This document shows positions 1 to 64,000 of a DNA stretch of 64,000 nucleotides, piece by piece. The translations under genes and the position numbers were made by a program. The stretch covers positions 605,793-669,792 of the forward strand of contig JYNZ01000003.1 of NCBI GenBank assembly GCA_001567355.1. Direction: 5' to 3'. The DNA comes from a candidate division WS6 bacterium OLB20. GTDB lineage: Bacteria > Patescibacteriota > Dojkabacteria > B142 > OLB20. Positions within the stretch are counted from its first letter, which is position 1; the number at the start of each line of letters is the position of its first letter. Under the pieces are notes generated by a model. That model was not told the DNA's origin, did no database searches, and worked only from the letters and a program-made list of their open reading frames with translations.

Positions 1-596
1 CAGGTGCTGTAACTTCCCCAGTAGATAACGAGGTTCCCGTCTGTGCCAACACCGAGGCTGTAACGGGTGTTGTCAGGAAAGTCATCATGAACGCCAACAA
101 GCGTTGGTCCCCACGTGGCATTGCCGTTGCTGTCAAAGTGCCAGGCAATGTACTGGTAATTCCAGTCACCATAGACGACATATGCACCACCTGCTCCGTC
201 TTCGCGCACGACCATATCGTTACCGATGACCTCAGTAGGAACGTACAGATCATAGTCAACTCCATAGTCATCTGCGTTGTAACTTGTGTTCCAGAGCAGA
301 TTTCCGTGACGGTCAAACTTCTTCAGAAAGAATCCTTCATATCCTACCTGGTCATAGACCTGCGGGCTGCCCAGAAACACGCCACCATCAGTCGGTGAGA
401 TGTCTGTAGAGCGGGTGCGGGTCACGGGTCCTGCGTTAAATCCGGCAGGAGTTCCTGAGAATACGAGCGTCTGCCCGGCTACCGACGGCTGGTTGTCACG
501 AAGCTGAAGTAGTTGCGAGATCACAACTGCGGCAAGAGCTGTAAGGCACAAAACTGCACCACTGACAATGAATGTTCGGACAGAAAACGACTGCAT
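1..596 (-). CDS. Secreted beta-propeller-repeat (SBBP-like) protein, 5' portion; gene runs off the window start (partial)
   Basis: Manual reverse-complement translation from ATG at complement(594..596) is open for about 198 codons to position 1. It has an N-terminal signal peptide (MQSFSVRTFIVSGAVLCLTALAAVV) and repeated Y/W-x-F-D-x-N/H-G-N-x-x-W motifs typical of PF06739-type beta-propeller repeats. It is absent from the ORF track only because it is truncated. The antisense ORF 87..398 is rejected. Confidence 0.55.
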   Translation of the reverse strand, partial: MQSFSVRTFIVSGAVLCLTALAAVVISQLLQLRDNQPSVAGQTLVFSGTPAGFNAGPVTRTRSTDISPTDGGVFLGSPQVYDQVGYEGFFLKKFDRHGNLLWNTSYNADDYGVDYDLYVPTEVIGNDMVVREDGAGGAYVVYGDWNYQYIAWHFDSNGNATWGPTLVGVHDDFPDNTRYSLGVGTDGNLVIYWGSYST

Positions 597-697
597 ACAG
601 ACATGATGCCATAAAGTTGAACATTGGCATAGTGCAAGACATCATAGTTCACCTCTGATACACTGGTTGTATTCTGTAACGTGCAATTCAACTAGTA

Positions 698-3600
698 ATG
701 AACTTGAGGACCGCTCTACGTTCTCCACTTATAATCGCTGTGCCGGTTACACTGGCAGCAGTGTTGATCTCCTATGCATACAATCGTCCGACACCAAGAG
801 AACCGGAGGTGTTAAGTTCTCTGACAGCGTCGTGGACTGCAAACGGACTTGGGGTGGAGACGAGTGCGCTTTCTGTAAACATTGCCGGCAATGCCCCAAA
901 CAGCAGAGGCAAAAATGCCGTGCCCGATGGATTCGGGGGTATGTACATGGCCTGGCAGGGCAGCACAGGCTACTCCGGAAGACGTGTCCTATCCGGCGGT
1001 TCTCTGGGATGTACATTCAGCGGATCGTACAATTTTGATTATATCGTCGAAGGCTCAAGCGGGACATTCTTTATTATCGGAGACAGTGGACGCAGGATTT
1101 TTAAATATAACAGCTCCTGCTCGCATCTCTTTGGTGTGAGCGGTATCAATCTTTTCAGTGCCAACCCTACCAGAACACACTCCGGCATACAGGCAGCCCC
1201 TGCGCCCGGTGGAGGAGTAGTACTTGCTGGAGTCAGCGGATCAACAATTTACTCGCAGTACATCAGCAGTGCCGGGGCTCTTGGATTTGGTACAAACGGA
1301 TCGGCACAGTCAGTATCCGGAACAATAACCACTACGGCACTAACGGTTGCACCTGATTCTTCGGCTGGCATGGCCATGTCGTGGCGGACTACAAACGGTG
1401 TCTTCACACAGTACTTAAACAACTCAGGAGCAGCCCAGTGGACCGCCAGCGGAATACAGCTGACAACAAACGGAAGCGATCCAACCATTACGTATAGCGG
1501 CGGGTATCATTTTGTCTCATTCAGAGACAATGTTCTGAACGACCGCAAACTGCAAAAAATCAGTGCGGCAGGAGTGCAGGAGTTCAGCGGAAACGGGATT
1601 GAGGTGATGGACGGACTTGGAATAGGTGCAGCTTATACGCTAACCCCGGTCACAGACACCGGCGGTGTAATAGTCCAGTTTGGAGGTCAAATTGCCAGTG
1701 TCGGACCTGACGGCTCGATCCTTGGTACTCAAACCGGACATGGAAACTACCATGCGTTTCATTTTATTGATTCAAACGATTCCCTGTATGCTGTTGCTCA
1801 CTCAGACTGCGATGTCTCCTCGGGAGGCTGGGATATTACCATGAACCGCTACCGGCTGCCGGATCTATACCCACTTTCAGCTGCGACATGTCTTTCTAAT
1901 GCCACTGCGAATCAGACATATCCGCGGATAATCGGTTCTTCGGGCACATCTGCAATTGTTTACTGGCAGGATGCACGGGCTGGAAACGGAGATATCTATA
2001 CGTCGCGGATATCGCACGGTTCTGTCAATCAGATATTTTCAATCTGGGCTGCCAACTTTCGAAAAACGAATGGTGACAACATCAGGGCAGACCACTGGTT
2101 ACCGCTTTCGGATGCGTATACAAATCCTAATACACTCGGGTCAACATCCACCTCCGAGTTAGTGCGTATCGAAAACAACAACGAATTTGTGGCTGAGTTG
2201 AATATCAACATGTCCTCAGACAGACACTGGTTCAGTTACCAGGCGCTTTATGGAAGCTCTCCAAACAGGGCGTTTGTTGCCGATCTTCTGACACAACCCG
2301 GGGCGGGCACCAGCTACAGTCTGCTGGTAAGAAAAGCCCCGTCAGATACTACTGTCCGTGTATGCCCATTGGCTACCGGTATTGGGGATGTCTCAACAAC
2401 CTGCGCAGGAGGGACTGATTACAACGAATTCTATCCTGAGGTTGCGCTGGTGACGATAGGGGGTGAGGATTACTGGAAGATTGCTAACCTGACAGATAGT
2501 GCTATCGGGGCAATCTCATACCTGATCCCGCCACCCCCCTCCGGTAACGTATATTACGGTATCGACAACTGGGATCCCTTCTTTTATCTGTTTGACATTG
2601 ATACTGCAACATTTTTCGCAGACACCGAACTGACCTATACCGGTCCGGAAACTATTGAGGGAGCCACCTCACTTACCTACCAGCCCCTCACCTGCACACC
2701 ATACACTGTAGCGACACTTGATGGCTGGTCAACATTCCGTCTGGCGACAATTGATCTTGATACCGGAGATGTAACACCGGTATCCAGCGATGTTATGCCA
2801 TTTTCTGATCTGGCATTTCTGCCCGATGGACGGCTGTTCGGCATCAGCGGAGGAGGGGCAAACGGTTATACAGGATCGGTACTTGCCAACAATGAATCAC
2901 TGTACGAAATTGACACTGGCACCTACGCAGTGACCCTGCGGGCAGACCTGAGCAATGGGCTGTACGGCGAGAGCATCGCATATAATCCCGATGACGGATA
3001 TCTGTATCATCTGACAGGCGCTCCGGATAGTGCTGAGGCTCCAATCTTTCAGCGGATAGATGTAAATACATATACAGCAACACCCGTCACATTAACTGGT
3101 GACGTTGTATTTGGAGCACCGATGGGTTTTTACTACGACGATGGTTCGGACCAGTTCTTCTTCAGCGACTGGAACTACGATATGTACACACTGCAGACAG
3201 ACGGGACCGTCGCTTTGCTGCATGACAACATGGATTACCCAATGAAGGCAATGGTTCCGCAGGATGGCTGTACGCTGCCGCCGACACCAACCTATACACC
3301 GACGCCAACGTATACACCGACACCAACTCCGACTCCGACGCCGTCCAGCACCCCGTCAATCTCTGTCACACCAAGTATTACAGGTACACCGACTCCGACA
3401 CCGACTGCATCACCAAGTAACGCACCGACCTATATTCCGCCGAACATTACAACGACCCCGAAACTGCCGACACCTGTTCCGGTCGAAGATACGGACGGTG
3501 ACGGCCTGACAGATGCCGAGGAGCGCGAACTCGGGACAGATCCAAACAATCCTGATACGGACGGTGACGGGTTGTCTGACGGATTTGAAGCGTTTTACAA

Positions 3601-4810
3601 CGATAGCGATACACCACTTAATCCACTGCTGCCACAGACGCAGGAGGGAATACCTGATGGCGAACAGGACTATGACAATGACGGCATCAATAACCTGCTG
3701 GAGCAGCAACTCGGAACGGACCCAGGTGAGAGAGACTCAGACAATGACAAAATCCTGGATGGCGAGGAGTACAGAGGTTGCTTCTTCAAGGAAGACACGA
3801 CAGAATGCGGCTCACGCTCGTTTGAGCCGAGCGACCCGCTTACAAAAGTAAATAATCCTCGTCCAACGCTGATTGCGACCGCGACACCCGCTGTTACACA
3901 GCTGCCTGATACAGGCGCAGAGAGTGTTGACATTATTGAGCTATTAAGGCGGGCGGGACGTGATATTATCCCCGGATTGCTGACCGGGATACTGCTGATG
4001 CTTGCTGCCGGATGGCTGCTCAGCTATCCGCGGGTGATTCTGTACCTCTTCAGGCAGTCAAGGGGCGGTCAGATCAGAGGACTCGTTTATGATCCGTTTG
4101 CCGCAGCACCTGTCGCATTTGCACCAGTCAGCCTGTATGATGATGCCGAGAACCCGGTCGGGAGTGTGATGGCAGACCGTTTTGGCCGATACCGTGTTGC
4201 TCCGGATACGGTATTCAGCTCAGCAGGGGTGACCATGCCAGGATATCTGCATGAGGCACCGCAGACCCACACGGGTGGAGTAACTGATATCGCTCTGGAA
4301 ACAGAACACGAGGCTGTTAGTGCAAAGATCCGTGCGTTCCTTGGTTCATATACCGGCCTGCTTCTTGGTGCAGGACTCGGGATCTCAGTTCTGCTGGTTC
4401 TAACGTTGCAGACACCGGCCGCAGCGATTCTTACAGGGCTGTATCTGGCTGCGCTGCTTCTAAAAGCAAGGTTTTCAACCGGTTACAGCGGCAGTGTCCG
4501 CAGCGCAGACGGACAACCGGCAAAAGGAATTGTACTCAGACTGTTTGACAGCAAGGGATCAGCTGTCATCGACTCATCAGTAACCGACAAACTCAGCAGG
4601 TACAGGCTGCATGCTGCGCCCGGCATCTATCTGCTTGAAATCGCACTTCCTGAATACACGTTTGACCAGAATCAGCACCAGGCGCAGACTCTGACCGAGA
4701 CAGGTGGAAGAAAGATGCTGACAGTAACCATTGAAGCAGACGGAAAGCTCCGGCTTCCACTGCACATTACCCCGGTCAACCAGTCCGGAGGCGGATTTGG
4801 TATGCTTTAG
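698..4810 (+). CDS. Giant (1370 aa) cell-surface protein. It has an N-terminal signal/anchor, a beta-rich repeat region, a Pro-Thr linker, thrombospondin-type-3-like Ca-binding Asp repeats, an LPDTG motif followed by a hydrophobic segment, and then two carboxypeptidase-regulatory-like (Cna-B/CarboxypepD_reg-like) domains separated by further TM segments
   Basis: Single 4.1-kb ORF. Motifs read directly from the translation: PTYTPTPTYTPTPTPTPTP, DTDGDGLTDAEE / DTDGDGLSDGFE / DYDNDGINN / DSDNDKILDGEE, LPDTGAES+IIPGLLTGILLMLAAGWLL, GLVYDPFAAAPVAFAPVSLYDDAENPVGSVMADRFGRYRV and GSVRSADGQPAKGIVLRLFDSKGSAV. Confidence 0.75.
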   Translation: MNLRTALRSPLIIAVPVTLAAVLISYAYNRPTPREPEVLSSLTASWTANGLGVETSALSVNIAGNAPNSRGKNAVPDGFGGMYMAWQGSTGYSGRRVLSGGSLGCTFSGSYNFDYIVEGSSGTFFIIGDSGRRIFKYNSSCSHLFGVSGINLFSANPTRTHSGIQAAPAPGGGVVLAGVSGSTIYSQYISSAGALGFGTNGSAQSVSGTITTTALTVAPDSSAGMAMSWRTTNGVFTQYLNNSGAAQWTASGIQLTTNGSDPTITYSGGYHFVSFRDNVLNDRKLQKISAAGVQEFSGNGIEVMDGLGIGAAYTLTPVTDTGGVIVQFGGQIASVGPDGSILGTQTGHGNYHAFHFIDSNDSLYAVAHSDCDVSSGGWDITMNRYRLPDLYPLSAATCLSNATANQTYPRIIGSSGTSAIVYWQDARAGNGDIYTSRISHGSVNQIFSIWAANFRKTNGDNIRADHWLPLSDAYTNPNTLGSTSTSELVRIENNNEFVAELNINMSSDRHWFSYQALYGSSPNRAFVADLLTQPGAGTSYSLLVRKAPSDTTVRVCPLATGIGDVSTTCAGGTDYNEFYPEVALVTIGGEDYWKIANLTDSAIGAISYLIPPPPSGNVYYGIDNWDPFFYLFDIDTATFFADTELTYTGPETIEGATSLTYQPLTCTPYTVATLDGWSTFRLATIDLDTGDVTPVSSDVMPFSDLAFLPDGRLFGISGGGANGYTGSVLANNESLYEIDTGTYAVTLRADLSNGLYGESIAYNPDDGYLYHLTGAPDSAEAPIFQRIDVNTYTATPVTLTGDVVFGAPMGFYYDDGSDQFFFSDWNYDMYTLQTDGTVALLHDNMDYPMKAMVPQDGCTLPPTPTYTPTPTYTPTPTPTPTPSSTPSISVTPSITGTPTPTPTASPSNAPTYIPPNITTTPKLPTPVPVEDTDGDGLTDAEERELGTDPNNPDTDGDGLSDGFEAFYNDSDTPLNPLLPQTQEGIPDGEQDYDNDGINNLLEQQLGTDPGERDSDNDKILDGEEYRGCFFKEDTTECGSRSFEPSDPLTKVNNPRPTLIATATPAVTQLPDTGAESVDIIELLRRAGRDIIPGLLTGILLMLAAGWLLSYPRVILYLFRQSRGGQIRGLVYDPFAAAPVAFAPVSLYDDAENPVGSVMADRFGRYRVAPDTVFSSAGVTMPGYLHEAPQTHTGGVTDIALETEHEAVSAKIRAFLGSYTGLLLGAGLGISVLLVLTLQTPAAAILTGLYLAALLLKARFSTGYSGSVRSADGQPAKGIVLRLFDSKGSAVIDSSVTDKLSRYRLHAAPGIYLLEIALPEYTFDQNQHQAQTLTETGGRKMLTVTIEADGKLRLPLHITPVNQSGGGFGML

Positions 4811-4879
4811 ATTCTGTTAAGACCAGGCCTTTTGTGATCTGGTACTATAATGCAGAGAATTAATTGAAAGTACACCCAC

Positions 4880-6996
4880 GTGCTTGATACTTTAAATCCG
4901 CCCCAGCGTGAGGCGGTTACAACCACTGAAGGACCTGTTCTGGTGCTTGCCGGCGCAGGCAGCGGTAAAACCAGGGTACTGACCTACCGCATGTTCTACC
5001 TGCTTAAAAAGAACATTGCACGTCCCGAAAACATTCTTGCTGTAACCTTTACCAACAAGGCTGCCGGTGAGATGAAGGATCGTATTGCCAGCCTGCTGCA
5101 GTCAAGCGGTTCTGCCATGTACAACCTTCCCTGGGTGGGGACGTTCCACTCTATATGTGTGCGGCTGCTCAAGGCCAACGCAGAACATATCGGTCTGTCG
5201 CGCGAGTTTACCATCTATGACCGGGCTGACCAGCTTGATGCGGTTAAAGAGGTAATGAAAAAGCTACAGATGGATACTAAAAACATAAAACCCAACGCCG
5301 TTCTAAACTACATCAGCTCGGCCAAGTCGGAACTGATCCCGGCATCAAGATATCCTGAATACGCAGTCGGCTATTTTCAGGACAGAGTTGCTGAAGTATA
5401 TCCCGAGTACCAGAAACTGCTGCGTTCCAACAGCGCTGTTGACTTTGACGATCTCATCATGGAGGCGGTACGGCTGCTTGAGCAGGAAGGTGATCTGCTT
5501 GAAAAGTACCGAACACTGTTTACTCATATTATGGTTGATGAGTACCAGGATACAAACCATGCCCAGTACCGGCTGATCCAGATGCTTGCAGAACGGCACA
5601 AGAATATATGCGTCGTCGGAGACGATGCACAATCGATTTACAGCTTCCGCGGGGCGACGATACAGAACATTCTCAACTTTGAAAAAGACTATCCCGACGC
5701 AAAAGTGATCAAGCTCGAGCAGAACTACCGGTCAACCAAGACTATTCTCGATGCATCAAATCTGGTCATCGCGCTCAACCCCAATCAGAAAAAGAAACAG
5801 CTCTGGACAGAAAACCACAGCGGTGAACCGATTACTGTCTATGAAGCGCTGGATGAAAAGGATGAGGCAGACTGGGTGGCAAAAAAATCAAGGAACTGAA
5901 CAGTTTTGATACTGCAGTCCTATACCGTACAAACGCACAGTCACGCGCACTTGAAGAGGCACTTCTGAGACGGGGGATCAGCTACCAGGTTATCGGCAGC
6001 GTCGAGTTTTACAAGCGCAAGGAGATCAAGGATGTGATGGCATACCTGCGCGTACTGTACAACCCGGCCGACGATATCAGTCTCAAACGTGTGATCAATG
6101 TTCCAAGACGGGGTATCGGCTCCACAACAATTGGCAACGTCGAACGTGAAGCCCTGGCTAACAGGCAGTCGATTATGCCGTACCTGCTCAGCCTTGCTCC
6201 GGAAGAGCTTGCCCGCTGGGGCAAAGCAGTCAGCGAGTTTACTGTCATGATGAAAAAACTGACTGCCATCTCGCAGCAGGAACCCGTGGGTGTTCTGATC
6301 AACGATCTTATCGAGCTGTCGGGCTACCGGCAGTCGCTGGATGACGGTACTGCCGAAAACGAGGCACGTCTTGAGAACATCCGCGAGCTCATCACCGTTG
6401 CTGACCAGTATAAGGAGCTCGATCCGGCAGAAAGCATGGAGCAGTTTCTTGAGGGAGTGTCCCTGATAGAGGGGTACAACAACCGTGATGATGGACCCAG
6501 TGTCAAACTGATGACAGTTCACTCGGCCAAGGGACTGGAGTTTGATAACCTGTTCATCGTAGGTATGGAAGAGGGCATTTTTCCGCACTCTAATGCCTAT
6601 ATAGAGCCCACACAGATGGAAGAGGAACGACGGCTCGCGTATGTAGCAATTACGCGGGCAAAGCAGCAGCTGTATATTGTGCACACGCAGTCACGTACAT
6701 TCTTCGGAAGCAGAAGCAGCAACCCGGTTTCACGCTTTGTCTCTGATATCCCTGATTCGCTTCTCAGGTTTGAGACATTCGGTGGTGTGACCTTTGACGA
6801 TGGCTGGCGCGAAGTCGTCGAGGATGATGATTACCAGCAGGAGTCGTTTATCGAACTTGAGCGCGGTGACAGGGTGGAGCACGACATCTTTGGTGTCGGT
6901 GTCGTCGTCGACTATGACGATTCACTGATCGTAATCGGTTTCAAAGGAGGACAGAAAGAGCTGTCGCGTGAATACGCAAAGCTAAAAAAACTCTAA
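4880..6996 (+). CDS. pcrA: ATP-dependent DNA helicase PcrA/UvrD; one gene split into ORFs 4880..5899 and 6034..6996 by a 1-nt frameshift in an A7 run (5881..5887)
   Basis: N-terminal Walker A (AGAGSGKTRVLTYR) and UvrD motifs. Reading 5881 onward in the +1 frame gives KKIKELNSFDTAVLYRTNAQSRALEEALLRRGISYQVIGSVEFYKRKEIKDVMAYLR, which joins the second ORF seamlessly. An 8th A would restore the frame. Confidence 0.88.
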
Positions 6997-7082
6997 ACTC
7001 CACTCCCGGTTTGTATTGCAGTACAATGCCTGTCCAGACCATTCCCCGGTAGTCTGAAGTATTACTTCAGCACATTTCAGCT

Positions 7083-8150
7083 ATGCGAAAGACACTTCAG
7101 GTGATTGCTCTTGTTCTGGCAGGTATATTTGCAGTGGCAGCGCCCGCCGCCGCAACTGGCGGCTGGGATTTTCTTCCGGAGTGGGGAGGGTATTACTCGG
7201 AGGGTGCGCTCAGTATCGGTTCATCCGATGAGCCAGATGGACTGCTGGGCCTCACAGCAAAATCAGGCAGCTATACCACACTCAGCTTTGCCGAAGCCGG
7301 AAAACACGGCAGCTGGGAGATCAGTAAGGTAAATGATGCATCGACCTACTATCCGCCAAACTCTCTGCGCATTTTAAACACAAGCAGGTCAGACGGGACA
7401 GCAAACTCTTCACCTGCTCTGGTAATTGACCAGTACAACCGCGTAGGACTTGGCAGACGGGATCCGCAGTATAAACTGGATCTCAACTACCATGGTGACA
7501 GGCAGGCACGGTTTCTTGCAAACACACAGTCAAATGCGCTGCTGCTGATCGAAAACCAGAATGGTGCAGGTGGCAGTGTGACAGGTTATGCCAATACTGC
7601 AACAGGGGCTGCCTACTATTCCGGACTTGCAGCAGATCAGTCATTTAAAATCGGCAGCGACAAAGAACTTACAAACGATCCTTTTATGAGTATCATGCCA
7701 AACGGCTACGTTGCCCTTGGAGAACATATCGCGCAATCGCAGCTGCATGTGTTTGGAACAAAAGGTGATGACGTACGGATGATATTGCAGGAAAAGGACG
7801 GCACAGGTGACTGGCGTATCCTCAAAACAACCGATGATGGTTTTGATCATCGGGGTGCAAACCGCCTGGTGTTTGCAGCCACATCGACTGGAGGCTCATT
7901 TCTGGATAACGCAATGGTACTTGGTAGTGGCGGTAACGTAGGATTTGGTGTCAACCATATGCCCAGTGTGTTGACTGTAAACGAGCGAAACGGCAGTGCC
8001 CTGACCATCAAGGATCAAACCGCGCAGTTTCAGGCGGACATCAGCTCCGGCCAGCTGCAGATTAAAAGCATGAACAGTGATTACAACGTCAAAGACATAC
8101 TCATGAAAATCGGCCACAACGGAGAGGTGTGCATCGGGTCAGGGTGCTAA
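7083..8150 (+). CDS. Secreted hypothetical protein (signal peptide, Gly/Ser/Thr-rich beta-type sequence)
   Basis: 355-aa ORF with a cleavable-looking signal peptide MRKTLQVIALVLAGIFAVAAPAAA. No recognised catalytic motif. Confidence 0.6.
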   Translation: MRKTLQVIALVLAGIFAVAAPAAATGGWDFLPEWGGYYSEGALSIGSSDEPDGLLGLTAKSGSYTTLSFAEAGKHGSWEISKVNDASTYYPPNSLRILNTSRSDGTANSSPALVIDQYNRVGLGRRDPQYKLDLNYHGDRQARFLANTQSNALLLIENQNGAGGSVTGYANTATGAAYYSGLAADQSFKIGSDKELTNDPFMSIMPNGYVALGEHIAQSQLHVFGTKGDDVRMILQEKDGTGDWRILKTTDDGFDHRGANRLVFAATSTGGSFLDNAMVLGSGGNVGFGVNHMPSVLTVNERNGSALTIKDQTAQFQADISSGQLQIKSMNSDYNVKDILMKIGHNGEVCIGSGC

Positions 8151-8159
8151 AATGACCGT

Positions 8160-8786
8160 ATGATCGAAGTCGAACAGCGCGCTGAAGTTACAGAACAACA
8201 GGCGGCTGCCATAGGCAGCCGCCTGAAAAAAGAGGGCAGGCAGACTCGCTCGTTTACCCGCTGCACGCTGGTACAGATCGATCGCAGCGATTTTGAGGTC
8301 ACCACTACCGGCACCTATGACCTTAAATTGCGTAATAACGAGCACGGGCAGCTGTTATTTACTGTAAAACAGGTTAATGCGTTCAATCCGACAACCAGAC
8401 TGGAAAGTGAGGTTTTACTCGAAGTAGCGCAACTAACTGAGCTGCTTACCAACCTGAAGATGCTGGGATTCATCTACTGGATCATGACAGTCGAGAAACG
8501 CGAAACCTTTGAATCTGATGGTGCCACATGGGATATCATCCGCCATCTGACAACCGGCAGGACTCTGCTTGAAGTCGAAGTCCCTGCAGCCAGTGATGCA
8601 GAAATTACAGCTGCCGAGAAACGTTCTGATGAACTGCTTGCTTCTGTTAACGCAAAACCATTATCGGATAGCGCACTTCACGATATTCTCTCCGGCCTGA
8701 ACCGGGCACACGACTATCAGTTTGACCTGTCAGTGGTCGACACTGACATTGTCGCACAACGCTTCACAGAATCTCTCAATAAATAG
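8160..8786 (+). CDS. Hypothetical cytoplasmic protein, possibly CYTH-like (triphosphate tunnel) domain
   Basis: 208-aa ORF starting MIEVEQRAEV, reminiscent of the CYTH N-terminal E-x-E-x-K strand. Weak assignment. Confidence 0.45.
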   Translation: MIEVEQRAEVTEQQAAAIGSRLKKEGRQTRSFTRCTLVQIDRSDFEVTTTGTYDLKLRNNEHGQLLFTVKQVNAFNPTTRLESEVLLEVAQLTELLTNLKMLGFIYWIMTVEKRETFESDGATWDIIRHLTTGRTLLEVEVPAASDAEITAAEKRSDELLASVNAKPLSDSALHDILSGLNRAHDYQFDLSVVDTDIVAQRFTESLNK

Positions 8787-8970
8787 CTGAAAATACCCCT
8801 CTTTTTGTAACACCCACAGACAGATATATAAGCAAAATATACCATGATCCCTTGATCCGGTTTGCTCCTTAAAAAGAGAATAGTTACTGGACAATTGCTC
8901 CCGGCAGCCTGCACATACCGTGTTCAGACCGCCTGGGGCAATTTGTGGACCCTGGGGATATGGAGGAATC

Positions 8971-9624
8971 ATGAAAGCTCTAAAAACACTGTTCGTACTC
9001 GTAATTCTGGTTTCAATCTTTGCAACCTTCTCATCGGTATCTGCACAGACCACACCGCCGTGCTATGGTCTCGCAGGGGTAGAATATGTGGCATGTATGG
9101 TCGAAAGTTATCCCGACCAGCAACTGCCTCCATTCATGACATTGCCAAGTGTTATCGTAGTAAATGGGCCGGTTTGCCCAATACTGCACGAGGCTGAAAA
9201 ATATCTCATAACTCTGAGCTTGCCCAATGGCGGTGAAAGTTGTACTTTGGTTGACCGCTACGATGTGACTGTCGCGCTGAATCAGTTTGGTTATGAATTT
9301 GCACCTGACCAGTTTCTGATTACATTACGACAGGATTCTGGCACAGCAACGTTGATTCTTGACGATGCTATACATGAAGAGACTGCCATACCTCTCATCG
9401 AGATTGCAGAAAGCCCCGAAATGGACCGCCTGGTCTGGCATGGAAATTACGATTTCCAACCTACACAGGAAGGAACTCTTATTCCGCCAATGCTTCTTGG
9501 TGTGGCAACAACCATTATCAGGAATAATCCCGGATATGAAATCTGGAATGTAATGTACAAACTGACCAGCCCTGAAGGTGCAATTACAATCACCTTCACA
9601 CATGTGGAGGAGACAGAGAACTAA
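8971..9624 (+). CDS. Secreted hypothetical protein
   Basis: ORF 8920..9624. The preferred start is the internal ATG at 8971, preceded by GGAGG (8962..8966). The signal peptide is MKALKTLFVLVILVSIFATFSSVSAQ. Confidence 0.55.
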   Translation: MKALKTLFVLVILVSIFATFSSVSAQTTPPCYGLAGVEYVACMVESYPDQQLPPFMTLPSVIVVNGPVCPILHEAEKYLITLSLPNGGESCTLVDRYDVTVALNQFGYEFAPDQFLITLRQDSGTATLILDDAIHEETAIPLIEIAESPEMDRLVWHGNYDFQPTQEGTLIPPMLLGVATTIIRNNPGYEIWNVMYKLTSPEGAITITFTHVEETEN

Positions 9625-9665
9625 CGATTACCTCCTCTAATAAATTCCCCAGTCCGAAACGGTTA

Positions 9666-9688
9666 ACCTGCTGCGCTCCAGCGCAGGT
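9666..9688. terminator. GC-rich hairpin between convergent genes (bidirectional terminator candidate)
   Basis: acctgctgcgctccagcgcaggt. Arms CTGCGCT/AGCGCAG or ACCTGC/GCAGGT are perfectly complementary. Confidence 0.4.
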
Positions 9689-9717
9689 AACAATTTCCCC
9701 CAGTAACTATTCTCGGA

Positions 9718-10730
9718 CTACACCAGCTTCTTCAGTCTGATCTTCAGTTTCTGCAGTTGAGAAAGTATGCCAAACATGCGGTATTTTGTGCCGTTTAAGA
9801 CCAGCACGCGTGTTTTAGCAAAACAGTGGTCGGTACCGCCAAAGCCGTGCTTGAACGAGCTGATGCTCTCGAGCGGATGACCCTTCGTATAATTGCCGTT
9901 CAGATCGCGCGGGGCAACACCCCAGTGGTCGTAATACCTTCTGCCGAGAGCGGAAGTCATCTTCATCGCCTCCCATTTAAGCATATACCCCGCCTCAAGA
10001 TCCCGGCCTTCTGATGTGACACCTCCGTACAACTCGTAGACCGATATCTCATCAAGCGCGACAAGGTAGGCACCGACAACAGCCCCGTGATGTTCGGCAA
10101 GCAGTATACGAGCAAGGTCCTTCTGCGATAACTGTTCCCATACTTTGAGAAAATAATTCTTGTCGTGCATCACGTAATCCGTGGCCTTAAAGATCTCCTG
10201 CATGACGGTATAGAACGCATCGACTGCGGAAGCATCATGCGTATGAATACTGACGGTCACACCATGACGTTCAGCTTTTTTAATGTTTCTTCTGTACTTT
10301 CCTTTCATGCCTGACCAGACGGCATCTGCACTGACAGTCTCAACAACACTGGTACACTCGGGCTGCACGCGGTAATCGGTTGCAGGCAGGGACTTGGCAA
10401 AGTAACTGTCCTCTTCGTGATCAAACTCAAACAGTACAAAATCACATACACTGTTTGCACTGAGCCAGGTCTTAAGTTCGCGAACTATCTTTCAAAATGA
10501 AGCAGCGGCAGCGACGCCTTTGGTGAATAACCGATCCTCACGCCTGCTGTCTGCCTGATCAGCACCTGCAGGACAGCAATGATCTCATCATCCAGCCGGA
10601 TGATAAACCGCAGCGGTTCCCAGCCGGGACGTTTAACCTCACCCCACGCACTGTGCTGCAGTACATGGCCCTGTGTCAGCTTCCATGCTGCATCATATTC
10701 CTCAAGGTTGTCAGTTATTTTGAGATCCAT
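9718..10730 (-). CDS. FemAB-family aminoacyl-tRNA-dependent transferase (paralog 1), split by a frameshift at a T3/A3 run (10490..10492)
   Basis: N-terminal ORF 10485..10730 and C-terminal ORF 9718..10368 (GTG start) both show FemAB/FemX-like sequence. The downstream frame is open from 10491, so one extra A gives a continuous protein of about 335 aa. Confidence 0.7.
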
Positions 10731-11954
10731 AAATTGGGTTTAATGAAGCGGGCAATACGGACAGCATCGTCAGGAGTGACATTAACCGATGTCGGCAGAT
10801 TAACAATGTGTTTGGCATATAGCTCTGCTTTTGGTGCGCTGCCGGTCTGATAGCGGAAACGCTCCAAGGTACCCTCGGGTGCATAGAGAATGGTCTTATA
10901 CCAGTCCCCGATGACAACATGATTCTTTTTAGCCTGCTGCAGCGCCAGCTGCTGATCATTAACGAGCACAGGAAACCTGAGGTAGTTATGTTCTCCTTCT
11001 GTTTCGTAGGTTATCCCAAGCTCTCTGCTGTAGACCGCTGCTATGATACGCCGGTGAGCGTTCAAATCTCTCAGCTTTGAAAACTGCCGGATACCTAGCC
11101 GGGCCAATGCTCCTGGCATCTGTGCAGGAAACCACGATGGTTTAACCGTCCTGTATTCTTCGTCCTCAATCATATTGCCAAGCATCCCGAAGCGGTGCGC
11201 TATCCATGTCAGAATTCTTCCGGCAGTCAGTTTGCCGATACCAAGATAATAGACTGGAGTAACGATACTCCAGAACACCGGATTCGTCAGAGAAAGAAGC
11301 ACCCGCAACCTGCTGAAGCGGGGAGCAGATGCGACAGACGCCCGTACCTGAGCAACCAGGTTGGTGTCTCTGGTCAGAACCATTCCGCCACGGACGGTGG
11401 AAATGGCTTTTTCGATCCCGAATGTGAGAATCGCGGCATCACCAAGCAGACCAAGTTTGCGTCCGCGCAATGTTCCACCAAGTGTATGGGCAAGGTCTTC
11501 GATGATTTTCACGCCGGGACCGGTAATCTCTTTAACGGCTTCAACATCAGCCGGCATACCGAATGTGTGCTGCACAAGAATGGCGCGCGTACGTTCTGAA
11601 ACTTTGCTTTTAAGATCAATCAGATTGATGTTGAAATTATCATCCGTATCCACATAAACCGGTGTCGCACCAAGCCAGATCACCGGATTAGCGACTACCA
11701 GACAGGTAAATGCCGGCAGAATGACCTCATCACCGGGACCAACACCATAGCTTTGCAGGATGAGATAGAATGCAGAGCGTGCAGAATCAAGAGCAACGGT
11801 GTCAGCGCCATCAAAAAAAATCCGACACCTGCTTTTCAAATGCGGCGACCGGCTCCGGATCATACCACCTCCACGGTGTAACAAGCTGACGCAACGCCTC
11901 TCTTACATCATCGGACTGAGTGTTCGGCGAAGCTGCGATAAATACAGGTCTCAT
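10715..11954 (-). CDS. DegT/DnrJ/EryC1/ArnB-type PLP-dependent sugar aminotransferase; frameshift in A8 run 11813..11820
   Basis: ORF 10715..11884 matches the DegT core (DGADTVALDSARSAFYLILQSYGVGPGDEVILPAFTCLVVANPV). The true N-terminus is found in the other frame from ATG complement(11952..11954): MRPVFIAASPNTQSDDVREALRQLVTPWRWYDPEPVAAFEKQVSDFF. Seven A instead of eight fuses this to ...DGADTVALD. The ATG overlaps the upstream stop as ATGA. Confidence 0.8.
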
Positions 11955-13051
11955 CTGATGGAACGTAATAACGAAAACAGGCGGGACCGCAAAGGCAGAA
12001 CTTTGTCCCAGACCATATATTGTACAGGTTTAAGCGGCAAAGCAAGAATGCCGGCGTGATCAATCCGTACTCCGCCAAATGACAGCTTGGTATCCGAGTA
12101 TCCTTTATGCTGATCACTCCCGGGGATGATTCCCCAGAAATCATACACCTTGCATCCCGCTGCCTTTGCTGCAAGTACAGACTTCCACCTGAGCAGGTAC
12201 ATGGCCTTTACATTCGGGTGCAGGCGGTTGGACCCTGCATAAAAGGATGACGACCAGTAACCGGTGCGCTCCGAAATATTTATCGCAATTGTGTCACCTT
12301 CAAATGCTGTCTCAAACAGACTGACAGCAGCAGTGCCTTTAAACTCCTGCAGCAGTTTCTCAAACGAGGAGAAAGGCCTGATCGGATAACCGCCGGCACG
12401 CTCCTGCATATCCTCAAGCAGGGAGTAGAAGAGCTGCAGTTTTCCTGATATCTGAGGATCATCAGGCAGGTACTCGGTAACACTGACACCCTTGCGCTCT
12501 GCGTAACCGACATTGTAACGGGTATTCTTTTTCATCATCCCCAGGAGCTGCTCTTCGCTCAGGGCAAGATCATACAGCAGTTTGTACCGCGGCTGCATGT
12601 TACGGCCTGTCTTTTTATATCCGTTCTGCAGAAATGCGTTTAGAGCATCCTTGTCCGTAAACGGTTTCAGATTTTCGCTCAGATCTCCTTCGACGTACGA
12701 GCCAAGCTTCGGTTCAATCTCAATCGCAAAGCAGCCCAGATCAGAAGCGACCGAGCGGAGATGTGCAGTAAACTCTTTCAGGTGGGCAAACAGATTTTCA
12801 GTTGATGCAAAAACAGGTCCGTGCGGAACATACGCAAGGTTTCCAAGCGGACCGGCTGGTTTAATGAGCATCTGCGCAGTAAGTAACGTTCTGCCATCCT
12901 CGACCAGAGCAAGCCTGTGCGGCGTCCAGCCCTCAGTGCGTTTAACCTCACCCCACTGCCAGTAGTTAAGAATGTCACCCCACGGGGAACTGTCGATAAA
13001 CCTGTTCCATTCGGGATCAGGATCGTTGTAGACACGCAGTTCAGTTGCCAA
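11951..13051 (-). CDS. FemAB-family aminoacyl-tRNA-dependent transferase (paralog 2), intact
   Basis: 366-aa ORF with FemA/FemX-like sequence throughout. It overlaps the downstream degT start by 4 nt and the upstream GT-C gene by 11 nt. Confidence 0.8.
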   Translation of the reverse strand: MATELRVYNDPDPEWNRFIDSSPWGDILNYWQWGEVKRTEGWTPHRLALVEDGRTLLTAQMLIKPAGPLGNLAYVPHGPVFASTENLFAHLKEFTAHLRSVASDLGCFAIEIEPKLGSYVEGDLSENLKPFTDKDALNAFLQNGYKKTGRNMQPRYKLLYDLALSEEQLLGMMKKNTRYNVGYAERKGVSVTEYLPDDPQISGKLQLFYSLLEDMQERAGGYPIRPFSSFEKLLQEFKGTAAVSLFETAFEGDTIAINISERTGYWSSSFYAGSNRLHPNVKAMYLLRWKSVLAAKAAGCKVYDFWGIIPGSDQHKGYSDTKLSFGGVRIDHAGILALPLKPVQYMVWDKVLPLRSRLFSLLRSIR

Positions 13052-14726
13052 GATACTCCAGTCTTACGTAAATACTGTATACAGATCCGTCACTCATCTC
13101 TTTTTGTGCAGCCAGAAAGAAGCGGTCATTATTCTCGACATACTCGCGTAACTGTTCATACTTATCCGCCCATATCTCGCCGGCCTCAGGACTGTCAGTG
13201 ACTATTACAAAATCAGCTTCGTCAACCTCGGCCTTGCCTGTTACGAGGTCAGTATAGCGCGAAAACTCATCAGACGAGGAAATAGTTACACCCTGCTGGG
13301 ATGCATACCAGATCAGCTGTGCATCGTTAAACAGCGGCTGCTCTGCGGTGTTGTAAACACGCGGCTGTTCATCCTCCAGAGGAATGTAATAGCTGAGCAC
13401 AAACGAGTACGGCTCACGGAACGCCTCACTGCGGGTATATGGACCGGTCGCCTCGTTAAGTCCTGTTCGCGGAAGAGCGGGCATGAACGTGGCAACACTC
13501 TGCAGAAACGGGTACACGCAAAGTGCAGCTGTTATCAGGGTACCGGTCATCCAGATGCGCGAACGGGAACCGGTGCGAACCGCCACATATGCTGCAGCAA
13601 GTATCCAGAATGCAATCACCGGTACAAAGTAGCGCGCTGTTTTACTCTCGTTTAGTGTCAGAGAGATCAGCATTGGAAGCGGCGTCAATATAATCAGTGC
13701 AAGATTGCTTCCCAGAAGTCCGTCAACGAAGCGGTTAAGAGAGGAAAACCTGTGCCTGACACTCCTGATAACAGTACTGCGTGCTGCTGCTGCACCTGCA
13801 AAAACCTGTAACAGCATAAAGACTGTCAGCGGCCAGCCGATAGTCCAGGTGACAATCACGTACCAGAAGCGAACTGCGGTCACCGGTGAACTCACCGGCC
13901 CGAGAGAGTAGTACTGCGCCAGCTCACCACTGCTCGTAAATCTCGCAAACTCAAGGTATGTTGCGAAATTGGATGCATACCAGGTAAGTGTAAACGGAAT
14001 AAACCCGATCAGTGTAATGACAAAGTATTCAACATATGTGTGCCAGCTTTTCTTCTGCCGCAACTGCCAGTAGATAAAGTAGGTCAGGGGAACAACCAGA
14101 TAGACCGGCATCAGAAACCTCAACAGAAACGCAAGCGAAAGCAGAACACCAGTTGCAAAGAACAGTGTCCGCGAAGATGACGAACGGTAACGTACAAACA
14201 GATAGGTGAGCAGCAGTACAAAAAAGGTCTGCAGCGTCTCACTCATGTATAACCTTGCAAACCCGTACGCACCAGGCATGACAGAGTAGAGGACAAGCGC
14301 CAGCAGTCCGATTGCATTTGCCTGACGTGCCGGAAGCCCGAAAAACAATTTGCGTGCCAGCAGAAAAATCAGGATGCCGTTAACTGCTAGCACCAGCAGA
14401 TTCATCATCAGTGCCGTATTCTCGGATACGCCAAAGATCAGAAATGCAGGTACAGATAGTGCTGCAAATAACGGTGTTCTTGGAAAACGGTCCGGATGAA
14501 TAAACATGTTCTCCCACGTATTGTATGCACCAACAAAATCACCGCGTGACAGTGGTTCGTAGAGCTCAAATGTTCCCTGCAGAAACCGGGCATCGTCACC
14601 GATAAATGGAAGCCGCTGATCTGCAGTTATCCAGAAGACATTGATAAAGAAGAAGAGAGCGGTGACAATAGTCACCGTAGTGAACACATGTCTGTTGCCT
14701 GTCAGTTGTGAAAACAGTCTGCGCAT
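13041..14726 (-). CDS. GT-C glycosyltransferase of the ArnT/PMT (GT39/GT83-like) family, multi-TM
   Basis: 561 aa with at least 10 predicted TM helices. The first extracytoplasmic loop has DDARFLQGTFELYEPLSRGDF, like the DE-x-R-Y-A-E motif of ArnT/PMT_2 enzymes. Confidence 0.75.
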   Translation of the reverse strand: MRRLFSQLTGNRHVFTTVTIVTALFFFINVFWITADQRLPFIGDDARFLQGTFELYEPLSRGDFVGAYNTWENMFIHPDRFPRTPLFAALSVPAFLIFGVSENTALMMNLLVLAVNGILIFLLARKLFFGLPARQANAIGLLALVLYSVMPGAYGFARLYMSETLQTFFVLLLTYLFVRYRSSSSRTLFFATGVLLSLAFLLRFLMPVYLVVPLTYFIYWQLRQKKSWHTYVEYFVITLIGFIPFTLTWYASNFATYLEFARFTSSGELAQYYSLGPVSSPVTAVRFWYVIVTWTIGWPLTVFMLLQVFAGAAAARSTVIRSVRHRFSSLNRFVDGLLGSNLALIILTPLPMLISLTLNESKTARYFVPVIAFWILAAAYVAVRTGSRSRIWMTGTLITAALCVYPFLQSVATFMPALPRTGLNEATGPYTRSEAFREPYSFVLSYYIPLEDEQPRVYNTAEQPLFNDAQLIWYASQQGVTISSSDEFSRYTDLVTGKAEVDEADFVIVTDSPEAGEIWADKYEQLREYVENNDRFFLAAQKEMSDGSVYSIYVRLEYLGN

Positions 14727-14767
14727 GTTGTATAACTCAAACAGCTATGGGTACCCACATGTTACAG

Positions 14768-15895
14768 CTATTTGAGCAGCATTGGCATAACTACGTGGAC
14801 AAAATCCTTGTCCTTGGTGTCCAGAAACACACCTGGTTTTGTCGGTCCAAGCGTCTCAAATACCAGATCATCAGACTTGATAGTATTGATCATGTCTGCC
14901 AGAAAGCGGACATTATAGCCGGTTTCAAAATCATCTCCCGAGACATCATGGATATCAACCGAGCTTTCGTTGTTTCCGACATCGGCAACGGTCGCGCTTA
15001 GTGTCAGTTTGGCATCTGCAACATTTACCGCAAAACGGGCCTTGTTGCCCACAGCATTTCGGGCAAAGATATTGACCACTTTAAGCATGTCGGTAAAATC
15101 CTTTTTGTTGATGCTCACCCTCAGGTTCTGATCACTGGGCAGAATCTCTTCGTAATTTGGAAACTTGCCCTCGATCAGGCGCGTGGAGAGCTCTACATCA
15201 TCCATCTTAAACAGCATCTGATTTTTACTTGCCATCAGATAGACCTTGAGAATATCGTCATCTCCTGAGACATCGCCTATCAGACGCGCAACCTCAGCGA
15301 GCGCCTTGGCAGGAACAATCTCAGTCAACGGTTCTTCTCCTGTCTTACTAAGCTTAAGCACTTTCTTTGATAACCTGAATCCGTCAACTCCTACCATGGT
15401 CAGCTGCTTTCCTTCCGTTTTCATAAGCAGACCGGTCAGAACAGGGCGGGATTCATCGGTAGCTGCGGCAATCGCTGTTCTGGTCACGGCATCTGCAAAG
15501 GTTGAGGCATTCACCTCGAGCAGACTCTCACCCTCAACGCCAGGTACCGTCGGGAAGTCGTCGGCAGGGATGACAAAGAACTCAGCATTGTTGTCCACAG
15601 AACTGACCGCAAGCTTCTGATCGTTCATGACTAGTTCAATCTTGCCTGCCTTCAAGGAGTTTACAAACTCAAACAGGAGTTTTGCCGACACAGTGATCTT
15701 TCCTTCTGTTTCAACCTCGGCACCTATCCACGTACTTATCCCGATCTCCAGATTGGTTGCGGAGAGCTTTAATCGGGACTTTTCGGTCTCGATCAGTACA
15801 TTTGCAAGTACGGGGATATTTGGTCTGCTGCTGACTGCTTTTATGACGTGGTTCAAGGCTTTTGACAGGTTTTCCTGCATTAAGGATACTCTCAT
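14768..15895 (-). CDS. dnaN: DNA polymerase III beta sliding clamp
   Basis: 375 aa. The three-domain DnaN sequence is clear (MRVSLMQENLSKALNHV...PVLANVLIE...). Confidence 0.92.
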   Translation of the reverse strand: MRVSLMQENLSKALNHVIKAVSSRPNIPVLANVLIETEKSRLKLSATNLEIGISTWIGAEVETEGKITVSAKLLFEFVNSLKAGKIELVMNDQKLAVSSVDNNAEFFVIPADDFPTVPGVEGESLLEVNASTFADAVTRTAIAAATDESRPVLTGLLMKTEGKQLTMVGVDGFRLSKKVLKLSKTGEEPLTEIVPAKALAEVARLIGDVSGDDDILKVYLMASKNQMLFKMDDVELSTRLIEGKFPNYEEILPSDQNLRVSINKKDFTDMLKVVNIFARNAVGNKARFAVNVADAKLTLSATVADVGNNESSVDIHDVSGDDFETGYNVRFLADMINTIKSDDLVFETLGPTKPGVFLDTKDKDFVHVVMPMLLK

Positions 15896-16136
15896 GTGGA
15901 TAGGTGGTTACTTATAATATATTTAATTAAAGCTTAGTTTTATTATTATTAGGGCGTGTGTATATGTGAACATTGTAGGGCAGAATGGCTGAATGACACA
16001 AGAAAAGAGCTGTTCTGACCTGTGAATATCTCTGGGATAACTATTACTGTAATTATCCCGATCATATTCTCCCGCATTAATATTAAGAAATCCCTGTCTG
16101 TGGAAAGGGGCGTGTATGACAAGGGATAACTTTTAC
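15896..16136. promoter_or_regulatory. oriC: Candidate chromosomal origin oriC (dnaA-dnaN intergenic): AT-rich unwinding element plus clustered DnaA-box-like 9-mers
   Basis: AT-rich stretch 15910..15952 (tacttataatatatttaattaaagcttagttttattattatta). Box-like sites: ctgggataa 16032..16040, ttatcccga 16053..16061, tgtggaaag 16099..16107, aagggataa 16122..16130 (three share TTATCCC), and tgtgaatat 16021..16029. Confidence 0.6.
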
Positions 16137-17522
16137 TCAAAGATCGCTGGTCTGAATCGCCTCTCTCAGCATATCCACCTGGTTCTTAAATCCGTCATCT
16201 ATCATCAGCTTACTCTTGATCTTGTCGACGGCATGCAAAACGGTTGTGTGGTCTTTTCTGTTCATATACATGGCAACCTGTTCCAGTTTATACCCGAAGT
16301 CCTCACGCAGAATATACATACAGACCTGGCGCGCGAATGCAATATCGGCCGTGCGTCTCGGGCCTTTTAAATCCTTTACGGTGATGTTGAATTCGCGAGA
16401 GACATGCTTAAGGATTGAGGGGACTTTAACCTTTTCGCGCTTTGTTACCGTATCTTTTCCAAGTATTTTTGCGACCTCTTCAAGCGTCAGTTCCTCCTCA
16501 ACCATGGAACTGTACAGTGAGATTTTCTGAAGCGAACCCTCAAGCTCACGCACATTCTCGGTGACATGTTTGGCAATAAATTCGTACACGTTCATCGGCA
16601 GAGAGATACCCATCATCCGCGCCTTGTTTTCTATGATTGCAAGTCGCATCTCAAAATCAGGTTTACTGATATCCACAGTCATACCCCCCTGGAACCGTGA
16701 TCGCAGACGGTCCTCAATCCCGTCGATCTCATCAGGTGAACGGTCCGAGATCAGTACGATCTGTTTTTTGTCGTTATAGAGAACGTTAAAGGTATTGAAG
16801 AATTCGTTCTGTGTCTCCTGCCATTTGGAAATAAACTGGATGTCGTCAATGATCAGAAGATCAAGTGTACGGTACTTCTGTCTGAACTGAATATTTTTAC
16901 CGGAGCGGATCGCCTTGACCATGTCGTTCAGAAAACCTTCGCTTGAGACGTACAGTACTTTTTTGTACGGATCGGTCTCGAGCAGGTCACGTGCAATTGC
17001 CTGGGCAAGATGAGTTTTACCCAGTCCTGTCTTACCGTAAATAAACAGGGGATTGTATGAATCACCAGGCTTGGTTGCTACCGCGACAGCGGCTGCATGC
17101 CCAAGTTTGTTTGACGGGCCGACGATGTAGTTGGCAAACGAGTAATTACTGTTAAGGCCGGCATTTTTTAATGTCTGTTCGAGATGGTTTTCCTGGCCGT
17201 AGGTTGCGGTAAACATCGGCGCCTCTTTGATTATCTCTTCGGCCGTGATCTTGGGACTTGGTTTGTTTACCAGTGATTTGTCTATCTCAAATGTGACCTG
17301 CAGGTCTGAACCGTACACATATGAAAGTGTTTCGCGGATCATGCGCATGTGCTTTTTTTGCAGCCAGTCGCTTGTATAGCTGTTTTTCACACCGATCACA
17401 GCAGTGGCACCCTTAACATCAAGCAGACGGGTGTCTTTAAACCACGTTTTAAACTGGGCAGGTGAATCCAGTTTTACTTCCATCTGTGCAAGGGCAATCT
17501 TCCAGAGTTCGGCAAGATCCAT
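16137..17522 (-). CDS. dnaA: Chromosomal replication initiator DnaA
   Basis: 461 aa with an AAA+ Walker A (GKTGLGKTHLAQAI) and the DnaA C-terminal DNA-binding domain. Confidence 0.96.
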   Translation of the reverse strand: MDLAELWKIALAQMEVKLDSPAQFKTWFKDTRLLDVKGATAVIGVKNSYTSDWLQKKHMRMIRETLSYVYGSDLQVTFEIDKSLVNKPSPKITAEEIIKEAPMFTATYGQENHLEQTLKNAGLNSNYSFANYIVGPSNKLGHAAAVAVATKPGDSYNPLFIYGKTGLGKTHLAQAIARDLLETDPYKKVLYVSSEGFLNDMVKAIRSGKNIQFRQKYRTLDLLIIDDIQFISKWQETQNEFFNTFNVLYNDKKQIVLISDRSPDEIDGIEDRLRSRFQGGMTVDISKPDFEMRLAIIENKARMMGISLPMNVYEFIAKHVTENVRELEGSLQKISLYSSMVEEELTLEEVAKILGKDTVTKREKVKVPSILKHVSREFNITVKDLKGPRRTADIAFARQVCMYILREDFGYKLEQVAMYMNRKDHTTVLHAVDKIKSKLMIDDGFKNQVDMLREAIQTSDL

Positions 17523-17590
17523 ATGTCGACTGGCTTAGATATAAGCAGATATTGGGCAATTCGAAGTTGGGTGCTACCAGCATACAAAAA

Positions 17591-17599
17591 TGTGGATAA
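17591..17599. promoter_or_regulatory. Perfect consensus DnaA box (TGTGGATAA = TTATCCACA) in the dnaA promoter region
   Basis: Exact 9/9 match 68 nt upstream of the dnaA start. A TATAAT-like gatataatc lies at 17637..17645 for the divergent yidD. Confidence 0.6.
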
Positions 17600-17650
17600 C
17601 TGTGCAAGGGTCAAACAGGATTTTGCTGAAAAATGCGATATAATCTTGAG

Positions 17651-17941
17651 ATGACGTTCATACTATCAATCCCGAAAAATATCGCGAAGCTGCTCATCCG
17701 TGTGTATCAGAAAACGCTTTCGTTTGATCACAGCTTCTGGGCAAGGCCTGAGAAGTTCAGAGTCTGTGTCCACTACCCCAGCTGCTCGCAGTTTACCTAC
17801 GAGGCTATTGACCGGTTTGGTGTTGTGCGCGGCAGTCTGATGGGTGGGTCACGGATTACCCGCTGTAACGGATTCACCCAGGGGGGATATGATCCGGTAC
17901 CGGATCACTTTACACTGCGGGCAAATTATCAGAAACCCTAA
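17651..17941 (+). CDS. yidD: Membrane protein insertion efficiency factor YidD
   Basis: LIRVYQKTLS...CVHYPSCSQFTYEAIDRFG...RITRCNGFTQGGYDPVP fits the YidD/PF01809 consensus. ORF track start 17633; the internal ATG at 17651 is preferred. Confidence 0.7.
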   Translation: MTFILSIPKNIAKLLIRVYQKTLSFDHSFWARPEKFRVCVHYPSCSQFTYEAIDRFGVVRGSLMGGSRITRCNGFTQGGYDPVPDHFTLRANYQKP

Positions 17942-18657
17942 CGTATGTCTTTGAAGGACTTCCTGCTGATCGGCTTGCCGGTAAACATCATATATACGCC
18001 ATTTATCAGCAGATCTTTACTGTTCCAGGCAACCGTCGGAAAACTTCCGCTGTAACGTCTTCCCGACATAGGCAGATAGTAATCCTTGATTATCACAACC
18101 TTACCGATCTTTTTCAGCTGCAGCGTAAAGTATGCGTCGGAATTGAGATCAAAGCCGTGATTGAATCCTCCGACTTTTCGCCATGCCTCTTTTGTCGCCG
18201 ATAAAGATGCGCCCCACATGGCTTCGCGGAAGTTAAAGTTGGTTGAAAAGTGGTAGATACGTGTAAACCACGGTTCGGCGTCGTAAAACGTAATCCTGGT
18301 ACCGGCTCCTACAACCTCGGGGTCTCTGTAGGCATCGGCAATCACACGCACAAAGCGTTCATCCGGCAGTGTATCAGCATCGGTCTGGATGACGATGTCG
18401 CCGCGCGCTTCGCTGAAGCCCCGTTCTACGGCAAAACGGTTGCCCTTCTGATCCTCGCGCACCACCCGCGCCCCATGAAGACGTGCGATTGCAGCTGTTT
18501 TGTCAGTGCTTGCGTTATCAATTACAAGTAACTCGTATTCCTCATCAAAGTCCTGATTGCGCAGACGTTCCAGTGTCAGACCGATAAGTTTTTCTTCGTT
18601 GTGGGCAGGGACAAAGACGGTTACTCGAGGATGAGTGAGATTGTTGTTAACCGGCAT
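17938..18657 (-). CDS. Family 2 glycosyltransferase
   Basis: VFVPAHNEE...LLVIDNASTDKT...TDADT are GT2 (GT-A fold, DxD) hallmarks. Confidence 0.8.
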   Translation of the reverse strand: MPVNNNLTHPRVTVFVPAHNEEKLIGLTLERLRNQDFDEEYELLVIDNASTDKTAAIARLHGARVVREDQKGNRFAVERGFSEARGDIVIQTDADTLPDERFVRVIADAYRDPEVVGAGTRITFYDAEPWFTRIYHFSTNFNFREAMWGASLSATKEAWRKVGGFNHGFDLNSDAYFTLQLKKIGKVVIIKDYYLPMSGRRYSGSFPTVAWNSKDLLINGVYMMFTGKPISRKSFKDIR

Positions 18658-18762
18658 GGCTTGTGTGACTTACTATTCGCTTCTGCCATTATACAGCTTA
18701 TTTACATGCAGGCGGTAGTCCGTTACTCTTATATATAATCCTTTACTTGAAACCACTGTCCT

Positions 18763-21018
18763 ATGGCACGTACAGCTTCGTCACCCGACTCCATACTTTC
18801 ACAGCAGAAGACAAAAACAATCCTGGTCGCTGTCTTTGTCTTCTTGTTGCCGTGGTTCTTTCTCCCTGTGGCATTTGAGGCATACGAGACTGCAAAGGTA
18901 TACCTGAGCGCATTTCTTGTTGGCGCTCTCGCACTCATGTGCGCACGACAGTTCTGGCAGGATAAAAAGCTCACATTGCAGAGAACACCGTTTGACAGGG
19001 CGATACTGCTGTTTGTTGCTGTTTATCTCTTTGCAACGCTGTTTTCCATCCATACCGCAACGTCGGCGTGGGGATACTACAGCAGGTTGAGTGAAGGTCT
19101 GGTCGGACTGCTGATATTTACAGCCCTGTATTACGTTGTTACACATAACCTGAAAAGTATCCGTGATGTTCTGACGGTGGTCAGGTCCTGGGTTCTGTCA
19201 GTCAGCGTACTGGCAGTGTTTATCATTCTTCAGTACTTCGGGCTTCTTACATGGCTGTGGGAAGGCTTAAACAGAGCAGGCGGTATTATCAGTTACTCGG
19301 GCAGATTTACGCCGGTCGGTTCGTCATCATCACTCCTCGGTGTGTTTCTGGTTGCACTGCCTCTGGCTGTTGCCCTTCTGTATTTTGGTAAACGCAGCAA
19401 AAATGACCCTTTCAAGGTACTTGTTGTAATCGGTGCTGTACTTATCACACTTGCAGCAGCAATAACCGCTGCACGCATGGGTCTTTCTTTTGTTCCGGTT
19501 CTTACAATCGGAGTCCTGTTCGGGCTGTTGCTGCTCAGGTTCCGCAGCAAGATCGGGAACAACGTGTTCCACGTCGCGGTTGTAATTGTTTTTGCACTGA
19601 TATTCACGTTTATCTTCCTGCTGCCCGGCGTGCACGAGCGTCTGGGGCTTCCCTCGATCCCGGTTGAAATGCATGCCGGTATCCGTGCCTCCTGGGATGT
19701 CGCGTCCCGCAGTATAACCGGTAATGGTGCCAAGGGACTGCTGCTCGGATCCGGCCCGGACACGTTCTTTTATGATTACACCGCCAGTCTTCCTGTTGAA
19801 TACAACAACACCGTCAACTGGCATCAGCGGTATGCAAATGCGGGTTCCGAGATACTGGACATTCTGCAGGGTACCGGCGTACTTGGTCTGGCAGCACTGC
19901 TGTTTCTAGTATATGTGGTAATACGCGTTGCCGGACGTGAGCTGGCACTGTTTGAACGCAAAACAGCAACCGGGACAACTGTGCTGGTACCAGTCGTTTC
20001 GTCAATCCTTGTATCCCTTGTGCTCATGTTTGTCAGTCCGTTTACTGCAATAAACTGGATCATGCTGTTTATGCTGCTGGCGTTACTGACCGTGAGCATC
20101 TACGACAGAGATGACAAACAGAAAAAGGCAGCTCAGGTGGTTCTGACGTCACAGTCGGGAACATCAAAACTTGACGGTAACAGCATTCTGCCAAGGATTG
20201 CTGCTGCTTTGATAGCAGTGCTGCTTCTTACCGGTACATATATTCTCGGACGACAGTTTGCAGCTGATCTGATGCTGCGCAACTCTCTGACGTCACTGCA
20301 GCTGAATGATATCCAGACTGCATACACAGAGGCGCAGAACGCGGTTTCGCTGGCTCCGGATAAACCGTATATTCAGCGCAACCTGGCACTGATCAGCACA
20401 CGGTTTGCCCAGATACTTGCAAGTTCACAACCACAGACTCAGGAGGAGCTGGAACGCAATATGTCCTTTGTAGACAGCCTTGTACGGCAGGCGGTGTTTG
20501 GTATCCAGACCGCAGTTGTGCAGAACAGAGCAGATGTGGAATCGCATGAATCAGCAGCTAACATCTATGCCAGCATGTTTACACTCTCGGAAGGCAAACT
20601 CTATAAAGCTGAAACACTTGCCGCTCTAAGAAACAGCATTGCGGTTGATCCTTACAATCCTGATCACTTTATTAACCTGGGACTGTTTCTCTACCGCAAC
20701 GAGCAGGTGGAGGAAGCTGAGGTATCATTCCGGAATGCACACCGTCTGCGCCCTGATTATGCCAACTCCGTGCTTGCACTCGGATCACTGCTGGAGGAAA
20801 AAGACAACCTCGAGGAAGCACGCGTATTTTACGAGCAGGTACTGGCACTTGACTCGGTTGGAGACGAGACAGCACTTGGCATGGAGGTGCGGCGCAGACT
20901 GGAAACACTGGGAGAAAACACTCTGTTTGTAAATGAGGAACCTCTTGAAGTTGAAGGAGAGAACAGTGAGGCTGAGGACAATACGCAGTCGACAGACCAG
21001 GCACAACCGGCAGAGTAG
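18763..21018 (+). CDS. O-antigen ligase/polymerase-like (Wzy_C-type) multi-TM protein with C-terminal TPR repeats
   Basis: About 12 TM helices followed by a soluble TPR-like domain (AVDPYNPDHFINLGLFLYRNEQVEEAEVSFRNAHRLRPDYANSVLALGSLLEE). Confidence 0.65.
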   Translation: MARTASSPDSILSQQKTKTILVAVFVFLLPWFFLPVAFEAYETAKVYLSAFLVGALALMCARQFWQDKKLTLQRTPFDRAILLFVAVYLFATLFSIHTATSAWGYYSRLSEGLVGLLIFTALYYVVTHNLKSIRDVLTVVRSWVLSVSVLAVFIILQYFGLLTWLWEGLNRAGGIISYSGRFTPVGSSSSLLGVFLVALPLAVALLYFGKRSKNDPFKVLVVIGAVLITLAAAITAARMGLSFVPVLTIGVLFGLLLLRFRSKIGNNVFHVAVVIVFALIFTFIFLLPGVHERLGLPSIPVEMHAGIRASWDVASRSITGNGAKGLLLGSGPDTFFYDYTASLPVEYNNTVNWHQRYANAGSEILDILQGTGVLGLAALLFLVYVVIRVAGRELALFERKTATGTTVLVPVVSSILVSLVLMFVSPFTAINWIMLFMLLALLTVSIYDRDDKQKKAAQVVLTSQSGTSKLDGNSILPRIAAALIAVLLLTGTYILGRQFAADLMLRNSLTSLQLNDIQTAYTEAQNAVSLAPDKPYIQRNLALISTRFAQILASSQPQTQEELERNMSFVDSLVRQAVFGIQTAVVQNRADVESHESAANIYASMFTLSEGKLYKAETLAALRNSIAVDPYNPDHFINLGLFLYRNEQVEEAEVSFRNAHRLRPDYANSVLALGSLLEEKDNLEEARVFYEQVLALDSVGDETALGMEVRRRLETLGENTLFVNEEPLEVEGENSEAEDNTQSTDQAQPAE

Positions 21019-21032
21019 GTCCGGCAGATAAT

Positions 21033-21066
21033 AAAAAAACTCCGCCACGAGGGCGGAGTTTTTGTT
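21033..21066. terminator. Bidirectional rho-independent terminator
   Basis: aaaaaaaCTCCGCCacgagGGCGGAGttttt: a 7-bp GC stem flanked by an A-tract and a T-tract, between convergent genes. Confidence 0.65.
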
Positions 21067-21085
21067 TGCAAAGACCGGAGAGTGT

Positions 21086-21685
21086 CTACGCTTCGTAGAG
21101 ATCGTTAATGGCCTTCCAGTTAAGGTTTCCGATAAATGCATCGATATATGCGGCGCGATCCGGACCGTAATCACGGTAGTAAGCGTGCTCAAACACGTCA
21201 ATTGCAGCGACGGGTTTTGCTCCCCAGACTGCACCCATATTATGAAAGTCGCACAGGAAGTTTTCGAGCTTGCCCGTGAGCGGATTGACAGCAAGTATTG
21301 CCCAGCCGAGAGAGGCCTTTGCAACTGCGGCAAAGTCTTCCTTCCATGCCTCAAATGATCCGAAGTCTTCGGACAGCTTTTTTACTACAGCCAGAGACTC
21401 ATCTGCCGAACCGTCTCCGCCCATAACACCCCAGTAAATATTGTGAAGAATGATACCGCTCAGATTAAATGACTGGCGGCGCTTCATCTCGCCGTATTCA
21501 CTGTAGTTCATGTTTGCTGCTGACTTGTCAGCAGTTTTTGATCCGGTTTCGATTTCGTTGGCCTTGGCAACGTAACCGTTATGGTGTTTCTGGTGATGCC
21601 AGTTGACTACTTCTTCAGAGAGAACATCCTTGACTGCGTCTGCGTCCCAGGGTAATGCGGGTAATGTGTATGGTTGATCTGCCAT
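21086..21685 (-). CDS. sodA: Fe/Mn superoxide dismutase
   Basis: NWHHQKHHNGYV and DVFEHAYYRDY...NWKAI are SOD metal-ligand motifs. Confidence 0.9.
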   Translation of the reverse strand: MADQPYTLPALPWDADAVKDVLSEEVVNWHHQKHHNGYVAKANEIETGSKTADKSAANMNYSEYGEMKRRQSFNLSGIILHNIYWGVMGGDGSADESLAVVKKLSEDFGSFEAWKEDFAAVAKASLGWAILAVNPLTGKLENFLCDFHNMGAVWGAKPVAAIDVFEHAYYRDYGPDRAAYIDAFIGNLNWKAINDLYEA

Positions 21686-21763
21686 CTGTAGCTTTGTAAT
21701 AAGTAAAGCGGGGTAACCCTACGTTACCACAGCAGTCATACGGGGTTCAAACCGTAGTCTGGA

Positions 21764-22396
21764 TTATGCCTTGGCAGAGACAAAACGGGAGATCAGATTT
21801 TTCAGGCGTTTGATGTCGCTTTCGAGCAGGCTGGTAAATCGTTTCAGGTGGCCGATATGAAGCTCGCCGTTAACAGGAGTGTATGTCAGCTCAATCGAGA
21901 TAGTATCTTTACGTTTGGGGTTGTAAAGATGAAATCTGACGGCACCGTAACTTGAATCCAGAGATGTCGGCCCCTGGAGAAGAAAGTCGTTTAAAGCAAG
22001 AAACTCAACTGCTTCTGTAAAATCTTTTTGTTCAAATGTGTATCCGGGCAGAATATCTGTATACAAAGTTTTATCATTCTGAAGCGCCTCGGTGAAGAGG
22101 TCGGTGATATACCGGTTGTATTCAATCCCGCTTTTTACCGGAAACAGATACTTTTTACCTCCTTTGGGGTGTTCCTCGACCAGTTCTGCTTCTTTCAGTT
22201 TACGGACATGATGAGATACAGTTGACTGGGCAAGTCCGGAGAGTTTTGTGAGACCTGTGACTGTATTCATCGCTACCGGAAGGGTTTCGTCAAGATCACA
22301 CTTTCCGGACTCTATGACTAGAGTAGTGTAAATCTTCAGTCTGGATGGATCTGATAATGCGGTGAATGCGTCAGCTGCCCTGTCAAACGAAAACAT
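21764..22396 (-). CDS. ArsR/SmtB-family HTH transcriptional regulator with a C-terminal domain of unknown function
   Basis: LSDPSRLKIYTTL...QSTVSHHVRKLKEAELV is the ArsR winged-helix signature. Confidence 0.65.
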   Translation of the reverse strand: MFSFDRAADAFTALSDPSRLKIYTTLVIESGKCDLDETLPVAMNTVTGLTKLSGLAQSTVSHHVRKLKEAELVEEHPKGGKKYLFPVKSGIEYNRYITDLFTEALQNDKTLYTDILPGYTFEQKDFTEAVEFLALNDFLLQGPTSLDSSYGAVRFHLYNPKRKDTISIELTYTPVNGELHIGHLKRFTSLLESDIKRLKNLISRFVSAKA

Positions 22397-22418
22397 CGTT
22401 ACGTACCTGCTGATGTGG

Positions 22419-23029
22419 TTAAGTTATGCTCCTGATCAGTGTAACAGCTTTGCCCCTGATCTGAACATTATTGAACAGTTCTGCTTCTTTGCCTTGGGCG
22501 GCAAACGAAAGTCGTATTTTATCCTTCTGATATCCGAGACTGCCGAAGAACGATTCTTCAGGAGAGCGTTCGATCACAACCAGATCACCGTCCGAGGCGG
22601 CATCCTGCTCCGAAAACACCAGAATGTCACCTTTGCGGGCGATACTGGTGTCAAGCACCTCGCTGAGAACATTGAGTGCAAAGAATGTTCCCTGGAAGGG
22701 TAATACAGACTCATGCAGAACAACAATGCGTGTCCTTGCATTGCGTTTTACCTGTCCGTATTCTGCAATAGCACCAAGGACAGGGATCTCGGCGATTCCG
22801 GACACACCCATTTTTGACTCGACTGCCCGGACGCTGCGGGCCTGATTCATCTCCTTATGGATATAACCTTTCTGCTTGAGGTTTTCGATATGTTCGTGAA
22901 CCGTTGAGATAGCAGACAGGTTGAAGTGTTTTTGATGTCAATCAGCGATGGGGCGTAGCCGTTCAGCTGCGAAAACACCTTCACAAAGTCTAAAATCTCT
23001 CTCTGGCGTTTTGTAAGCGGCGGGTACAT
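22419..23029 (-). CDS. lexA: LexA repressor; split by a 1-nt deletion in a T5 run (22929..22933)
   Basis: The N-terminal ORF gives LTKRQREILDFVKVFSQLNGYAPSLIDI. The +1 frame continues HFNLSAISTVHEHIENLKQKGYIHKEMNQARSV into the S24 peptidase domain of ORF 22419..22850. A 6th A on the coding strand restores one protein. Confidence 0.8.
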
Positions 23030-23047
23030 ATAAAACAGTATACAGTA

Positions 23048-24062
23048 CTAACTTTTTATCAGTTCCCCGTTAATGATCTCCCAGCTCGTAGTTGTGCCGG
23101 ACATCGTGTCTGTCTGGCCGTTGATCTGTATTTCTACAGCGTCAGGTCTCGGTGTGACTATTTTCAGGAATGTGATGTCTTCAAACTCGACAGTTTCGCC
23201 AACCTGCAACACCCGGGCGACAGTCAGCTCTTCGTCTTCGGTGATCTCAAGATATGCTTCGCGGTTGACGATGGTGATTGTACCACTTAGTGCAAGTGTT
23301 TCGTCCCGAGTGTCTGTCGGGGAGGGAGTGGGGCTTGCGCCTTCTCCGGCGACCTGGCCGCTGCCAGGTGTCTCTGCTGCCGGTGACTCGCGGAATACAT
23401 TAAATGTAAGTTCGCTCTGTCTGCCGAATTCGCTTTCTGCAACAAGAATAAATGTGTTGAGACCGGGCTGCAGCTCAAATCGCTCGCTGAAGCGTTTGAA
23501 GTTGTTGGTCTCGTATTCCTGACCGTTAACACTCAACTGCGAACCTACTTCGACTTCACCCTCTATCAGCAGGGTGTCCTCGCTGACCCGCAGACTTTCC
23601 TCTCCGCCTGCCTCCACCGGCACCGGGGCCAGAATTCTGAGCTCCGGCTCTTTAAGTACACGTCCGATATACGAGCCGATATAGCCCACAGCGACAATAA
23701 GCGCCACAAGAAGTCCAAGTCCGATAATCCTGCCCGGTGTGATGGTGAGGTTGATCGTTCTGTCCTGCACCCGCTCTGTTGTACTGATGACTGGCTCGCC
23801 TTTTTTTGTAATCGCGCTCACGGCGGTACATTGCGATTGCCCGCTCGGTATTTACCCCGAGAAATTTGGCATAATTCTTCAGAAAACCCTTAAGGTACAC
23901 CTCGGACGGAAAAATATCGTAGTTACCTTCTTCGAGAGCCTCCAGGTATTCTTTGCGGATCTTGGTGATCTCGGCAATCTGTGCAATCTTGAGCTGACGC
24001 TCCTTGCGTCGCTCTTTGAGCAGGTTCCCGATTGTGCGTAATTGAAAACTGGTATTCAGCAT
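23048..24062 (-). CDS. RodZ-like bitopic cytoskeleton protein (N-terminal XRE-type HTH, TM, extracytoplasmic domain); frameshift in T7 run 23811..23817
   Basis: The N-terminal ORF (QIAEITKIRKEYLEALEEGNYDIFPSEVYLKGFLKNYAKFLGV) matches the RodZ HTH. Removing one A joins ...RDYKK to GEPVISTTERV..., followed by a TM helix (GLGLLVALIVAVGYIG). Confidence 0.6.
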
Positions 24063-24126
24063 GAAAATGAGTGGTTGCGGCAGCAGTAGTGCATTGCAAT
24101 TATAGCACCTTGCAGCCGGACTACGA

Positions 24127-25686
24127 TTAATTTTCGGTTTTTCGTTCCTTGAGGATGCCCGCTTTTATCTGCTGAAGCAGGTTGCGCTCCCTGTCGATAA
24201 AGACGAAAGAGGTTACTGCCGCTGCAGCTGCAAAACCGGCAGCTACAAAGGTGGTTGTGCGGTAGGCGGGTACAAATGAGTCGGCAATGAGCATTCGGGT
24301 TTCTTCCGCTTCGGCGCTACTGTAATTGTCCGGAATCTCAATCGCCAGCAGACTGTCGGCCTGCTCAAATATCTGTGTCTGGCTGACCGAGAGCAGATCA
24401 GATTCCTTCAGCTGCTGTTCAAGCTGTGATGTGAAAACTGAAATGAGCAGAGCACCCATAAGTGCAACGGCAAAGACAGCTGCAATGCGTGAGACTGCAT
24501 TATTAAGACCTGATGCCATCCCCGCCTTCCCCTCTGGTACCTCAAGCGCTGACTTGGTGAGCGGTGCAATCACAACGGCCATTCCCAGCCCGATCAGTAC
24601 CTGACCCGGCAGAAAGTCACGCACGAATACGGCCGGATAGCCTGCAACTGCGAGAAGAGCCATCCCAATAGCTACAATGAATGATCCGGCAGTCATGAGC
24701 ATGCGGTTGGAATACCTGTCCGCCAGAGCACCTCCTGCTCCTGAGAGCAGTGTGATAATCAACACAGTCGGCAGCAGGGCAAATCCTGCCAGAGAAGGTG
24801 ACAGCATCTGCAGCTGCTGCAGATTGATTACAAGAAAGAAGAAAAATCCGTTAAGGGCAGTATATAAGAATAGTGTGGCAAGGTTTGCTCCCAGTACAGT
24901 CTGGTTTTTGTACAGCTCAGGGCTGATCAGCGGATTTCTGCTGCGTACGTCATACAAAAGAAACAGCACAGTTACAGTGATTCCGATCAGAAGTATCAGC
25001 CAGATATAGTGGTCCCAGTTGCGGTCCGGACCGTACATCAGACCCGTTACCAGCAGTGACAGTCCAAGCAGCGACAGAACAACGGACAGAATATTTACAG
25101 GCTTGCGATCAATCTTCTCCTGACGGGGAATACTGCTCATGCACAGACCAAAAGCAAGCAGTCCGAGCGGAAGGATCATCAGAAATACGGAGCGCCAGCC
25201 GAACTGTTCTACAAAGACACCCCCGACAACAGGTCCACCCAGTGCAGCAACACCGCCCGACAATCCCGACCACAAGCCGATTGCCTTGCCGCGTTCGCTG
25301 GCGGGGTACGCGGAGCTGATTATCGCCAGGCTTCCGGGGATCATCAGCGCCCCGCCCAGTCCCTGCAGCAGCCGGAACACTATAAGCTGTAATGATGAAA
25401 CGGCTGTGCCCGACAGAACCGAGCCAAGCGTGAAGAGAACAATACTGGCAGCAAAAATGTTACGCCTTCCAAAACGGTCACTCAGTGAACCGCTGATCAG
25501 GATAAAGACGGCAAGTACCAGTGCATAGCTGTTAAGAATCCATTGGATCTCTATCAGTGTTGCATTAAGATCAGATTGAATGTCGGGAATCGCGAGATTT
25601 ACGGCGCTGCCCATCAGAAAGGCCATTCCACTAGCGAGAATGGTAGAGGAGAGAACAAAGAGTCCCTGCCGGCTGGTAAGTTTCAT
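24127..25686 (-). CDS. MFS transporter, DHA2 (14-TM drug:H+ antiporter) family
   Basis: 519 aa with 14 predicted TMs and MFS motif A (GSLSDRFGRRNIF). Confidence 0.85.
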   Translation of the reverse strand: MKLTSRQGLFVLSSTILASGMAFLMGSAVNLAIPDIQSDLNATLIEIQWILNSYALVLAVFILISGSLSDRFGRRNIFAASIVLFTLGSVLSGTAVSSLQLIVFRLLQGLGGALMIPGSLAIISSAYPASERGKAIGLWSGLSGGVAALGGPVVGGVFVEQFGWRSVFLMILPLGLLAFGLCMSSIPRQEKIDRKPVNILSVVLSLLGLSLLVTGLMYGPDRNWDHYIWLILLIGITVTVLFLLYDVRSRNPLISPELYKNQTVLGANLATLFLYTALNGFFFFLVINLQQLQMLSPSLAGFALLPTVLIITLLSGAGGALADRYSNRMLMTAGSFIVAIGMALLAVAGYPAVFVRDFLPGQVLIGLGMAVVIAPLTKSALEVPEGKAGMASGLNNAVSRIAAVFAVALMGALLISVFTSQLEQQLKESDLLSVSQTQIFEQADSLLAIEIPDNYSSAEAEETRMLIADSFVPAYRTTTFVAAGFAAAAAVTSFVFIDRERNLLQQIKAGILKERKTEN

Positions 25687-25771
25687 TACGTAATAGTAGC
25701 AGATAATTGTCTGTTACTTTGACAAGTACCGCCTGCTTTCCCATAATGAGTGCATATCATATTCTTCGTTT

Positions 25772-28699
25772 ATGAACATAACACCCAGGTTGCAGGCCGG
25801 AAGGATTCTGCTTGGAGCCAGTATCGCTGTACTGGTCGTCAGTATTGTTGCGTTTCTTGGTTTGTATCTGACTGATGATGCCGGCGCAGTCGGTAATATC
25901 CGGATCACAAATGTCACTGCCAATGGTGCCACTATCAGCTGGACAACACAGCGTCCGGCTGCAGGAAAAGTCTTTTATTCTGCAACACCGGGATCGCTGC
26001 CGTTTCTTGACCGTGCAGGCAAGGCGCTGGCCGTTGATGATCGTGATGTGGTTCAGAACCACGAGGGTGCATATGCAATCAAGCCGGATGGTATCGAAGA
26101 ACGTGTAACCCATCATGTCACAATCAGAAATCTGGAGCCCGACACCACCTACTACTTCAGTGTCGGAGAAAACCTGAGAACATTTGCCGGCGAGCAGGGT
26201 AGCTTTACAACAGGTCCGGTTTCAGAAGCGATTGCTACACCGGATCCGGTATACGGGGCTGTATATTCTTTTGGTGATCTGAAGCAGCCTGCAGACGGTA
26301 TCGTCTACTACCGAGTATATGCGGTAGATGGCCAGAATGAGGTATCAACACAGGATTACTCCTCAGTATTAAGCGAAACAGGAACGTGGACAGGCGACCT
26401 TGGAAATAACGATACCATCGTAAACGGTCAGGATCTTAAGCAGCGGGAAGATGCTTCCCTGTGGGTTGAGGTAAAGTCGGATCTGGGTGCTACTCAGTAT
26501 TCGTTTCCTCTTGAAGACTACAAGCCGCTCCCTCCGATGTACGTTACAAGCGGCTTCACACCTGACGGTTCGGGAGACAGCACTGAGGCTGATACTGCTA
26601 TCGGGGATCGATCAGATAATGAGAGAGCAGGATTAACAGAGGTACTTGCGAGTGTCATCAGTCCCGTTGGAGCTCAGGGCCTTGTTGCCTGCAGCGGAGA
26701 TTACTATGAAGCATGCGGAAACGGTGGACAGAAGTTATGTCATAAACGTGGCCTGGGCCCGACAAGCGCCGGTGATTCCAATTGTTCATGGGGACCAGGG
26801 TCTTACTGTGATGCTTGTGTAGAACCAGGGAATCCTGGTGGCGGAAGTGGCAGTGGTGGTCAGACCCCCCCTCCACAGGCAGACAGCACCTGCCTTGCAC
26901 CTGGCTGCAGCAGAGCTGAGGGGCAGGTCTGGATCGGCTCAAGCAGCGGCATGTGCCGTATCTGCAATAACGGATGTACAAAAGCAGCCCCCAATCCTTC
27001 GGCTTGCTGCAGTCTTTTAGGACCAAATGACTCAAGACGTGCTCAGAACGGCTGTTCCGTAAATACACCACCTGCTGCTCCGCCGGTAACTCCTCCGCAG
27101 GAGGATTCCGGAGGCGGTAGTGTGATTAATCCTGCCAATCTGCCAAATGGCAGCGCATGCAGAACGAGGGATAACAATATCGAATGCAGATCAGGTATCT
27201 GCTGTGACGGTCTTCCTGCAAGTTCGCCCTCAGGTCCCGGTATCTGTGCTTCTACTTGTGCAGTTGGAGTTACACCAACTCCGGCACCTACAGGTGACAC
27301 CGGAAGTGCATGTACTTCAACTGTTAAATGTCCTGATACATCCTACTGCGATTCACGTCTGGAGCGGGAGTTTGAAGAATCAAATACCGGAATCCGTACA
27401 TTGAATTGTGTATATGCCAAGACACTGGGAGGTTCAAAAACCGAACGGGCACTGCTCTACAAGGTAAACAATAACTGTTCGTTAAGTCTTTTGGGTGATG
27501 GTAAAGAAGCAGAGCAGGCATTTTGCAGTGCGGGTACCGACACCAGTCCGGATCCGTGGCAACAACCCCCTCAGCCTGCCGCAACATGTGACGTAAACAG
27601 TTTTGCGCCATGCATGCCTTTAGTCGTTGGTTGTGGAGAGATACTTGTATCAAGTAACGTTGTCCAGAGTACAGGTTCACCGTTCCTGAACTGTGTCTAT
27701 CAGAAGGGTGACACGCCGCGAGGTGTTTCTTGGAATATAAATACCGGTAACTGTACTATGTCCATGTCCCAGGGGTCTCAAGAAAGAATACCCGAGATAC
27801 GTGAGCTGTTTTGTGGTAGTTCTGATGATACTCAACAACCGGAGACCGCATCAGTTGTAGAGATTCCTGTTGCTCCAGAGGAGCAGCCACTGGATGGGGA
27901 GAGTCGAAACGGTAGCGATGATGTGACAGCGGTACAGAATGTTCTTGGTGCAGCAAACACAACAAGCCCTGTACAGCCAGGTGTATACAACGTCGTTATC
28001 TCCGGTGTTAAATCACAGTCCGTAATCATTACAGCAGAAAACGTATCGGTGGCATTCTTCCTAGATGCAAATGGCGATGGCATTAAGCAGGAAACTGAAG
28101 AATATGTAGATTCTGCAATCTTTGAAATTTCTCTTGAGAAACAAGAAGATGTCATTACCTACAGTCTGAACGAAGGCTGGAATCTCATCGGTTTTCCGAT
28201 TGTATCTGAGAACTGGACAAAAGCCAGCCAATTACTTAGACACATCAACCGGGCTGGAGTCGGTGTTACCCATATAGCATCGTATGACTCGTCAGGATGG
28301 AAGATCTACTCAGCACGAGTTAACGGAGACGGAGAGATCGTAGAGTTTGGAGAAGACTATAATCTGGTTCCTGGACATGCGTTATTCATTAAGAGCCAAC
28401 AGGTCGGAGCGTTTAATCTGACTGGTCGCAAGTTCGCCGAGCCGGTTCCGTTAAACCTTGAGCGCGGCTGGAACCTGATCTCTGTACAGTCACCGGCAGA
28501 GTATACTGCCGGCAGCCTTATCAGTAAATGTGAAGCAGCAAATATGAGCTGTGACACGGTCAGCCGCTACGAGGCAGGCCGGTATGAAAATGTGGTTAAG
28601 GACGCAGGGACACTGTTCGGACTGGACTTTAACATCATCACCACACGCGGATACTTTGTGCGGGTAAAGGATGGCCAGGGAGGGCAGTTTACACCCTGA
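25772..28699 (+). CDS. Large (975 aa) membrane-anchored surface protein: N-terminal FN3/purple-acid-phosphatase-N-like domain, long cysteine-rich region, C-terminal beta-rich domain
   Basis: TM anchor ILLGASIAVLVVSIVAFLGL; FN3-like ITNVTANGATISWTT...HHVTIRNLEPDTTYYFSV; roughly 60 Cys between aa 310 and 700. Confidence 0.7.
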   Translation: MNITPRLQAGRILLGASIAVLVVSIVAFLGLYLTDDAGAVGNIRITNVTANGATISWTTQRPAAGKVFYSATPGSLPFLDRAGKALAVDDRDVVQNHEGAYAIKPDGIEERVTHHVTIRNLEPDTTYYFSVGENLRTFAGEQGSFTTGPVSEAIATPDPVYGAVYSFGDLKQPADGIVYYRVYAVDGQNEVSTQDYSSVLSETGTWTGDLGNNDTIVNGQDLKQREDASLWVEVKSDLGATQYSFPLEDYKPLPPMYVTSGFTPDGSGDSTEADTAIGDRSDNERAGLTEVLASVISPVGAQGLVACSGDYYEACGNGGQKLCHKRGLGPTSAGDSNCSWGPGSYCDACVEPGNPGGGSGSGGQTPPPQADSTCLAPGCSRAEGQVWIGSSSGMCRICNNGCTKAAPNPSACCSLLGPNDSRRAQNGCSVNTPPAAPPVTPPQEDSGGGSVINPANLPNGSACRTRDNNIECRSGICCDGLPASSPSGPGICASTCAVGVTPTPAPTGDTGSACTSTVKCPDTSYCDSRLEREFEESNTGIRTLNCVYAKTLGGSKTERALLYKVNNNCSLSLLGDGKEAEQAFCSAGTDTSPDPWQQPPQPAATCDVNSFAPCMPLVVGCGEILVSSNVVQSTGSPFLNCVYQKGDTPRGVSWNINTGNCTMSMSQGSQERIPEIRELFCGSSDDTQQPETASVVEIPVAPEEQPLDGESRNGSDDVTAVQNVLGAANTTSPVQPGVYNVVISGVKSQSVIITAENVSVAFFLDANGDGIKQETEEYVDSAIFEISLEKQEDVITYSLNEGWNLIGFPIVSENWTKASQLLRHINRAGVGVTHIASYDSSGWKIYSARVNGDGEIVEFGEDYNLVPGHALFIKSQQVGAFNLTGRKFAEPVPLNLERGWNLISVQSPAEYTAGSLISKCEAANMSCDTVSRYEAGRYENVVKDAGTLFGLDFNIITTRGYFVRVKDGQGGQFTP

Positions 28700-28722
28700 G
28701 GCAGACCGAAAGAAAACAATAC

Positions 28723-28748
28723 GGAGGGGCTTCTCGCGAAGCCCCTCC
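28723..28748 (+). terminator. Intrinsic terminator hairpin after the 25772..28699 gene
   Basis: GGAGGGGCTTC-tcgc-GAAGCCCCTCC: a perfect 11-bp stem followed by ccatggttt. Confidence 0.55.
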
Positions 28749-28936
28749 CCATGGTTTAATTGTAACCGTTATTGTGCTTAATAATCCTTAAACCATGCTG
28801 AAACCGCTTACAACAGATAATCCTTCTTCAAGACTGCCATGTTGAAACAGACGTCAGCAAACAATTCTGTCTTCATCTATTTTGCCTGAGTAAACGCACT
28901 GCTGATTCCGCGCGTTTATCTATTAGGTCTAATCCA

Positions 28937-29611
28937 TTGAAAAAATTACTTACAAAGCCATTTTCGGGTGTATCGAAGATGGATTTTCTGATCGCACTGT
29001 ATATCACCTGTCTTGCCCTTGCCGAGCTTGCCGGGGCAAAGACATTCCCCCTGATCAACCTGTTCGGGTATCAGTTGAACGCAAGTGTGGCGATATTTCT
29101 GATTCCGCTGATTTTCTCAGTCAACGACATTATCACCGAGGTGCATGGTAAAGAGCGCACACGCAGCATCATCCGTTCCGGACTGCTGATGATTTTCTTC
29201 ATCATGATGTTCTCACTATTTGCAACGCTTCTTGAGCCATCGCCGCGCTTTAGCGAGGCAGAGTCCGCCTATGACACAATTTTCTTCAAGTCGGCACGTA
29301 TTTCGGCAGCAAGTCTTGTTGCATTTGCAGCTGCAGAGTTTATGGATGTCTACGTGTTTTCAAAGGTCAGGGAGCGGTTCGGGAAAAAGAGGCTGTGGCT
29401 GCGCAACAACCTTTCAAACTTTGTCTCTCAATTCCTGGACACGGTGATCTTTATGACACTGGCGTTTTACGCATTTGACCTGTCAGCAGGAGAGAACGCA
29501 GCGTTTCTGCTCAGTCTCATTATTCCGTACTGGCTGCTGAAATGCTTTATGTCAGTTATTGAAACACCGTTTGTATACCTCGGTGTCCGCTGGCTTAAAC
29601 AGGGATCTTAA
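28937..29611 (+). CDS. yhhQ: Queuosine-precursor (preQ0/preQ1) transporter of the YhhQ/DUF165 family
   Basis: FPLINLFGYQLNASVAIFLIPLIFSVNDIITEVHGKERTRSII parallels E. coli YhhQ. The ORF track start is a TTG at 28937; the ATG at 28979 (MDFLIALY...) may be the real start. Confidence 0.8.
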   Translation: MKKLLTKPFSGVSKMDFLIALYITCLALAELAGAKTFPLINLFGYQLNASVAIFLIPLIFSVNDIITEVHGKERTRSIIRSGLLMIFFIMMFSLFATLLEPSPRFSEAESAYDTIFFKSARISAASLVAFAAAEFMDVYVFSKVRERFGKKRLWLRNNLSNFVSQFLDTVIFMTLAFYAFDLSAGENAAFLLSLIIPYWLLKCFMSVIETPFVYLGVRWLKQGS

Positions 29612-30225
29612 AGTCCGTTGACCTCGTTATATTTTTCGACAGTATCAGGATATGCCGCCTGATACTCGTCGGAAAATTCGCAGATTGATTCAAAGCACTC
29701 AGGGATCCACAGGGGGACAGACCCATCTGCTTCCAGTTCAATTGCAATACCGGTGTAGTAGCCGTCAAGCTGGAACAGTGCAACGCTATACGGATAGGTT
29801 GCTGCCGTCTCCTCGTACGGGTTCTCGCTGAATTCAATCACAAGTGGAGTGTTGCCCTGTTCCTTTTCCCATGCTGCCATTGGATTACCGATGCTTTCAA
29901 GGAGCTCTGCGCGCAATGCATCATCAAATCCTCCGCCTGGTGTAAAGAACACTTCCGGCAGGTCATCTATGCTGACAGATTCTCCAGTCGTATCAGGTTC
30001 TGAATCAAGTCCGTCACTGTCGTCTTCTGCAGGCACGCACGTTGGTGTCGCACCGGTGTTCTGATTCTGCTCGGCATCACAGGTTGTCGCCGGACGTGTG
30101 AGCAGGGCCGCAGCTAGTAATACAACGATCAGAAGCAGAATCACATTTGAACAGGCAGCAGCCAGTGTGACTGCAGCGCGCGCACGGGATGTTTTAGGTA
30201 CAGATGGTTGCTCGGGTGTTTCCAT
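29608..30225 (-). CDS. Hypothetical type-II membrane-anchored acidic protein
   Basis: 205 aa with one N-terminal TM (VILLLIVVLLAAALL) and an acidic extracytoplasmic domain. Confidence 0.5.
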   Translation of the reverse strand: METPEQPSVPKTSRARAAVTLAAACSNVILLLIVVLLAAALLTRPATTCDAEQNQNTGATPTCVPAEDDSDGLDSEPDTTGESVSIDDLPEVFFTPGGGFDDALRAELLESIGNPMAAWEKEQGNTPLVIEFSENPYEETAATYPYSVALFQLDGYYTGIAIELEADGSVPLWIPECFESICEFSDEYQAAYPDTVEKYNEVNGL

Positions 30226-30282
30226 GGACAGTGATAAACAGATAGATACCCCATTATGGACACTCGCAGGAATAAGCGCAAA

Positions 30283-31149
30283 TCAGGAGAGCGAAATTAC
30301 AATAACGCCAATAACCACTCCTGCAATTCCTGCAAGCTTAAGGCGGTTAAACCTGTCTCTGAACAGTACATAACCCCCCGCGGTTGTGAGGGCGATATTC
30401 GCTGATCTGATTGATGAGACAAGCGCCACAGCAGGCGCTGCTGAGAGAGCGACAAAGAACGACAGCACCTCGACACCCAGAAACATCCCCGTGGCAATAT
30501 TCAGCCGGAGAAGTCTCCTGTTCCTGATACTTTCCAGCATCTGCTTACGTGATTTGATAAGTGCAATTGTTGTGAACACGATACTGAAGCAGATGGTGCT
30601 GATGAAGAAGTATGTATACTCGTCGGCACGTTCGATAATTACCGTATGGATAGGGTCGAGGAACGAAAATATCAGTGCCACCAGCGCAACAAGTGCAGTC
30701 GCCTTCCTGAGGTCATGTCTGTTCTCAGGCAGGGTGAGTTTACGTTCTGAAAAATAAATGGCAATACACGAGACCGCAGTAAATGCCAGTCCGGCAATCC
30801 CGGCAGCGGATATCCTGTCCCCGCGCATATAATAAGATATTATCGCAGTAAAAATCGGCGTCAGGGAAAGAAGCGGTGTGATGTAGGATACCGACTTAAG
30901 GCGGAACGCGGTAAGAAGTGTCAGTAGCGCCACTGTATCCAGAAAGACGCGAAACAGCATCAGCGGCCAGAACGTCTGGTCTGTTACCGTAATTCCCATG
31001 ACTGCAACGCCGGCTATCGCAACAGGAAAACTGAAGAACACAGTTGCCCACGCAACAACATATGGATCCTGTCTGTCCACCCCGGCCTTGCTGACCAGTG
31101 AGCGTCCGGCGAGTGCAGCTGTAGAGACAAGCGAGAATAGGATCCACAT
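30283..31149 (-). CDS. EamA/DMT-family transporter (10 TM)
   Basis: 288 aa with duplicated 5-TM EamA halves. Confidence 0.8.
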   Translation of the reverse strand: MWILFSLVSTAALAGRSLVSKAGVDRQDPYVVAWATVFFSFPVAIAGVAVMGITVTDQTFWPLMLFRVFLDTVALLTLLTAFRLKSVSYITPLLSLTPIFTAIISYYMRGDRISAAGIAGLAFTAVSCIAIYFSERKLTLPENRHDLRKATALVALVALIFSFLDPIHTVIIERADEYTYFFISTICFSIVFTTIALIKSRKQMLESIRNRRLLRLNIATGMFLGVEVLSFFVALSAAPAVALVSSIRSANIALTTAGGYVLFRDRFNRLKLAGIAGVVIGVIVISLS

Positions 31150-31150
31150 A

Positions 31151-32017
31151 TCAGATGCTTTGCAATGTCAGAGCGATCACGATAACCACGATTCCTGCAT
31201 ATTGCAGCAGCCGCAACCGTTCCTTAAGAAAGAAGTATGCTTCGACTGCGGTGACAATGGCTGCAAGGTTGAGAGCTGCAGTCACTATCCCGACCCTGGT
31301 CACATCAGCTCCGACAGCCCAGCTGAAGCCGATCCAGCCGATCACCTCAAGCAGTCCCAGAAGCGACAGGGGAAGAACCTTACCTCGCGCCGGTACCGGC
31401 GGTACACGCTGCAGTACTGAAGAACCGATAAAAAAGATCACTGTTGCAAATGACTTGATCAGCAGCAGTTTTGTAAACAGATCACCCGAACTTGTGTACG
31501 ATCCGAGAGCAGGGAAGTAGATTGCATGGGCAATAATTGCCAGAACTATCCAGGCCAGCCCCTTGGTCAGATCTTTTTTATCAAATCCATCCCTGCGAAC
31601 ACCGGCCCAGTCAATCCCGACAAGTCCTGCTCCGAAGATCATCATGACAATAAAGATCCAGTCTTCTGCCGGAACAACCGCTCCCAATGCAAAGATGGCA
31701 ACAAAGGTTGTAAGAATGGGGTACAGATTGATCAGTGCAGTTGCGACAGTGACATTGCTGGACGCAAATGCTTTGTAGAGAAACAGATACAGCATGATCT
31801 CGCCGCAGGCGAGCAGGGCCGGTATAAGCAGATTGGAAGTATCTATTCCCGAAAGGCTCCCTGTGAGTATCGTATACATCAGCAGCACAACAGTACCGGA
31901 GATAAACGACATAAACAGAGTACGCGCGATGGTCACATCTTCCAGAGACTTTTTGATGACAATATTCGCAGTCCCGAATCCGGTGGAACTGATCAGTGCT
32001 CCCAGTAGTGCCTGCAT
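31151..32017 (-). CDS. EamA/DMT-family transporter (10 TM), tandem paralog of the preceding gene
   Basis: Also exactly 288 aa, separated from the paralog by 1 nt. Confidence 0.8.
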   Translation of the reverse strand: MQALLGALISSTGFGTANIVIKKSLEDVTIARTLFMSFISGTVVLLMYTILTGSLSGIDTSNLLIPALLACGEIMLYLFLYKAFASSNVTVATALINLYPILTTFVAIFALGAVVPAEDWIFIVMMIFGAGLVGIDWAGVRRDGFDKKDLTKGLAWIVLAIIAHAIYFPALGSYTSSGDLFTKLLLIKSFATVIFFIGSSVLQRVPPVPARGKVLPLSLLGLLEVIGWIGFSWAVGADVTRVGIVTAALNLAAIVTAVEAYFFLKERLRLLQYAGIVVIVIALTLQSI

Positions 32018-32125
32018 AGAACTTGATTGAATGATGAATTATACACGCACATCAGCATTACTGCTATCTGGATAGATGACACCAACCTCTGTTATTCTGA
32101 AGTAATATTCTTTACCTGCTACTTC

Positions 32126-34501
32126 ATGCTGCTACGTGTATTTATTGCCGGCATTCTTGTGTTTGCACCGTTGGTCACACCATCTGTCACGGCTGCACAG
32201 GGAAACGTTGCTGCAAACTCAGGTCAGAAGCCAAATGTCATACTAATACTTGCGGATGACCTTGGATATGCAGAGATTGAGCCGTTCGGCGGAACGTTTG
32301 CAAAGACTCCAAACCTGGCACAGCTTCGCAGAGAAGGCATGAAGTTCAACAGATTCTATTCAAATCCGCTCTGCGGACCGACGCGCTCGTCGTTAATGAC
32401 CGGGCTGTACTCTCAGCGGTTCGGATTCCGGGTAAACTGTGATGTCAGTACCGCTTCACCAAAGGGAATGCCGACAGAGGTGAGTACGCTCGGCAACATC
32501 ATGAGGAGTGCGGGATATAGCACCTGGCATGTCGGTAAGTGGCATCTCGGTTATGACGCAGATACAAATTATCCGACAAAGCGCGGCTTTGATTACTACC
32601 TGGGCCCCTTTGAGGAACAGACTGCCTGGCAGCGGCGAAACCCCACGCTACACGAAAACAACAGCAAACGGCAGTTTTCGGGGCACCCCACTGAAATATA
32701 TGGCAATAAGGTTGTAGATATCATCAGACAGAATGCCGGTACCGGCAAACCCTTTTTTATTAATTACTGGGATACTGCACCGCACGGTCCTAACCAGCCG
32801 CTGCCACGATGGCTGAATGGCTACCAGGATAAAAATTCCGTCTACACAAAGTACGCAGCAGAAATAACCGGCCTGGACGAACAGGTAGGTAAAATTGTTA
32901 CAGCATTAAAAGAGACCGGACAGTGGAACAACACAGTTCTTGTGTTTATGAGCGACAATGGTATTCCGTCGTCTCTGCTGACATTTTCAAACAACGGCGG
33001 GTTACGGGGAAACAAATCAGGAGTATTTGAGGGAGGAGTACGTTCACCGATGCTTATCAGCTGGCCCGCAGCCGTTGCAGCCGGCTCAGAGACATCCCTG
33101 GTCAGTCATGTAACAGACATTGCGCCAACATTTTCAGAGATCGCCGGCGTCACGGGTGCAGCCAGTGACGGGCGCAGTATTGTTCCTACACTGCGGGGGC
33201 AGGCACAGCAGCCTCGAGATATCTTCTTCGAAAACAAGACACTTGATCTTCTGAACGGAGCATTTATCTCTGGTGAGTGGAAGTATGTCTGGAATAAAGG
33301 AAATGAGTATCTGTTTAATCTGTCGACAGACCCTGGAGAAAAAACCGATCTCAAAAACAGCAGACCGGTTGAGTTTACAACCCTGAAAACGCGCTACTGG
33401 GGCACGAGAACAGCTCTTGCTGAGGTGCCGTATCAGTTTACACGATCAAGCAGAGGAACGGCATCCTTTCCGGTTAAGACTATCAGTGCAAAAAGCGGAT
33501 CAGATATCGGGTACCTTGCCGGCAGCTCTGTTCTCAATATTTCGGGATGGGAGTTTTCATTTGACAGCTGGATCAGGCTGGATGGTAACGGAGGCAATAA
33601 GCGCAGAAACATAATCAACTCATTCGGTAACTTCAGATTTGAGGTGATGGAAAACGGCAGACCCCGTGCCACCTGGAAGGAGACAGCAAAAAACGGGACA
33701 GTAACCGAACGCTTTCTTGAGGTGGGGACAGCGCTCAGGAACGACACCTGGCAACATATCGCGCTTGTACTGGATGCTACACCATCACACGCTAAAAGCG
33801 GTGCCGTCAGAATCTATATTGATGGCAAAAATGCAGGCAGCGGAAAACGCACTGGTGATATTATCACAACGGGACAGTTTACAATTGCAAACACACCCTC
33901 GACACAGCGACCACTTCTGGGAGAGCTGTATCAGCCGCGCATCAGTACAGCTGCATGGTTGCCTGCTGAGGTAGCGTGGTTTGCTGGCAGTAAACCGATT
34001 GCCTTAGGTGCCGGTGGCAACACAGCACAGGCGGGGTTTCCGCAGTTCGGGCTTGATGTTCTGCCGTTAACCGGCGCAGATTACGATAATTACGGATCGT
34101 ATACGTATACACTTCTTTCATCAGACGGTGAAGTGGAGTACAACTATTCGGTTACGATTCTTGAAAATAACTTTGTCGGGTATCCTGATGAAAACGGCGT
34201 GATTGTGCTGCCGTTTGATCAGCCGCAGAACATCACACTCAGTGTAACAAATGGTATCGATACCCTGACCCGCGAATTGAGTCCAGAAGATTTTGCTACA
34301 GCAGGCGGTCATATTATTGATCGGGGGCTGCTTAAGAATCTTGACCCCGAGTCGTCTCCAGACTCTGCGCCCGACTCGTATATGGACCCGGTCAGAGCTG
34401 GCGGTCAGCTTGTCCTGATATTGTGCCTTGTTGTCCTCGGTGGATTTGGAATCTATCTGATGATGACAACACGTGATGCTGACGAGATTCAGGCAAAGTA
34501 G
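32126..34501 (+). CDS. Cys-type sulfatase (arylsulfatase family) fused to a LamG/concanavalin-like domain, with a C-terminal TM anchor
   Basis: PNVILILADDLGYAE...CGPTRSSLMTG is the sulfatase signature (C-x-P-x-R). The signal peptide starts at the internal ATG 32126 (MLLRVFIAGILVFAPLVTPSVTAAQG). The LamG-like region is SFDSWIRLDG...WQHIALVLD...VRIYIDGK. The C-terminal TM is LVLILCLVVLGGFGIYLMM. Confidence 0.8.
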   Translation: MLLRVFIAGILVFAPLVTPSVTAAQGNVAANSGQKPNVILILADDLGYAEIEPFGGTFAKTPNLAQLRREGMKFNRFYSNPLCGPTRSSLMTGLYSQRFGFRVNCDVSTASPKGMPTEVSTLGNIMRSAGYSTWHVGKWHLGYDADTNYPTKRGFDYYLGPFEEQTAWQRRNPTLHENNSKRQFSGHPTEIYGNKVVDIIRQNAGTGKPFFINYWDTAPHGPNQPLPRWLNGYQDKNSVYTKYAAEITGLDEQVGKIVTALKETGQWNNTVLVFMSDNGIPSSLLTFSNNGGLRGNKSGVFEGGVRSPMLISWPAAVAAGSETSLVSHVTDIAPTFSEIAGVTGAASDGRSIVPTLRGQAQQPRDIFFENKTLDLLNGAFISGEWKYVWNKGNEYLFNLSTDPGEKTDLKNSRPVEFTTLKTRYWGTRTALAEVPYQFTRSSRGTASFPVKTISAKSGSDIGYLAGSSVLNISGWEFSFDSWIRLDGNGGNKRRNIINSFGNFRFEVMENGRPRATWKETAKNGTVTERFLEVGTALRNDTWQHIALVLDATPSHAKSGAVRIYIDGKNAGSGKRTGDIITTGQFTIANTPSTQRPLLGELYQPRISTAAWLPAEVAWFAGSKPIALGAGGNTAQAGFPQFGLDVLPLTGADYDNYGSYTYTLLSSDGEVEYNYSVTILENNFVGYPDENGVIVLPFDQPQNITLSVTNGIDTLTRELSPEDFATAGGHIIDRGLLKNLDPESSPDSAPDSYMDPVRAGGQLVLILCLVVLGGFGIYLMMTTRDADEIQAK

Positions 34502-34860
34502 TTGTTCTCCGGAACAAGATCGATGAGTGTGAACGCCTGTTTCATCTCCTCAGGGGTGTTAAGCCGGACAATGCTGAATGTGCCGGCAGTAACCTCGTTT
34601 AGATAATCATGCTGTATTGAAAGAATGTGGCACAGGCCCCAGTAGACCCATTTGCCGTCAATATCCTCCACCAGAAAATTACGAACCGGCGGAATCTTGT
34701 ATACCCGGATTTTTGGTTTGGCGCTGAACCTGAATATCTTTCTCTCAACAGCTGAAAGCGGATAGGGAGACGAGAGGTGCGTACTCAGGTCGAGCATGGC
34801 AGGAAAGCCCTGCTCTTTGTTTATGCGAAGTGTGTCGTTAATCTCGATAAAGGATCCCAT
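34489..34860 (-). CDS. Hypothetical small cytoplasmic protein
   Basis: 123-aa ORF with no recognised motif. Confidence 0.4.
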   Translation of the reverse strand: MGSFIEINDTLRINKEQGFPAMLDLSTHLSSPYPLSAVERKIFRFSAKPKIRVYKIPPVRNFLVEDIDGKWVYWGLCHILSIQHDYLNEVTAGTFSIVRLNTPEEMKQAFTLIDLVPENNYFA

Positions 34861-34874
34861 GGAACGTCTGTTGA

Positions 34875-35270
34875 TTATTTAAGTTTACCCAGATGTGTGT
34901 CTTTAAAGCCACTGATACGCTTAAGACCGAATCCGAAGAAACGATCCATAGCGATGTGTGAGAACAGTATTATTCCCATCAACTCAGGTAGCTGAAGACC
35001 GCTCAGTTTCCCGGTAATGTAAAGCAAAACTGCAGCTGACCTGTTGTGGAACGTATTATACAGAGCAGCCCCGTTCCGGTCGCCAGCCAGATAGCCGAGC
35101 ATGCTCATATCTGGAACAAGTAGTAGCAAAGGAAACAGCCACCAGGCAAAGCCGCCAAGATGAAAAAGCAGAATCCCGAGCAGAAACAGAAATGCTTCCT
35201 CGGACTTAAGTAGTGTATTGAGTGGGGTGGCCATGCACTGATTGTATCCGAGACCGTTTCTGACGTACAT
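34875..35270 (-). CDS. DUF4260-family small membrane protein
   Basis: GGFAWWLFPLLLLVPDMSMLGYLAGDRNGAALYNTFHN resembles the DUF4260 core (xPDLSMLGYL). Confidence 0.55.
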   Translation of the reverse strand: MYVRNGLGYNQCMATPLNTLLKSEEAFLFLLGILLFHLGGFAWWLFPLLLLVPDMSMLGYLAGDRNGAALYNTFHNRSAAVLLYITGKLSGLQLPELMGIILFSHIAMDRFFGFGLKRISGFKDTHLGKLK

Positions 35271-35493
35271 GTCTCAACCGCAGATCTCAATGATGCATCA
35301 TTAAGGGGTCGAGCGTGTCATGGGGGATATTGCTGTCGGGGGAGTTAACTATCTCGGACGAGTAAAGAAAAAAATCATCTCTGTCTGATGACAAACGTCT
35401 GGATATGCTCTTGGGGGTGATGTCATTGGGACTATGTTTGAGAAGTGCTATCGAGAAGTGTAGTTTAGAACGTTTCTCGAGTCCGGCCCTTCA

Positions 35494-35580
35494 GGAGATA
35501 AAACGGAGAGGACAGGATTCGAACCTGCGGCCGCCGTGAGGCGGCATCTGTTTTCGAGACAGACCCATTCGACCACTCTG
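35494..35580 (-). tRNA. tRNA-Ser (anticodon CGA)
   Basis: Reverse complement GGAGAGGTGCCAGAGTGGTCGAATGGGTCTGTCTCGAAAACAGATGCCGCCTCACGGCGGCCGCAGGTTCGAATCCTGTCCTCTCCG. It has a 7-bp acceptor stem, a CU-CGA-AA anticodon loop, a long variable arm and a TPsiC arm GGTTCGAATCC. CCA is not encoded. Confidence 0.85.
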
Positions 35581-35659
35581 GCACCTCTCCAGTGTGCGTT
35601 ATTATACCGCATTGTGCAGGACTGTAGTCTATATAGCAATGTGTTGCTATACTCTGGCT

Positions 35660-36673
35660 ATGAACATTCCTGACAGACTTATTGCAGCATACGGACTGGA
35701 AAGCGGTGGAACGGTTACTGCGCTTGAATCGTTTGCGAACCGAGTGTATCTCTATACCCTGAACAATGGTGAGGCATACATCATCAAGCAATACAAAGTA
35801 CTTGATGCACAAGGGGTGCGTACTTTACATGCTAACCAGAAACGGCTGCGCGCAAGAGGAATTCTGATCCCTGAGGTACTTGCCGGCAAAGACGGAGATA
35901 CGGTATCTGAGCTTGATGGTGAGGTTTTCGATATCTCGCGGTATGTCCCCCACAGGAATCTGAATTATCAGGACTACAATATTTCTGAAGAGGAGCTTAC
36001 AGAGGTCGGACGGCTGTTAAAAACAATCCACGATACGGACCCGGCGACTATGGATCTGGAAGCGGTGAGCTTTTCCGACAACGGCAGTGGTGCAGAATCG
36101 CTGATCTCTGATTACAGGCAGTGGCGGATGAAAAGCAAAGTCACAGGTGTAGATACAAAGCTGGCCGTGATTGATGAGTTTCTGACACGAACAGAGTCCT
36201 GGCGGGATTCTCTGTCAGAACGATTCTCCGCATATACCTTTACCAATACAGAGCCCGTTGTCTCTCACGGCGACGTTTCACTGGTGAATCTGCTACCGAC
36301 CGGACAGGGCATGTACCTGATTGACTGGGACAAGCTCAAACTGCGACCGCCGATGTATGAGGTGCAGCGTACAATAGGATTGATATGCGGTACCGGGAAC
36401 GTAAACGGCAACCTTGAAGAGATTAGCAAAGAACGTCTCAAGCCTTTTGTCGAAGGCTATTTCGGGAACAAAGGCCCGTCAGAAGGGCAGGTCCGGCAGC
36501 TGATTGAGGTTGCCGAATACACATCGCATCTGGACTGGCTGAGATTTACCCTTGGTCAGCTGCTTGCGGGTGATTTCAGAGTGCTGGAACTGCTGTCAGA
36601 TGATACTGAACAAAACTTCTACTGGCTGCGACCGGATGCGTTTTCGCGCTATCGTGAGATGCTTGCAGGGTAA
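35660..36673 (+). CDS. Aminoglycoside/choline/homoserine-kinase-type (APH fold) small-molecule kinase
   Basis: HGDVSLVNLL catalytic loop and IDWD metal-binding motif. The ORF track start 35594 overlaps the tRNA, so ATG 35660 is preferred. Confidence 0.65.
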   Translation: MNIPDRLIAAYGLESGGTVTALESFANRVYLYTLNNGEAYIIKQYKVLDAQGVRTLHANQKRLRARGILIPEVLAGKDGDTVSELDGEVFDISRYVPHRNLNYQDYNISEEELTEVGRLLKTIHDTDPATMDLEAVSFSDNGSGAESLISDYRQWRMKSKVTGVDTKLAVIDEFLTRTESWRDSLSERFSAYTFTNTEPVVSHGDVSLVNLLPTGQGMYLIDWDKLKLRPPMYEVQRTIGLICGTGNVNGNLEEISKERLKPFVEGYFGNKGPSEGQVRQLIEVAEYTSHLDWLRFTLGQLLAGDFRVLELLSDDTEQNFYWLRPDAFSRYREMLAG

Positions 36674-37092
36674 CCGCGATCGACCTGTTTTGCCAGAACC
36701 CCTGAGGTGTTACTGATAGCGAAGTATACAAGCATGTAGACTGTCCCGCATAGCACACTGCCTGCGATACTGCCGGCCACACCGATCTCGGTTGAGAACA
36801 GATTACTCAGTGTCTGCTGAAAAATATCGTAGCGTGGTGTCAGCACAAACATCAGATTAAAGACCCCTGCATTCATGCCGATAAAATAGGCAACCGCACC
36901 TGTTACTGACGAGCTGCTCAGTTTGCTGCCGAAGCGGTCATCTTCAAGGTATACACCAGTCAGAGAGCCGCGCACGATCGCCAGCAGCGGAAAGATCATA
37001 ATCCCGAAAAAGTGCCCGATAGAGCCGAAGATAAACCCGATAAACAGGTCGACAAAGGTGAAGGAGAGTGCAATAAGCTTGGCCCGTGACAT
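36649..37092 (-). CDS. Hypothetical 4-TM membrane protein
   Basis: 147 aa and hydrophobic. It overlaps the 3' end of the kinase gene by 25 nt, convergently. Confidence 0.4.
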   Translation of the reverse strand: MSRAKLIALSFTFVDLFIGFIFGSIGHFFGIMIFPLLAIVRGSLTGVYLEDDRFGSKLSSSSVTGAVAYFIGMNAGVFNLMFVLTPRYDIFQQTLSNLFSTEIGVAGSIAGSVLCGTVYMLVYFAISNTSGVLAKQVDRGYPASISR

Positions 37093-37128
37093 ACTTAATA
37101 GTGGCAGAATGCAACCCGAAGGACAAGC

Positions 37129-38331
37129 TCAGCCTGTAGCAGGACGGGTTCTGTGATTGATCAGCACATTAACTGCTGTCAAAAGGACTATTACAGCACC
37201 GATCATCAGGGAGAATGTTCCGAGTCCACCTGACTCCGCAGCCTGACCTGCAGCGATAGCCACGATAACATATGGCAGACGTCCGAGAAGAACAGCAGTA
37301 GAGATTGTTGTCGCCCGGTCTTTTGAGGGAACCTGTCTGTTGAGAACGACAGACAGCCAGGGATACACAAGTCTGCCTGCGATATCGATCATGGCAAAAG
37401 CGATTACGGCGTAGTAGCCAAGCGGTAGCGCCATCAGCATGTATGGTACAGCAACAAAAACAGTCAGCAGATACAGTCCGCTGTGATCAGAGACACGTTT
37501 GCGGATTGCCGGAAGAAACGACACTATGATAGCGCCCGCCAGCCCGAATACAGAGTACATCACCGCCATCGCAAGCGCGTCAAATCCGAAAAACTCCGCC
37601 AGTGCAGGTTTGACCAGGCCCCAGTCGTAGATCGCAAATCCTCCGTAGAGAAAGAAAAAGAACATTGTGTACTCCCGGAGTTTCGGTGTAACAAGGTGTC
37701 GAATCCCGTTACGCATCTGTCTGATGTAGTTTTTCAGAGAGAATGTTTCGCTGTCGCTTGCAGGCTCGGTCAGAAACAGGGCAAATACTGTTCCAATGCT
37801 GAATGAGACAAACCACATGATATGCGGCAGCTGAAAGTACAGGTTATACAGAACACCACCGAGCAATACCGTTGTAACAGTTGTTGCAATACCCAGTGTG
37901 TGCGAACGGGAGATCACGTCCTCAAAGCTGTCTTCAAGCTCGTTATCAAGCAAGGTGTCGTAAGCGATTGCCTCTGCAGCACCTGAGTAGAGCGCCCAGC
38001 CAAGTTGCGCGATCAGAAAACCGATCAGCATCCAGTACTGATTCATGCTGAATGTCATCATTGCGATGCCTGCTGATGCAAATCCCATACCGGCAATCAC
38101 CGTTTTACGCTTGCCGATCAGATCTGCGACGGCTCCGGTCGGCACTTCCATCAGCACACCAAACGCAAATGCAAGCGCATCTATGAGTCCCAGCGTCCCG
38201 TATGTCATGTATCTCGTCCAGAAAAATATCCAGTTACCCATGATCCACCAGCAATTGTGGACAATGGTCATCAGGTAATAGATACGGATGTTGGTCAGGC
38301 GCCAGAGGGGAAGAGAGAAGTGTTGTTTCAT
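37129..38331 (-). CDS. MFS transporter (12 TM)
   Basis: 400 aa with an MFS fold and a GKRKTVIAG motif-A-like loop. Confidence 0.8.
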   Translation of the reverse strand: MKQHFSLPLWRLTNIRIYYLMTIVHNCWWIMGNWIFFWTRYMTYGTLGLIDALAFAFGVLMEVPTGAVADLIGKRKTVIAGMGFASAGIAMMTFSMNQYWMLIGFLIAQLGWALYSGAAEAIAYDTLLDNELEDSFEDVISRSHTLGIATTVTTVLLGGVLYNLYFQLPHIMWFVSFSIGTVFALFLTEPASDSETFSLKNYIRQMRNGIRHLVTPKLREYTMFFFFLYGGFAIYDWGLVKPALAEFFGFDALAMAVMYSVFGLAGAIIVSFLPAIRKRVSDHSGLYLLTVFVAVPYMLMALPLGYYAVIAFAMIDIAGRLVYPWLSVVLNRQVPSKDRATTISTAVLLGRLPYVIVAIAAGQAAESGGLGTFSLMIGAVIVLLTAVNVLINHRTRPATG

Positions 38332-38359
38332 CGTATAGGCGCTGTGATCTGTTTACAAC

Positions 38360-38433
38360 TGCACTTGAGAGGATTCGAACCTCTGACCCCGACTTCCGCA
38401 AAGTCGTGCTCTATCCAGCTGAGCTACAAGTGC
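38360..38433 (-). tRNA. tRNA-Arg with apparent anticodon GCG
   Basis: Reverse complement GCACTTGTAGCTCAGCTGGATAGAGCACGACTTTGCGGAAGTCGGGGTCAGAGGTTCGAATCCTCTCAAGTGCA. The cloverleaf is complete, with A20 and discriminator A73 consistent with Arg. The anticodon stem CGACT/AGTCG has loop TTGCGGA, so positions 34-36 are GCG. Confidence 0.75.
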
Positions 38434-38530
38434 ACGTGTTAACAGACCTCTGCTGCATTGCTCCTAAATTATGCATATGCATAACAGGTGTACGGGCATT
38501 TGGCAGGTAATTATACCGCAAAAGGCCTTT

Positions 38531-39256
38531 CTATGTAGAGGGCTTCAGCTTTTTTGGCTGTTTTTGCAGCTCTTCTTCGGGTGTTGACTTTAGAGCGGCA
38601 GGCATGTCCTTGGGATCTTTTGTCCTGATATCATCCCGTCCTTCAAGAAACGGCAGTAGCGGCTGGTATTCACCGATGATCAGTCTGCTCAGAAAACCGT
38701 TTGAAGCCTCACGCGATGTCAGATAATCCACGTACTGCACGATATATGAGACGATGTAGTCGATATCACCCTCACCCTGCAGCAGAATAAAGCGTTTAGG
38801 AATGTCCTCGCGTTCCGATTCCATGATATCCATGTGCATCAGAAATTTTCCTTCGCGTTTGACCACCCAGAATGAATTAATCATGCGCCAGAGGTAAAGA
38901 CTACCGTCCAGCTTCAGGCCCTTGTTTGTGATCTCGTGGGTGACAATTTTTGGCGGAGTCGTGTTTAATGCGTATATCAGAAAAACGATGGCAATAATTG
39001 CAATCACCAGTCCGAAATTGTTTGTCAGCGCGGACAGTGCGATGGCAACCACTGCAAACCCCGAGAGACTGACGTACCACTCCCGCGACTTAGGAGAAAA
39101 CAGTCGCTCCGGTGCCTTCCAGGTATAGACTGTTTCGAGGGTTTTGCTTTCCTCTTCAAGAATTTTACGGTATTGTTTCGCACGTTCGATCTCGGCATCC
39201 AGACGAAGCATTTCCTCCTTCTGCTGCTGAGTGAGCGTCTCCTGTGTATCGGCCAT
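38531..39256 (-). CDS. Hypothetical membrane protein (2 TM, coiled-coil N-terminus)
   Basis: 241-aa ORF. TM pair SLSGFAVVAIALSALTNNFGLVIAIIAIVFLIYAL. Confidence 0.5.
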   Translation of the reverse strand: MADTQETLTQQQKEEMLRLDAEIERAKQYRKILEEESKTLETVYTWKAPERLFSPKSREWYVSLSGFAVVAIALSALTNNFGLVIAIIAIVFLIYALNTTPPKIVTHEITNKGLKLDGSLYLWRMINSFWVVKREGKFLMHMDIMESEREDIPKRFILLQGEGDIDYIVSYIVQYVDYLTSREASNGFLSRLIIGEYQPLLPFLEGRDDIRTKDPKDMPAALKSTPEEELQKQPKKLKPST

Positions 39257-39397
39257 CTGATGAATATTGCTCTAAACCATTGTAGATGCGTGGATAGACA
39301 ATTACAAGCCACAACTTCTGTCCGGGGACACCCCGACAGGCGCTATGCTATAATCCGGGAGAATTCTTCACACTATTTTATTTCTTACAGAATTCGC

Positions 39398-40129
39398 ATG
39401 CTTAAACGACTGCTTTCTCTTGTAGCCGTTTTTATGCTTGCAGGAACATTCCTTTCTCCCGCCAAAGTCTCGGCCGTTGAATCTACCAACGTTCAGCTTA
39501 AGGGAGAGGCAGGTGAGGTTATCTTTGTACCGACCTGTTCATGGAGCTACCCTGAGGGCTTTTATTCAGATACATCTGCCTACACCTATCTCGGCAGAGT
39601 ACCGGTCAGCGAGCCGTCATCAAAATATCCCGGAACATGGGAGTGCGATACGGTTGTTAAGCATATGATCAGGCTTAACTGGATCTCCTACTGGAGCCCG
39701 CTGTCCAGCAACTATCCCGGCATCGGAAAGTTCACCATCCGCTCACGCGGTGAGAACCCGTCAGCCCCTGAGCTCGGTTTTCACACCGATCAGACATATG
39801 ACATCATGAGTATTCAGATCCTTAACCACCTCTATGGTGATTCAAAGATCAACTACTTTACAACCAGCAAGACCGACATGGTGATGCACAAGTATGTTGG
39901 TGGCACACCTGTTGCAATTGATCTCGAAAGTGTCAACTATCAGCTAAAAAAGAACCCGCGCTGCCCTGGTGGACAGCACGACCGTATGAACTGCAAATGG
40001 ATTCACTCATTCAAGACTGATTCCCTGCAGACAGCGACCTACCGTCTGACCTTTACTGACAGCTACGGACAGGGTCCCGGTGCTGCAGATGACGGCGTTT
40101 ATCAGGTGTTCTTCTTCCTGACACGCTAG
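39398..40129 (+). CDS. Secreted hypothetical protein
   Basis: Internal ATG 39398 gives a signal peptide MLKRLLSLVAVFMLAGTFLSPAKVSA. It is preceded by an extended -10 TGcTATAAT (39346..39354). Confidence 0.6.
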   Translation: MLKRLLSLVAVFMLAGTFLSPAKVSAVESTNVQLKGEAGEVIFVPTCSWSYPEGFYSDTSAYTYLGRVPVSEPSSKYPGTWECDTVVKHMIRLNWISYWSPLSSNYPGIGKFTIRSRGENPSAPELGFHTDQTYDIMSIQILNHLYGDSKINYFTTSKTDMVMHKYVGGTPVAIDLESVNYQLKKNPRCPGGQHDRMNCKWIHSFKTDSLQTATYRLTFTDSYGQGPGAADDGVYQVFFFLTR

Positions 40130-40147
40130 TACACAGATAAAGTTTAA

Positions 40148-40177
40148 ACACCCCGCCTTGCGCGGGGTGTTTTTTTA
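40148..40177. terminator. Bidirectional rho-independent terminator
   Basis: ACACCCCGC-cttgc-GCGGGGTGT followed by TTTTTTT. It sits between the convergent 39398..40129 (+) and ABC permease (-) genes. Confidence 0.75.
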
Positions 40178-41293
40178 GTCAAGTCGTTTAAGTTGTCGTT
40201 GGCGGTAGAGAAGTGTTGCAGCAAGCAGAAGCACAACCGCACTGATGCTGATGAATGTGAGCTCTCCGGTAATATCCGAAATACTGCCTGAGTCCCGAAG
40301 TACAGTTTCCATGGCAACTGTGGCCCACTTGGTAGGGAGCAGGTCGTTGAATTGAACTGATCTGTCAAACAGTTCAAACTCCCATATCCTCCCGATCCCC
40401 GCGATGAATGATCCCGAGAAGAACCCGAGTACGATTGAAAGCATCGTTCCGATATTTGTCGCGGCATCTATCTTTTTGGTGAGTGCGCCGATCAGCAGCC
40501 CAACTGCAACAACAAAGATCCCGGTAGGTATCGCCACCGCTAAGGCGTTGAGGAGGTTGCCACTTGCCTGGAAACCAAATGCGAGCGCAGTACTATAGGA
40601 AATAATCAGTTGTATGAAGACAAGTGTAAACTGGTACATGCCGGTGCCTGCGAGTATCTGCCAGGAACGTGTACGGCTGGTGAAGTAACGGAAGATATAC
40701 TGCTTTTCCGTAATCTCTGTGAAGTCCTGCGCGATTCCGGGCATCAGAATAAGCATTGAATAAACAATGAGCCCTGGGACAAGCGTATCAAAGGCCGAGG
40801 GGTTATCTCCCGAAGCTGATTCCAGAGTGACTGTCGAAATAAAGCTTATGTCCTTGTTAAGATATCCGGCACTTACATTTTGAATGATCCCCGCAACTGC
40901 ACTGAAGAAGGGGTTAGTCTGTTCTCCTGAAACAATAAGTGTTCCTTCTCCCCCGGGATAAAAATCCTCTGGGACAGTGAGGTACAACGTGATGGTTCCT
41001 GATTTAACCGCCTGTGCGGCGGCATCAGCTGTATCATATTCGCTGATCGCTAGCAGGGGTTTTTCGTTATCCTCGCTCTGCTGCAAACCGGTCAATGTAT
41101 CTTTAAAAGCGGTGTATGACCCGTGCTCCTGCCTGACCATGCCGATACTGAAGGCCTCAATCTCGCCTCCACCAAAAGCCAGACCGAACAATCCGATAAA
41201 TAGTACCGGAAGCACGAACATGATTCCCGCAGACTTCATGTTCCGCCACAATGATTTATAGTTGTAAACAGCGATTGCAAGAACTGTTTTCAT
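40175..41293 (-). CDS. ABC-2-type exporter permease
   Basis: 372 aa with an N-terminal TM, a large extracytoplasmic loop and a 5-TM ABC-2 core. It overlaps the ATPase gene by 4 nt. Confidence 0.8.
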   Translation of the reverse strand: MKTVLAIAVYNYKSLWRNMKSAGIMFVLPVLFIGLFGLAFGGGEIEAFSIGMVRQEHGSYTAFKDTLTGLQQSEDNEKPLLAISEYDTADAAAQAVKSGTITLYLTVPEDFYPGGEGTLIVSGEQTNPFFSAVAGIIQNVSAGYLNKDISFISTVTLESASGDNPSAFDTLVPGLIVYSMLILMPGIAQDFTEITEKQYIFRYFTSRTRSWQILAGTGMYQFTLVFIQLIISYSTALAFGFQASGNLLNALAVAIPTGIFVVAVGLLIGALTKKIDAATNIGTMLSIVLGFFSGSFIAGIGRIWEFELFDRSVQFNDLLPTKWATVAMETVLRDSGSISDITGELTFISISAVVLLLAATLLYRQRQLKRLD

Positions 41294-42236
41294 TCGCGGA
41301 TTTCTTTCCCTGTGAGCAGTAGAAAAATATCTTCTAAAGTGGGTTCTTTCACAGAAACATTGACAGCCTGAACGTCTGTTTGTCTGATTGCGTTCAATGC
41401 AAATTGGATTGACTGGACAGGATCCTCTGTAAGACAGGTTAGTGTGTGATCGCTGCGTGTTAACTCCTTGTGAAACTGTTTTGTCAGTTCCTGCTGAAGT
41501 GCACTGATTGATGGTTCAGGTGTAGCCTCTTCAAGTTCGATGTTGAGTAGTGACCCCTTACCATACATTCGCTTGAGTTGGGGTACCGTACCCTCTGCTA
41601 TAACAGTCCCATCATCAATGATAACAACATAATCAGAAAGCTTCTCGGCTTCGTCCAGGTAATGGTCAGTCAGAACAATGGCATAGTTGTTACTGTCTGA
41701 CAGATCTCTGATGTAATCCATCAGGAAGCGTCTGCTTTGTGCATCAATACCTGGGGTCGGTTCATCAAGGAAGAGCAGTGTCGGGTCGTGAATGATGGAC
41801 AGTGCCAGGTTAAGTCTGCGTTTATATCCTCCGGACAGGTTGCGGGCAAGCGTGTGAGTTTCTTTTTCAAGATTCAGAGCTTCGATCAGATAGTCTGTCC
41901 GCGATCGTGTTTTGTCTGCCGGCATGTTCTGCAGGCGTGCCGAATAAATGAGGTTCTCAATGATCGTCAGATTATCCCAGATAACTACCTCCTGCGGCAT
42001 GACCCCGATACTACCACGCAGATTGTCAGGAACCCTGTCATAATCTTTACCATGATAGTAATTACGCCACTATCGGGGTGCATTTGTCCTGAAAGCATCT
42101 TGATTGTCGTTGATTTGCCAGCACCATTTGGACCAAGCAGACCGAGCACCTTACCTTGTTCAATGGTTAGGTTAAGGTCATGTACAGCTGTTTTACTGCC
42201 GAATTTCTTGCCGAGGTGCGATGCTGTGATATTCAT
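41290..42236 (-). CDS. ABC transporter ATP-binding protein; split by a 1-nt frameshift near 42058..42064
   Basis: The N-terminal ORF has Walker [10 protein letters not shown]. The other frame continues [24 protein letters not shown] into ORF 41290..42000, which carries LSGGYKRRL and Walker B LLFLDEPT. Confidence 0.8.
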
Positions 42237-42293
42237 GACGCCTGTACTATACTACGCTGCCTACAGATCCGCAATGAAGGCAATTTTGCAGGA

Positions 42294-42837
42294 ATGAATA
42301 AAGCAGTTATTATCATGGTAATGGAATATTTGTTTGGCAAACATCCAACACCGCTGCAGCTCTGGGGTACGGTTCTGATGGCTCTTCTGACAGTGATTCT
42401 GTCTGTAGCGCTACTGCAGTCATTTACTGTCTCGTCAGTCGCACTGGTACTGCTTGCCATTGCTGCTGCCGATCTGGGAGGAGGTATTGCAAGTAATTTT
42501 ACTGAGGAGACACGCAGGTTCTACCACGGAAAGAAAAAAGCTGCAGCGTGACTTTCTGCTGCTGCACTTTGCCTATGCACTGATTATCCCGTTTATCTTC
42601 GGAGGTTCACATCTGCCATACTCGGTAATTGCATATCTGACAGCACTGGGCCTCTATATTGTTACCCGGAGCCTGCAGAAAGAGCTGTCTGTTCTGGACC
42701 TTGCAATTGTGCAGACCGGCTACATACTCACAGCGACAGGGCTCGTGTACACATTAGCTGGTGGAACCGTTCCTGACGTCTGGCTGCTGACGCTGCTCAC
42801 GGTAAAGCTGGGGATAGCGTTCCCCTGGAAAACATAA
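42294..42837 (+). CDS. Hypothetical polytopic membrane protein; frameshift in an A6 run (42534..42539)
   Basis: ORFs 42180..42551 and 42454..42837 join if one A is removed (GKKKLQRDFLLLHFAYAL). The internal ATG at 42294 is the preferred start. Confidence 0.45.
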
Positions 42838-42850
42838 CTGCAGGAAAGGT

Positions 42851-43219
42851 TTAGACCTGGTACTGCTGCTGCTCGTTGCGGCGGCGCATTGCCATAAAAA
42901 TCAGACCGAGAACAACGAACGCTACAAGTACAAGCAGACCGATCATGACTGTAGAGCCTGATCCCTGTTGCTGCTCGTCAGCTGCTCCGGCAACGCTGCC
43001 GTCATCCTCATCGGCTGTAGAACCGAACGTGCGTGCTGTCGGTGTCGGAGAAGGAGTGGTGTCGGTATCCTCACCAAGTACCTCGCCATCGTCAGTCAGC
43101 TCATTAGGAAACAACGAGGACTGCTGTGCGTATACAGTGGTAACCGGCGCGAACGAGAACATGGTGAACACAGCAATCATAAGGATTGCTGCTGTTTTTG
43201 GTGTAAAAAGCTTTGTCAT
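42851..43219 (-). CDS. Small secreted protein with a C-terminal TM plus basic tail
   Basis: Signal peptide MTKLFTPKTAAILMIAVFTMFSFAPVTTVYA, an acidic Thr/Pro linker, and C-terminal MIGLLVLVAFVVLGLIFMAMRRRNEQ. Confidence 0.5.
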   Translation of the reverse strand: MTKLFTPKTAAILMIAVFTMFSFAPVTTVYAQQSSLFPNELTDDGEVLGEDTDTTPSPTPTARTFGSTADEDDGSVAGAADEQQQGSGSTVMIGLLVLVAFVVLGLIFMAMRRRNEQQQYQV

Positions 43220-43327
43220 TAGTAAGTATTAATAGTATGTAATGTTAAAAGCACAGTTTTCTAGCTGATTATACAGCCAGTATGCCTATCAGGCAAGGAC
43301 TGATCAGCGGTTTCGGTGAATCACCGG

Positions 43328-44077
43328 TCAGAACTCCATTCCCGCGGCGACAGAATTGATTATGTCCCAGCCGTTACTATAGGAGGACGGGTCAAAATAT
43401 GACTGGATCTCTGCAACGAACGAACCAGAGTCCACTGTGATGACTATAAGGTCGTCCGGACGTTCGTCACCCTCATCAGGATCGTAATAACCTTCGTATC
43501 TGGCGGATGTATAGGTGGAGCCGTTGATGGTTATCTGTTTTTCAGCAATCTTGTCGTAGTCCTGACGGATACTGACAAATGATCCCGGCGGATAGAAGGA
43601 CACGTTAAAACTGAGATTGTCATCAGGAAACGTACGGAATGACTCTACCTGCTGACTGGGACCTACAAATGATGACTGTCCAGTCCAGTTGTGCGGATAC
43701 TGAATCGTCACAGAGTACTTTTGACCCTGATAGGTTTTAGTTTGCTGAGTGGTACCTCCTCCAGCCGGTGTCCCGGTCGGTTCCGGGTTCTGTGTCGGAG
43801 TCGCCGTCGGATTGTCCTGACCTGGCTGTGAGGGGACTGGTGTCTGTTCTGATTCGTCTTCGGGTGTCTCGGGGTTATCGGTCGGCTGCACCTGGTCCTG
43901 ACTGTCCTGAACCGGGCGATCATCAGATCCGGCAGGATATGAGTCCGAATATGAATCAGGGTTGTCACCGATACTCTGCCTTCCTGCTGAGATAGCGGCA
44001 ACAGCAAGTGCGATAAACAGCAGTGCGGGGATGATCACTGCTAAACGGACAAATGTTTTATTGCGGATAAATTTCAT
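43328..44077 (-). CDS. Membrane-anchored extracytoplasmic hypothetical protein with a disordered P/T/Q-rich linker
   Basis: 249 aa with an N-terminal anchor LAVIIPALLFIALAVAAISA. Confidence 0.55.
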   Translation of the reverse strand: MKFIRNKTFVRLAVIIPALLFIALAVAAISAGRQSIGDNPDSYSDSYPAGSDDRPVQDSQDQVQPTDNPETPEDESEQTPVPSQPGQDNPTATPTQNPEPTGTPAGGGTTQQTKTYQGQKYSVTIQYPHNWTGQSSFVGPSQQVESFRTFPDDNLSFNVSFYPPGSFVSIRQDYDKIAEKQITINGSTYTSARYEGYYDPDEGDERPDDLIVITVDSGSFVAEIQSYFDPSSYSNGWDIINSVAAGMEF

Positions 44078-44138
44078 GCGAGCATTATATCAGGTGTGGA
44101 CTGATTCCCGCTTGTGATTGTAGAAACAACAAGGCGTT

Positions 44139-44147
44139 TGCTATAAT
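44139..44147 (+). promoter_or_regulatory. Extended -10 promoter element TGcTATAAT for the GT2 gene
   Basis: ttgcTATAATccg. The same TGCTATAATCCG motif recurs at 39346..39357. Confidence 0.4.
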
Positions 44148-44193
44148 CCGTGAATAAGGGCGCCGCTCTTTATTTTTTCGAACAGATGGTCTG

Positions 44194-45168
<975 letters not shown>

Positions 45169-45253
45169 ATCTGACAGCAGACGTTCGGGAATTATCTCTT
45201 CCTTTTCTGTATTTTCGGTGAAACTTTTCCGGTCGGAGCAGGATATTACACGT

Positions 45254-46466
45254 ATGAAACCAATGAAAGTAGCACTAATTAGTGTGAGTCATGACCCGGG
45301 TGATCCTGATGCAAAATCCGTTGATATCGCAATCGGTCGCTATCTCCATCACACAATGGAAGGAATGTCTCCACTGCTTGGTAATGATGTTGATGTCACT
45401 CTCGTGACCAACGACAGCAGCAGAGTCTCTGATGACAAGGGTTTTGCAGTGCACCGTGCCTTCCGGAAAAACCACCTTATCGGTTTTGCATTGTGGCGCT
45501 ATTTTCTCCGTAACAGGTACGAAGTTGTACATCTGCAGCATGAGTTCTTCATCTACGGCGGACCGCTCAGGTCTGTACTCCTTTCTCTTGGACTGATGTT
45601 TGCACCTGGCGCTAAACGGATCACAACTGCTCATTATATTGTCGATATTGATGCTGTTGATACCGAGCTTGTTACCAGCAACAATTACCGCTACCCGGTC
45701 TGGTTTATCAAGTTTGTCCTGCGGGTAACGTATGCCATCCTGTTTATGGCCTCACACAAGATCATTGTTCATGAAGACTCACACAAACAGATTCTGGTAA
45801 AAAACTGGAAGCGCTACTTCCGGACGATAGATGACCGTATTGCAGTTGTGCATCATGGTGTCGGCAAACGCGAGAGTCTGCCGTCCGAACCTGCGCGCAG
45901 GCAGCTGGGGGGCAAGGCACAGCAGTATGTACTCTTTTTCGGATATGTATCGCGGCACAAAGGATTGGAATTGCTGCTAGATGCAGTTGAGATACTGCAG
46001 AAGCGTGGTCACGATATTTCGGCAATCGTTGCCGGAGGAGAGCATCCCAAGCTCGCTTCAGAAAAATCCTACCGCACCTACTACGGTGAGCTGAAAAAAA
46101 CGCGCAAGAGATCTGCAGAATGTTGTCTGGCACGGTTTCGCAACAGAAGAGGAACTCCCGGCAATATTTTCAGCTGCGGACCTTGGAGTGTTTCCGTATA
46201 AAACACGCCAGGCGGCAAGTGGCGCTGTGACCGACTGTATCGCGTTCGGGCTACCCTTTATTGTGTCGGACCGCTTCAAGTCAAACAGACAGTTTGAGGG
46301 ACTGATATTTGAACTTGATGCGAAGGCGCTGGCTGACAGGATCCTTGATAAATTGAAATCTCAGTCTGTGATACGCTCCGAGATTCTGCGCTGGCAGGAT
46401 GAGTTCAGCTGGGAGAAAAGTGCCCGTTCACAATACGCTCTCTACTCGGGTATACTTTCGCAATGA
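45254..46466 (+). CDS. GT4 (GT-B) glycosyltransferase; frameshift in an A7 run (46094..46100)
   Basis: With six A the sequence reads ...GELKKRARDLQNVVWHGFATEEELPAIFSAADLGVFPYKTRQAASGAV..., the GT4 C-terminal domain continuing into ORF 46188..46466. Confidence 0.75.
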
Positions 46467-47560
46467 AAAAACTTCTGCTGCTTGGTGCATACGGTCAGGA
46501 CAACCTGGGAGATGAGCTGCTGCTGAAAACGTTTCTTGATCTGTTTCAGGACTACAGGATCACAGCAAACAGTTCTTCTGCTGATGCAACGGCAGACAAG
46601 TTTAACATACCGGTGTTCCCCACTGACGGATCAAAGTTTACGCTTCTTAAGCATCTGCTTCAGTCATCTGTGGTTGTCGTCGGTGGCGGGAGTCAGTTTA
46701 AGGAGCTTCCTGCCGTGTTTGGTCGCAACAAAAACGGAGTGCTGTTCTCACTGCTTCTGATTGCATGTATCTGTCGCATAACATTCAAAAAATTCTACTG
46801 CATCAGCGTTGGTGCAGGTCCGCTGGATGGCCGGGCAAGCAGGCTGCTGACACGGGTGATCATCCGTCTCTCGTCGGCTGTCATCCTGCGGGACAGTGGC
46901 AGTCTGGAGCTGATCCGTTCGATTACAAAGTCTGAGAAAGTTCACCTCGGTGCAGATGCGCTGTTTTTTGCTGCGGACAGTGTCCGCAAGCAGATAAAGA
47001 ATGTGCACAGAGAAGAGAAGAGTGTGCTGATGGTTCCCAATCTGCATACACGCAGTGAAGACCTTGCCGGGTATCAGACCGGCGCATACGCAGCTCTGTG
47101 TGAGTATCTTCTTGCAGAAGGTTTCACGATCCGCTTTCTGCCGTTTCAGAGCAGCTTTACCGAGCATAACGATCTTGTCGCGGCAAAGACAATCATCAGC
47201 CGTGTCAAAGGCCTCGATGAGTCAGCAATACTTTCCATAAGCAGTGACACTGATGTATATACTGTCTTTGCACAACATACACTGGTTGTCGGCGTACGGT
47301 TACATTCGCTTATCATTGCAGCACTTACCGGCACACCGATGATGGCGCTCTCATATGATCCCAAAGTGACCGGATTTATGAATGATATCGGCATGGCAGG
47401 ATACAACTTTGAACTGACAGATATGCCCGCCCACAAAACACTTCGTGATGAGTTACTCTCACTGTATAATAAGAGGGCCGAGGCGCACGCTAGAATAACT
47501 GCTGCTGTGACTGACCTGTCTGCCCGCAACCGCCTGGCTTTTGATTCACTCACTGTGTAA
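46463..47560 (+). CDS. Polysaccharide pyruvyl transferase (CsaB/WcaK family)
   Basis: LLLLGAYGQDNLGDELLL N-terminal motif and overall PF04230-like sequence. A 4-nt overlap couples it to GT4. Confidence 0.7.
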   Translation: MKKLLLLGAYGQDNLGDELLLKTFLDLFQDYRITANSSSADATADKFNIPVFPTDGSKFTLLKHLLQSSVVVVGGGSQFKELPAVFGRNKNGVLFSLLLIACICRITFKKFYCISVGAGPLDGRASRLLTRVIIRLSSAVILRDSGSLELIRSITKSEKVHLGADALFFAADSVRKQIKNVHREEKSVLMVPNLHTRSEDLAGYQTGAYAALCEYLLAEGFTIRFLPFQSSFTEHNDLVAAKTIISRVKGLDESAILSISSDTDVYTVFAQHTLVVGVRLHSLIIAALTGTPMMALSYDPKVTGFMNDIGMAGYNFELTDMPAHKTLRDELLSLYNKRAEAHARITAAVTDLSARNRLAFDSLTV

Positions 47561-50376
47561 ATGAGTCCGCTACAACGTATCAGAAACAACCTCGGTCCGG
47601 GGCTCAGGCGAATTATGCATACGCTCCGGTTTATCCGTCTTTCGACTGTCGTGGCTGGTACCGGCCGGATGCTGCACAGCTTTCTGTTTGTCCCTGATGA
47701 TGATGTCCCAAGGGTAAAGCCCGATTACTCGCACATGTCAGTTCCGCAGAGGATGTTTGCACGGGCGGCGGATATGTTTGATTTCAAGATTGTGTTTCTG
47801 ATCGGTCTCGTCTTTATGGCATTTTCTCTCAGGAATGTAATTGCGGAACTCCCGTATCTGATAGCGGAACGTAAATTTATTGCGTTTGATGAGCTGATAC
47901 CAATCTTTGATCTGCAGTCGCAGTACTTTGACCAGATCTCAAGCGGATACAGTGACCTGACGGCAACCAACGAGATCCGGATACGCTATTCGGCACTGAC
48001 TACCTGGACAAGGTACGCACCGATCATCTACTTTTCGCTGCTGATCGTTAATGCTATTGCCTATACACTGATGGTGTTTGCTACAACCCGTTTTTTGAGC
48101 GTCTCTGCGCATCTGCGTGAACGCACAGGCGAAAAAGCGCGACTGCTGACAGCAACACTGGTCAACCTGCCGCTGTTCGTTCTGCTTCTGTATGCCAAGA
48201 TCACGCATTACTACACCCTGATCCTGGGTCTGGCTCTTCTGTATCTTGCTTTTGTGCTGACGCTGGAGCTCTTTCTGGCGCAGGGCAGGGTAAAACGCAA
48301 GGCAGCTGTCATTTTTCTGCTTGTCCTTCTGAATCCGGCTGTTCACTACCATCTGCTGTATTACGGCATTACTGCCTTTATCTGGCTGTTCTTTTTTGCA
48401 GGGGCTCTGACACGACGAATACCATTCAGGCGGTTCATTATGTCGACGCTGCTGTATGTGCTGATCAGTGCGGTGTCGATCGGTGTGTATGCGTTGTTTC
48501 TGTTTGGTGCGGATTCGGTCTACAGCTCTGACAACCTCAATAATGTCGCCCCCGTCAATTACTTTCTGCTTGAAAACTCATCAACACCGCTGCATCACGT
48601 TCTTGCATTAAATCTGTATTCCCCTGTCGACAACTACTACTTTCAGTCATATCTGCCGCCGGAGCCGAATGTGGTAAACGCGCTCTTTCTGGTCGTTGCG
48701 TTTCTGCCGCTCGTGTATCTGCTGGGGTCAAGGGTTATCAGACGCTGGGAACGGGCTGACCGGCTGGGGCTGATGTATCTGCCGGTTCTGGCATTGTCTC
48801 TGTTTTCAATCTACATGGCGCTGGGACTGACATTCAGTGGCAGTATTCACTCGCTGCTGATCGACAATATCGACAGTCCGTTCTTTCAGACAACATTCGG
48901 TTCGCTTGTCTTAAAGGCGTTTCAGACGTTTGTAAGTGTGATCAGGTTTCCACACAGGTTTCAGCTGATCTACCTGATGACACTGTCGTTGAATGCTTCG
49001 CTGGGTCTGCTGCTGCTCTATAAGGCTGTACGCAACAGACAGGTGATGTTAAATCTGAGGCAGCCGGTGACAGTACTGAAAGCCGTCTTCAGTAAGCGCG
49101 CATTTCTCTACATGCTGTCGTTCGCGTTGCTTGTTGTTCCATTCTTTAACACAACTCTGACCCGGACCGTGATTGTCAGTGGCGACTGGAACGGAATATT
49201 TTCGCCGTTTGCGGTGGACGGTGAGGAGATCCTGGCAGAGATTGTGCAGGATGACGAACGTGTGTTTGTGGCGCCGTACCTCGAGCATAACAATTTCATC
49301 GTAGATGAGGACGGTAACAGGCACCGGTTTATTGATAAATTCTGGATTTATCTGCTCAACAGACCGGGCAGTTATTATGGTCTTGGTGGCGATGCACTTA
49401 ACAAGCTTAATTCATTTCTGTCTTCAGGGCGGCACTGTACGAAGATATCTGGTGGGTAAAGATCCTGCGAGATCAGGGTTTTGATTATCTGCTGTTTATC
49501 AAGGACACAGAGAGTGAACTGTTTGATATTGACCGCAGTATCGACACTGCAGTTAAGGGCAACTCAACGATCAAGCAGGTTGCGGACTTTGACCGCTTCC
49601 GTCTGTACAGAATCGACCCAGCACTGCCGGGTGACGAGATTATCGTCTCACTCAACTGGCAGCACTACATCAAACTGATGAACGAGAACAGCAGGCTGAA
49701 CCGCAACACATTCACCTACCAGTTCAATGTCACCGGTGAAGATCTGGGACAGCGCAGGATAATGACAGATGATCCGCAATTTGTGAAGCAGTACGTCGAG
49801 GTGATCGAACATCCTGAGCGGGCGCATTATATTCCGCTTGAACAGCTGACCTTCCGCAAAAACGTCTATCCTGCGTCGCAATATCAGGCATCGGTGATTT
49901 CAATGCTTAACCTGCTGTCAGAGAACCCTCAGTTTAACAAGATCGGTATTCCGTTTCCGTCTGTGCTGCTCAAGACAACAAACCTCTACTCCGGCATCAG
50001 CGGCAGGATGTCAGTGACTGTTCCTCTTAAAAGCCAGGAGCCGTGTTCGCTCTATCTCAACAGCATTAACACCGACAATACAGTCGAGTTTATCGTTTAC
50101 AACAGTAAGGACGAGCCTGTTGCCCGGACAGAAGTGCAGCTGAAGAGAAAACATCCGCAGGACAATGATGTATCATTTACTAAGCTGGATCTGCCCGAAC
50201 TTGAAGCCGGCAGCTACACCATAGGTGTAGAGAAAAAGGACGAAAACGCAATGGTGTACAATTACCTTCTTTGCTCCGACAGAAGTTACCGGGAAGGTCT
50301 TAACCTTACACTCGACGAAAAGATTACGCTCTCAAATGACCAGATTCTTGAAATCTATTCAAAACAGGATAACTGA
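47561..50376 (+). CDS. Large polytopic membrane protein (about 12 TM) with a C-terminal soluble domain; probably one gene of about 938 aa with a frameshift at the GGG run 49427..49429
   Basis: The frame of ORF 49678..50376 is open back to 49411. Adding one G joins ...NSFLSSG to AALYEDIWWVKILRDQGF... . It starts directly at the stop of the pyruvyl transferase. Confidence 0.5.
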
Positions 50377-53300
50377 TGCCGCAAGAGGCGTGGCAGGGTA
50401 CGCACATGGCAGCAGGATCCGTCTTTCACGCCTGAACAGGCGCAACCTGGTCTTAATGGTTACCGCAGTGGTTGGCATTCCGCTTGCAGCAATTGCACTG
50501 TCACTGCAGGAGCGGGTGATAATTCTTGACACGCAGGTGTTTGTCTATGGGGGCACACTTGGAGGTTCGTCAGCCGCAATAACACTTGCACAGGATGATA
50601 TCAGGGTCGTGATCGCGAGTGACACGCCGCATTTTGGCGGACAGGCTGTAGACTCGGGCATCAGTGCCTTTGACGAGGCAGGCCGCGGCTGGGAGAACTA
50701 CGGTGTATATGCTCAACTCAAACGCTACATCAGCGAAAAATACGACATCACCGAAGGCAGAAACTTCGGACCGGGTAACGCGGTCGTCGGGTCTCTGGCC
50801 ACCATGCCCGGGGATGTGGAGGAGTTTTTCCTGAACAGGTTCAGCGAACTTGATCCGCTCACATTCTTTTCTGACTACAAGCTCATGTCGGTTACAAAGG
50901 ATGAATACGGCAGTTACAGTGAAGCAGAGCTTGTAAACGAGAAGGAACGAATACGCCTGATTGTCAGATTTGATTATCTCGTGGACGGAACACAGACAGG
51001 AACGCTGATCGCAAAAACAGGGGCGGCATACAACATCGGATTTGATAAACGCGAAGAGACAAACGAGCCAAGCGCAATGACAGAGCAGGTGCGGGACTAT
51101 TTTATCAACGGATATACCGACCGCGAGAAGCAGCACGGAAAACTGGGAAACCGTGTGCAGAGTGTGTCAGCGATGCTTCCGATTTATGATCAGGGGTACA
51201 ACGGGTTTTACGCTAATGACCGTGCCATATCGGGCTGCTGGGAACAGTCAGAGATAAAACCCTATGTGGTCAGCGGGTCAGTCTTTGTCGCAACAGAAGC
51301 GGGATGTGAAATGACTATCACGCTGCAGCCCGAATTTACCGACGCGTATGATATCTGGTTTATCAATCACGGCAACGGCGCAATCGATGCATCGCTTAAA
51401 CTGGACGGTAACGAGCACAGCTACCGTTTTATCTCAACGCTTGATTCAGATCGGCACCGGCTTGGCACATTCTATCTCAGTAACTCTCAAAAGGTGGAGC
51501 TGAAACTGCGTGCCCCTGCAGAGGGGCATCAGGTTGAGGGACTGATACTGCAAAAGACAAACCTGCATCAGCAACCCGTCGTACTCAACAGTCCGATAAA
51601 TCAGAGACATGGTTTTACCAGCACTAAAATCAGAAGTTATCTCGCGGATATTTATGTGTTCTCGGATGCCGGCCTTGTGTCAAACGGTCTTTCGCTCAAC
51701 GACAGCAGGCTTGAACTGACAGAAACCGGTCCGCAAAGCTACCGTGCAGAACGTGTCCTGATTAACACTGAACGTAACTTTTTTGACTTTTCCAGTCAGG
51801 CTGATGCTGATGGTACAAAGCAGGTTCTGGTTATCCCGGTGCGACCGGTCAACTCGGGTGAGATCCAGCTTCTGTACGAAGATGCGGTACAGTATGGATC
51901 ATGGCAGCCCGGTGTCTCGCCCGACGGTCAGCCCAATTATGTTTCGGTCGGTGAATCGCTCTCACAATGGGAGATAACACCGGCAAAGACGGGTCGATAC
52001 CTGGTGTTGCTTGACTGGTTTCCGTTCTGGGACAGAACCACACGCGCAAGCATCAAAATATTTGACGCCGACACTGATGAGCAGCTGGCACGGTCTGTCT
52101 TCAGTCAGCGCTTTAAGCCGCGTGAGGATCAGATCCCGGTTATGACAGCAGATCTCGAAGCAGGCAGGACCTACAAGGTACGGTTTGAAAACTTTGAGGC
52201 AGGCCGCGTTCTCGATTTTGCTGATCTCAGCCTGATTCCGCTTGAGGATTCTAATTTCATTTATGTTGAGGACACTGCACTCAGTCTTTCGAGTGACAGG
52301 TACGAGGGTCTCTACGATCTGTGGCTGCTGCCCGCGGCAGAGCAGACGGCATCTGTTACCAAGGACGGCACGACATATAATACCGGCATCTCCAATACAA
52401 CAGCGTTTACGATTGCGGGACGGTTCTTTGTACACGAACGCTCCTCGGACAGTGTGTCCGGTCAGCAGATCATGCAGATGCTGCTGATACCAAGCTACCG
52501 TGCAAACTCGTACGTTAAAGAGGTCGATCTCAGCAGTCAGAACTATGTTGATATCCGGCAGCTGATACCCGGACGCTACATCATGACAACAAATTTTGAC
52601 CGTGACCTGGTCTTTGGTGAGTTAAAAGCAGGGAACGCACCCGAGCTGGAAGACAAAAGCGATATCCCGACCTACCGTGCAGATACCGGCCAGATAACAT
52701 CGACTGCCGCCATGCATCATGACGGTGCAACGCTGCAGATCGGATTTACGGGACTTGTCGGTCAGCCGAAGGGCAAGATTTATCTCTATGACGAGATCCC
52801 CGGCAGCTACAATACACAGCAGTTCCAGTTTGGTTTTCCGCTGCTTAAGGAGACTGACACCTCGCGTCAGATTTATTTTTCCCAGACATTTTTTAATTTC
52901 AGGAATGTCATAAGCCCGCAGAACCTGCTGGGCAGATCATGGGGACTGCCGTTTGAAAAAATGCTGGGAACAAACACACTCGGTCTATCGATTGCGGCCA
53001 CTCCCTTTAACGACTATGCACCGGTGACAGCGAACACACTCGAGACCCAGGAGCTTGAAGACAATGCCAAGCGTTTTTCGTACGCGTACTATTACTGGAT
53101 CAGGTATGATTCGCTGATCAACACAACGACAGCAGGATGCGATCCGGCGGACAGACTTCATTGTGACCCGCGACGGGTTGGACTGGCGGCAACCATCTAT
53201 GCAACCGACGACGGTTTTTCAAACCTTGTCTATTACCGTGAGGGCAGACGTCTGGTTACGGTCGATCCGATCACCGAGCAGGAGGTGACACTGCGCTATC

Positions 53301-54220
53301 TTGACTGCCGCAAGGATGACTGCAGCGAGACGACCTGTTATGACTATAAAAGCGGAGCACGTCACTGTATCGCTGCTGAGGACAAACAGACACCGGTACT
53401 CTTTAATGATGCGCTGGCCGCAGTGTATTATGACCTCGATTTCCATTCCTACTTTTCGCGTCTTGAAGAGATCCGCGGTGTGAGGCGTGACTTTCTGGCG
53501 TTTCTGCGTGATGAGAAGTTTCTGTCGGATGACGGGGAGATTGTTTTTGACCGCTACCGAAAATCAATGCCGGCAGAGATAACGGTTGGCTCGCTGATTC
53601 CTGTCGATTACAGCAATATCTTTCCTGCCTCAACCAACTTTGGTGTAACACAGATTACAAACAGTTACTTCAGAACGCACCAGATTGAGATGGCAGTCGG
53701 TACCTCTGCAGGTAACGTGATCTCGTTTCTGATCAGAAACGGCGTGCAGCCCGAACGTCTCGCCTCTGATGCTGAATTACGCCTGACAATGCAGCGTGAC
53801 CTGATCGAACGCAACATCGTTCTGTATCCGATTGATGATGTTGATTATTATGACCGGCTGCTCGTAAATGCTGTCCAGCGGCTGGTGCTTGAGGGGGATC
53901 TTTCTGTCTCTGTCGATCTGACGGGAACGAGCACGGTTCTGTACAAAGTTTTCAGCTCCCAGCCTGTGAGCGCTCGGGATGCCGAGCTGCAGAAGCTGCT
54001 GCTGCCCGAACTTGAAGGGCTGGCAACGATGAATGATCTGATTGAGCCGTTTATTGAGGAGGGCACAGAGCTTACACCCGAACAGCGAAAGGAATTAGGC
54101 CGGAATCTTGGTATAGTGAACTGGGGAGACCGTGACAGGGATGCGGAGGAACTGCTCCGGTCGATACCTGCCCGGTCAAGCCTGTTTAAAGCTGTCTACC
54201 TTGGAATTTATGAAAACTAG
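50336..54220 (+). CDS. Giant (1294 aa) membrane-anchored protein with an N-terminal Rossmann-like (FAD_oxidored/PF12831-like) dinucleotide-binding motif and about 1100 aa of unassigned beta-rich sequence
   Basis: TM helix LVLMVTAVVGIPLAAIALSL, then QVFVYGGTLGGSSAAITLAQDDIRVVIASDTPHFGGQAV. No other motif is recognised. The alternative start is ATG 50456. Confidence 0.65.
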   Translation: MTRFLKSIQNRITDAARGVAGYAHGSRIRLSRLNRRNLVLMVTAVVGIPLAAIALSLQERVIILDTQVFVYGGTLGGSSAAITLAQDDIRVVIASDTPHFGGQAVDSGISAFDEAGRGWENYGVYAQLKRYISEKYDITEGRNFGPGNAVVGSLATMPGDVEEFFLNRFSELDPLTFFSDYKLMSVTKDEYGSYSEAELVNEKERIRLIVRFDYLVDGTQTGTLIAKTGAAYNIGFDKREETNEPSAMTEQVRDYFINGYTDREKQHGKLGNRVQSVSAMLPIYDQGYNGFYANDRAISGCWEQSEIKPYVVSGSVFVATEAGCEMTITLQPEFTDAYDIWFINHGNGAIDASLKLDGNEHSYRFISTLDSDRHRLGTFYLSNSQKVELKLRAPAEGHQVEGLILQKTNLHQQPVVLNSPINQRHGFTSTKIRSYLADIYVFSDAGLVSNGLSLNDSRLELTETGPQSYRAERVLINTERNFFDFSSQADADGTKQVLVIPVRPVNSGEIQLLYEDAVQYGSWQPGVSPDGQPNYVSVGESLSQWEITPAKTGRYLVLLDWFPFWDRTTRASIKIFDADTDEQLARSVFSQRFKPREDQIPVMTADLEAGRTYKVRFENFEAGRVLDFADLSLIPLEDSNFIYVEDTALSLSSDRYEGLYDLWLLPAAEQTASVTKDGTTYNTGISNTTAFTIAGRFFVHERSSDSVSGQQIMQMLLIPSYRANSYVKEVDLSSQNYVDIRQLIPGRYIMTTNFDRDLVFGELKAGNAPELEDKSDIPTYRADTGQITSTAAMHHDGATLQIGFTGLVGQPKGKIYLYDEIPGSYNTQQFQFGFPLLKETDTSRQIYFSQTFFNFRNVISPQNLLGRSWGLPFEKMLGTNTLGLSIAATPFNDYAPVTANTLETQELEDNAKRFSYAYYYWIRYDSLINTTTAGCDPADRLHCDPRRVGLAATIYATDDGFSNLVYYREGRRLVTVDPITEQEVTLRYLDCRKDDCSETTCYDYKSGARHCIAAEDKQTPVLFNDALAAVYYDLDFHSYFSRLEEIRGVRRDFLAFLRDEKFLSDDGEIVFDRYRKSMPAEITVGSLIPVDYSNIFPASTNFGVTQITNSYFRTHQIEMAVGTSAGNVISFLIRNGVQPERLASDAELRLTMQRDLIERNIVLYPIDDVDYYDRLLVNAVQRLVLEGDLSVSVDLTGTSTVLYKVFSSQPVSARDAELQKLLLPELEGLATMNDLIEPFIEEGTELTPEQRKELGRNLGIVNWGDRDRDAEELLRSIPARSSLFKAVYLGIYEN

Positions 54221-55691
54221 ACTCAAACATTACACACGGCTTGTTTACCCGTTCGCGGTACTGATCCTTGCTGTACTTGTTTATCTGCGCAGTTCGCATG
54301 CATTTCTTATCTCTCCTGACAGTTACGATATCCTGCTGACTGCAAAAGCGCTGGTGACAACAGGCACCATTGATGTGATTCATCTCGACGGTTACTGGAC
54401 GGCTCTTGCTCCGTTTTCACGCTACGGTGCGGCAATCGTGATAGCGGCAGTGCACACGGTGACCGGTGTATCACTGATCACATCGGCAAAGGCATTGTCT
54501 ATGGGATTGTTTCTGGCAACATGGTCAGCACTGCTTGTCTGGGCTCTAAAAAAATATCCCAAAAAACATTCCGAAGTACTGCTTGTCTGGTCATTATTTG
54601 TGCTTTCATTTGCACAGCTGTTCTGGGTTCAGATGATTGTGGCCGACATGCTGGCTGCTGCTGTCTTCACTGCCGGACTGCTGCTGACCGATCTGCAGAT
54701 AAACAGACGCGGTCGCTATCTTGGGCTTGTCATTGGTGCGCTTGTGTTTATCCGCTGGGAGATCGCAATTCTGCTGCTGCTGATTGCGTCTGTCCGGCAC
54801 CGGTATCGCCCCTCAGAAACACTGCTGCTGCTGATGCCCGGTGTGCTCACGTATCTCCTGTTTCTTGCTGCAACCACCGACTCGACACGATATGTCGATT
54901 ACCATACCGCCCGTCTTCAGGAGGGGATCCTGCTAAGTCCGCTCCTGCTGATCCTGGGGCTGGTGCTGCTGGTGTTTGTGTTTATCCGCTTCAGGAGCAA
55001 TCTGTTGCATCTGCTGCTTGGCGCGGCACTGCTTGTGCCAGGGGTACTGTTTTTTGAACAGCACGACATTCTGGGGACACTGGGAAATGCGTTGTTCCTG
55101 TTTGGTCACGAACTGCCGCTGTTTGTGCTGGTACTGGTCTCGCTGTTTGTCGCCCGAAAAGAAAACTTTGAGACAGTCAAACTCTATATCGGGCTGGCCG
55201 GACTGATGGTATTTACCTACCACTTCTATTTTCAGCATTACACGATTATTCTGCCTCTGGCTTTTATTGCCGTTGTTATGTCACTGCAGGCGGCACATCT
55301 GCATAAGCGCCAGATCGCGTTTCTGCCCGTGCTGCTGGTGATCTCGCTGCTTATGCTGGTGATTGAGCTGCCGCGGCAGGCACCTGACTCGCCGGATATC
55401 TACTCGAGCGCATTTGGATACTACAGCAGCCGGCAGTTGCAGCCCTGCCTGACTTCGGGGACTATCGAGACAAGTTTTGTTCCAGAGCTTCTGTTCTGGC
55501 GCTTCCAGGACCGCTCACGGATTGCTTCTATCGGCGACATTGCCACAGATGCGACGATTGTCGACCGCGAGTATGCTCTCCGGAATGAGCTGTCCAGCAA
55601 TCAGTATGCAAAAGTTGAGATTGACAACTCACTGCTTGTCCGCGGACAGGGCAGGTACAATCCATGGCTGTATATTCGATGCGGTCAGTGA
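54210..55691 (+). CDS. Polytopic membrane protein, GT-C-like (putative glycosyl/arabinosyl transferase)
   Basis: The internal ATG at 54210 overlaps the upstream stop by 11 nt. About 13 TM helices, with an early loop ISPDSYDILLTAKALVTTG. Confidence 0.55.
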   Translation: MKTRLKHYTRLVYPFAVLILAVLVYLRSSHAFLISPDSYDILLTAKALVTTGTIDVIHLDGYWTALAPFSRYGAAIVIAAVHTVTGVSLITSAKALSMGLFLATWSALLVWALKKYPKKHSEVLLVWSLFVLSFAQLFWVQMIVADMLAAAVFTAGLLLTDLQINRRGRYLGLVIGALVFIRWEIAILLLLIASVRHRYRPSETLLLLMPGVLTYLLFLAATTDSTRYVDYHTARLQEGILLSPLLLILGLVLLVFVFIRFRSNLLHLLLGAALLVPGVLFFEQHDILGTLGNALFLFGHELPLFVLVLVSLFVARKENFETVKLYIGLAGLMVFTYHFYFQHYTIILPLAFIAVVMSLQAAHLHKRQIAFLPVLLVISLLMLVIELPRQAPDSPDIYSSAFGYYSSRQLQPCLTSGTIETSFVPELLFWRFQDRSRIASIGDIATDATIVDREYALRNELSSNQYAKVEIDNSLLVRGQGRYNPWLYIRCGQ

Positions 55692-55759
55692 CCGTATACC
55701 CTGTATACCTGTTTATGGTATAGTACCGGCAGAACGTTTAATTAATCCATAATTAAATC

Positions 55760-56143
55760 ATGTACCACGCCATCATTCTCGAAAATTCCCTGACAGACCC
55801 TGACAGTTTTCTGGAAGAATATGTTCCGTTTGCCATTAAGCATCTGACGGACAGCGGCTGGATCGTACAGGGGGTTGAGGTAAAAGACTCAGAAATTGAT
55901 GCTTTTACAGCCGCGTTGCAGGAACAGATGCAGCAGGGGCCCTGGTATAACCATATGTACAATGAGTCAGGTGAACTGACCATCGTATTCAAAGACAGGA
56001 TCTACCGGGTCGAAACTCCTGATGACATAATGCCCGTCTGGGAGTACGCTAAAGAACTCAACATTCCTGAAGAGCAGCTGCAGTTTGAGCCGGCATCGTT
56101 TGAGGAGGAAGAGGAGTTTTTTACGAACGGCAGCGCTGACTGA
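55760..56143 (+). CDS. Hypothetical acidic cytoplasmic protein
   Basis: 127-aa ORF. Confidence 0.45.
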   Translation: MYHAIILENSLTDPDSFLEEYVPFAIKHLTDSGWIVQGVEVKDSEIDAFTAALQEQMQQGPWYNHMYNESGELTIVFKDRIYRVETPDDIMPVWEYAKELNIPEEQLQFEPASFEEEEEFFTNGSAD

Positions 56144-56276
56144 GAAGGGTGTTTGTCGCCCTGCGCTTATAAGATCTCAGCTTGTCTGAGCGGTCGCTTG
56201 TCTCTTTTCACTATCCGGCAGGGGCGGCCCCACCCCTCTTACGTTCATTCTAGCTGACAGGTATTAATAAATCCTT

Positions 56277-57483
56277 ATGTCCCAACCCCTCGCAGAAAAA
56301 CTCAGACCCCGCTCACTTGACGACTACGCCGGCCAGGAACACCTGATCGGTAAGGATAAGCCGCTGCGTACGATGCTTGAGCAGGGCAAGGCAGTCTCAA
56401 TGATCCTCTGGGGACCTCCGGGCAGCGGCAAGACCACACTGGCTAAACTCATAGCCGAGTACGTAAAGGCGGAGTTTGAACAGCTGTCGGCAGTAACAAG
56501 CGGCGTTGCCGATCTGCGCGAAGTGATCAAGCGTGCGCAGGAACGCGGACAGTATCACGGCTTTGAGACAATCCTGTTTATTGATGAGATCCACCGGTTT
56601 AACCGCGCTCAGCAGGATGCCCTGCTGCCGTATGTCGAGGATGGAACAATCACGCTGATAGGTGCAACAACCGAGAACCCAGGCTTTGAGGTAAACGCTC
56701 CGCTGATTTCCAGAAGCCGCGTGTTTAAGCTGGATCCGCTGTCCGATGATGCCGTGCGAGACATAATCAAAAAGGCTGTCAAAGAGTATCCGGCTGTCAA
56801 ATGGGATAAAAAGGCCATTGAGCACATGGTTCTGCATGCCAATGGTGACGCGCGTACGGCGCTTAATGCGGTTGAGCTGGCTGCATCCCTCACCAGGCAT
56901 GTCACACTCAAGGTCGCAGAAGAAGCGCTGCAGCGCAAATCAATCTACTATGATAAAAAGGCCGACGAACATTACGACACCATCTCTGCATTTATCAAAA
57001 GCATGCGTGGCAGTGACGCCAGCGCAACGCTGCATTATCTTGCCAGGATGCTTAAGGCAGGAGAAGACCCGATGTTTATCGCACGCCGGATGGTGATTTT
57101 TGCCTCGGAAGATATCTCAAATGCGGCACCGACCGCCCTGGTGCTGGCTACGACCTGCATGCAGGCCGTGCACATGATCGGCATGCCTGAGGCACAGCTG
57201 ATCCTTGCGCAGACAGCAACGTACCTCGCATCCGCTCCCAAATCAATCGCGTCTATGACAGGTCTGTTTGAGGCGATGCAGGATCTTGATACCCAGCGTG
57301 TCGAGCCTGTTCCGCTGCATCTGCGCAACGAAAAAAAACAAGCTGATGAAGCAGTTTGACTATGGCAAAGGTCATGTCCGTTACCCCTGGATGCAGGAGC
57401 GTGAGTCGGGGGAGCGCCCTGACCAGCAGTATCTGCCTGACAACCTCAAGGACCGTGACTACTACCGCCCGGACTGGAAATGA
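56277..57483 (+). CDS. rarA: Replication-associated recombination protein A (AAA+ ATPase RarA/MgsA); frameshift in an A8 run 57331..57338
   Basis: Walker A GPPGSGKTTLAKL. The C-terminal KLMKQFDYGKGHVRYPWMQE is in the +1 frame (ORF 57268..57483), and seven A restore HLRNEKNKLMKQFDYGKGH. Confidence 0.85.
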
Positions 57484-57555
57484 TTCCTGTGGGATCATAA
57501 TACATGTGGCGATACCTATCTCGTCTGATACAATACATATATAGTTATATGTGCT

Positions 57556-58452
57556 ATGGAAAAGATAAGCCTGGCTGGTGTACGTGCTCCATCCCGTAAT
57601 CTGTTGCGTGAGGCACAGCAGATAGACTTCGGTGCTTACGGCGACAGCACCGGCGGTCAGAAGCTGCTTGCGTTTATCCGTAACCATCCGCTGACTGCAG
57701 AATTTAACAGCAGATTAGTGGAAGAGCTCAACAGACAGGGGATATCAACAGATACGGACGAAAGAGAATTTAATCAGAGATTACACGGTTCGCTGCATCA
57801 GCATGAGGCAGCTGTAACACTGGGCGGTTTTTTCTCTGTGACATACCCTCCGTTTCACCGCAAGCTGCGAGAACAGGGTGTAGATCTTATCAGTCCCGTT
57901 CTTGTCTGTGACCCGGCAACATGGTCGCCGGATGTACCGGAGCTGGCCACTGATCTGTTCCTGAGTATTTATGACACGCATATTACTGCTGTGGCGGGTA
58001 AGATCGCCCGCAGGGAGGTGCTCTCGGAGTATGATGTTTTTGAGAAGGATCGCGGGTTTGCAGCTGCAGCCCACGCCGCATACCAGATACTTGCAGATAC
58101 TGCGGATTACAAGAACTACGGACTGGATGGCACAGGTCTGCTGGTCGGTGGATTTGGCACCGGGATGGAGCGTGTCGAAGCAGGGATGCGCACGGATCAC
58201 AGTCAGGACGTTCTCTACCGGGCATTTGCTCAGGAGGCTAAGGCAAACCTGAGTGTTGTGCATCAGAACAGGGCTGCACGCACCGATGCGGAGGGACGCT
58301 ACTGTCCGCATGCTGATCTGGTTGAGCCGTTTGGTAATCTCGCAGGGACAACGTGTTTTGCGTTTCTTGATTCCGGTTCGTTCAGGCAGCTTCTCACTGA
58401 TGATGCCCAGTTTGTACGTCTGATCGTGGAGCAGCTGACAGCAAGAAAATAA
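57556..58452 (+). CDS. Hypothetical protein
   Basis: 298-aa ORF with no motif. Confidence 0.5.
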   Translation: MEKISLAGVRAPSRNLLREAQQIDFGAYGDSTGGQKLLAFIRNHPLTAEFNSRLVEELNRQGISTDTDEREFNQRLHGSLHQHEAAVTLGGFFSVTYPPFHRKLREQGVDLISPVLVCDPATWSPDVPELATDLFLSIYDTHITAVAGKIARREVLSEYDVFEKDRGFAAAAHAAYQILADTADYKNYGLDGTGLLVGGFGTGMERVEAGMRTDHSQDVLYRAFAQEAKANLSVVHQNRAARTDAEGRYCPHADLVEPFGNLAGTTCFAFLDSGSFRQLLTDDAQFVRLIVEQLTARK

Positions 58453-58479
58453 GCTCGATCGAGTGTATCTGTGACAAAA

Positions 58480-58509
58480 TTGACACAGACACGTTTTTCT
58501 GTGTAGATT
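58480..58509 (+). promoter_or_regulatory. Candidate sigma-70 promoter upstream of rpoB with an embedded inverted repeat
   Basis: TTGACA (58480..58485), a 17/18-nt spacer, then gTAGATt. The 7-bp inverted repeat ACACAGA-N8-TCTGTGT (58483..58504) lies across the spacer. A second candidate is TTGACT-N18-TATAGA at 58579..58608. Confidence 0.35.
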
Positions 58510-58685
58510 AGTAGCAAATCTTCTTGCAATAGCAACTCTTCAACGGTAGTATTAAATACCTGTCATCTGGTTGTTTACTTGACTTCATCCGCTTATCTGT
58601 GTTATAGAACATCTGCCTTGCAACTACGTGGGAACCTTTGAAGAGAAGCAGCTTTCCAAACAAGTAAATAGTCCGGATTTACAAA

Positions 58686-58706
58686 ACGCACGCCTGTGCG
58701 TATTTT
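58686..58706 (+). terminator. Hairpin plus T-tract in the rpoB leader (attenuator candidate)
   Basis: aaaACGCAC-gcct-GTGCGTattttg, about 90 nt upstream of the rpoB ATG and downstream of both candidate promoters. Confidence 0.35.
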
Positions 58707-58794
58707 GCATTTATTAGCGCGTATAGCAGGCAACGCTTTCCTAAAGAGTAACTTTAAGAAGCATTATTTTATTCCTTGAAGCGGGGTCCTTTTT

Positions 58795-61700
58795 ATGAAG
58801 AACCAATCACACAACCGGCTCAATCTTGCGGCAGAAGAGCTGGCAACGCTTTCCCCCAACCTGATCGAAGCTCATATGGCATCGTTCAACGAACTTATGG
58901 AGGAGGGTATCACTGAGATTTTTGACGAGGTAAACCCGATCACCGACTACACCGGTGAATCGTGGGAGCTCAGGTTTGAAGACCTGGAGTGGGGAGAAGA
59001 CAATATGGATATGATGACAGCCCTTAAACTCGGGCTTTCGTTTGACCGCCCTCTCTACGTAAATACAAAGCTGATCAACAAAAAGACCGGCGAGATAAAA
59101 AAACAGAAACTGTTCGTATCAGATGTTCCTATGATGAGTCACCTGGGAACATTTGCTATTAACGGACATGAGCGTGTCGTTGTCATGCAGATTGTCCGTG
59201 CAGAAGGTGTTCTGTTCTTTGAGTCAAAACAGACAGGCGCAAAATCCCCGCTCTATGCCGTAAAACTGATGCCGCTGCGAGGCCGCTGGTTTGACTTTGA
59301 GGTCAACAAGCATGGTGTCATGTCGGTTAAACTGGTCGACAAACGTCCCCGTATCCTTCTGACAACGCTTCTTCGCGCACTCGGATACTCAAGCGACAGC
59401 GACATCCGCCGCGCAATCGGAAAGATCGACATTAAAGATGTCGACTTCCTCGAGAACACGCTGAAAAAGGACATTACCACCAATACTGACGAAGCTCTGC
59501 TTGAGATCTACCGCAAGCTTCGCCCTGAGGATTCGGTAAACATCGAAAACGCAAAGGAATTTCTGGAAAGCATCTTCTTTAACAAGAGGCGGTTCTATCT
59601 TGGAAAGATCGGACGCTACCAGCTGAATACCAAACTAGGTATTAAAAAGAAGATCACATCAGAAGACTATGTTCTGCATAAAGAAGACCTGGTTCACATC
59701 GTCCGTGCTGTAATCGAGCTCAATACCGGACTCAAGGAGGTTGATGACATCGATACACTGGCAAACCGCCGTATCCGCGGAGTAGGAGAATTGATCGGTG
59801 AGCGCATCCGCATGGGTGTGCTGCGTATGGAAAAGAACATCCGTGACCGAATGAGCACATACGGACCTGAAGATCTTGTGACACCGTCACTGCTGGTTAA
59901 CACCAAGCCGGTGATCGCTGCCATTAATCAGTTCTTCGGCAGCAGTCCCGTGTCCCGTTACATGGATCAGGAGAACATTCTTTCCGAGCTTGAGACCAAG
60001 CGCCGCATCACAGCAGGTGGTCCCCGCGGACTTACCAAGGAGCGCGCGACATTCTCTGTACGTGACGTACACAGCTCGCATTACTCAAAGCTTTGCCCTG
60101 TTGCCACACCGGAAGGACCGTCGATCGGTATTGTTTCGCACATGGCGATCTATGCGCGTATCAATGAGTACGGTTTTCTGGAGGCTCCCTACTACCGCAT
60201 TCTCAGCAATGTTGACCTGAATGATGAAAAGCTTAATCAGGAACTTCTGATCGGAGCTGTCATGCGTGCGGATGCAAAGGATGCAGACGGCAAGGTCATA
60301 GTTAAAAAAGGTGCAAAACTCAGCAAGGCAGATCTTTCCAAACTTGAAAAGGCAGGAGTGACACAGTTCAAGGTAGACCCGCAGGTCACTGATGATGTTG
60401 TCTACCTGAATGCAGACGAAGAACGGCGCTTCCGCATCGGTCCTGCAAGCATTCACTCTGAAGGCGAGATCGCATTTGAAAAGAACGATAAAGTGTTTGT
60501 ACGTGTGCAGGGCGGCTACCGCAAGGTGCCTGTCTCTGAACTTGATTTTGTAGATATCAACCCCGGCCAGATTGCAGGTCTCGGTCTGTCACTTGTACCG
60601 TTTGGTTTCAATGATGACCCGACCCGTACGCTTATGGCATCAAACATGCAGCGTCAGGCGGTCCCGCTGCTCAAACCGAGATCACCGATTGTCGGTACCG
60701 GTTTTGAGGAGGTTGTGGCAAAGGCATCAGGGCGCACCATCTATGCAGAACAAGACGGAACAGTCCTTGAATCAGATGCCGGTGCTGTAACCGTGCAATA
60801 CAAGGACAAGTCAAAGCAGCGCTTTGACCTGGTCAGGTTCCACAAAACCAACCAGAATACATCATTCTCACAGACACTTCGGGTGGTCAAGGGACAGAAC
60901 TTCAAGGCAGGCGAGATCCTGATTGACGGTCCTTCGACCGAAATGGGAGAACTTGCCCTTGGAGTCAACCTGACAGCCGCCTACATGGTGTATGAGGGCT
61001 ACAACTACGAAGACGCTATCATTATCTCGGAACGCCTCGTCAAGGACGACGTTCTGACGTCGGTACATGTAAAGGAATACGTTCAGGACATCCGTGAGAC
61101 TAAACTCGGTAACGAGCAGATCACCCGTGACATCCCTAACGTCGGCGAGTTTGCACTCCGCAACCTTGATGAAGAGGGTATCGTCCGGGTCGGCGCTGCA
61201 GTCGAGTCACAGGACATCCTTGTCGGTATCATTGCTCCCAAGGGAGAGACCGAGCTGACCGCAGAAGAAAAACTGCTGCGCGCTATCTTTGGAGAATATG
61301 CCCGTGATGTGCGCGACAACTCGCTGCGTATGCCCCACGGAGACAAAGGTATTGTTATTGCAGTCCAGGTACTTGATAAGTCAAAGGGTGATAAACTCAA
61401 CCCCGGCGTTCTGAAACAGGTAAAGGTGTGGGTGGCACGCACTTCAAAGATCTCGGTTGGAGACAAACTGACCGGTATCCACGGAGACAAGGGTGTTATC
61501 AGTAAGATCCTTCCTGAAGAGGAAATGCCGTACATGGAAGACGGAACACCGATCGACATCATTCTGTCGCCGATGTTTGTAAAACGTATGAACCTCGGTC
61601 AGATCCGCGAAATGGAAACAGCAGCCTTTGCCAAGAAACTTGGCATCAAGGTAACTGTTCCTCCGTTTGCCAAGCTGGACATGGAAAAACTGACCAAGCT

Positions 61701-62346
61701 TGCTAAAGAGCAGGGTGTTGATTACGAGCCGAAGGTTACTCTTTACGACGGACGCACTGGAATGCCGTTTGACCAGAAGGTTCTGGTTGGACCGCGTTAC
61801 TACCTGAAGCTGAACCATCTTGCATCAGATAAACTGCATGCACGTTCAACCGGCAGCTACACAATGGTTACACAGCAGCCGCTTGGAGGTAAGGCCCAGT
61901 TTGGAGGACAGCGCTTTGGAGAAATGGAAGTGTGGGCACTTGAAGCACACGGAGCTGTTCACAACCTGCAGGAAATGCTGACAATCAAGTCTGACGATGT
62001 TGTCGGCCGTGCATCTGCATATAAATCGATTATCCAGGGTATCCCGTTTGAGGCACCCAACATTCCTGAATCGTTCAAGGTATTTATCTCTGAAATGCGC
62101 GCTCTGGGCATGAGTCTGGAGCTTATCGGCAAGGATGCCGATGACAAGGATGACGCCGAACTTGTTGAAGGCGTTGTCGAGGACATGGAAGAGAACGCTC
62201 CTGTTGAAACAGAAGCAGAACTGAGCGGTGAAGAGGAAGTCGAAATCAAGGACTCACCCGACGAGAGCAATGAGGCTACCGACGAGGAGGACCTTGAAGC
62301 TGTTGAAGAGGCCACAGAAGAGGAAGAGCCTAAAACAGCAGCCTGA
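58795..62346 (+). CDS. rpoB: DNA-directed RNA polymerase subunit beta
   Basis: 1183 aa with canonical beta-subunit blocks throughout and an acidic C-terminal tail (EEDLEAVEEATEEEEPKTAA). Confidence 0.97.
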   Translation: MKNQSHNRLNLAAEELATLSPNLIEAHMASFNELMEEGITEIFDEVNPITDYTGESWELRFEDLEWGEDNMDMMTALKLGLSFDRPLYVNTKLINKKTGEIKKQKLFVSDVPMMSHLGTFAINGHERVVVMQIVRAEGVLFFESKQTGAKSPLYAVKLMPLRGRWFDFEVNKHGVMSVKLVDKRPRILLTTLLRALGYSSDSDIRRAIGKIDIKDVDFLENTLKKDITTNTDEALLEIYRKLRPEDSVNIENAKEFLESIFFNKRRFYLGKIGRYQLNTKLGIKKKITSEDYVLHKEDLVHIVRAVIELNTGLKEVDDIDTLANRRIRGVGELIGERIRMGVLRMEKNIRDRMSTYGPEDLVTPSLLVNTKPVIAAINQFFGSSPVSRYMDQENILSELETKRRITAGGPRGLTKERATFSVRDVHSSHYSKLCPVATPEGPSIGIVSHMAIYARINEYGFLEAPYYRILSNVDLNDEKLNQELLIGAVMRADAKDADGKVIVKKGAKLSKADLSKLEKAGVTQFKVDPQVTDDVVYLNADEERRFRIGPASIHSEGEIAFEKNDKVFVRVQGGYRKVPVSELDFVDINPGQIAGLGLSLVPFGFNDDPTRTLMASNMQRQAVPLLKPRSPIVGTGFEEVVAKASGRTIYAEQDGTVLESDAGAVTVQYKDKSKQRFDLVRFHKTNQNTSFSQTLRVVKGQNFKAGEILIDGPSTEMGELALGVNLTAAYMVYEGYNYEDAIIISERLVKDDVLTSVHVKEYVQDIRETKLGNEQITRDIPNVGEFALRNLDEEGIVRVGAAVESQDILVGIIAPKGETELTAEEKLLRAIFGEYARDVRDNSLRMPHGDKGIVIAVQVLDKSKGDKLNPGVLKQVKVWVARTSKISVGDKLTGIHGDKGVISKILPEEEMPYMEDGTPIDIILSPMFVKRMNLGQIREMETAAFAKKLGIKVTVPPFAKLDMEKLTKLAKEQGVDYEPKVTLYDGRTGMPFDQKVLVGPRYYLKLNHLASDKLHARSTGSYTMVTQQPLGGKAQFGGQRFGEMEVWALEAHGAVHNLQEMLTIKSDDVVGRASAYKSIIQGIPFEAPNIPESFKVFISEMRALGMSLELIGKDADDKDDAELVEGVVEDMEENAPVETEAELSGEEEVEIKDSPDESNEATDEEDLEAVEEATEEEEPKTAA

Positions 62347-62392
62347 GATTTTATTTAACCTTGAAGCTCACTTTACATAAGCTTGCAATACA

Positions 62393-64000
62393 ATGATCAG
62401 AGACTTTAAAGCCCTCCAGATTGCAGTAGCTTCACCACAGCAGGTCCTTAGCTGGTCGTTTGGTGAGGTAAAGAAGGCCGAGACGATCAACTACCGCACA
62501 CACCGTGCAGAAGTTGACGGTCTTATGGACGAGAAGATTTTTGGCCCGACCAAAAACTTCGAGTGCTACTGCGGCAAATACAAAAAGATCCGGTACAAAG
62601 GCATCGTGTGTGATAAATGCGGTGTTGAAGTTACTCACAAGCGCGTTCGCCGCGAACGGCTTGGACATATCAAACTGGCTTCGCCGGTGACACATGTATG
62701 GTTCTCATACGGTGTTCCCAACAAGCTGTCCCTGATTCTGGGCATCCCCCAGAAAAAACTGGAGACAGTAATCTACTTTGCGCGCTACCTGGTAACTGAC
62801 GTTGACCAGGACCGCAAAAAAGAGGTCGTTGCAAGCATCAAGGAAGGCAAGGATAGTGAGCTCAAGGACATCAAGGACGAACTCAAGGTCAAGCTGGACG
62901 AGGTCAAGGACGAGTTCAAGACCAAAGCAGCAGAAGCCCGCAAGGACAGCAAGGACAAGAAAAAGCTGGACTTCAAGCTTGAAAAACTGACCAATGACGA
63001 GAAGAAACAGGTGGCCAAGATCAAATCGATCTACGCTAAAAAAGAGGAGGCAACCAAGACCAAGTACAACCAGATCCTGACACTTGTCGAGAACATGGAG
63101 ATGGGTTCAACAGTTTCTGAGGATGATTACTCTACACTGCTGGACTACGATACCGACTTCTTTAAAGCAGGAATGGGTGCAGAAGCTGTTAAAAAGGTAC
63201 TCGCAACCATCGATCCTGAAGTTGAACTGAAGAAACTGCAGGACGAACGCGAAAAGACCCGCTCAGTCCTGAAGCTGCGCAAGATCGTACAGAGACTGCG
63301 CATGTTTGAAGGTATGATCAAGTCAGGGATTGACCCGACATGGCTGGTACTAGACGTGCTTCCGGTTATCCCGCCAGACCTGCGCCCGATCATTCAGCTG
63401 CCGGGAGGACGCTTTGCGACTTCTGACCTGAACGATCTGTACCGCAGAGTCATCAACAGAAACAACCGCCTTAAAAGGCTTATCGACCTTGGCGCTCCCG
63501 AAATCATTCTCAGAAACGAAAAGAGAATGCTGCAGGAAGCAGTAGACGCGCTGATTGACAATGACCACAGGCCCGGTAACGCTGTGCAGAACACACGCGG
63601 CCAGCCATACAAGTCACTGTCAGACATGCTGCGCGGAAAACAGGGTCGCTTCCGTCAGAACCTGCTTGGAAAACGCGTTGACTATTCAGGACGTTCTGTC
63701 ATTGTTGCCGGACCCGAACTGTCAATCGAGCAGTGCGGACTTCCAAAGACTATGGCACTTGAGCTGTTCAAGCCGTTTGTCATGCGCGAGATCATTCTGC
63801 AGGGACTTGCACCAAATGTAAAAAGCGCCAAACACTTCTTTGAGTCACGCTCATCAGAGGTGTGGGACATTCTGGAAGAAGTGATCAAGGACAGACCTGT
63901 TCTGCTTAACCGTGCACCGACGCTGCACAAGCAGGGTATTCAGGCATTCTTCCCGGTACTTGTTGAAGGTGACGCGATCAAGCTGCACCCGATGGTATGT
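62393..64000 (+). CDS. rpoC: DNA-directed RNA polymerase subunit beta' (5' 1.6 kb; continues past the window end)
   Basis: Manual translation from ATG 62393 is uninterrupted to 64000. It shows the Zn finger CYCGKY...[15 protein letters not shown] and KLHPMVC. An inserted Lys/Glu/Asp-rich segment of about 85 aa sits at roughly 62800..63065. Confidence 0.95.

What the first reader, a model, noticed from the sequence alone, without database searches (positions are those of the whole stretch)
698..4810. 1370-aa surface protein with an internal LPDTG-plus-TM signal followed by extra Cna-B/CarboxypepD_reg-like domains and Ca-binding TSP3-type repeats
LPDTG is followed by a hydrophobic segment (IIPGLLTGILLMLAAGWLL). 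That is the pattern of a sortase sorting signal. It sits about 310 aa before the C-terminus, however. Two carboxypeptidase-regulatory-like beta-sandwich domains follow, each succeeded by further hydrophobic helices. Upstream are four DxDxDG calcium-binding repeats (DTDGDGLTDAEE and three others) and a (PT)n linker. Three explanations are possible. Sortase cleavage could release an N-terminal 1050-aa adhesin-like unit and leave a membrane-embedded C-terminal module. The protein could be a non-sortase polytopic architecture. Or two genes could have been fused by an indel. No sortase gene is in the window.
Basis: partly seen in the sequence, partly recalled or inferred. Interest (0 to 1): 0.55.

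Follow-up and report, generated by a model that had tools for sequence, protein, structure and literature searches.

The report
Surface protein with internal sortase motif
A giant surface protein of an uncultured ultra-small (CPR, WS6/Dojkabacteria) bacterium has a conserved sortase-type LPDTG motif that sits in front of a 300-residue, three-helix membrane module instead of at the protein's end. That module appears to be a widespread C-terminal anchor of CPR surface proteins, and I found no description of it.

Summary
ORF 698..4810 (+) encodes 1370 aa with LPDTG at residues 1069-1073. A hydrophobic helix, two CarboxypepD_reg beta-sandwiches and a helical hairpin follow, and a PT linker and TSP3 repeats lie upstream.

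It is one real gene, not an indel fusion. The identical protein occurs in three assemblies. Full-length paralogs in the same genome (candidate division WS6 bacterium OLB20) and more than 100 other CPR proteins have the same continuous layout.

The last ~300 aa are a CPR-wide C-terminal module: TM1, a basic cluster, a beta-sandwich, a TM hairpin and a second beta-sandwich. It also exists as a stand-alone gene. Charge distribution places both beta-sandwiches in the cytoplasm.

LPxTG is not a general feature of the module. It is kept in all four OLB20 paralogs (below 50% identity, unconserved flanks). It recurs in at least seven lineages, 12 of 130 proteins, against 0.5 expected from shuffles. 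In two proteins it lies 1-3 residues before TM1, as in a canonical signal.

The most likely reading is a sortase-type sorting signal whose "tail" is a whole membrane protein. Cleavage is unproven. No sortase gene lies in the ~79 kb examined, and the rest of the genome could not be searched. One neighbouring paralog is split by a frameshift just upstream of its LPDTG.

The parts
698..4810 (+). Complete gene for the 1370-aa surface protein (includes the stop codon).
   Evidence: ORF; the identical product is called on 3 contigs; the organism is candidate division WS6 bacterium OLB20.
698..784 (+). N-terminal signal peptide or signal anchor (aa 1-29, MNLRTALRSPLIIAVPVTLAAVLISYAYN).
   Evidence: hydrophobicity window aa 5-29 with basic residues at positions 4 and 8. 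Whether it is cleaved was not determined.
806..2032 (+). Head, part 1 (aa 37-445): degenerate ~55-60-aa repeats of the type '...DIYAQRVNASG..QWT.NG', which look like a beta-propeller.
   Evidence: 25-28% identity in several registers to uncharacterised proteins that carry FlgD_ig and Por_Secre_tail domains. No Pfam hit.
2078..2548 (+). Conserved two-cysteine domain (aa 461-617, '...VRVCP..A......TTC.GG.......IGGEDYWKI.N').
   Evidence: the same block occurs in P0002, P0008, P0027, P0043, P0054, P0056, P0061, P0066, P0112, P0119, L005 and L073.
2555..3277 (+). Head, part 2 (aa 620-860), a second repeat or beta-propeller-like region.
   Evidence: collinear with P0002 and P0008. A similar block occurs in P0030. 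No Pfam hit.
3278..3487 (+). Pro/Thr-rich linker (aa 861-930).
   Evidence: Read directly from the sequence. Aligned with the paralog linker.
3488..3775 (+). Calcium-binding TSP3-type repeats (aa 931-1026): DTDGDG, DTDGDG, DYDNDG and DSDNDK.
   Evidence: PF18884 at 41.3 bits; motif positions; partial hits to the CglD and MtsD TSP3 regions only.
3776..3901 (+). Cys box (GCFFKEDTTECGSRSFEPSDPL) and a Pro/Thr linker (aa 1027-1068).
   Evidence: 'EGC.Y...TT.C....F.P..PL' is conserved in the four OLB20 paralogs and in P0027, P0056, P0061 and P0119.
3902..3916 (+). LPDTG, the putative sortase recognition and cleavage motif (aa 1069-1073).
   Evidence: Conserved as LP(D/Q)TG in all four OLB20 paralogs with unconserved flanks. 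Enriched upstream of the module family-wide. TIGR01167 scores 14.2 bits on the excised segment, below the 15.9-bit cut-off.
3917..4075 (+). Juxtamembrane amphipathic stretch (AESVDIIELLRRAGRD), TM1 with the YPR motif (IIPGLLTGILLMLAAGWLLSYPRVILYL) and a basic cluster (FRQSRGGQI). aa 1074-1126.
   Evidence: hydrophobicity; alignment to the family consensus 'YPRxxLYAxxWxRxRKKxxPWGIVYD'; mean net charge after TM1 is +4.3 over 62 proteins.
4070..4297 (+). First CarboxypepD_reg / transthyretin-like beta-sandwich (aa 1125-1200), predicted cytoplasmic.
   Evidence: PF13620; all 18 aligned members hit it. SdrD B domain and NOMO are the closest solved relatives. The topology is an inference.
4337..4465 (+). 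TM2-TM3 helical hairpin (aa 1214-1256).
   Evidence: aligned with the family's 'G..FS..A....SP...N......Y..Q' hairpin; the flanks are net positive on both sides.
4481..4753 (+). Second CarboxypepD_reg-like beta-sandwich (aa 1262-1352), predicted cytoplasmic.
4754..4807 (+). C-terminal polar tail ending GGGFGML. A terminal 'FG'-type motif recurs in the family.
   Evidence: tails end in ..FGML..FGALAA..FGTLGG..FGA..FGYLK..FGVI..PFG and ..PF.
1..596 (-). 5' end of the divergently transcribed paralog (1008-aa ORF plus 288-aa ORF, TR69_WS6001000993). The rest lies upstream of the window, at L001 5981-9899.
   Evidence: It has the same stalk, LPDTG and module architecture, and is split by a frameshift just upstream of LPDTG.

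Best explanation
This is one intact gene of the CPR bacterium 'candidate division WS6 (Dojkabacteria) bacterium OLB20'. It encodes a large adhesin-like surface protein.

Architecture: an N-terminal Sec signal; a lineage-specific head of about 830 aa; and a stalk made of a PT linker, calcium-binding TSP3 repeats and a Cys box. It ends in a C-terminal membrane module that is shared by many CPR surface proteins and also exists as a free-standing gene.

The module, in order: a juxtamembrane helix, TM1 with a YPR motif, a basic cluster, a transthyretin-like beta-sandwich, a TM2/TM3 hairpin, a second beta-sandwich, and a short tail. By the positive-inside rule the head is outside the cell and both beta-sandwiches are cytoplasmic.

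In this protein and its three paralogs, an LP(D/Q)TG motif is maintained by selection exactly at the junction between stalk and module.

Proposed mechanism (inferred, not shown):
1. TM1 and the basic cluster act as the hydrophobic stop-transfer and charged retention element of a Gram-positive-type cell-wall sorting signal.
2. A sortase cleaves between T1072 and G1073.
3. The ~1,040-residue ectodomain is transferred to the peptidoglycan cross-bridge.
4. The 298-residue three-helix module (G1073 to the C-terminus) stays in the membrane as the leaving group.
For: Single gene:
- The identical 1370-aa product is on 3 contigs from different assemblies.
- Paralog P0002 is collinear over residues 5-1357, with LPQTG at the same residue 1069.
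- There is no room for, or sign of, a second start: TM1 ends at aa 1117 and the domain begins at aa 1125.

Module family:
- An exhaustive phmmer search with aa 1041-1370 gave 407 hits. Many cover the whole module at the extreme C-terminus of otherwise unrelated proteins of 500-4000 aa, and stand-alone forms of 280-400 aa also appear.
- 77 loci were found in GTDB genomes of Magasanik-, Uhr-, Falkow-, Campbell-, Nomura- and Buchananbacteria, Saccharibacteria and Dojkabacteria.
- All 18 aligned members hit CarboxypepD_reg.

Topology:
- Mean net charge over 62 proteins is -1.5 before TM1, +4.3 after TM1, +2.5 before TM2 and +1.4 after TM3.
- Stand-alone forms start directly with an uncharged N-terminus, then TM1, then RRRR.

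Motif:
- LP(D/Q)TG is present in all four OLB20 paralogs, which are below 50% identical, inside an otherwise unconserved Pro/Thr linker.
- 12 of 130 module proteins carry strict LPxTG just upstream, against a shuffle mean of 0.54 and maximum of 4. The density is about 11 times that in the rest of the same proteins.
- These 12 fall into at least 7 unrelated head types.
- In L003 and P0121 the layout is 'LPETG-K-[hydrophobic]-KDRKK' and 'LPFTG-NLR-[hydrophobic]-KKEKK'. That is a canonical tripartite signal, followed directly by the module.
- The excised T segment's only NCBIfam hit is TIGR01167 LPXTG_anchor, at 14.2 bits against a 15.9-bit cut-off.

Context:
- Two FemAB-family genes, which build peptidoglycan cross-bridges, lie 5-8 kb downstream.
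- A sortase family is reported in more than half of CPR genomes and is near-ubiquitous in Microgenomates (PMC6744442).
Against: - No sortase gene lies in the window or in the reachable flanks, about 79 kb in all. None lies next to any of the 77 related loci either. The rest of the OLB20 genome could not be searched.
- Sixteen partly charged residues separate LPDTG from TM1, and the spacer is up to ~60 residues in some relatives. This is longer than in classical signals.
- The curated LPXTG_anchor and Gram_pos_anchor models are not reached: 14.2 bits against 15.9, and 12 against 20.
- About 90% of module-bearing proteins have no LPxTG, so the module clearly works as a plain anchor without sortase.
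- All close full-length relatives are paralogs from one genome. No true orthologs were found.
- CarboxypepD_reg/SdrD_B-type domains are normally extracytoplasmic, so the cytoplasmic placement rests on the charge rule only.
- The AlphaFold model was unusable, with pLDDT 37.
Confidence: 0.45

Rival explanations
1. The protein is a non-processed polytopic anchor. It stays in one piece, with an extracellular adhesin head wired through TM1 to two cytoplasmic beta-sandwich domains. The LPxTG in the linker is either not used by a sortase, or is conserved for another reason: a linker or hinge requirement, or recognition by a different enzyme such as the extracellular transglutaminase-like Cys enzyme encoded next to the paralog.
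For: - Most family members (about 118 of 130) lack any LPxTG and must function this way.
- No sortase lies in the ~79 kb examined.
- The spacer between motif and TM1 is non-canonical, and scores against the curated anchor models are sub-threshold.
- A signal-peptide-bearing, C-terminally anchored Transglut_core protein starts 6 nt after the paralog's module gene. A homologue sits beside the module gene in L073.
Against: - It does not explain why exactly L-P-x-T-G is invariant in four paralogs of about 32-44% identity while the surrounding linker has diverged.
- It does not explain why the motif recurs upstream of TM1 in at least 7 unrelated head types at 11-fold excess.
- It does not explain why some relatives show the full canonical LPxTG-hydrophobic-basic arrangement.
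- The transglutaminase association holds in only 1 of the 77 other loci, L073.
Confidence: 0.38
2. The motif is an evolutionary relic. An ancestral surface protein with a canonical C-terminal LPxTG signal was fused to a stand-alone module gene, or the module's TM1 replaced the signal's helix. The motif persists without present function.
For: - Stand-alone module genes exist (P0077, P0128, P0041, L034).
- Canonical-looking junctions occur in L003 and P0121.
- Fission and fusion are evidently possible, as the 1008 + 288 aa paralog shows.
Against: A functionless pentapeptide would not stay intact in four paralogs whose flanking linker residues have been randomised. It would also not be independently present in many head types.
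Confidence: 0.1
3. The ORF is an artefact: two genes (an LPxTG-anchored adhesin and a separate membrane protein) joined by a sequencing or assembly indel near nt 3950.
For: - The same genome region holds two frameshifted genes. pcrA is broken at an A7 run at nt 5881-5887, and the neighbouring paralog is annotated as 1008 + 288 aa.
- So indels, real or erroneous, do occur here.
Against: - The identical 1370-aa product is in three assemblies.
- The continuous architecture recurs in P0002, P0008 and more than 100 other CPR proteins.
- In the split paralog the break lies upstream of LPDTG, and LPDTG reads in frame with the module. The ancestral state there was therefore also a single ORF.
- Only 7 residues lie between the end of TM1 and the start of the first domain, with no start codon context.
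Confidence: 0.02
4. The LPDTG is a chance match with no significance.
For: - LPxTG occurs by chance at about 7e-5 per residue in these proteins.
- Another chance-looking LPRTG sits inside a PMT_2 membrane protein in the window.
Against: - The motif is at the same aligned position in four paralogs.
- 12 were observed against 0.54 expected, and no shuffle exceeded 4.
Confidence: 0.03

Closest known systems
Gram-positive LPXTG cell-wall sorting signal (sortase A-type substrates; TIGR01167 / PF00746)
   Same: It has an LPxTG pentapeptide on the extracellular side, then a hydrophobic membrane-spanning helix, then a cluster of basic residues. The host is a monoderm, peptidoglycan-containing organism with FemAB-type cross-bridge genes nearby.
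   Different: - The signal is not at the C-terminus. About 250 further residues follow the basic cluster: two beta-sandwich domains and a TM hairpin.
- A 16-residue charged spacer lies between motif and helix.
- Scores against the curated models are below cut-off.
- No sortase has been identified.
Other C-terminal sorting signals cleaved by dedicated enzymes (PEP-CTERM/exosortase, PGF-CTERM/archaeosortase, GlyGly-CTERM/rhombosortase, MYXO-CTERM)
   Same: They share the tripartite logic of a motif, a TM helix and a basic tail at the end of secreted proteins (background from bioRxiv 10.1101/2023.06.07.544157, listed).
   Different: By definition all of these are short and lie at the extreme C-terminus. 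None is known to carry a folded polytopic module after the basic cluster (my own knowledge; no counter-example turned up).
SdrD / Cna-B-type stalk domains and CarboxypepD_reg (PF13620) transthyretin-like domains
   Same: The two soluble domains of the module match PF13620 in all 18 aligned members, and often SdrD_B, NOMO and PEGA as well. The closest solved sequence is the SdrD B domain.
   Different: In staphylococcal adhesins these domains form the external stalk upstream of LPXTG. Here they lie after the membrane helix and are predicted to be cytoplasmic.
Myxococcus CglD / MtsD TSP3-repeat adhesion proteins (NF033765, NF047639)
   Same: Both have calcium-binding thrombospondin type-3 repeats in a cell-surface adhesion protein.
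   Different: Only the ~110-residue TSP3 region matches, at 43 bits against a 400-bit cut-off. It is not a member of either family.
Sortase leaving-group peptide ('C-pep') signalling in Streptococcus gordonii (my own knowledge, not checked here)
   Same: The concept that the membrane-embedded fragment left after sortase cleavage has a function of its own.
   Different: There the fragment is a peptide of about 30 residues. Here it would be a 298-residue three-helix protein, equivalent to a free-standing gene family.

Membership tests
LPXTG cell-wall sorting signal (sortase substrate) | An LPXTG pentapeptide | tested here: met
   LPDTG at aa 1069-1073. It is LP(D/Q)TG in all four OLB20 paralogs.
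LPXTG cell-wall sorting signal (sortase substrate) | A hydrophobic membrane helix closely following the motif | tested here: inconclusive
   The helix is present (aa 1090-1117) but comes after a 16-residue partly charged spacer. The spacing is canonical, 1-3 residues, in relatives L003 and P0121.
LPXTG cell-wall sorting signal (sortase substrate) | A positively charged segment after the helix | tested here: met
   R1113, R1119 and R1122 in FRQSRGG. The family mean net charge here is +4.3.
LPXTG cell-wall sorting signal (sortase substrate) | The signal lies at the extreme C-terminus of the precursor | tested here: not met
   About 250 residues, with two domains and two more TM helices, follow the basic cluster.
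LPXTG cell-wall sorting signal (sortase substrate) | Reaches the curated score of TIGR01167 or PF00746 | tested here: not met
   There is no hit on the whole protein. The excised segment scores 14.2 bits against 15.9 (TIGR01167) and 12 against 20 (PF00746).
LPXTG cell-wall sorting signal (sortase substrate) | A sortase is encoded in the same genome | not testable with these tools
   None in the 64-kb window or the reachable flanks, about 79 kb. The literature reports sortase in more than half of CPR genomes (PMC6744442).
LPXTG cell-wall sorting signal (sortase substrate) | Cleavage between T and G, with linkage to peptidoglycan | not testable with these tools
   This needs an experiment.
CPR C-terminal 3-TM / two-beta-sandwich module (defined here; no curated model found) | TM1 with a YPR motif, followed by a basic cluster and 'WG(I/V)VYD' leading into beta-sandwich 1 | tested here: met
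   The target reads SYPRVILYLFRQSRGGQIRGLVYD, a weaker version of the consensus YPRxxLYAxxWxRxRKKxxPWGIVYD.
CPR C-terminal 3-TM / two-beta-sandwich module (defined here; no curated model found) | Full-length collinear similarity over the ~300-aa module located at the C-terminus | tested here: met
   Single-stretch phmmer matches cover query residues ~2-320 at the C-termini of P0002 (1e-29), P0008 (3e-16), P0023, P0026, P0027, P0030 and others.
CPR C-terminal 3-TM / two-beta-sandwich module (defined here; no curated model found) | A TM2/TM3 hairpin between two CarboxypepD_reg-like domains | tested here: met
CarboxypepD_reg (PF13620) | Reaches the Pfam gathering score | tested here: met
   37.7 bits against 32.3 in two stretches, and 42.5 bits on the excised module.
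Bacterial TSP3 repeat (PF18884) | Reaches the Pfam gathering score | tested here: met
   41.3 bits against 25 in three stretches.
CglD / MtsD gliding and cohesion adhesins (NF033765, NF047639) | Reaches the equivalog cut-off | tested here: not met
   43 bits against 400, and 22 against 800. Only the TSP3 region matches.

The most novel reading that the evidence does not exclude
The sorting signal is itself a protein. The gene would make a pro-protein that a sortase splits at LPDT|G into two products. One is a wall-linked ~1,040-residue adhesin. The other is a 298-residue three-helix membrane protein with two cytoplasmic transthyretin-like domains, the same entity that other CPR bacteria encode as a free-standing gene. 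This would tie surface display of each adhesin molecule, one for one, to the release of a cytoplasm-facing membrane component that could report or organise surface assembly. It would also break the rule that LPXTG-type signals are short and terminal.
Probability: 0.3. Interest if true: 0.75.

Novelty: new variant of a known kind. Interest (0 to 1): 0.6.

Why it matters
CPR/Patescibacteria live attached to other cells, and how their surface proteins are anchored is largely unknown.

This locus exposes a C-terminal membrane module found on many giant CPR surface proteins across at least eight CPR lineages. I found no curated model or paper that describes it. Its predicted layout is unusual, with transthyretin-like beta-sandwiches on the cytoplasmic side.

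In a subset of these proteins, including four paralogs of one Dojkabacteria genome, a selectively maintained LPxTG sits at the junction. If sortase uses it, this would be, to my knowledge, the first sorting signal whose leaving group is a full polytopic protein. It would also give a testable handle on wall-anchoring in CPR bacteria.

If sortase does not use it, the module is still a useful marker for annotating CPR surface proteins. It also warns that LPxTG-based predictors, which require a C-terminal position, will miss or mis-split such genes, as happened with the neighbouring paralog.

Tried and rejected
- The word-index homolog search with the C-terminal 330 aa found nothing. With the 18-sequence profile it found only the neighbouring 288-aa paralog. 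With the full protein it found only distant head-repeat relatives, not the paralogs. All three searches were thereby used.
The 5-sequence alignment worked.
- I tried to reach the P0002/P0008 locus of OLB20 to look for a sortase next to those paralogs. The exact look-up returned 'not on record'.
- JGI metagenome scans with P0002 and with a head alignment found no relatives. No true orthologs are therefore available.
- I searched for sortase with S. aureus SrtA (sequence from memory) by phmmer, and with a TLxTC-type regex, over all ORFs of the window and 79 of the loci held at that point. Nothing credible came up. This probe is weak for divergent CPR sortases.
- The supplement of PMC6744442 was searched for OLB20 and the sortase family, with no usable entry.
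- An AlphaFold2 run on the permitted two-sequence alignment gave pLDDT 36.9. Only the secondary-structure order was consistent with the domain scheme, so no fold search was run.
- I considered the transglutaminase-like neighbour as a general partner of the module. A homologue is present near only 1 of the 77 other loci, L073, so I did not adopt this.
- Literature searches for internal LPXTG signals, or for this module in CPR, found no description.

Full report
**1. The observation**

The ORF at 698..4810 (+) is real and encodes 1370 aa. LPDTG occupies residues 1069-1073 (nt 3902-3916), and 297 residues follow it.

Hydrophobic segments lie at aa 5-29, 1089-1117 and 1214-1256. Pfam finds TSP3_bac (41.3 bits, three stretches from aa 931) and CarboxypepD_reg (37.7 bits, two stretches) and nothing else. 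NCBIfam matches only the TSP3 region of CglD and MtsD, far below cut-off.

- Three repeats are strict DxDxDG and one is DSDNDK.
- Sixteen partly charged residues (AESVDIIELLRRAGRD) separate LPDTG from the helix.
- Only the first beta-sandwich is followed by hydrophobic helices.

No sortase-like ORF is in the window.

**2. Organism and neighbourhood**

The exact protein is called on three contigs: two Logan assemblies from 2024-series runs and one contig of 0.2-1 Mb. The neighbouring 288-aa protein is NCBI TR69_WS6001000993 of 'candidate division WS6 bacterium OLB20'. The genome is therefore a Dojkabacteria/CPR MAG.

The window also carries dnaA, dnaN, rpoB, two FemAB-family genes and a PMT_2 glycosyltransferase.

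Just upstream lies a paralog, transcribed divergently. Its first 596 nt are window 1-596 on the minus strand. It is annotated as a 1008-aa TSP3 protein plus a 288-aa CarboxypepD_reg protein.

Translating the junction shows that the frame of the 288-aa gene reads '...PRTDTARPQVGLLPDTGDLQSS...' upstream of its annotated start. The paralog therefore has the same LPDTG at the same place. It is split by a frameshift 15-45 nt before the motif.

The conceptually repaired paralog aligns with the target from the PT linker to the second beta-sandwich: 37% identity over 463 residues, E 2e-65. The heads are unrelated.

**3. The C-terminal module is a family**

An exhaustive phmmer search with aa 1041-1370 gave 407 hits. 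Generic multi-repeat CarboxypepD_reg proteins are one class. The other consists of single-stretch matches to the whole module at the extreme C-terminus of proteins of 500-4000 aa with unrelated heads, together with free-standing proteins of 280-400 aa.

The alignment gives this consensus: juxtamembrane helix; TM1 ending in 'YPRxxLYAxxWxRxRKKxxPWGIVYD'; beta-sandwich; 'R.NL..IN' followed by the TM2-'SP...N'-TM3 hairpin; 'G.V.DS..G....GAFVR.FD..E.RQ.DVQMTD..GRY.F' in the second beta-sandwich; then a polar tail that often ends in FG.

All 18 aligned members hit PF13620, and many also hit SdrD_B, NOMO, PEGA or DUF1416. The closest solved sequences are the SdrD B domain and NOMO.

A scan of GTDB genomes found 77 loci in Magasanik-, Uhr-, Falkow-, Campbell-, Nomura- and Buchananbacteria, Saccharibacteria and Dojkabacteria. 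Some ~1-Mb MAGs among them are labelled 'Gammaproteobacteria', which is probably a mislabel.

I found no curated model or paper describing this module.

**4. Topology (inference)**

Over 62 proteins the mean net charge is -1.5 before TM1, +4.3 in the 13 residues after it, +2.5 before TM2 and +1.4 after TM3. The TM2-TM3 loop is about 5 residues. Free-standing members begin with an uncharged N-terminus, then TM1, then RRRR or KRRH.

By the positive-inside rule the head is outside and both beta-sandwiches are cytoplasmic. This is unusual for this fold and needs a test. Only its helix and strand order agrees with the scheme.

**5. Is the LPxTG meaningful?**

P0002 (1391 aa, LPQTG) and P0008 (1287 aa, LPQTG) are also OLB20 proteins, TR69_WS6001000378 and ...372, on the same 744,746-bp contig. 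OLB20 therefore has at least four paralogs.

The target and P0002 are collinear over their whole length at 31.7% identity, and the motif is at residue 1069 in both. The linker residues on either side are not conserved among the four.

Family-wide, 12 of 130 module-bearing proteins have strict LPxTG within 132 residues upstream of the module anchor. Composition-preserving shuffles give a mean of 0.54 and never more than 4. The density is about 11 times that in the rest of the same proteins (first seen). The twelve fall into at least seven unrelated head types.

In L003 and P0121 (DUF4215-type Cys-repeat giants, the latter from a Dojkabacteria MAG) the arrangement is 'LPETG-K-hydrophobic-KDRKK' and 'LPFTG-NLR-hydrophobic-KKEKK', running straight into the module. 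That is a canonical tripartite sorting signal with a protein appended.

Against this, about 90% of members lack the motif, including 54 of the 55 GTDB loci where a module ORF could be delineated. The module evidently works as a plain anchor. On the excised segment of the target, the curated anchor models score 14.2 against 15.9 bits (TIGR01167) and 12 against 20 (PF00746). These are suggestive but sub-threshold.

**6. Sortase**

No sortase was found in any of the following:
- the window;
- the gene tables covering ~13 kb to the left and ~1.7 kb to the right of the window;
- the flanks of the 77 related loci, by a weak probe.

The rest of the genome was out of reach. The literature reports a sortase family in more than half of CPR genomes, near-ubiquitous in Microgenomates (PMC6744442), and sortases in complete Peregrinibacteria and Microgenomates genomes. 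The decisive test remains open.

**7. Fusion artefact?**

This is rejected for the target, for these reasons:
- three assemblies agree;
- full-length paralogs and more than 100 homologues are continuous;
- the split paralog's LPDTG is in frame with its module, so a single ORF is the ancestral state there too.

The region does contain two frameshifted genes: the paralog, and pcrA at an A7 run at nt 5881-5887. Both frameshifts are also present in the independent Logan assemblies. The paralog's split is present in the NCBI record as well.

**8. Verdict**

The gene is a real CPR surface adhesin-like protein. It is anchored by a widespread three-helix, two-beta-sandwich C-terminal module that I found described nowhere.

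Its internal LPDTG is a selectively maintained, sortase-type motif at the ectodomain-module junction. I consider sortase processing, with the module as leaving group, the most likely mechanism at about 0.45. An unprocessed polytopic anchor is the main rival at about 0.38.

It is a new variant of a known kind. It is moderately to highly interesting because it contradicts the 'short, terminal' definition of sorting signals and gives a handle on CPR surface biology.

Noticed in passing
window 4880-6996 (+); frame change at the A7 run, nt 5881-5887: The pcrA/uvrD-type helicase is split into 339-aa and 320-aa ORFs by a one-base frameshift in a homopolymer. The same split is called in the independent Logan assemblies. 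It is therefore probably real (a pseudogene, a two-piece gene or slippage) and not an assembly error.
   Followed up: partly
window 1-596 (-), continuing in L001 5981-9899: The divergent paralog is annotated as 1008 aa + 288 aa (TR69_WS6001000993). A frameshift 15-45 nt upstream of its LPDTG separates the adhesin part from the module. The split is present in NCBI and in two Logan assemblies. It could be a pseudogene, a natural fission into a secreted head plus a stand-alone module, or a recoding site.
   Followed up: partly
L001 4190-5974 (-), outside the window, 6 nt downstream of the 288-aa gene: A 594-aa protein with a signal peptide, a Transglut_core domain (Cys/His/Asp) and a C-terminal TM plus basic tail. 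This is an extracellular, membrane-tethered transglutaminase-like enzyme in the same operon as the paralog. A strong homologue (E 6e-111) lies 1.2 kb from the module gene in L073. Among the 77 other loci, this was the only one with such a neighbour.
   Followed up: partly
window 4754-4807, and the C-termini of P0002, P0008, P0025, P0026, P0027, P0038, P0054, P0061 and others: Many family members end in a short motif '(K/P/G)FG(x)1-4' after a polar low-complexity spacer (GGGFGML, AFGALAA, RFGTLGG, NFGA, KFGYLK, SPFG). This is a conserved extreme-C-terminal tag of unknown role.
   Followed up: no
P0038 aa 504, P0043 aa 1020, P0103 aa 2019, P0079 aa 8 (156-164 residues upstream of the module anchor): A second subgroup carries (L/I)P(E/Q/L)TG at the start of a ~110-residue Cys-containing domain that precedes TM1. 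Other members have non-matching sequences at that position, such as 'EPKECIV'. It is unclear whether these are functional sites or remnants.
   Followed up: no
window 32027-34501 (+): An 824-aa sulfatase + Laminin_G_3 protein ends in a TM helix with a charged tail and has LPLTG about 145 residues before its C-terminus. This is a second protein in the window with an LPxTG well upstream of a C-terminal anchor. It is not statistically remarkable on its own.
   Followed up: no
window 9718-10368 (-) and 11951-13051 (-): Two FemAB-family genes (peptidoglycan interpeptide-bridge formation) lie 5-8 kb downstream of the target, next to a DegT aminotransferase and a PMT_2 glycosyltransferase. They are consistent with a Gram-positive-type wall that could accept sortase substrates.
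   Followed up: no
window 2078-2548 (aa 461-617); also P0027, P0043, P0054, P0056, P0061, P0066, P0112, P0119, L005, L073: A small two-cysteine domain ('Y.L(Y/L)V(P/R)K....VR.CP.A..L..V...C..G.......(I/V).G.DYW.(I/V).N') recurs in many otherwise different CPR surface proteins and has no Pfam model.
   Followed up: no
L009, L012, L015, L021, L023, L026, L027 and others: Many MAGs titled 'uncultured Gammaproteobacteria bacterium' (binchicken co-assemblies; two are complete ~0.9-1.0 Mb chromosomes) carry this CPR-type module. Their taxonomic labels are probably wrong.
   Followed up: no
L034 3221-5634: In a Saccharimonadales MAG, a free-standing module gene (310 aa) overlaps by 4 nt (ATGA) the end of a PMT_2/ArnT-like membrane glycosyltransferase gene. 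This suggests translational coupling between the module and wall or glycan modification. A PMT_2 gene is also in the window, at 13041-14726.
   Followed up: no
window 806-2032 (aa 37-445): The head contains degenerate ~55-60-residue repeats related to '...DIYAQRVNASG..QWT.NGV.L' repeats of uncharacterised proteins carrying T9SS Por_Secre_tail / FlgD_ig domains. This repeat family has no Pfam model.
   Followed up: partly

Follow-up and report, generated by a model that had tools for sequence, protein, structure and literature searches.

Ten genes in the stretch of DNA analysed here (the window, 64 kb in length) are each off by one base, and these ten frameshifts are very probably uncorrected Ion Torrent PGM consensus errors in candidate division WS6 bacterium OLB20, a genome bin that has been published. 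An artefact is the most likely cause of the breaks because the bin was built solely from Ion Torrent reads, which are error-prone in this way; most likely, then, the frameshifts are not a real biological feature. The preliminary description had named homopolymer-prone read error as the cause, and this is supported by the provenance of the sequence, by indels in assemblies of raw runs and by intact genes in relatives. The result is mainly a quality warning for the public OLB20 genome.

Ten split genes and their repair

All ten split genes listed in the preliminary description are present, each as two frames that overlap at the junction, and in every case (10 of 10) a change of one base restores a single gene (Table 1). 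A base is missing at five sites and an extra base is present at five.

Table 1. Split genes in the window and the base change at each junction (window coordinates)
Gene	Span	Strand	N part	C part	Site	Change
pcrA/uvrD-type helicase	4880..6996	+	4880-5899	open from 5866	A7 at 5881-5887	one A missing; A8 restores 705 aa
femAB-family gene 1	9718..10730	-	10485-10730	9718-10491	T3 at 10490-10492	one base missing; repaired 337 aa
DegT/DnrJ/EryC1-type aminotransferase (degT)	10715..11954	-	11811-11954 (47 aa)	10715-11902	A8 at 11813-11820	one extra base; split near 5' end
lexA	22419..23029	-	22847-23029	22419-22937	T5 at 22929-22933	one base missing; repaired 203 aa
rodZ-like gene	23048..24062	-	23652-24062 (HTH)	23048-23851	T7 at 23801-23807	one extra base
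DrrA-like ABC ATPase	41290..42236	-	41985-42236	41290-42069	within 42045-42062, no closer placement; run ≤ 2 nt	one base missing
Small multi-pass membrane protein, probably split	42315..42837	+	42315-42551	open 42409-42834	A6 at 42534-42539	one extra base
GT4-type glycosyltransferase	45263..46466	+	45263-46201	46095-46466	A7 at 46094-46100	one extra base
Large membrane protein	47561..50376	+	47561-49459	open from 49411	TCTTC at 49421-49425 (best placement)	one base missing; repaired 938 aa
rarA/mgsA	56277..57483	+	56277-57359	open from 57259	A8 at 57331-57338	one extra base; split near 3' end

Continuity of a profile or of a homolog across the junction backs nine of the ten. The profile coordinates of the two fragments are 1-60 and 71-349 of UvrD_C in pcrA, 3-32 and 34-64 of LexA_DNA_bind in lexA, 2-45 and 53-136 of ABC_tran in the ABC ATPase, 2-51 and 52-140 of Glyco_trans_1_4 in the GT4 gene and 1-112 and 108-151 of MgsA_C in rarA. 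After the 1-nt repair there is a single continuous match that scores higher than the fragments: UvrD_C 1-349 (268.6 bits), ABC_tran 2-136 (116.6 bits), MgsA_C 1-151 (182.3 bits, with a junction that reads HLRN-EKN-KLMK), LexA_DNA_bind 3-64 and Glyco_trans_1_4 2-140. In the rodZ-like gene one frame carries HTH_25 and the other RodZ_C, and the repaired product holds HTH_25, a membrane segment and RodZ_C within 337 aa. The profile match of degT begins at position 40 when unrepaired and at position 9 when repaired, and the alignment of the ABC ATPase with solved ABC domains has no gap over the junction. The exception is the small membrane protein, for which neither a homolog nor a Pfam match was found; its split is judged from the two open frames, from coding potential and from the hydrophobic character of the sequence to either side of the junction.

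Comparison with relatives, which had been proposed as a check, showed intact orthologs encoded by single ORFs, and none of those examined (PcrA, FemAB, DegT, LexA and the large membrane protein) conserves the split architecture. PcrA is a single ORF of 707 aa in the relative L003, and all PcrA homologs are of ~705-745 aa. At the pcrA site L003 reads GCAAAGCAGATC, against which the window has a 1-nt gap, and the homopolymer is absent there. FemAB is a single ORF in L003 (341 aa), and both window parts are contiguous and in one frame in L003 and in a second relative, L004, which also has both parts of DegT in one frame. LexA is a single ORF of 203-205 aa in relatives, and its homologs from Dojkabacteria range over 199-205 aa. 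The large membrane protein has a relative (P0173, 937 aa) that is 72% identical and gapless over the junction. When repaired PcrA was compared with the genome collection, L004 (64% identity) was the only useful Dojkabacteria locus among the matches listed, which were dominated by the conserved motif NKAAGEMK.

Two of the sites had been placed wrongly. The stretch at 23811-23817, given as the T7 of the rodZ-like gene, reads ATCGCGC, and the T7 lies ten bases lower (Table 1). In the large membrane protein the gap is best placed at the TCTTC a few bases before the G3 at 49427-49429, which keeps the conserved Arg. The site proposed for the ABC ATPase (around 42058..42064) cannot be placed so narrowly, while the T3 given for femAB is correct, since in the sense of the gene A4 has become A3.

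Lesion spectrum and run length

The claim that all breaks fall at homopolymers stands for seven of the ten sites, which are in A/T runs of 5-8 nt (P = 4.5e-11; runs of at least 5 nt hold 1.7% of the bases in the window). The other three are in runs of ≤ 3 nt, which are not real homopolymers. Both eight-mers in the window were hit, as were 3 of 12 seven-mers, 1 of 41 six-mers and 1 of 147 five-mers. The extra base is A or T in all five cases, and the mean run length at the ten sites is 5.5 nt. The same mean was reported for indels of Ion Torrent relative to Illumina sequence, with adenine hardest affected (PMC12046094).

Each broken gene has one frameshift, and a search of the 64-kb window found neither a further frameshift nor a gene interrupted by an in-frame stop. 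A second lesion, large deletion or insertion element alongside the ten frameshifts was likewise absent. Frames downstream of the junctions remain open for up to 376 codons, and the sites are spread from ~0.06 to 0.88 of gene length (own calculation). Candidate in-frame stops all proved to be ordinary gene boundaries; for example, ORFs of 355 and 208 aa are separate genes in L003. A frameshift at the 89-nt overlap of ORFs of 1294 and 519 aa is unneeded, with the Prodigal start of the second gene at 54210. There is no significant sparing of essential genes: dnaA, dnaN, rpoB and the part of rpoC present are intact, and ~1.3 hits would be expected in these 7.7 kb (P ~0.27, own calculation). A deficit of hits in long genes is likewise not significant (P ~0.14, own calculation).

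This spectrum bears on the unlikely possibility of true mutations that became fixed in the OLB20 population after a recent burst of 1-nt slippage in a CPR lineage with a small genome. Such a lineage would perhaps be without mismatch repair, with ~18% of the genes in the window fresh pseudogenes. In favour of this reading, replication slippage also prefers long homopolymers. The absence of any other type of lesion speaks against it; by our own estimate, real spectra have ~3-5 nonsense mutations per 10 frameshifts, and the downstream frames are without decay. Joint loss of pcrA, lexA, rarA and rodZ would also be implausible for an organism that is abundant and has a genome of 1.4 Mb. Mycobacterium leprae and young symbionts of the Sodalis type likewise have many conserved genes interrupted. 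Their mass pseudogenisation involves nonsense mutations, several lesions within one gene, deletions and insertion elements, whereas the broken genes here each carry a single 1-nt indel and no other damage.

It is highly improbable that the frameshifts are real but overcome during expression, with full-length proteins made through programmed frameshifting on the ribosome or through slippage in transcription at A/T runs. The intact downstream frames would agree with this, as would the location of seven sites in A/T runs, at which stuttering of RNA polymerase can occur. In addition, pcrA has A_AAA_AAA in the right phase for a -1 slip and degT has UUU_UGA, a +1 context, and these resemble the signals of dnaX (-1, A_AAA_AAG) and prfB (+1, CUU_UGA), respectively. 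Unlike in dnaX and prfB, there is no conservation (neither site nor homopolymer is kept in relatives, as the pcrA site of L003 illustrates), no sensible alternative product and no plausible motif at the eight other sites, three of which are without any slippery sequence. The direction of the shift is also mixed (five sites need -1 and five +1). The runs known to give useful transcriptional slippage are of 9 or more, and the longest run here is 8 nt. In the insect endosymbionts Buchnera and Blochmannia, poly(A) frameshifts are rescued by transcriptional slippage, and the window resembles their genomes in that A/T homopolymers carry frameshifts in conserved genes that are otherwise intact, in a symbiont-like bacterium with a small genome. 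Their tracts are of 9-10 nt or more, in AT-rich genomes, and the frameshifts are retained from lineage to lineage. In the window GC is ~50%, no run at a site exceeds 8 nt, three sites lie outside runs and the genes of relatives are intact.

Provenance and run lengths in other assemblies

Exact GenBank proteins of OLB20 (public, spanning KXK26970-KXK27025) were found for each of the 20 fragment ORFs tested and for 10 of the 11 intact proteins compared. OLB20 is a Dojkabacteria/CPR genome bin from the Olburgen partial-nitritation/anammox reactor; the genome is of 1.4 Mb, the organism was abundant and GC in the window is ~50%. Reads for the bin came only from the Ion Torrent PGM (400-bp kit, 8.2 Gbp, CLC assembly), and the source authors reported 'persistent frameshifts, common in IonTorrent data' in their drafts, which were corrected with a script and manual curation (PMC4821891). 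That even the obvious pcrA split survived this correction in the published bin counts against an artefact.

In flow-based sequencing each homopolymer gives one analogue signal, from which run lengths are over- or under-called, more commonly in longer runs, and the platform also makes context-dependent 'high-frequency indels' at short runs. Where a wrong length wins the consensus, a gene shows up as two neighbouring ORFs in different frames. For Ion Torrent, insertions of A or T, deletions of C or G and indels in runs of ≤ 3 nt are described as causing frameshifts in assemblies (PMC3623719), and the 'high-frequency indel' errors cover the case of the three sites outside homopolymers. Described PGM errors (Bragg et al. 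2013, PMC3623719; Speth et al. 2016, PMC4821891) share with the ten sites 1-nt indels that are mostly A/T, a frequency that increases with run length, some events at ≤ 3 nt, no substitutions and split ORFs. They differ in direction: of the six sites with a run of at least 6 nt, five are over-called here, whereas the PGM is described as under-calling long runs. These ten particular sites are presumably errors of this kind.

Assemblies of single runs from the 2015 era carry three homopolymer indels relative to the window in 2.96 kb, without any substitution. That of SRR1797697 (L086) has T6 to T7 and T3 to T4 in 1052 bp, and that of SRR1797700 (L088) has T5 to T4 in 1907 bp and is the same as the window at the site in the large membrane protein. 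Judging by accession era and strain identity, both runs are probably part of the source project.

Against an artefact, assemblies of three later runs give the unrepaired lengths at all ten sites, which would make the frameshifts real if these runs come from an accurate platform and are independent of the published assembly. The assembly of SRR29904086 matches the window at 100% identity over ~57 kb, and that of SRR29904084 does so over 8.8 kb. For SRR29904083 the comparison was of gene-product lengths, which are the same in its three contigs (~18 kb). Such recurrence is unlike Ion Torrent errors, which are usually specific to a run; homopolymer errors were reported not to be repeated between independent runs (PMC12046094, PMC3623719). 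The later contigs do not look like raw PGM data, because the indel noise of ~1 per kb in the 2015-era runs is absent. In the low-coverage later runs contig ends fall outside homopolymers (own calculation), which argues against flow-type noise there. The preliminary description would have given up read error if high-accuracy reads confirmed the run lengths, and the agreement of the later assemblies comes near to this, with the caveat on platform and independence just given.

No publication identifying runs SRR29904083-86 was found in the literature, including Olburgen metagenomes from 2023 on, and the Logan paper does not state how non-Illumina runs were treated. A Logan contig of 154,640 bp stops at the conserved NADFDGDQMAVH motif, and the 553-aa partial RpoC was not found in GenBank. 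This end is likely a branch point in the k-mer graph and is therefore uninformative as a test of independence from the published bin.

The match of every run length in three later runs that lack noise of the Ion Torrent type is the main point in favour of fixed mutations. That reading also needs an error-free Ion Torrent consensus over ~66 kb, including nine other runs of at least 7 nt, and the later runs may depend on the published assembly. It is improbable that the run lengths are real and that OLB20 thrives with about one in six genes broken by a single-base indel. Real lengths would imply either a lineage poor in repair that went through a burst of slippage very recently, or an organism that routinely tolerates frameshifts because its polymerase or ribosome slips. 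Speculatively, the unusual CPR ribosome might be involved.

The later assemblies also bear on phase variation. Seven of the ten broken genes are envelope-related (femAB, degT, GT4, the ABC exporter, the two membrane proteins and rodZ), as might suit contingency loci in which homopolymer tracts switch surface-related genes. This is almost certainly not the explanation: tracts are of ≤ 8 nt and absent at three sites, pcrA, lexA and rarA are not surface genes, and lengths are identical at all sites in the later-run assemblies, with no polymorphism. The only variation seen was at other homopolymers, in runs of the Ion Torrent era.

Consequences for use of the OLB20 genome

With Ion Torrent consensus error as the preferred reading, calls of pseudogenes, gene fission, missing domains or gene loss in OLB20 must allow for ~1 uncorrected indel per 6 kb, and the other 22 bins from the source study probably call for similar care. 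Were the later runs both independent and accurate, the window would instead record unusual mass frameshifting in a CPR bacterium. Truncated OLB20 proteins have spread to UniRef and clustered protein databases, where entries carry names such as 'LexA repressor' (143 aa) and 'PcrA' (339 and 319 aa).

Ten split genes and their sites

Ten of about 56 genes in the window are split by single-base indels, as the preliminary description had claimed: pcrA, femAB, degT, lexA, rodZ, an ABC ATPase gene, memb (encoding a small membrane protein), GT4, the gene for a large membrane protein and rarA. Paired open frames, profile continuity and the single ORFs of relatives bear this out. When each junction was rebuilt, two long overlapping open frames were found on the same strand at all ten sites. 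In seven genes the two frames cover neighbouring stretches of a single Pfam profile, or both domains of one known architecture, and after single-base repair each of the seven gives one continuous profile match with a higher score. memb is probably split, judging from ORFs, coding potential and hydrophobic sequence only. A base is missing at five sites (pcrA, femAB, lexA, ABC ATPase and large membrane protein) and extra at five (degT, rodZ, memb, GT4 and rarA). Coding potential and a Pfam scan revealed no further frameshift in the rest of the window and no gene broken by a stop codon.

Orthologues in related genomes, a comparison proposed at the outset, are single ORFs. In L003, the locus of a relative, PcrA (707 aa) and FemAB (341 aa) are each intact, as is DegT in the relative locus L004; LexA of relatives is 199 to 205 aa, and the large membrane protein of a relative (937 aa, 72% identity) aligns ungapped across the junction. 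By its PcrA homologues, the window's organism belongs to Candidatus Dojkabacteria (WS6, CPR). ORFs of 355 and 208 aa lie in the same frame, one stop codon plus 9 nt apart (window 8148-8150); they were rejected as a nonsense split, their homologues in L003 being separate genes with another gene between.

Most of the site coordinates first proposed are correct. The T7 run of rodZ, however, sits at 23801-23807, the ABC ATPase site (put at around 42058 to 42064) is placeable only to within 42045-42062, and the gap in the large membrane protein aligns to TCTTC (49421-49425) rather than to a G3 run. Location in homopolymers holds for seven of the ten sites, which are in runs of at least 5 nt, a class making up 1.7% of bases (P = 4.5e-11); it fails for three sites, which have no run. 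The affected runs include both eight-mers and 3 of the 12 seven-mers, 8 nt being the longest run at any site, and all five insertions are A/T.

Features of the window, with Pfam profile positions matched in the two frames of split genes
Feature	Window position	Strand	Profile positions (first frame / second frame)
pcrA			UvrD_C 1-60 / 71-349
lexA			LexA_DNA_bind 3-32 / 34-64
ABC ATPase			ABC_tran 2-45 / 53-136
GT4			Glyco_trans_1_4 2-51 / 52-140
rarA			MgsA_C 1-112 / 108-151
rodZ			HTH_25 / RodZ_C (one domain per frame)
degT			match begins only at position 40
dnaN	14768-15895	-	
dnaA	16137-17522	-	
yidD	17633-17941	+	
tRNA-Ser(CGA)	35503-35591	-	
tRNA-Arg(GCG)	38359-38434	-	

Source data and indel noise

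Speth et al. 2016 sequenced eight libraries with the Ion Torrent PGM only and assembled them with CLC (PMC4821891). Because sequencing was by PGM only, the published bin comes from an error-prone platform of the kind suspected from the sequence (PMC4821891), and the frameshift problem was known to its authors (PMC4821891). The read-error interpretation is supported, an Ion Torrent-only source genome being the documented cause. All 20 fragment ORFs tested, out-of-frame tails included, are exact GenBank proteins (range KXK26970-KXK27025) of candidate division WS6 bacterium OLB20, whose longest contig is 744,746 bp; so are 10 of 11 intact proteins looked up, a 298-aa protein among them. The sole miss is a 1370-aa protein whose sequence is absent from the protein collection, though the Logan contig does have a call for its gene. 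A 1008-aa protein, which starts upstream of the window and extends into its first 596 bp, is also an exact OLB20 GenBank match.

Two variant proteins in 90% clusters led to L086 and L088, Logan contigs of SRR1797697 and SRR1797700, respectively. From their 2015-era accessions, which match its date, we infer that both runs belong to the source BioProject. Relative to the window, the sole changes are T6->T7 and T3->T4 in L086 (1052 bp; window 48232-49281) and T5->T4 in L088 (1907 bp; window 49355-51262); neither has a substitution. Judged by these differences, single-run assemblies of the OLB20 strain have a homopolymer indel about once in each kb; runs are lengthened as well as shortened, and those of 3 nt are not spared. 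The differences break the large membrane protein and a 1294-aa protein otherwise than in the window. Shortened variants P0131 (194 aa) and P0133 (165 aa) are cluster representatives in the protein collection.

PGM both over- and under-calls homopolymers, and its 'high-frequency indels', which arise about once in 1-2 kb and often insert A/T or delete C/G, are a source of frameshifts in assemblies; only 29% of them lie in homopolymeric regions (PMC3623719). Indels between Ion Torrent and Illumina data fall in runs averaging 5.5 nt, the same as at the ten window sites, with adenine most affected, and Ion Torrent genomes are over-represented among RefSeq exclusions for many frameshifted proteins (PMC12046094).

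Artefact or biology

Very probably the ten frameshifts are artefacts and the splits no biological feature. That they are real in OLB20 is unlikely, although later runs in which the strain was assembled show the same sequence or product lengths, without the 2015-era noise. Window positions 1-35686 and 36463-57560 are matched at 100% identity by a 154,640-bp Logan contig of SRR29904086, and positions 5539-14326 are matched without a difference by one of 8,788 bp from SRR29904084. For SRR29904083, three short contigs were compared by gene-product lengths only; these agree with the window, including truncated products of 632, 360, 240 and 143 aa. No indel noise of the 2015-era kind was found in the contigs of these three runs. 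Since they are noise-free and the same errors are not usually repeated between independent Ion Torrent runs (PMC3623719, PMC12046094), there are two options for the three runs. Either their data are accurate and independent, which would make the frameshifts real, or they depend on the published consensus, as could happen with simulated or derived reads or with re-used material.

Real decay fits poorly with exactly one lesion in each gene, ten frameshifts unaccompanied by nonsense mutations, deletions or insertion elements, downstream frames open for up to 376 codons and sites spread evenly along genes. Real frameshifts would also need an Ion Torrent consensus free of errors for about 66 kb, with nine further runs of at least 7 nt called correctly, an indel-only mutation spectrum, and joint loss of pcrA, lexA, rarA and rodZ in an abundant organism with a 1.4-Mb genome. 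Given these three demands, the artefact reading is kept.

Programmed recoding might be suspected at pcrA (A_AAA_AAA) and degT (UUU_UGA), which look slippery, but these are the only such sites, direction is mixed (five -1 versus five +1) and relatives keep neither frameshift nor run. Runs of at most 8 nt, and three sites with none, argue against transcriptional slippage or phase variation. The practical value of reading the splits as artefacts is a warning on the public OLB20 genome and on truncated proteins seeded from it into databases.

Other features of the window

A replication origin is probably located near 14768-18700, where dnaN and dnaA adjoin yidD. Cumulative GC skew is lowest at about 12-20 kb, and the sign of the AT skew switches at about 16 kb.

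A cell-envelope locus (9718-14726, minus strand) has a DegT-type aminotransferase gene between two FemAB-family genes; a PMT_2-type glycosyltransferase (561 aa) comes next. The locus suggests capacity for peptidoglycan cross-bridge and glycan modification in a CPR bacterium. The 1008-aa and 1370-aa proteins (window 1-4810; L001 488-3514) are very large and predicted to be at the cell surface; they contain CarboxypepD_reg domains, bacterial TSP3 repeats and linkers rich in Pro and Thr.

At 21086-21685 the window encodes a 199-aa Fe/Mn superoxide dismutase with both Pfam domains complete; the source paper assigned OLB20 to the anaerobic granule core (PMC4821891). At 50336-55691, the 1294-aa protein, with an N-terminal FAD_oxidored match covering profile positions 2-206 of 416 only, is followed, with an 11-nt overlap, by a 493-aa multi-pass membrane protein. 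Both are GenBank proteins, and neither is recorded in the gene-position index.

Although they contain one A7 and four A6 runs, rpoB (1183 aa) and rpoC, the latter over its first 540 codons, are intact (58795-64000). The 154,640-bp contig is unbroken through both tRNA genes. It stops at RpoC's conserved NADFDGDQMAVHVP motif (L087 15206-15257), 51 nt beyond the end of the window, probably at a k-mer graph branch common to other organisms.

Follow-up and report, generated by a model that had tools for sequence, protein, structure and literature searches.

Four minus-strand genes follow dnaN in a 64,000-nt stretch of the genome of the candidate division WS6 bacterium OLB20 (the window), and they quite possibly represent the Dojkabacteria form of a Patescibacteria-wide cell-wall module that has partly decayed in this strain, which is the reading we tentatively favour. 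The genes encode a GT-C membrane glycosyltransferase, two FemAB-family proteins (Fem1 and Fem2) and, between the latter, a DegT-like pyridoxal phosphate (PLP) enzyme. The functional coupling of DegT with Fem that a first-pass annotation of this DNA had proposed is strongly supported, being conserved in Dojkabacteria and in about 70 further loci. The coupling is real and broad, and its context is that of peptidoglycan, not of an Ara4N-like lipid pathway.

The order and coordinates of the four genes given in the first-pass annotation were confirmed (Table 1), and all three gene overlaps that it had described are present in the sequence: 11 nt between the GT-C stop and the Fem1 start (13041-13051), an ATGA overlap of the Fem1 stop with the DegT ATG (11951-11954), and 16 nt between the DegT stop and the Fem2 start (10715-10730). 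The GT-C gene starts 41 nt from dnaN. In a Pfam search, all four family assignments scored above the curated cut-offs: PMT_2 gave 40 bits on GT-C (cut-off 26.1), FemAB gave 103.1 bits on Fem1 and 61.1 bits on the repaired Fem2 (cut-off 24), and DegT_DnrJ_EryC1 gave 184.8 bits on the repaired DegT (cut-off 19.8). The repaired Fem2 also matched Acetyltransf_6 with 56.9 bits. The description of the row as four intact genes did not stand, as DegT and Fem2 are both frameshifted.

Table 1. Features of the gene row after dnaN (positions in the window)
Feature	Position	Strand	Domain or basis
dnaN (DNA polymerase III beta clamp)	14768..15895	-	Pfam DNA_pol3_beta, DNA_pol3_beta_2, DNA_pol3_beta_3; upstream neighbour
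GT-C membrane glycosyltransferase (PMT_2/ArnT-like), 561 aa, intact	13041..14726	-	PMT_2
Fem1, FemX-like aminoacyl-tRNA-dependent transferase, 366 aa, intact, TTG start	11951..13051	-	FemAB
DegT-like gene, whole span	10715..11954	-	DegT_DnrJ_EryC1
DegT-like 5' fragment, 47 codons + TGA	11811..11954	-	N-terminal SPN..DD clade motif, then stop
DegT-like frameshift site, T8 homopolymer (A8 on + strand)	11813..11820	-	Frame analysis
DegT-like 3' part, +1 frame relative to ATG 11954; holds PLP lysine	10715..11818	-	Mechanical ORF 10715-11884
Fem2-like gene, whole span	9718..10730	-	FemAB, Acetyltransf_6
Fem2-like 5' fragment, 81 codons + TAG	10485..10730	-	Aligns with N-termini of five orthologues
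Fem2-like frameshift site, 1-nt lesion in GAAAG, no slippery motif	10488..10492	-	Frame analysis
Fem2-like 3' part, -1 frame	9718..10491	-	Mechanical ORF 9718-10368

In OLB20, neither DegT nor Fem2 has an uninterrupted reading frame. The two spans measure 1240 nt (10715-11954) and 1013 nt (9718-10730), neither of which is divisible by three. When read from the ATG at 11954, DegT stops after 47 codons at a TGA (11811-11813) directly behind the T8 run, where the 0-frame reads UUU UUU UGA, and the rest of the protein is encoded in another frame past this stop; with one T removed from the run, the gene encodes a protein of 412 aa, alignable over its full length with the orthologues. When read from the ATG at 10730, Fem2 stops after 81 codons at a TAG (10485-10487), its remainder lies in the -1 frame from about 10491, and with one A added the gene encodes 337 aa, which could be aligned with five orthologues. 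The orthologues of both genes are uninterrupted at the two lesion points. The same split gene calls (47 + 382 aa and 81 + 196 aa) recur on contigs from SRR29904083, SRR29904084 and SRR29904086, and two of those contigs, compared as DNA, matched the window at 100% identity and without gaps for 21,101 and 8,788 nt. Given that the same lesions appear in three other independent assemblies, they are reproducible and do not reflect a one-off assembly error.

Frameshifts do not necessarily mean lost function, and the operon would still be functional in this strain if the lesions were shared consensus errors or if expression were rescued. We regard this as rather unlikely but by no means negligible. 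In DegT, the lesion amounts to one base within an 8-nt homopolymer, with the 0-frame UGA directly after it, and the product could be restored by transcriptional slippage or by a +1 shift of the ribosome at U UUU UUU UGA, where tRNA-Phe might re-pair one base ahead on the U-run in a manner analogous to the +1 shift of prfB. Outside the lesions, DegT and Fem2 are open and fully alignable to their orthologues, so any inactivation would be recent. At least two further genes of the window are frameshifted, an ABC ATPase gene and uvrD, whose lesion lies in an A7 run. Against rescue or shared error, however, assembly of three other sequencing runs gave the identical sequence, the Fem2 and ABC ATPase lesions lie outside homopolymers and have no slippery site, and the orthologues of other species need no frameshift, indicating that the DegT site is not a conserved recoding signal. 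That DegT and Fem2 are both disrupted is weak evidence for a link between the two: the window carries at least four frameshifted genes, and we estimate that, if four lesions fell at random among about 55 genes, two of them would strike neighbouring genes in about 20% of cases.

Conservation within the lineage was assessed in 26 Dojkabacteria loci with Fem1 orthologues. In 14 of them (14 related species genomes), the Fem1 orthologue is preceded by dnaN in a dnaA-dnaN arrangement, so the position after dnaN, which had been thought unusual, is normal in this lineage. DegT is present in 15 of the 26 loci, and the Fem1-DegT gap is 43-84 nt in 10 of these 15. The usual local order is dnaA-dnaN-(GT-C)-Fem1-DegT-(Fem2), with GT-C and Fem2 optional. 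The exact order of the window, GT-C-Fem1-DegT-Fem2, recurs in L003 and L004; DegT and Fem2 are still paired at 6-8 kb from Fem1 in L008, L026 and L045; and three Fem genes stand in a row without DegT in L023, L024 and L028. GT-C occurs at this position in 5/26 related loci, its orthologues there were confined to L003, L004, L007, L008, L026 and L045, and none was seen in the loci of the wider DegT clade. GT-C had been presented as a member of the operon; the comparison shows it to be a variable, optional neighbour and not a core part.

The window's DegT also shares 33-41% identity with DegT proteins of about 70 further loci in which the surroundings differ. In this wider sample of 71 diverse non-Dojkabacteria metagenome loci (median DegT pairwise identity, 48%), a Fem gene is the immediate downstream ORF of DegT in 43 of the 63 evaluable loci and lies somewhere in the locus in 60 of the 71, while MurF directly precedes DegT in 46 of the 57 evaluable loci. 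Most junctions are overlapping reading frames of 4-11 nt. The wider context is the division/cell-wall (dcw) cluster, with murF, mraY, ftsW, murG, ftsQ and ftsI, and in most lineages the DegT gene is thus shown to sit between murF and femX in a division/cell-wall operon. A full example of this arrangement is that of L064, MurA-MurE-MurC-MurB-MurD-hydrolase-MurF-DegT-Fem-MraY-FtsW-MurG-FtsQ-FtsA-FtsZ, in which the hydrolase, MurF and Fem were named by Pfam/NCBIfam, MurE, MurC, MurB and MurD by reading of N-terminal sequences, and others partly via the precomputed Pfam annotation of a parallel locus (L125). Rearranged orders were also seen: hydrolase-DegT-holin-Fem-DgkA-MraY (L125), dnaN-Fem-DegT (L126, a lineage at 39% identity), Fem-Fem-DegT (L039), and Fem followed by an opposite-strand murG and then DegT (L124). 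The DegT genes of the clade adjoin Fem in all architectures seen except the dnaN-DegT of one lineage (L042), which has no Fem nearby; conversely, an orthologous Fem adjoins MurF in L035-L037, where DegT is absent. Neither gene, therefore, strictly needs the other as a neighbour. As no mur gene was found in the 64-kb window, the peptidoglycan link for OLB20 rests on homologues.

Profile comparisons identify Fem1 and Fem2 as FemX-like aminoacyl-tRNA-dependent transferases. Against solved structures, the Fem1 family profile matched FemX of S. aureus (E = 7.5e-40) and W. viridescens (E = 2.5e-24), and the Fem2 family profile matched S. aureus FemX (E = 8.4e-21); these two are the best solved relatives of both families. 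The only natural-product-type enzyme found among solved structures was matched far more weakly by the Fem1 family (E = 7e-7, versus 7.5e-40 for FemX) and not at all by the Fem2 family profile. Both families resemble peptidoglycan FemX far more than natural-product Fem-like enzymes. K37 and R225 of Fem1 align with Lys36 and Arg211 of FemX_Wv, which bind the pyrophosphate and the D-Ala-D-Ala of UDP-MurNAc-pentapeptide (PMC2655667), and Fem2 appears to lack the Arg211 equivalent. FemX/FmhB of S. aureus, FemX of W. viridescens and MurM, the aminoacyl-tRNA transferases that initiate peptidoglycan branches, share Pfam PF02388 with Fem1 and Fem2, and Fem1 is similar in size to FemX_Wv, without the long coiled-coil of FemA and FemB. 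Pairwise similarity is nevertheless weak (phmmer E = 1.1e-12 to S. aureus FemX and 1.3e-5 to FemX_Wv), and the two Fem proteins score 58.6 and 52.5 bits on the FemX equivalog model, against a cut-off of 500. The Fem genes described here are fixed neighbours of a DegT-like PLP enzyme, and we know of no such fixed neighbour for characterised Fem genes.

The closeness of both families to peptidoglycan FemX, together with the K36 and R211 equivalents of Fem1, is also consistent with independent functions within one operon. Fem1 and Fem2 would then be ordinary cross-bridge enzymes whose acceptor is the lysine at position 3 of the stem peptide, DegT would separately make an amino sugar, either for a glycopolymer linked to the wall or for the modification of a glycan, the adjacency of the genes would reflect co-expression with cell-wall genes, and GT-C might deliver the product in Dojkabacteria. 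Loci with Fem and no DegT (L023, L024, L035-L037) or with DegT and no Fem (L042) fit this account, as do the GlmS and GlmU-like genes that share some of the DegT operons and the GT-C genes that recur near the module, on the opposite strand, at about 30 loci. We consider it unlikely, however: the DegT-Fem adjacency outlasts at least five rearrangements while the flanking genes change, the reading frames overlap at most junctions, DegT has no conserved association with glycopolymer genes (glycosyltransferases, flippase or dehydratase), and the orthologue of the window's GT-C is missing from most loci.

The first-pass assignment of the DegT-like ORF to the sugar-aminotransferase family was upheld. 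The lysine and the Asp-Glu pair of the PLP motif (K182, D153 and E152) are invariant across the clade alignment, and the AF2 model (pLDDT 94.3) has a DegT-like fold whose nearest structures are ArnB, WbpE and perosamine synthase. The window's DegT is shown to belong to a separate, well-conserved DegT clade, of which no description was found in the searchable literature. The operon-type proteins share 66-80% identity across clusters named Patescibacteria or Nealsonbacteria (at least 120 clusters listed), which fits an important conserved function.

The translational coupling of DegT to murF in 46/57 loci could also mean that the clade does not in practice act as a sugar aminotransferase, its role being to supply or edit the amino acids used in building the wall. 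The enzyme could provide D-Ala or D-Glu for the Mur ligases, in the place that ddl or alr often occupies beside murF, or act on the free alpha-amine of an aminoacyl group, on aminoacyl-tRNA or on a newly added branch residue. Neither ddl, alr nor murI was seen in the conserved cluster, and SerRS and LysRS lie just upstream in 35 and 29 loci, respectively. An NCBIfam model exists for a fusion of MurF with alanine racemase, which shows that an association of MurF with a PLP enzyme can occur. Fic25 (PDB 8gyj) is a DegT-family enzyme that acts on an amino-acid-derived substrate, and GlyA of Chlamydia, another fold-type-I PLP enzyme, has been characterised as a potential D-Ala source (PMC3935232). 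Nearly all characterised DegT-family members, however, use sugar-like carbonyls, the nearest structures are nucleotide-sugar aminotransferases, and in Dojkabacteria DegT travels with Fem genes, not with murF, which leaves amino acid supply improbable. We know of no racemase or D-specific activity in the DegT family.

The pathway proposed in the first-pass annotation lies outside peptidoglycan: DegT would form a nucleotide amino sugar, the GT2 encoded at 44194 would load it onto polyprenyl phosphate, the Fem enzymes would aminoacylate the sugar amine, and GT-C would transfer the product to an envelope acceptor. The four protein families are correct, the exact gene order is found again in L003 and L004, there is a known case of an amino sugar being acylated from aminoacyl-tRNA (see below), and ArnB ranks with the structures closest to the DegT model (TM about 0.74, 21-23% identity). 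GT-C and GT2 families both occur in the window, and GT2 44194 has a GtrB/ArnC architecture with two C-terminal hydrophobic helices. It is thus of the type claimed, but it is not linked to the row: it is encoded on the opposite strand at a distance of 30 kb, in a glycan locus of its own, where its neighbours are a GT4, a pyruvyl transferase and a polytopic membrane protein of 632 aa. Neither ArnA, ArnD, nor any other keto-sugar-forming enzyme (dehydratase or dehydrogenase) was found among the larger ORFs of the window or conserved beside the module. DegT scored 116 on the ArnB equivalog model (cut-off 631); GT-C, with about 10 predicted hydrophobic segments, gave no NCBIfam hit, the ArnT model included, and most related loci lack it. 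The conserved partners of DegT are MurF and Fem, not Arn proteins, and the home of its clade is the dcw operon. An Ara4N-like pathway is accordingly very improbable.

In the wall-module reading, Fem1 would start a side chain on the peptidoglycan precursor, in a FemX-like manner, and Fem2 would add a further residue to it. DegT would act in the same pathway, most likely by transaminating a carbonyl group of a wall precursor, either UDP- or lipid-linked; the resulting amine would then be acylated by a Fem transferase, with aminoacyl-tRNA as the amino acid donor. In OLB20, only Fem1 and GT-C would be certainly functional, and DegT may be partly rescued by slippage at the U-run. To our knowledge, ordinary peptidoglycan precursors have no carbonyl for such a transamination, and adjacency in a long conserved operon can mean shared regulation instead of consecutive reactions. 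That no dehydratase or dehydrogenase to form the keto substrate was found beside the module or among the larger ORFs of the window counts against this scheme as well. The scheme would follow a familiar pattern, in which a sugar aminotransferase is paired with an N-acyltransferase: in PglE-PglD, PseC-PseH, WbpE-WbpD, QdtB-QdtC and ArnB-ArnA, the gene of a DegT-family aminotransferase lies beside that of an acyltransferase for the new sugar amine, and PseH is a GNAT-fold acyltransferase. Fem proteins have a GNAT-type fold. The gene logic is the same; those pairs, however, use acetyl-CoA where DegT-Fem would use aminoacyl-tRNA, and the DegT-Fem pair has no keto-sugar-forming partner and resides in a peptidoglycan operon rather than a glycan locus. 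Aminoacylation of a sugar amine by a Fem enzyme is plausible as the putative chemistry. In BD-12 biosynthesis, the FemABX-like Orf11 transfers an amino acid from Gly-tRNA to an amino-sugar amine (reviewed in PMC12945691), the very chemistry that the first-pass annotation had envisaged, which provides a precedent, although Orf11 is a Streptomyces secondary-metabolite enzyme.

A further precedent for Fem-like enzymes beyond cross-bridge synthesis is TIGR03019, the PEP-CTERM/XrtA-associated FemAB protein of exopolysaccharide loci, which belongs to the FemAB family and occurs at a polysaccharide, not a peptidoglycan, locus. The two Fem proteins score 24.1 and 36.5 bits on this model (cut-off 260), and their locus differs in having no PEP-CTERM system and a dcw context instead. 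In L026, a Peptidase_M23 gene follows Fem1, and an equal-sized ORF in L045 and L008 has an N-terminus near-identical or similar to that of the L026 gene.

The four minus-strand genes that follow dnaN were searched against Pfam, and all four family assignments made in the first-pass annotation passed the model cut-offs, those of DegT and Fem2 after repair of their reading frames. The GT-C product has about 10 predicted hydrophobic segments, which corresponds to a polytopic membrane topology, and the FemAB match of Fem1 spans both halves of the protein. The three described overlaps are present: 11 nt at 13041-13051, an ATGA at 11951-11954 and 16 nt at 10715-10730. A promoter and terminator scan of positions 9400-17800 gave nothing above shuffle expectation that would divide dnaN from the row, and an Rfam scan of the window found two tRNAs only and no leader or riboswitch near the row. 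Thus the families and overlaps of the four-gene row held up, but its frames are not all intact, as both DegT and Fem2 are broken. A short soluble GT2 glycosyltransferase gene (239 aa; 17938-18657, minus strand) lies upstream of yidD/dnaA, and a counterpart with 74% identity occupies the same position (4384-5100) in L003, the locus of a complete Dojkabacteria genome (CP129475.1).

Coordinates and family assignments of the genes of the row and its upstream neighbours in the window
Feature	Position	Strand	Family evidence
dnaA	16137-17522	-	
dnaN	14768-15895	-	
GT-C membrane glycosyltransferase, 561 aa	13041-14726	-	PMT_2 (PF13231), 40 bits, cut-off 26.1
Fem1, 366 aa	11951-13051	-	FemAB (PF02388), 103.1 bits, cut-off 24, two matched stretches
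DegT-like gene	10715-11954	-	DegT_DnrJ_EryC1 (PF01041), 184.8 bits, cut-off 19.8
Fem2	9718-10730	-	Repaired 337-aa protein: FemAB 61.1 bits, Acetyltransf_6 56.9 bits

The spans of DegT (1240 nt) and Fem2 (1013 nt) are not continuous frames. From the ATG at 11954, DegT runs for 47 codons to a TGA at 11811-11813, which directly follows a run of eight T (A8 on the plus strand, 11813-11820), and the remainder of the protein lies in the next frame. This one extra T leaves ORFs of 47 aa and 389 aa in the window, and its removal gives a protein of 412 aa that aligns with its relatives over the full length. From the ATG at 10730, Fem2 runs for 81 codons to a TAG at 10485-10487, with the other 256 codons shifted to the -1 frame. 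The lesion is confined to 10488-10492 (GAAAG), where a slippery sequence is absent, and the addition of one A gives a protein of 337 aa that can be aligned to five orthologues. Database records place the Fem1 protein on four contigs. Three of these derive from other sequencing runs (SRR29904083, SRR29904084 and SRR29904086), and the split gene calls on all three are identical (47 + 382 aa for DegT and 81 + 196 aa for Fem2). Contig L001 (SRR29904086) matches window 1951-23051 over 21,101 nt and contig L002 (SRR29904084) matches window 5539-14326 over 8,788 nt, both gapless and 100% identical. Since the same splits occur on three contigs, two of which are identical to the window, the lesions are reproducible. 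The identity of L001 and L002 to the window also means that the same strain was sampled again in other datasets.

Two further genes of the window are broken. The uvrD/pcrA gene (4880-6996, plus strand) is split into 339 aa and 320 aa at an A7 run (GGCAAAAAAATC) near 5885-5895; the split is also present on the independent contig L001. In related Dojkabacteria the orthologue is undivided and 711-715 aa long. An ABC-transporter ATPase gene (41290-42300, minus strand) has a frameshift at ATCATGGTAAAG, near 42050-42075 (~42060) and outside a homopolymer, with the N-terminal Walker A part in a different frame from the remainder. The 64-kb window thus holds at least four broken genes (uvrD, the ABC ATPase, DegT and Fem2), and we treat the strain as one that, judged from these frames, probably carries several recent inactivating mutations. 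That DegT and Fem2 are both frameshifted was considered as evidence of co-loss and was given little weight, because, by our own estimate, four hits placed at random among ~55 genes would include an adjacent pair in ~20% of cases. The zero-frame sequence of the DegT site is U UUU UUU UGA, and by analogy with prfB some rescue could come from a +1 ribosomal shift or from slippage of the polymerase; the Fem2 site has no route to such rescue.

The database name of the Fem1 protein assigns it to candidate division WS6 bacterium OLB20, and its relatives belong to Dojkabacteria. A scan of one genome per species gave 36 loci, onto which the window proteins were mapped by tblastn, and the following counts refer to the 26 of these in which a Fem1 orthologue was present (46-61% identity). 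The position of the row after dnaN had been regarded as unusual; since dnaN lies upstream of Fem1 in 14 of the 26 loci, with dnaA also visible in 12 of those 14, this position is the lineage norm. DegT is present in 15 loci, in 10 of which the gap between Fem1 and DegT is 43-84 nt, and Fem2 follows DegT in five (L003, L004, L006, L008 and L026). The frames of DegT and Fem2 are unbroken in related genomes. A GT-C gene between dnaN and Fem1 was found only in L003, L004, L007, L008 and L026. The four-gene order recurs exactly in L003 and L004, but the linkage of GT-C is not conserved. Other genes fill a gap of 6-8 kb between Fem1 and DegT in three loci (L008, L026 and L045, the last from a metagenome), with DegT and Fem2 still adjacent. 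In L023, L024 and L028, also of Dojkabacteria, DegT is missing and the Fem genes form a run of three. The row in the window is a lineage-typical, partly broken instance.

In L026, the first gene inserted between Fem1 and DegT (3987-5795) encodes a Peptidase_M23 protein of 602 aa, and the genes after it encode large proteins, secreted or membrane-located, that have no match in Pfam. First inserted ORFs of the same size are found in L045 (1636-3444), with a near-identical N-terminus, and in L008 (11092-12906), with a similar one. The Peptidase_M23 family includes peptidoglycan cross-bridge endopeptidases.

From the GT-C/Fem/DegT/Fem row and an ArnC-like GT2 at 44194, the first-pass annotation had proposed an Ara4N-like aminosugar pathway with aminoacylation of the sugar amine. 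The GT2 at 44194 is indeed of the GtrB/ArnC type, with two C-terminal hydrophobic helices, but it is 30 kb off, on the other strand and among neighbours of its own: a GT4/GT1 gene (92-nt overlap), a polysaccharide pyruvyl transferase gene and a gene for a polytopic membrane protein of 632 aa that has no Pfam match. These genes appear to form a separate glycan locus (44194-49459, plus strand). An Arn system would include ArnA and ArnD and would have an ArnC-type GT2 and ArnT next to ArnB. Pfam scans of those ORFs of the window that reach 150 aa, and the annotation of 1951-23051, showed no ArnA, ArnD, 4,6-dehydratase or 3-dehydrogenase. The GT-C of the window matched no ArnT model, and its orthologues occur in few loci only. 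Without ArnA or ArnD among the scanned ORFs, with the GT2 unlinked and the GT-C linkage unconserved, the Ara4N-like proposal is kept as an improbable rival only.

The assignment of the DegT-like ORF to the sugar-aminotransferase family is upheld by its Pfam score, by its catalytic residues and by its fold. The PLP lysine (K182), E152 and D153 are invariant among 33 clade members, and the Asp that contacts the pyridine nitrogen is retained. The AlphaFold (AF2) model (pLDDT 94.3, pTM 0.93) has the predicted fold of a fold-type-I sugar aminotransferase. The nearest structures found by Foldseek were ArnB, WbpE, GDP-perosamine synthase, QdtB and PseC (18-24% identity, query-normalised TM 0.70-0.75), and profile searches agreed. 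None of the named sugar-aminotransferase equivalogs was reached: the scores and cut-offs were 116.3 and 631 for ArnB (NF008658), 120.6 and 423.5 for PseC, 122.4 and 420 for the LegC family, and 105 and 650 for DesI. Because these cut-offs were missed, the DegT of the window is best placed by sequence in a separate clade within the family. The clade departs from the family consensus in an N-terminal SPN..DD, in DSARSA replacing SGTAAL, in FTC and QHTFG, and in a C-terminal NLPT, and it has a conserved insertion of ~50 residues. A membrane anchor was considered for this hydrophobic insertion (residues ~215-268) and rejected, as a Kyte-Doolittle scan gave no membrane-length segment and the model predicts three well-packed helices with conserved polar motifs. 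Among homologues of the repaired DegT, identity declines smoothly from 58% to ~34%. The operon-type DegT proteins described below show 66-80% identity among the 120 protein clusters listed, which are annotated in generic terms only and come from sources named, among others, Patescibacteria group and Nealsonbacteria.

The wider operon context of this DegT clade is our main new result; its components are known families. The first three distant members were found in the arrangements Fem-Fem-DegT near a Mur ligase gene, Mur ligase-DegT-Fem with overlapping frames, and dnaA-dnaN-DegT. Metagenomes were then scanned with the clade alignment, which yielded 80 loci (33-48% identity); reference proteins were mapped onto these, ORFs called and neighbours clustered. 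The sample outside Dojkabacteria comprised 71 diverse loci, in which pairwise DegT identity had a median of 48% and fell to 29% at the lowest. The immediate downstream ORF of DegT is Fem in 43 of 63 evaluable loci, and Fem occurs anywhere in 60 of the 71; the immediate upstream ORF is a Mur ligase in 46 of 57. Across the 71 loci, the junctions mostly overlap by 4-11 nt. NCBIfam model TIGR01143 identifies the ligase as MurF, with a match from model position 63 on; in place of the usual N-terminal domain it has ~165 residues that include 3-4 hydrophobic helices. This feature suggests that the MurF of these Patescibacteria is membrane-anchored and possibly works at the membrane. The non-standard MurF, with a conserved W..L(K/W)EYR motif, was seen in L064 (6418-7995), L041 (4421-6004), L119 (446-1918) and about 60 further loci.

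Two main forms of the operon were distinguished. The first reads FtsI-LysRS-SerRS-alpha/beta hydrolase-MurF-DegT-Fem-FtsQ, and the second, in metagenome locus L064, reads MurA-MurE-MurC-MurB-MurD-hydrolase-MurF-DegT-Fem-MraY-FtsW-MurG-FtsQ-FtsA-FtsZ. The hydrolase, MurF and Fem labels of L064 are Pfam-supported, and the names MurA, MurB, MurC, MurD, MurE, LysRS, SerRS, FtsI, FtsA and FtsZ are our own reading of the sequences. The precomputed Pfam annotation of locus L125 gave the same cell-wall operon picture. The DegT clade thus belongs to division/cell-wall (dcw) operons, on the same strand and tightly spaced, with FtsQ, MraY, FtsW, MurG and FtsI in the flanks. The scanned ORFs of the window itself (at least 150 aa) include neither mur nor fts genes.

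The first-pass annotation was right that DegT and Fem are coupled, and their linkage within peptidoglycan operons outlasts the rearrangement of other neighbours. L125 has hydrolase-DegT-holin-Fem-DgkA-MraY without MurF; L126, of a lineage only 39% identical, has dnaN-Fem-DegT; and L124 has Fem, murG on the opposite strand and then DegT. The Ara4N-like pathway, taken as one outside peptidoglycan, agrees poorly with the peptidoglycan operons in which the clade sits. A rival explanation is that DegT and Fem have independent functions and are co-expressed from one operon. The counter-examples speak for it, as Fem adjoins MurF without DegT in L035-L037 and L042 has DegT without a nearby Fem; the adjacency that survives rearrangement argues against it.

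The Fem groups were compared by their profile scores against solved structures, because a tree at 23-26% identity, the mutual identity of Fem1, Fem2 and the operon-type Fem, would not be robust; Fem1 is slightly nearer the operon type. The Fem1 family profile matched S. aureus FemX (lipid II:glycine glycyltransferase) with E=7.5e-40, W. viridescens FemX with 2.5e-24 and FemA with 3e-20, and a natural-product aminoacyl-tRNA-dependent peptide synthase with only 7e-7. For the Fem2 family profile the values were 8.4e-21, 2.5e-16 and 4.7e-13, respectively, and a natural-product match among solved structures was absent. Against the FemX equivalog (NF047883, UDP-MurNAc-pentapeptide-lysine N6-alanyltransferase; cut-off 500), Fem1 scored 58.6 and Fem2 52.5 bits, which marks them as relatives and not equivalogs. 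Lys36 and Arg211 of the Weissella viridescens FemX bind both phosphates and both D-Ala of UDP-MurNAc-pentapeptide (PMC2655667). Fem1 K37 and R225 align with these residues in a pairwise comparison, and among 34 homologues K37 is at least 90% conserved and R225 invariant; Fem1 thus retains the precursor-binding residues of the FemX type. In Fem2 the Lys equivalent is kept (K33) and the Arg equivalent is apparently missing.

To our knowledge, nearly all characterised DegT relatives transaminate sugar-like carbonyls. The usual layout for N-acylated amino sugars is an aminotransferase gene beside an N-acyltransferase gene. Because of this chemistry, this gene layout and the precedent of BD-12 Orf11, a Fem-like enzyme that aminoacylates an amino sugar (PMC12945691), we propose with modest confidence that DegT acts in the same pathway as the Fem enzymes and makes the amine that Fem aminoacylates. 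In this proposal, a UDP- or lipid-linked wall precursor would receive an amine from DegT, and an amino acid would then be passed onto this amine from aminoacyl-tRNA by a Fem transferase. Fem1 would be a FemX-like, branch-initiating enzyme acting on the MurNAc-peptide precursor, and Fem2 would add one more residue. The chief weakness of this role for DegT is that no conserved enzyme forming a keto substrate accompanies it and that Fem and DegT can occur apart. A keto-sugar-forming enzyme was absent from the conserved neighbour clusters of 79 loci; it could be encoded elsewhere in the genome. A DegT directed at amino acids, supplying a D-amino acid or editing aminoacyl groups, is another rival, which fits the place beside murF and sits less well with the sugar-like substrates of the characterised relatives. 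Returning to the amine-forming role of DegT, we put forward only tentatively, and with some doubt, that the wall precursor of Patescibacteria is chemically non-standard, the DegT clade at murF-femX adding an amine (e.g. on a sugar) that Fem aminoacylates.

Both enzyme families, the Fem transferases and the DegT aminotransferases, are familiar on their own. The searchable literature held no description of a fixed, translationally coupled Fem-DegT pair in the peptidoglycan operon of a whole radiation, and no relevant paper on FemAB with DegT, on the candidate phyla radiation with FemX or an aminotransferase, or on Patescibacteria with DegT. By this literature and the generic database names, neither the DegT clade nor the murF-DegT-femX arrangement that recurs across Patescibacteria appears to have been described. 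The arrangement points to a possibly radiation-wide extra step of cell-wall precursor synthesis. If amine formation and Fem aminoacylation both take place, the resulting peptidoglycan modification and the enzymatic step behind it would both be hitherto undescribed, and if the pairing reflects consecutive chemistry, the wall precursor of the candidate phyla radiation would be unlike the textbook one. This would bear on how tiny epibionts build and cross-link their walls, on the antibiotics that act on them and on non-ribosomal uses of aminoacyl-tRNA. For OLB20 itself the outcome is more modest: a lineage-typical row, two of its four genes broken, that is not Ara4N-like.

Several further features accompany these genes. 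On the same strand and just upstream of murF-DegT-femX, SerRS was seen in 35 loci, LysRS in 29 and a 240-aa alpha/beta hydrolase in 54 (e.g. L054, L066, L087, L099, L102 and many others), and in L042 a cysteinyl-tRNA synthetase gene lies two genes past DegT. The synthetase genes may be there to supply the tRNA-dependent Fem step, or the arrangement may be housekeeping synteny and nothing more. After ftsQ, one or two GT-C-type genes lie on the opposite strand, convergent to murF-DegT-femX-ftsQ; they fall into three BLAST clusters of ~19, 11 and 4 loci (e.g. L054, L060, L062, L066, L087 and L099) and are not orthologous to the GT-C of the window. The long homologues of Fem1, two of ~610 aa (P0066 and P0085) and three of 528-551 aa (P0050, P0068 and P0091), were considered as Fem-DegT fusions and rejected, their extra length being Lys/Glu-rich low-complexity sequence without a second domain. 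In some Fem1 homologues the extra length consists of Lys/Glu/Ser-rich insertions of 150-250 residues in mid-protein or of C-terminal tails, and the basic tails of the long homologues might bind tRNA.
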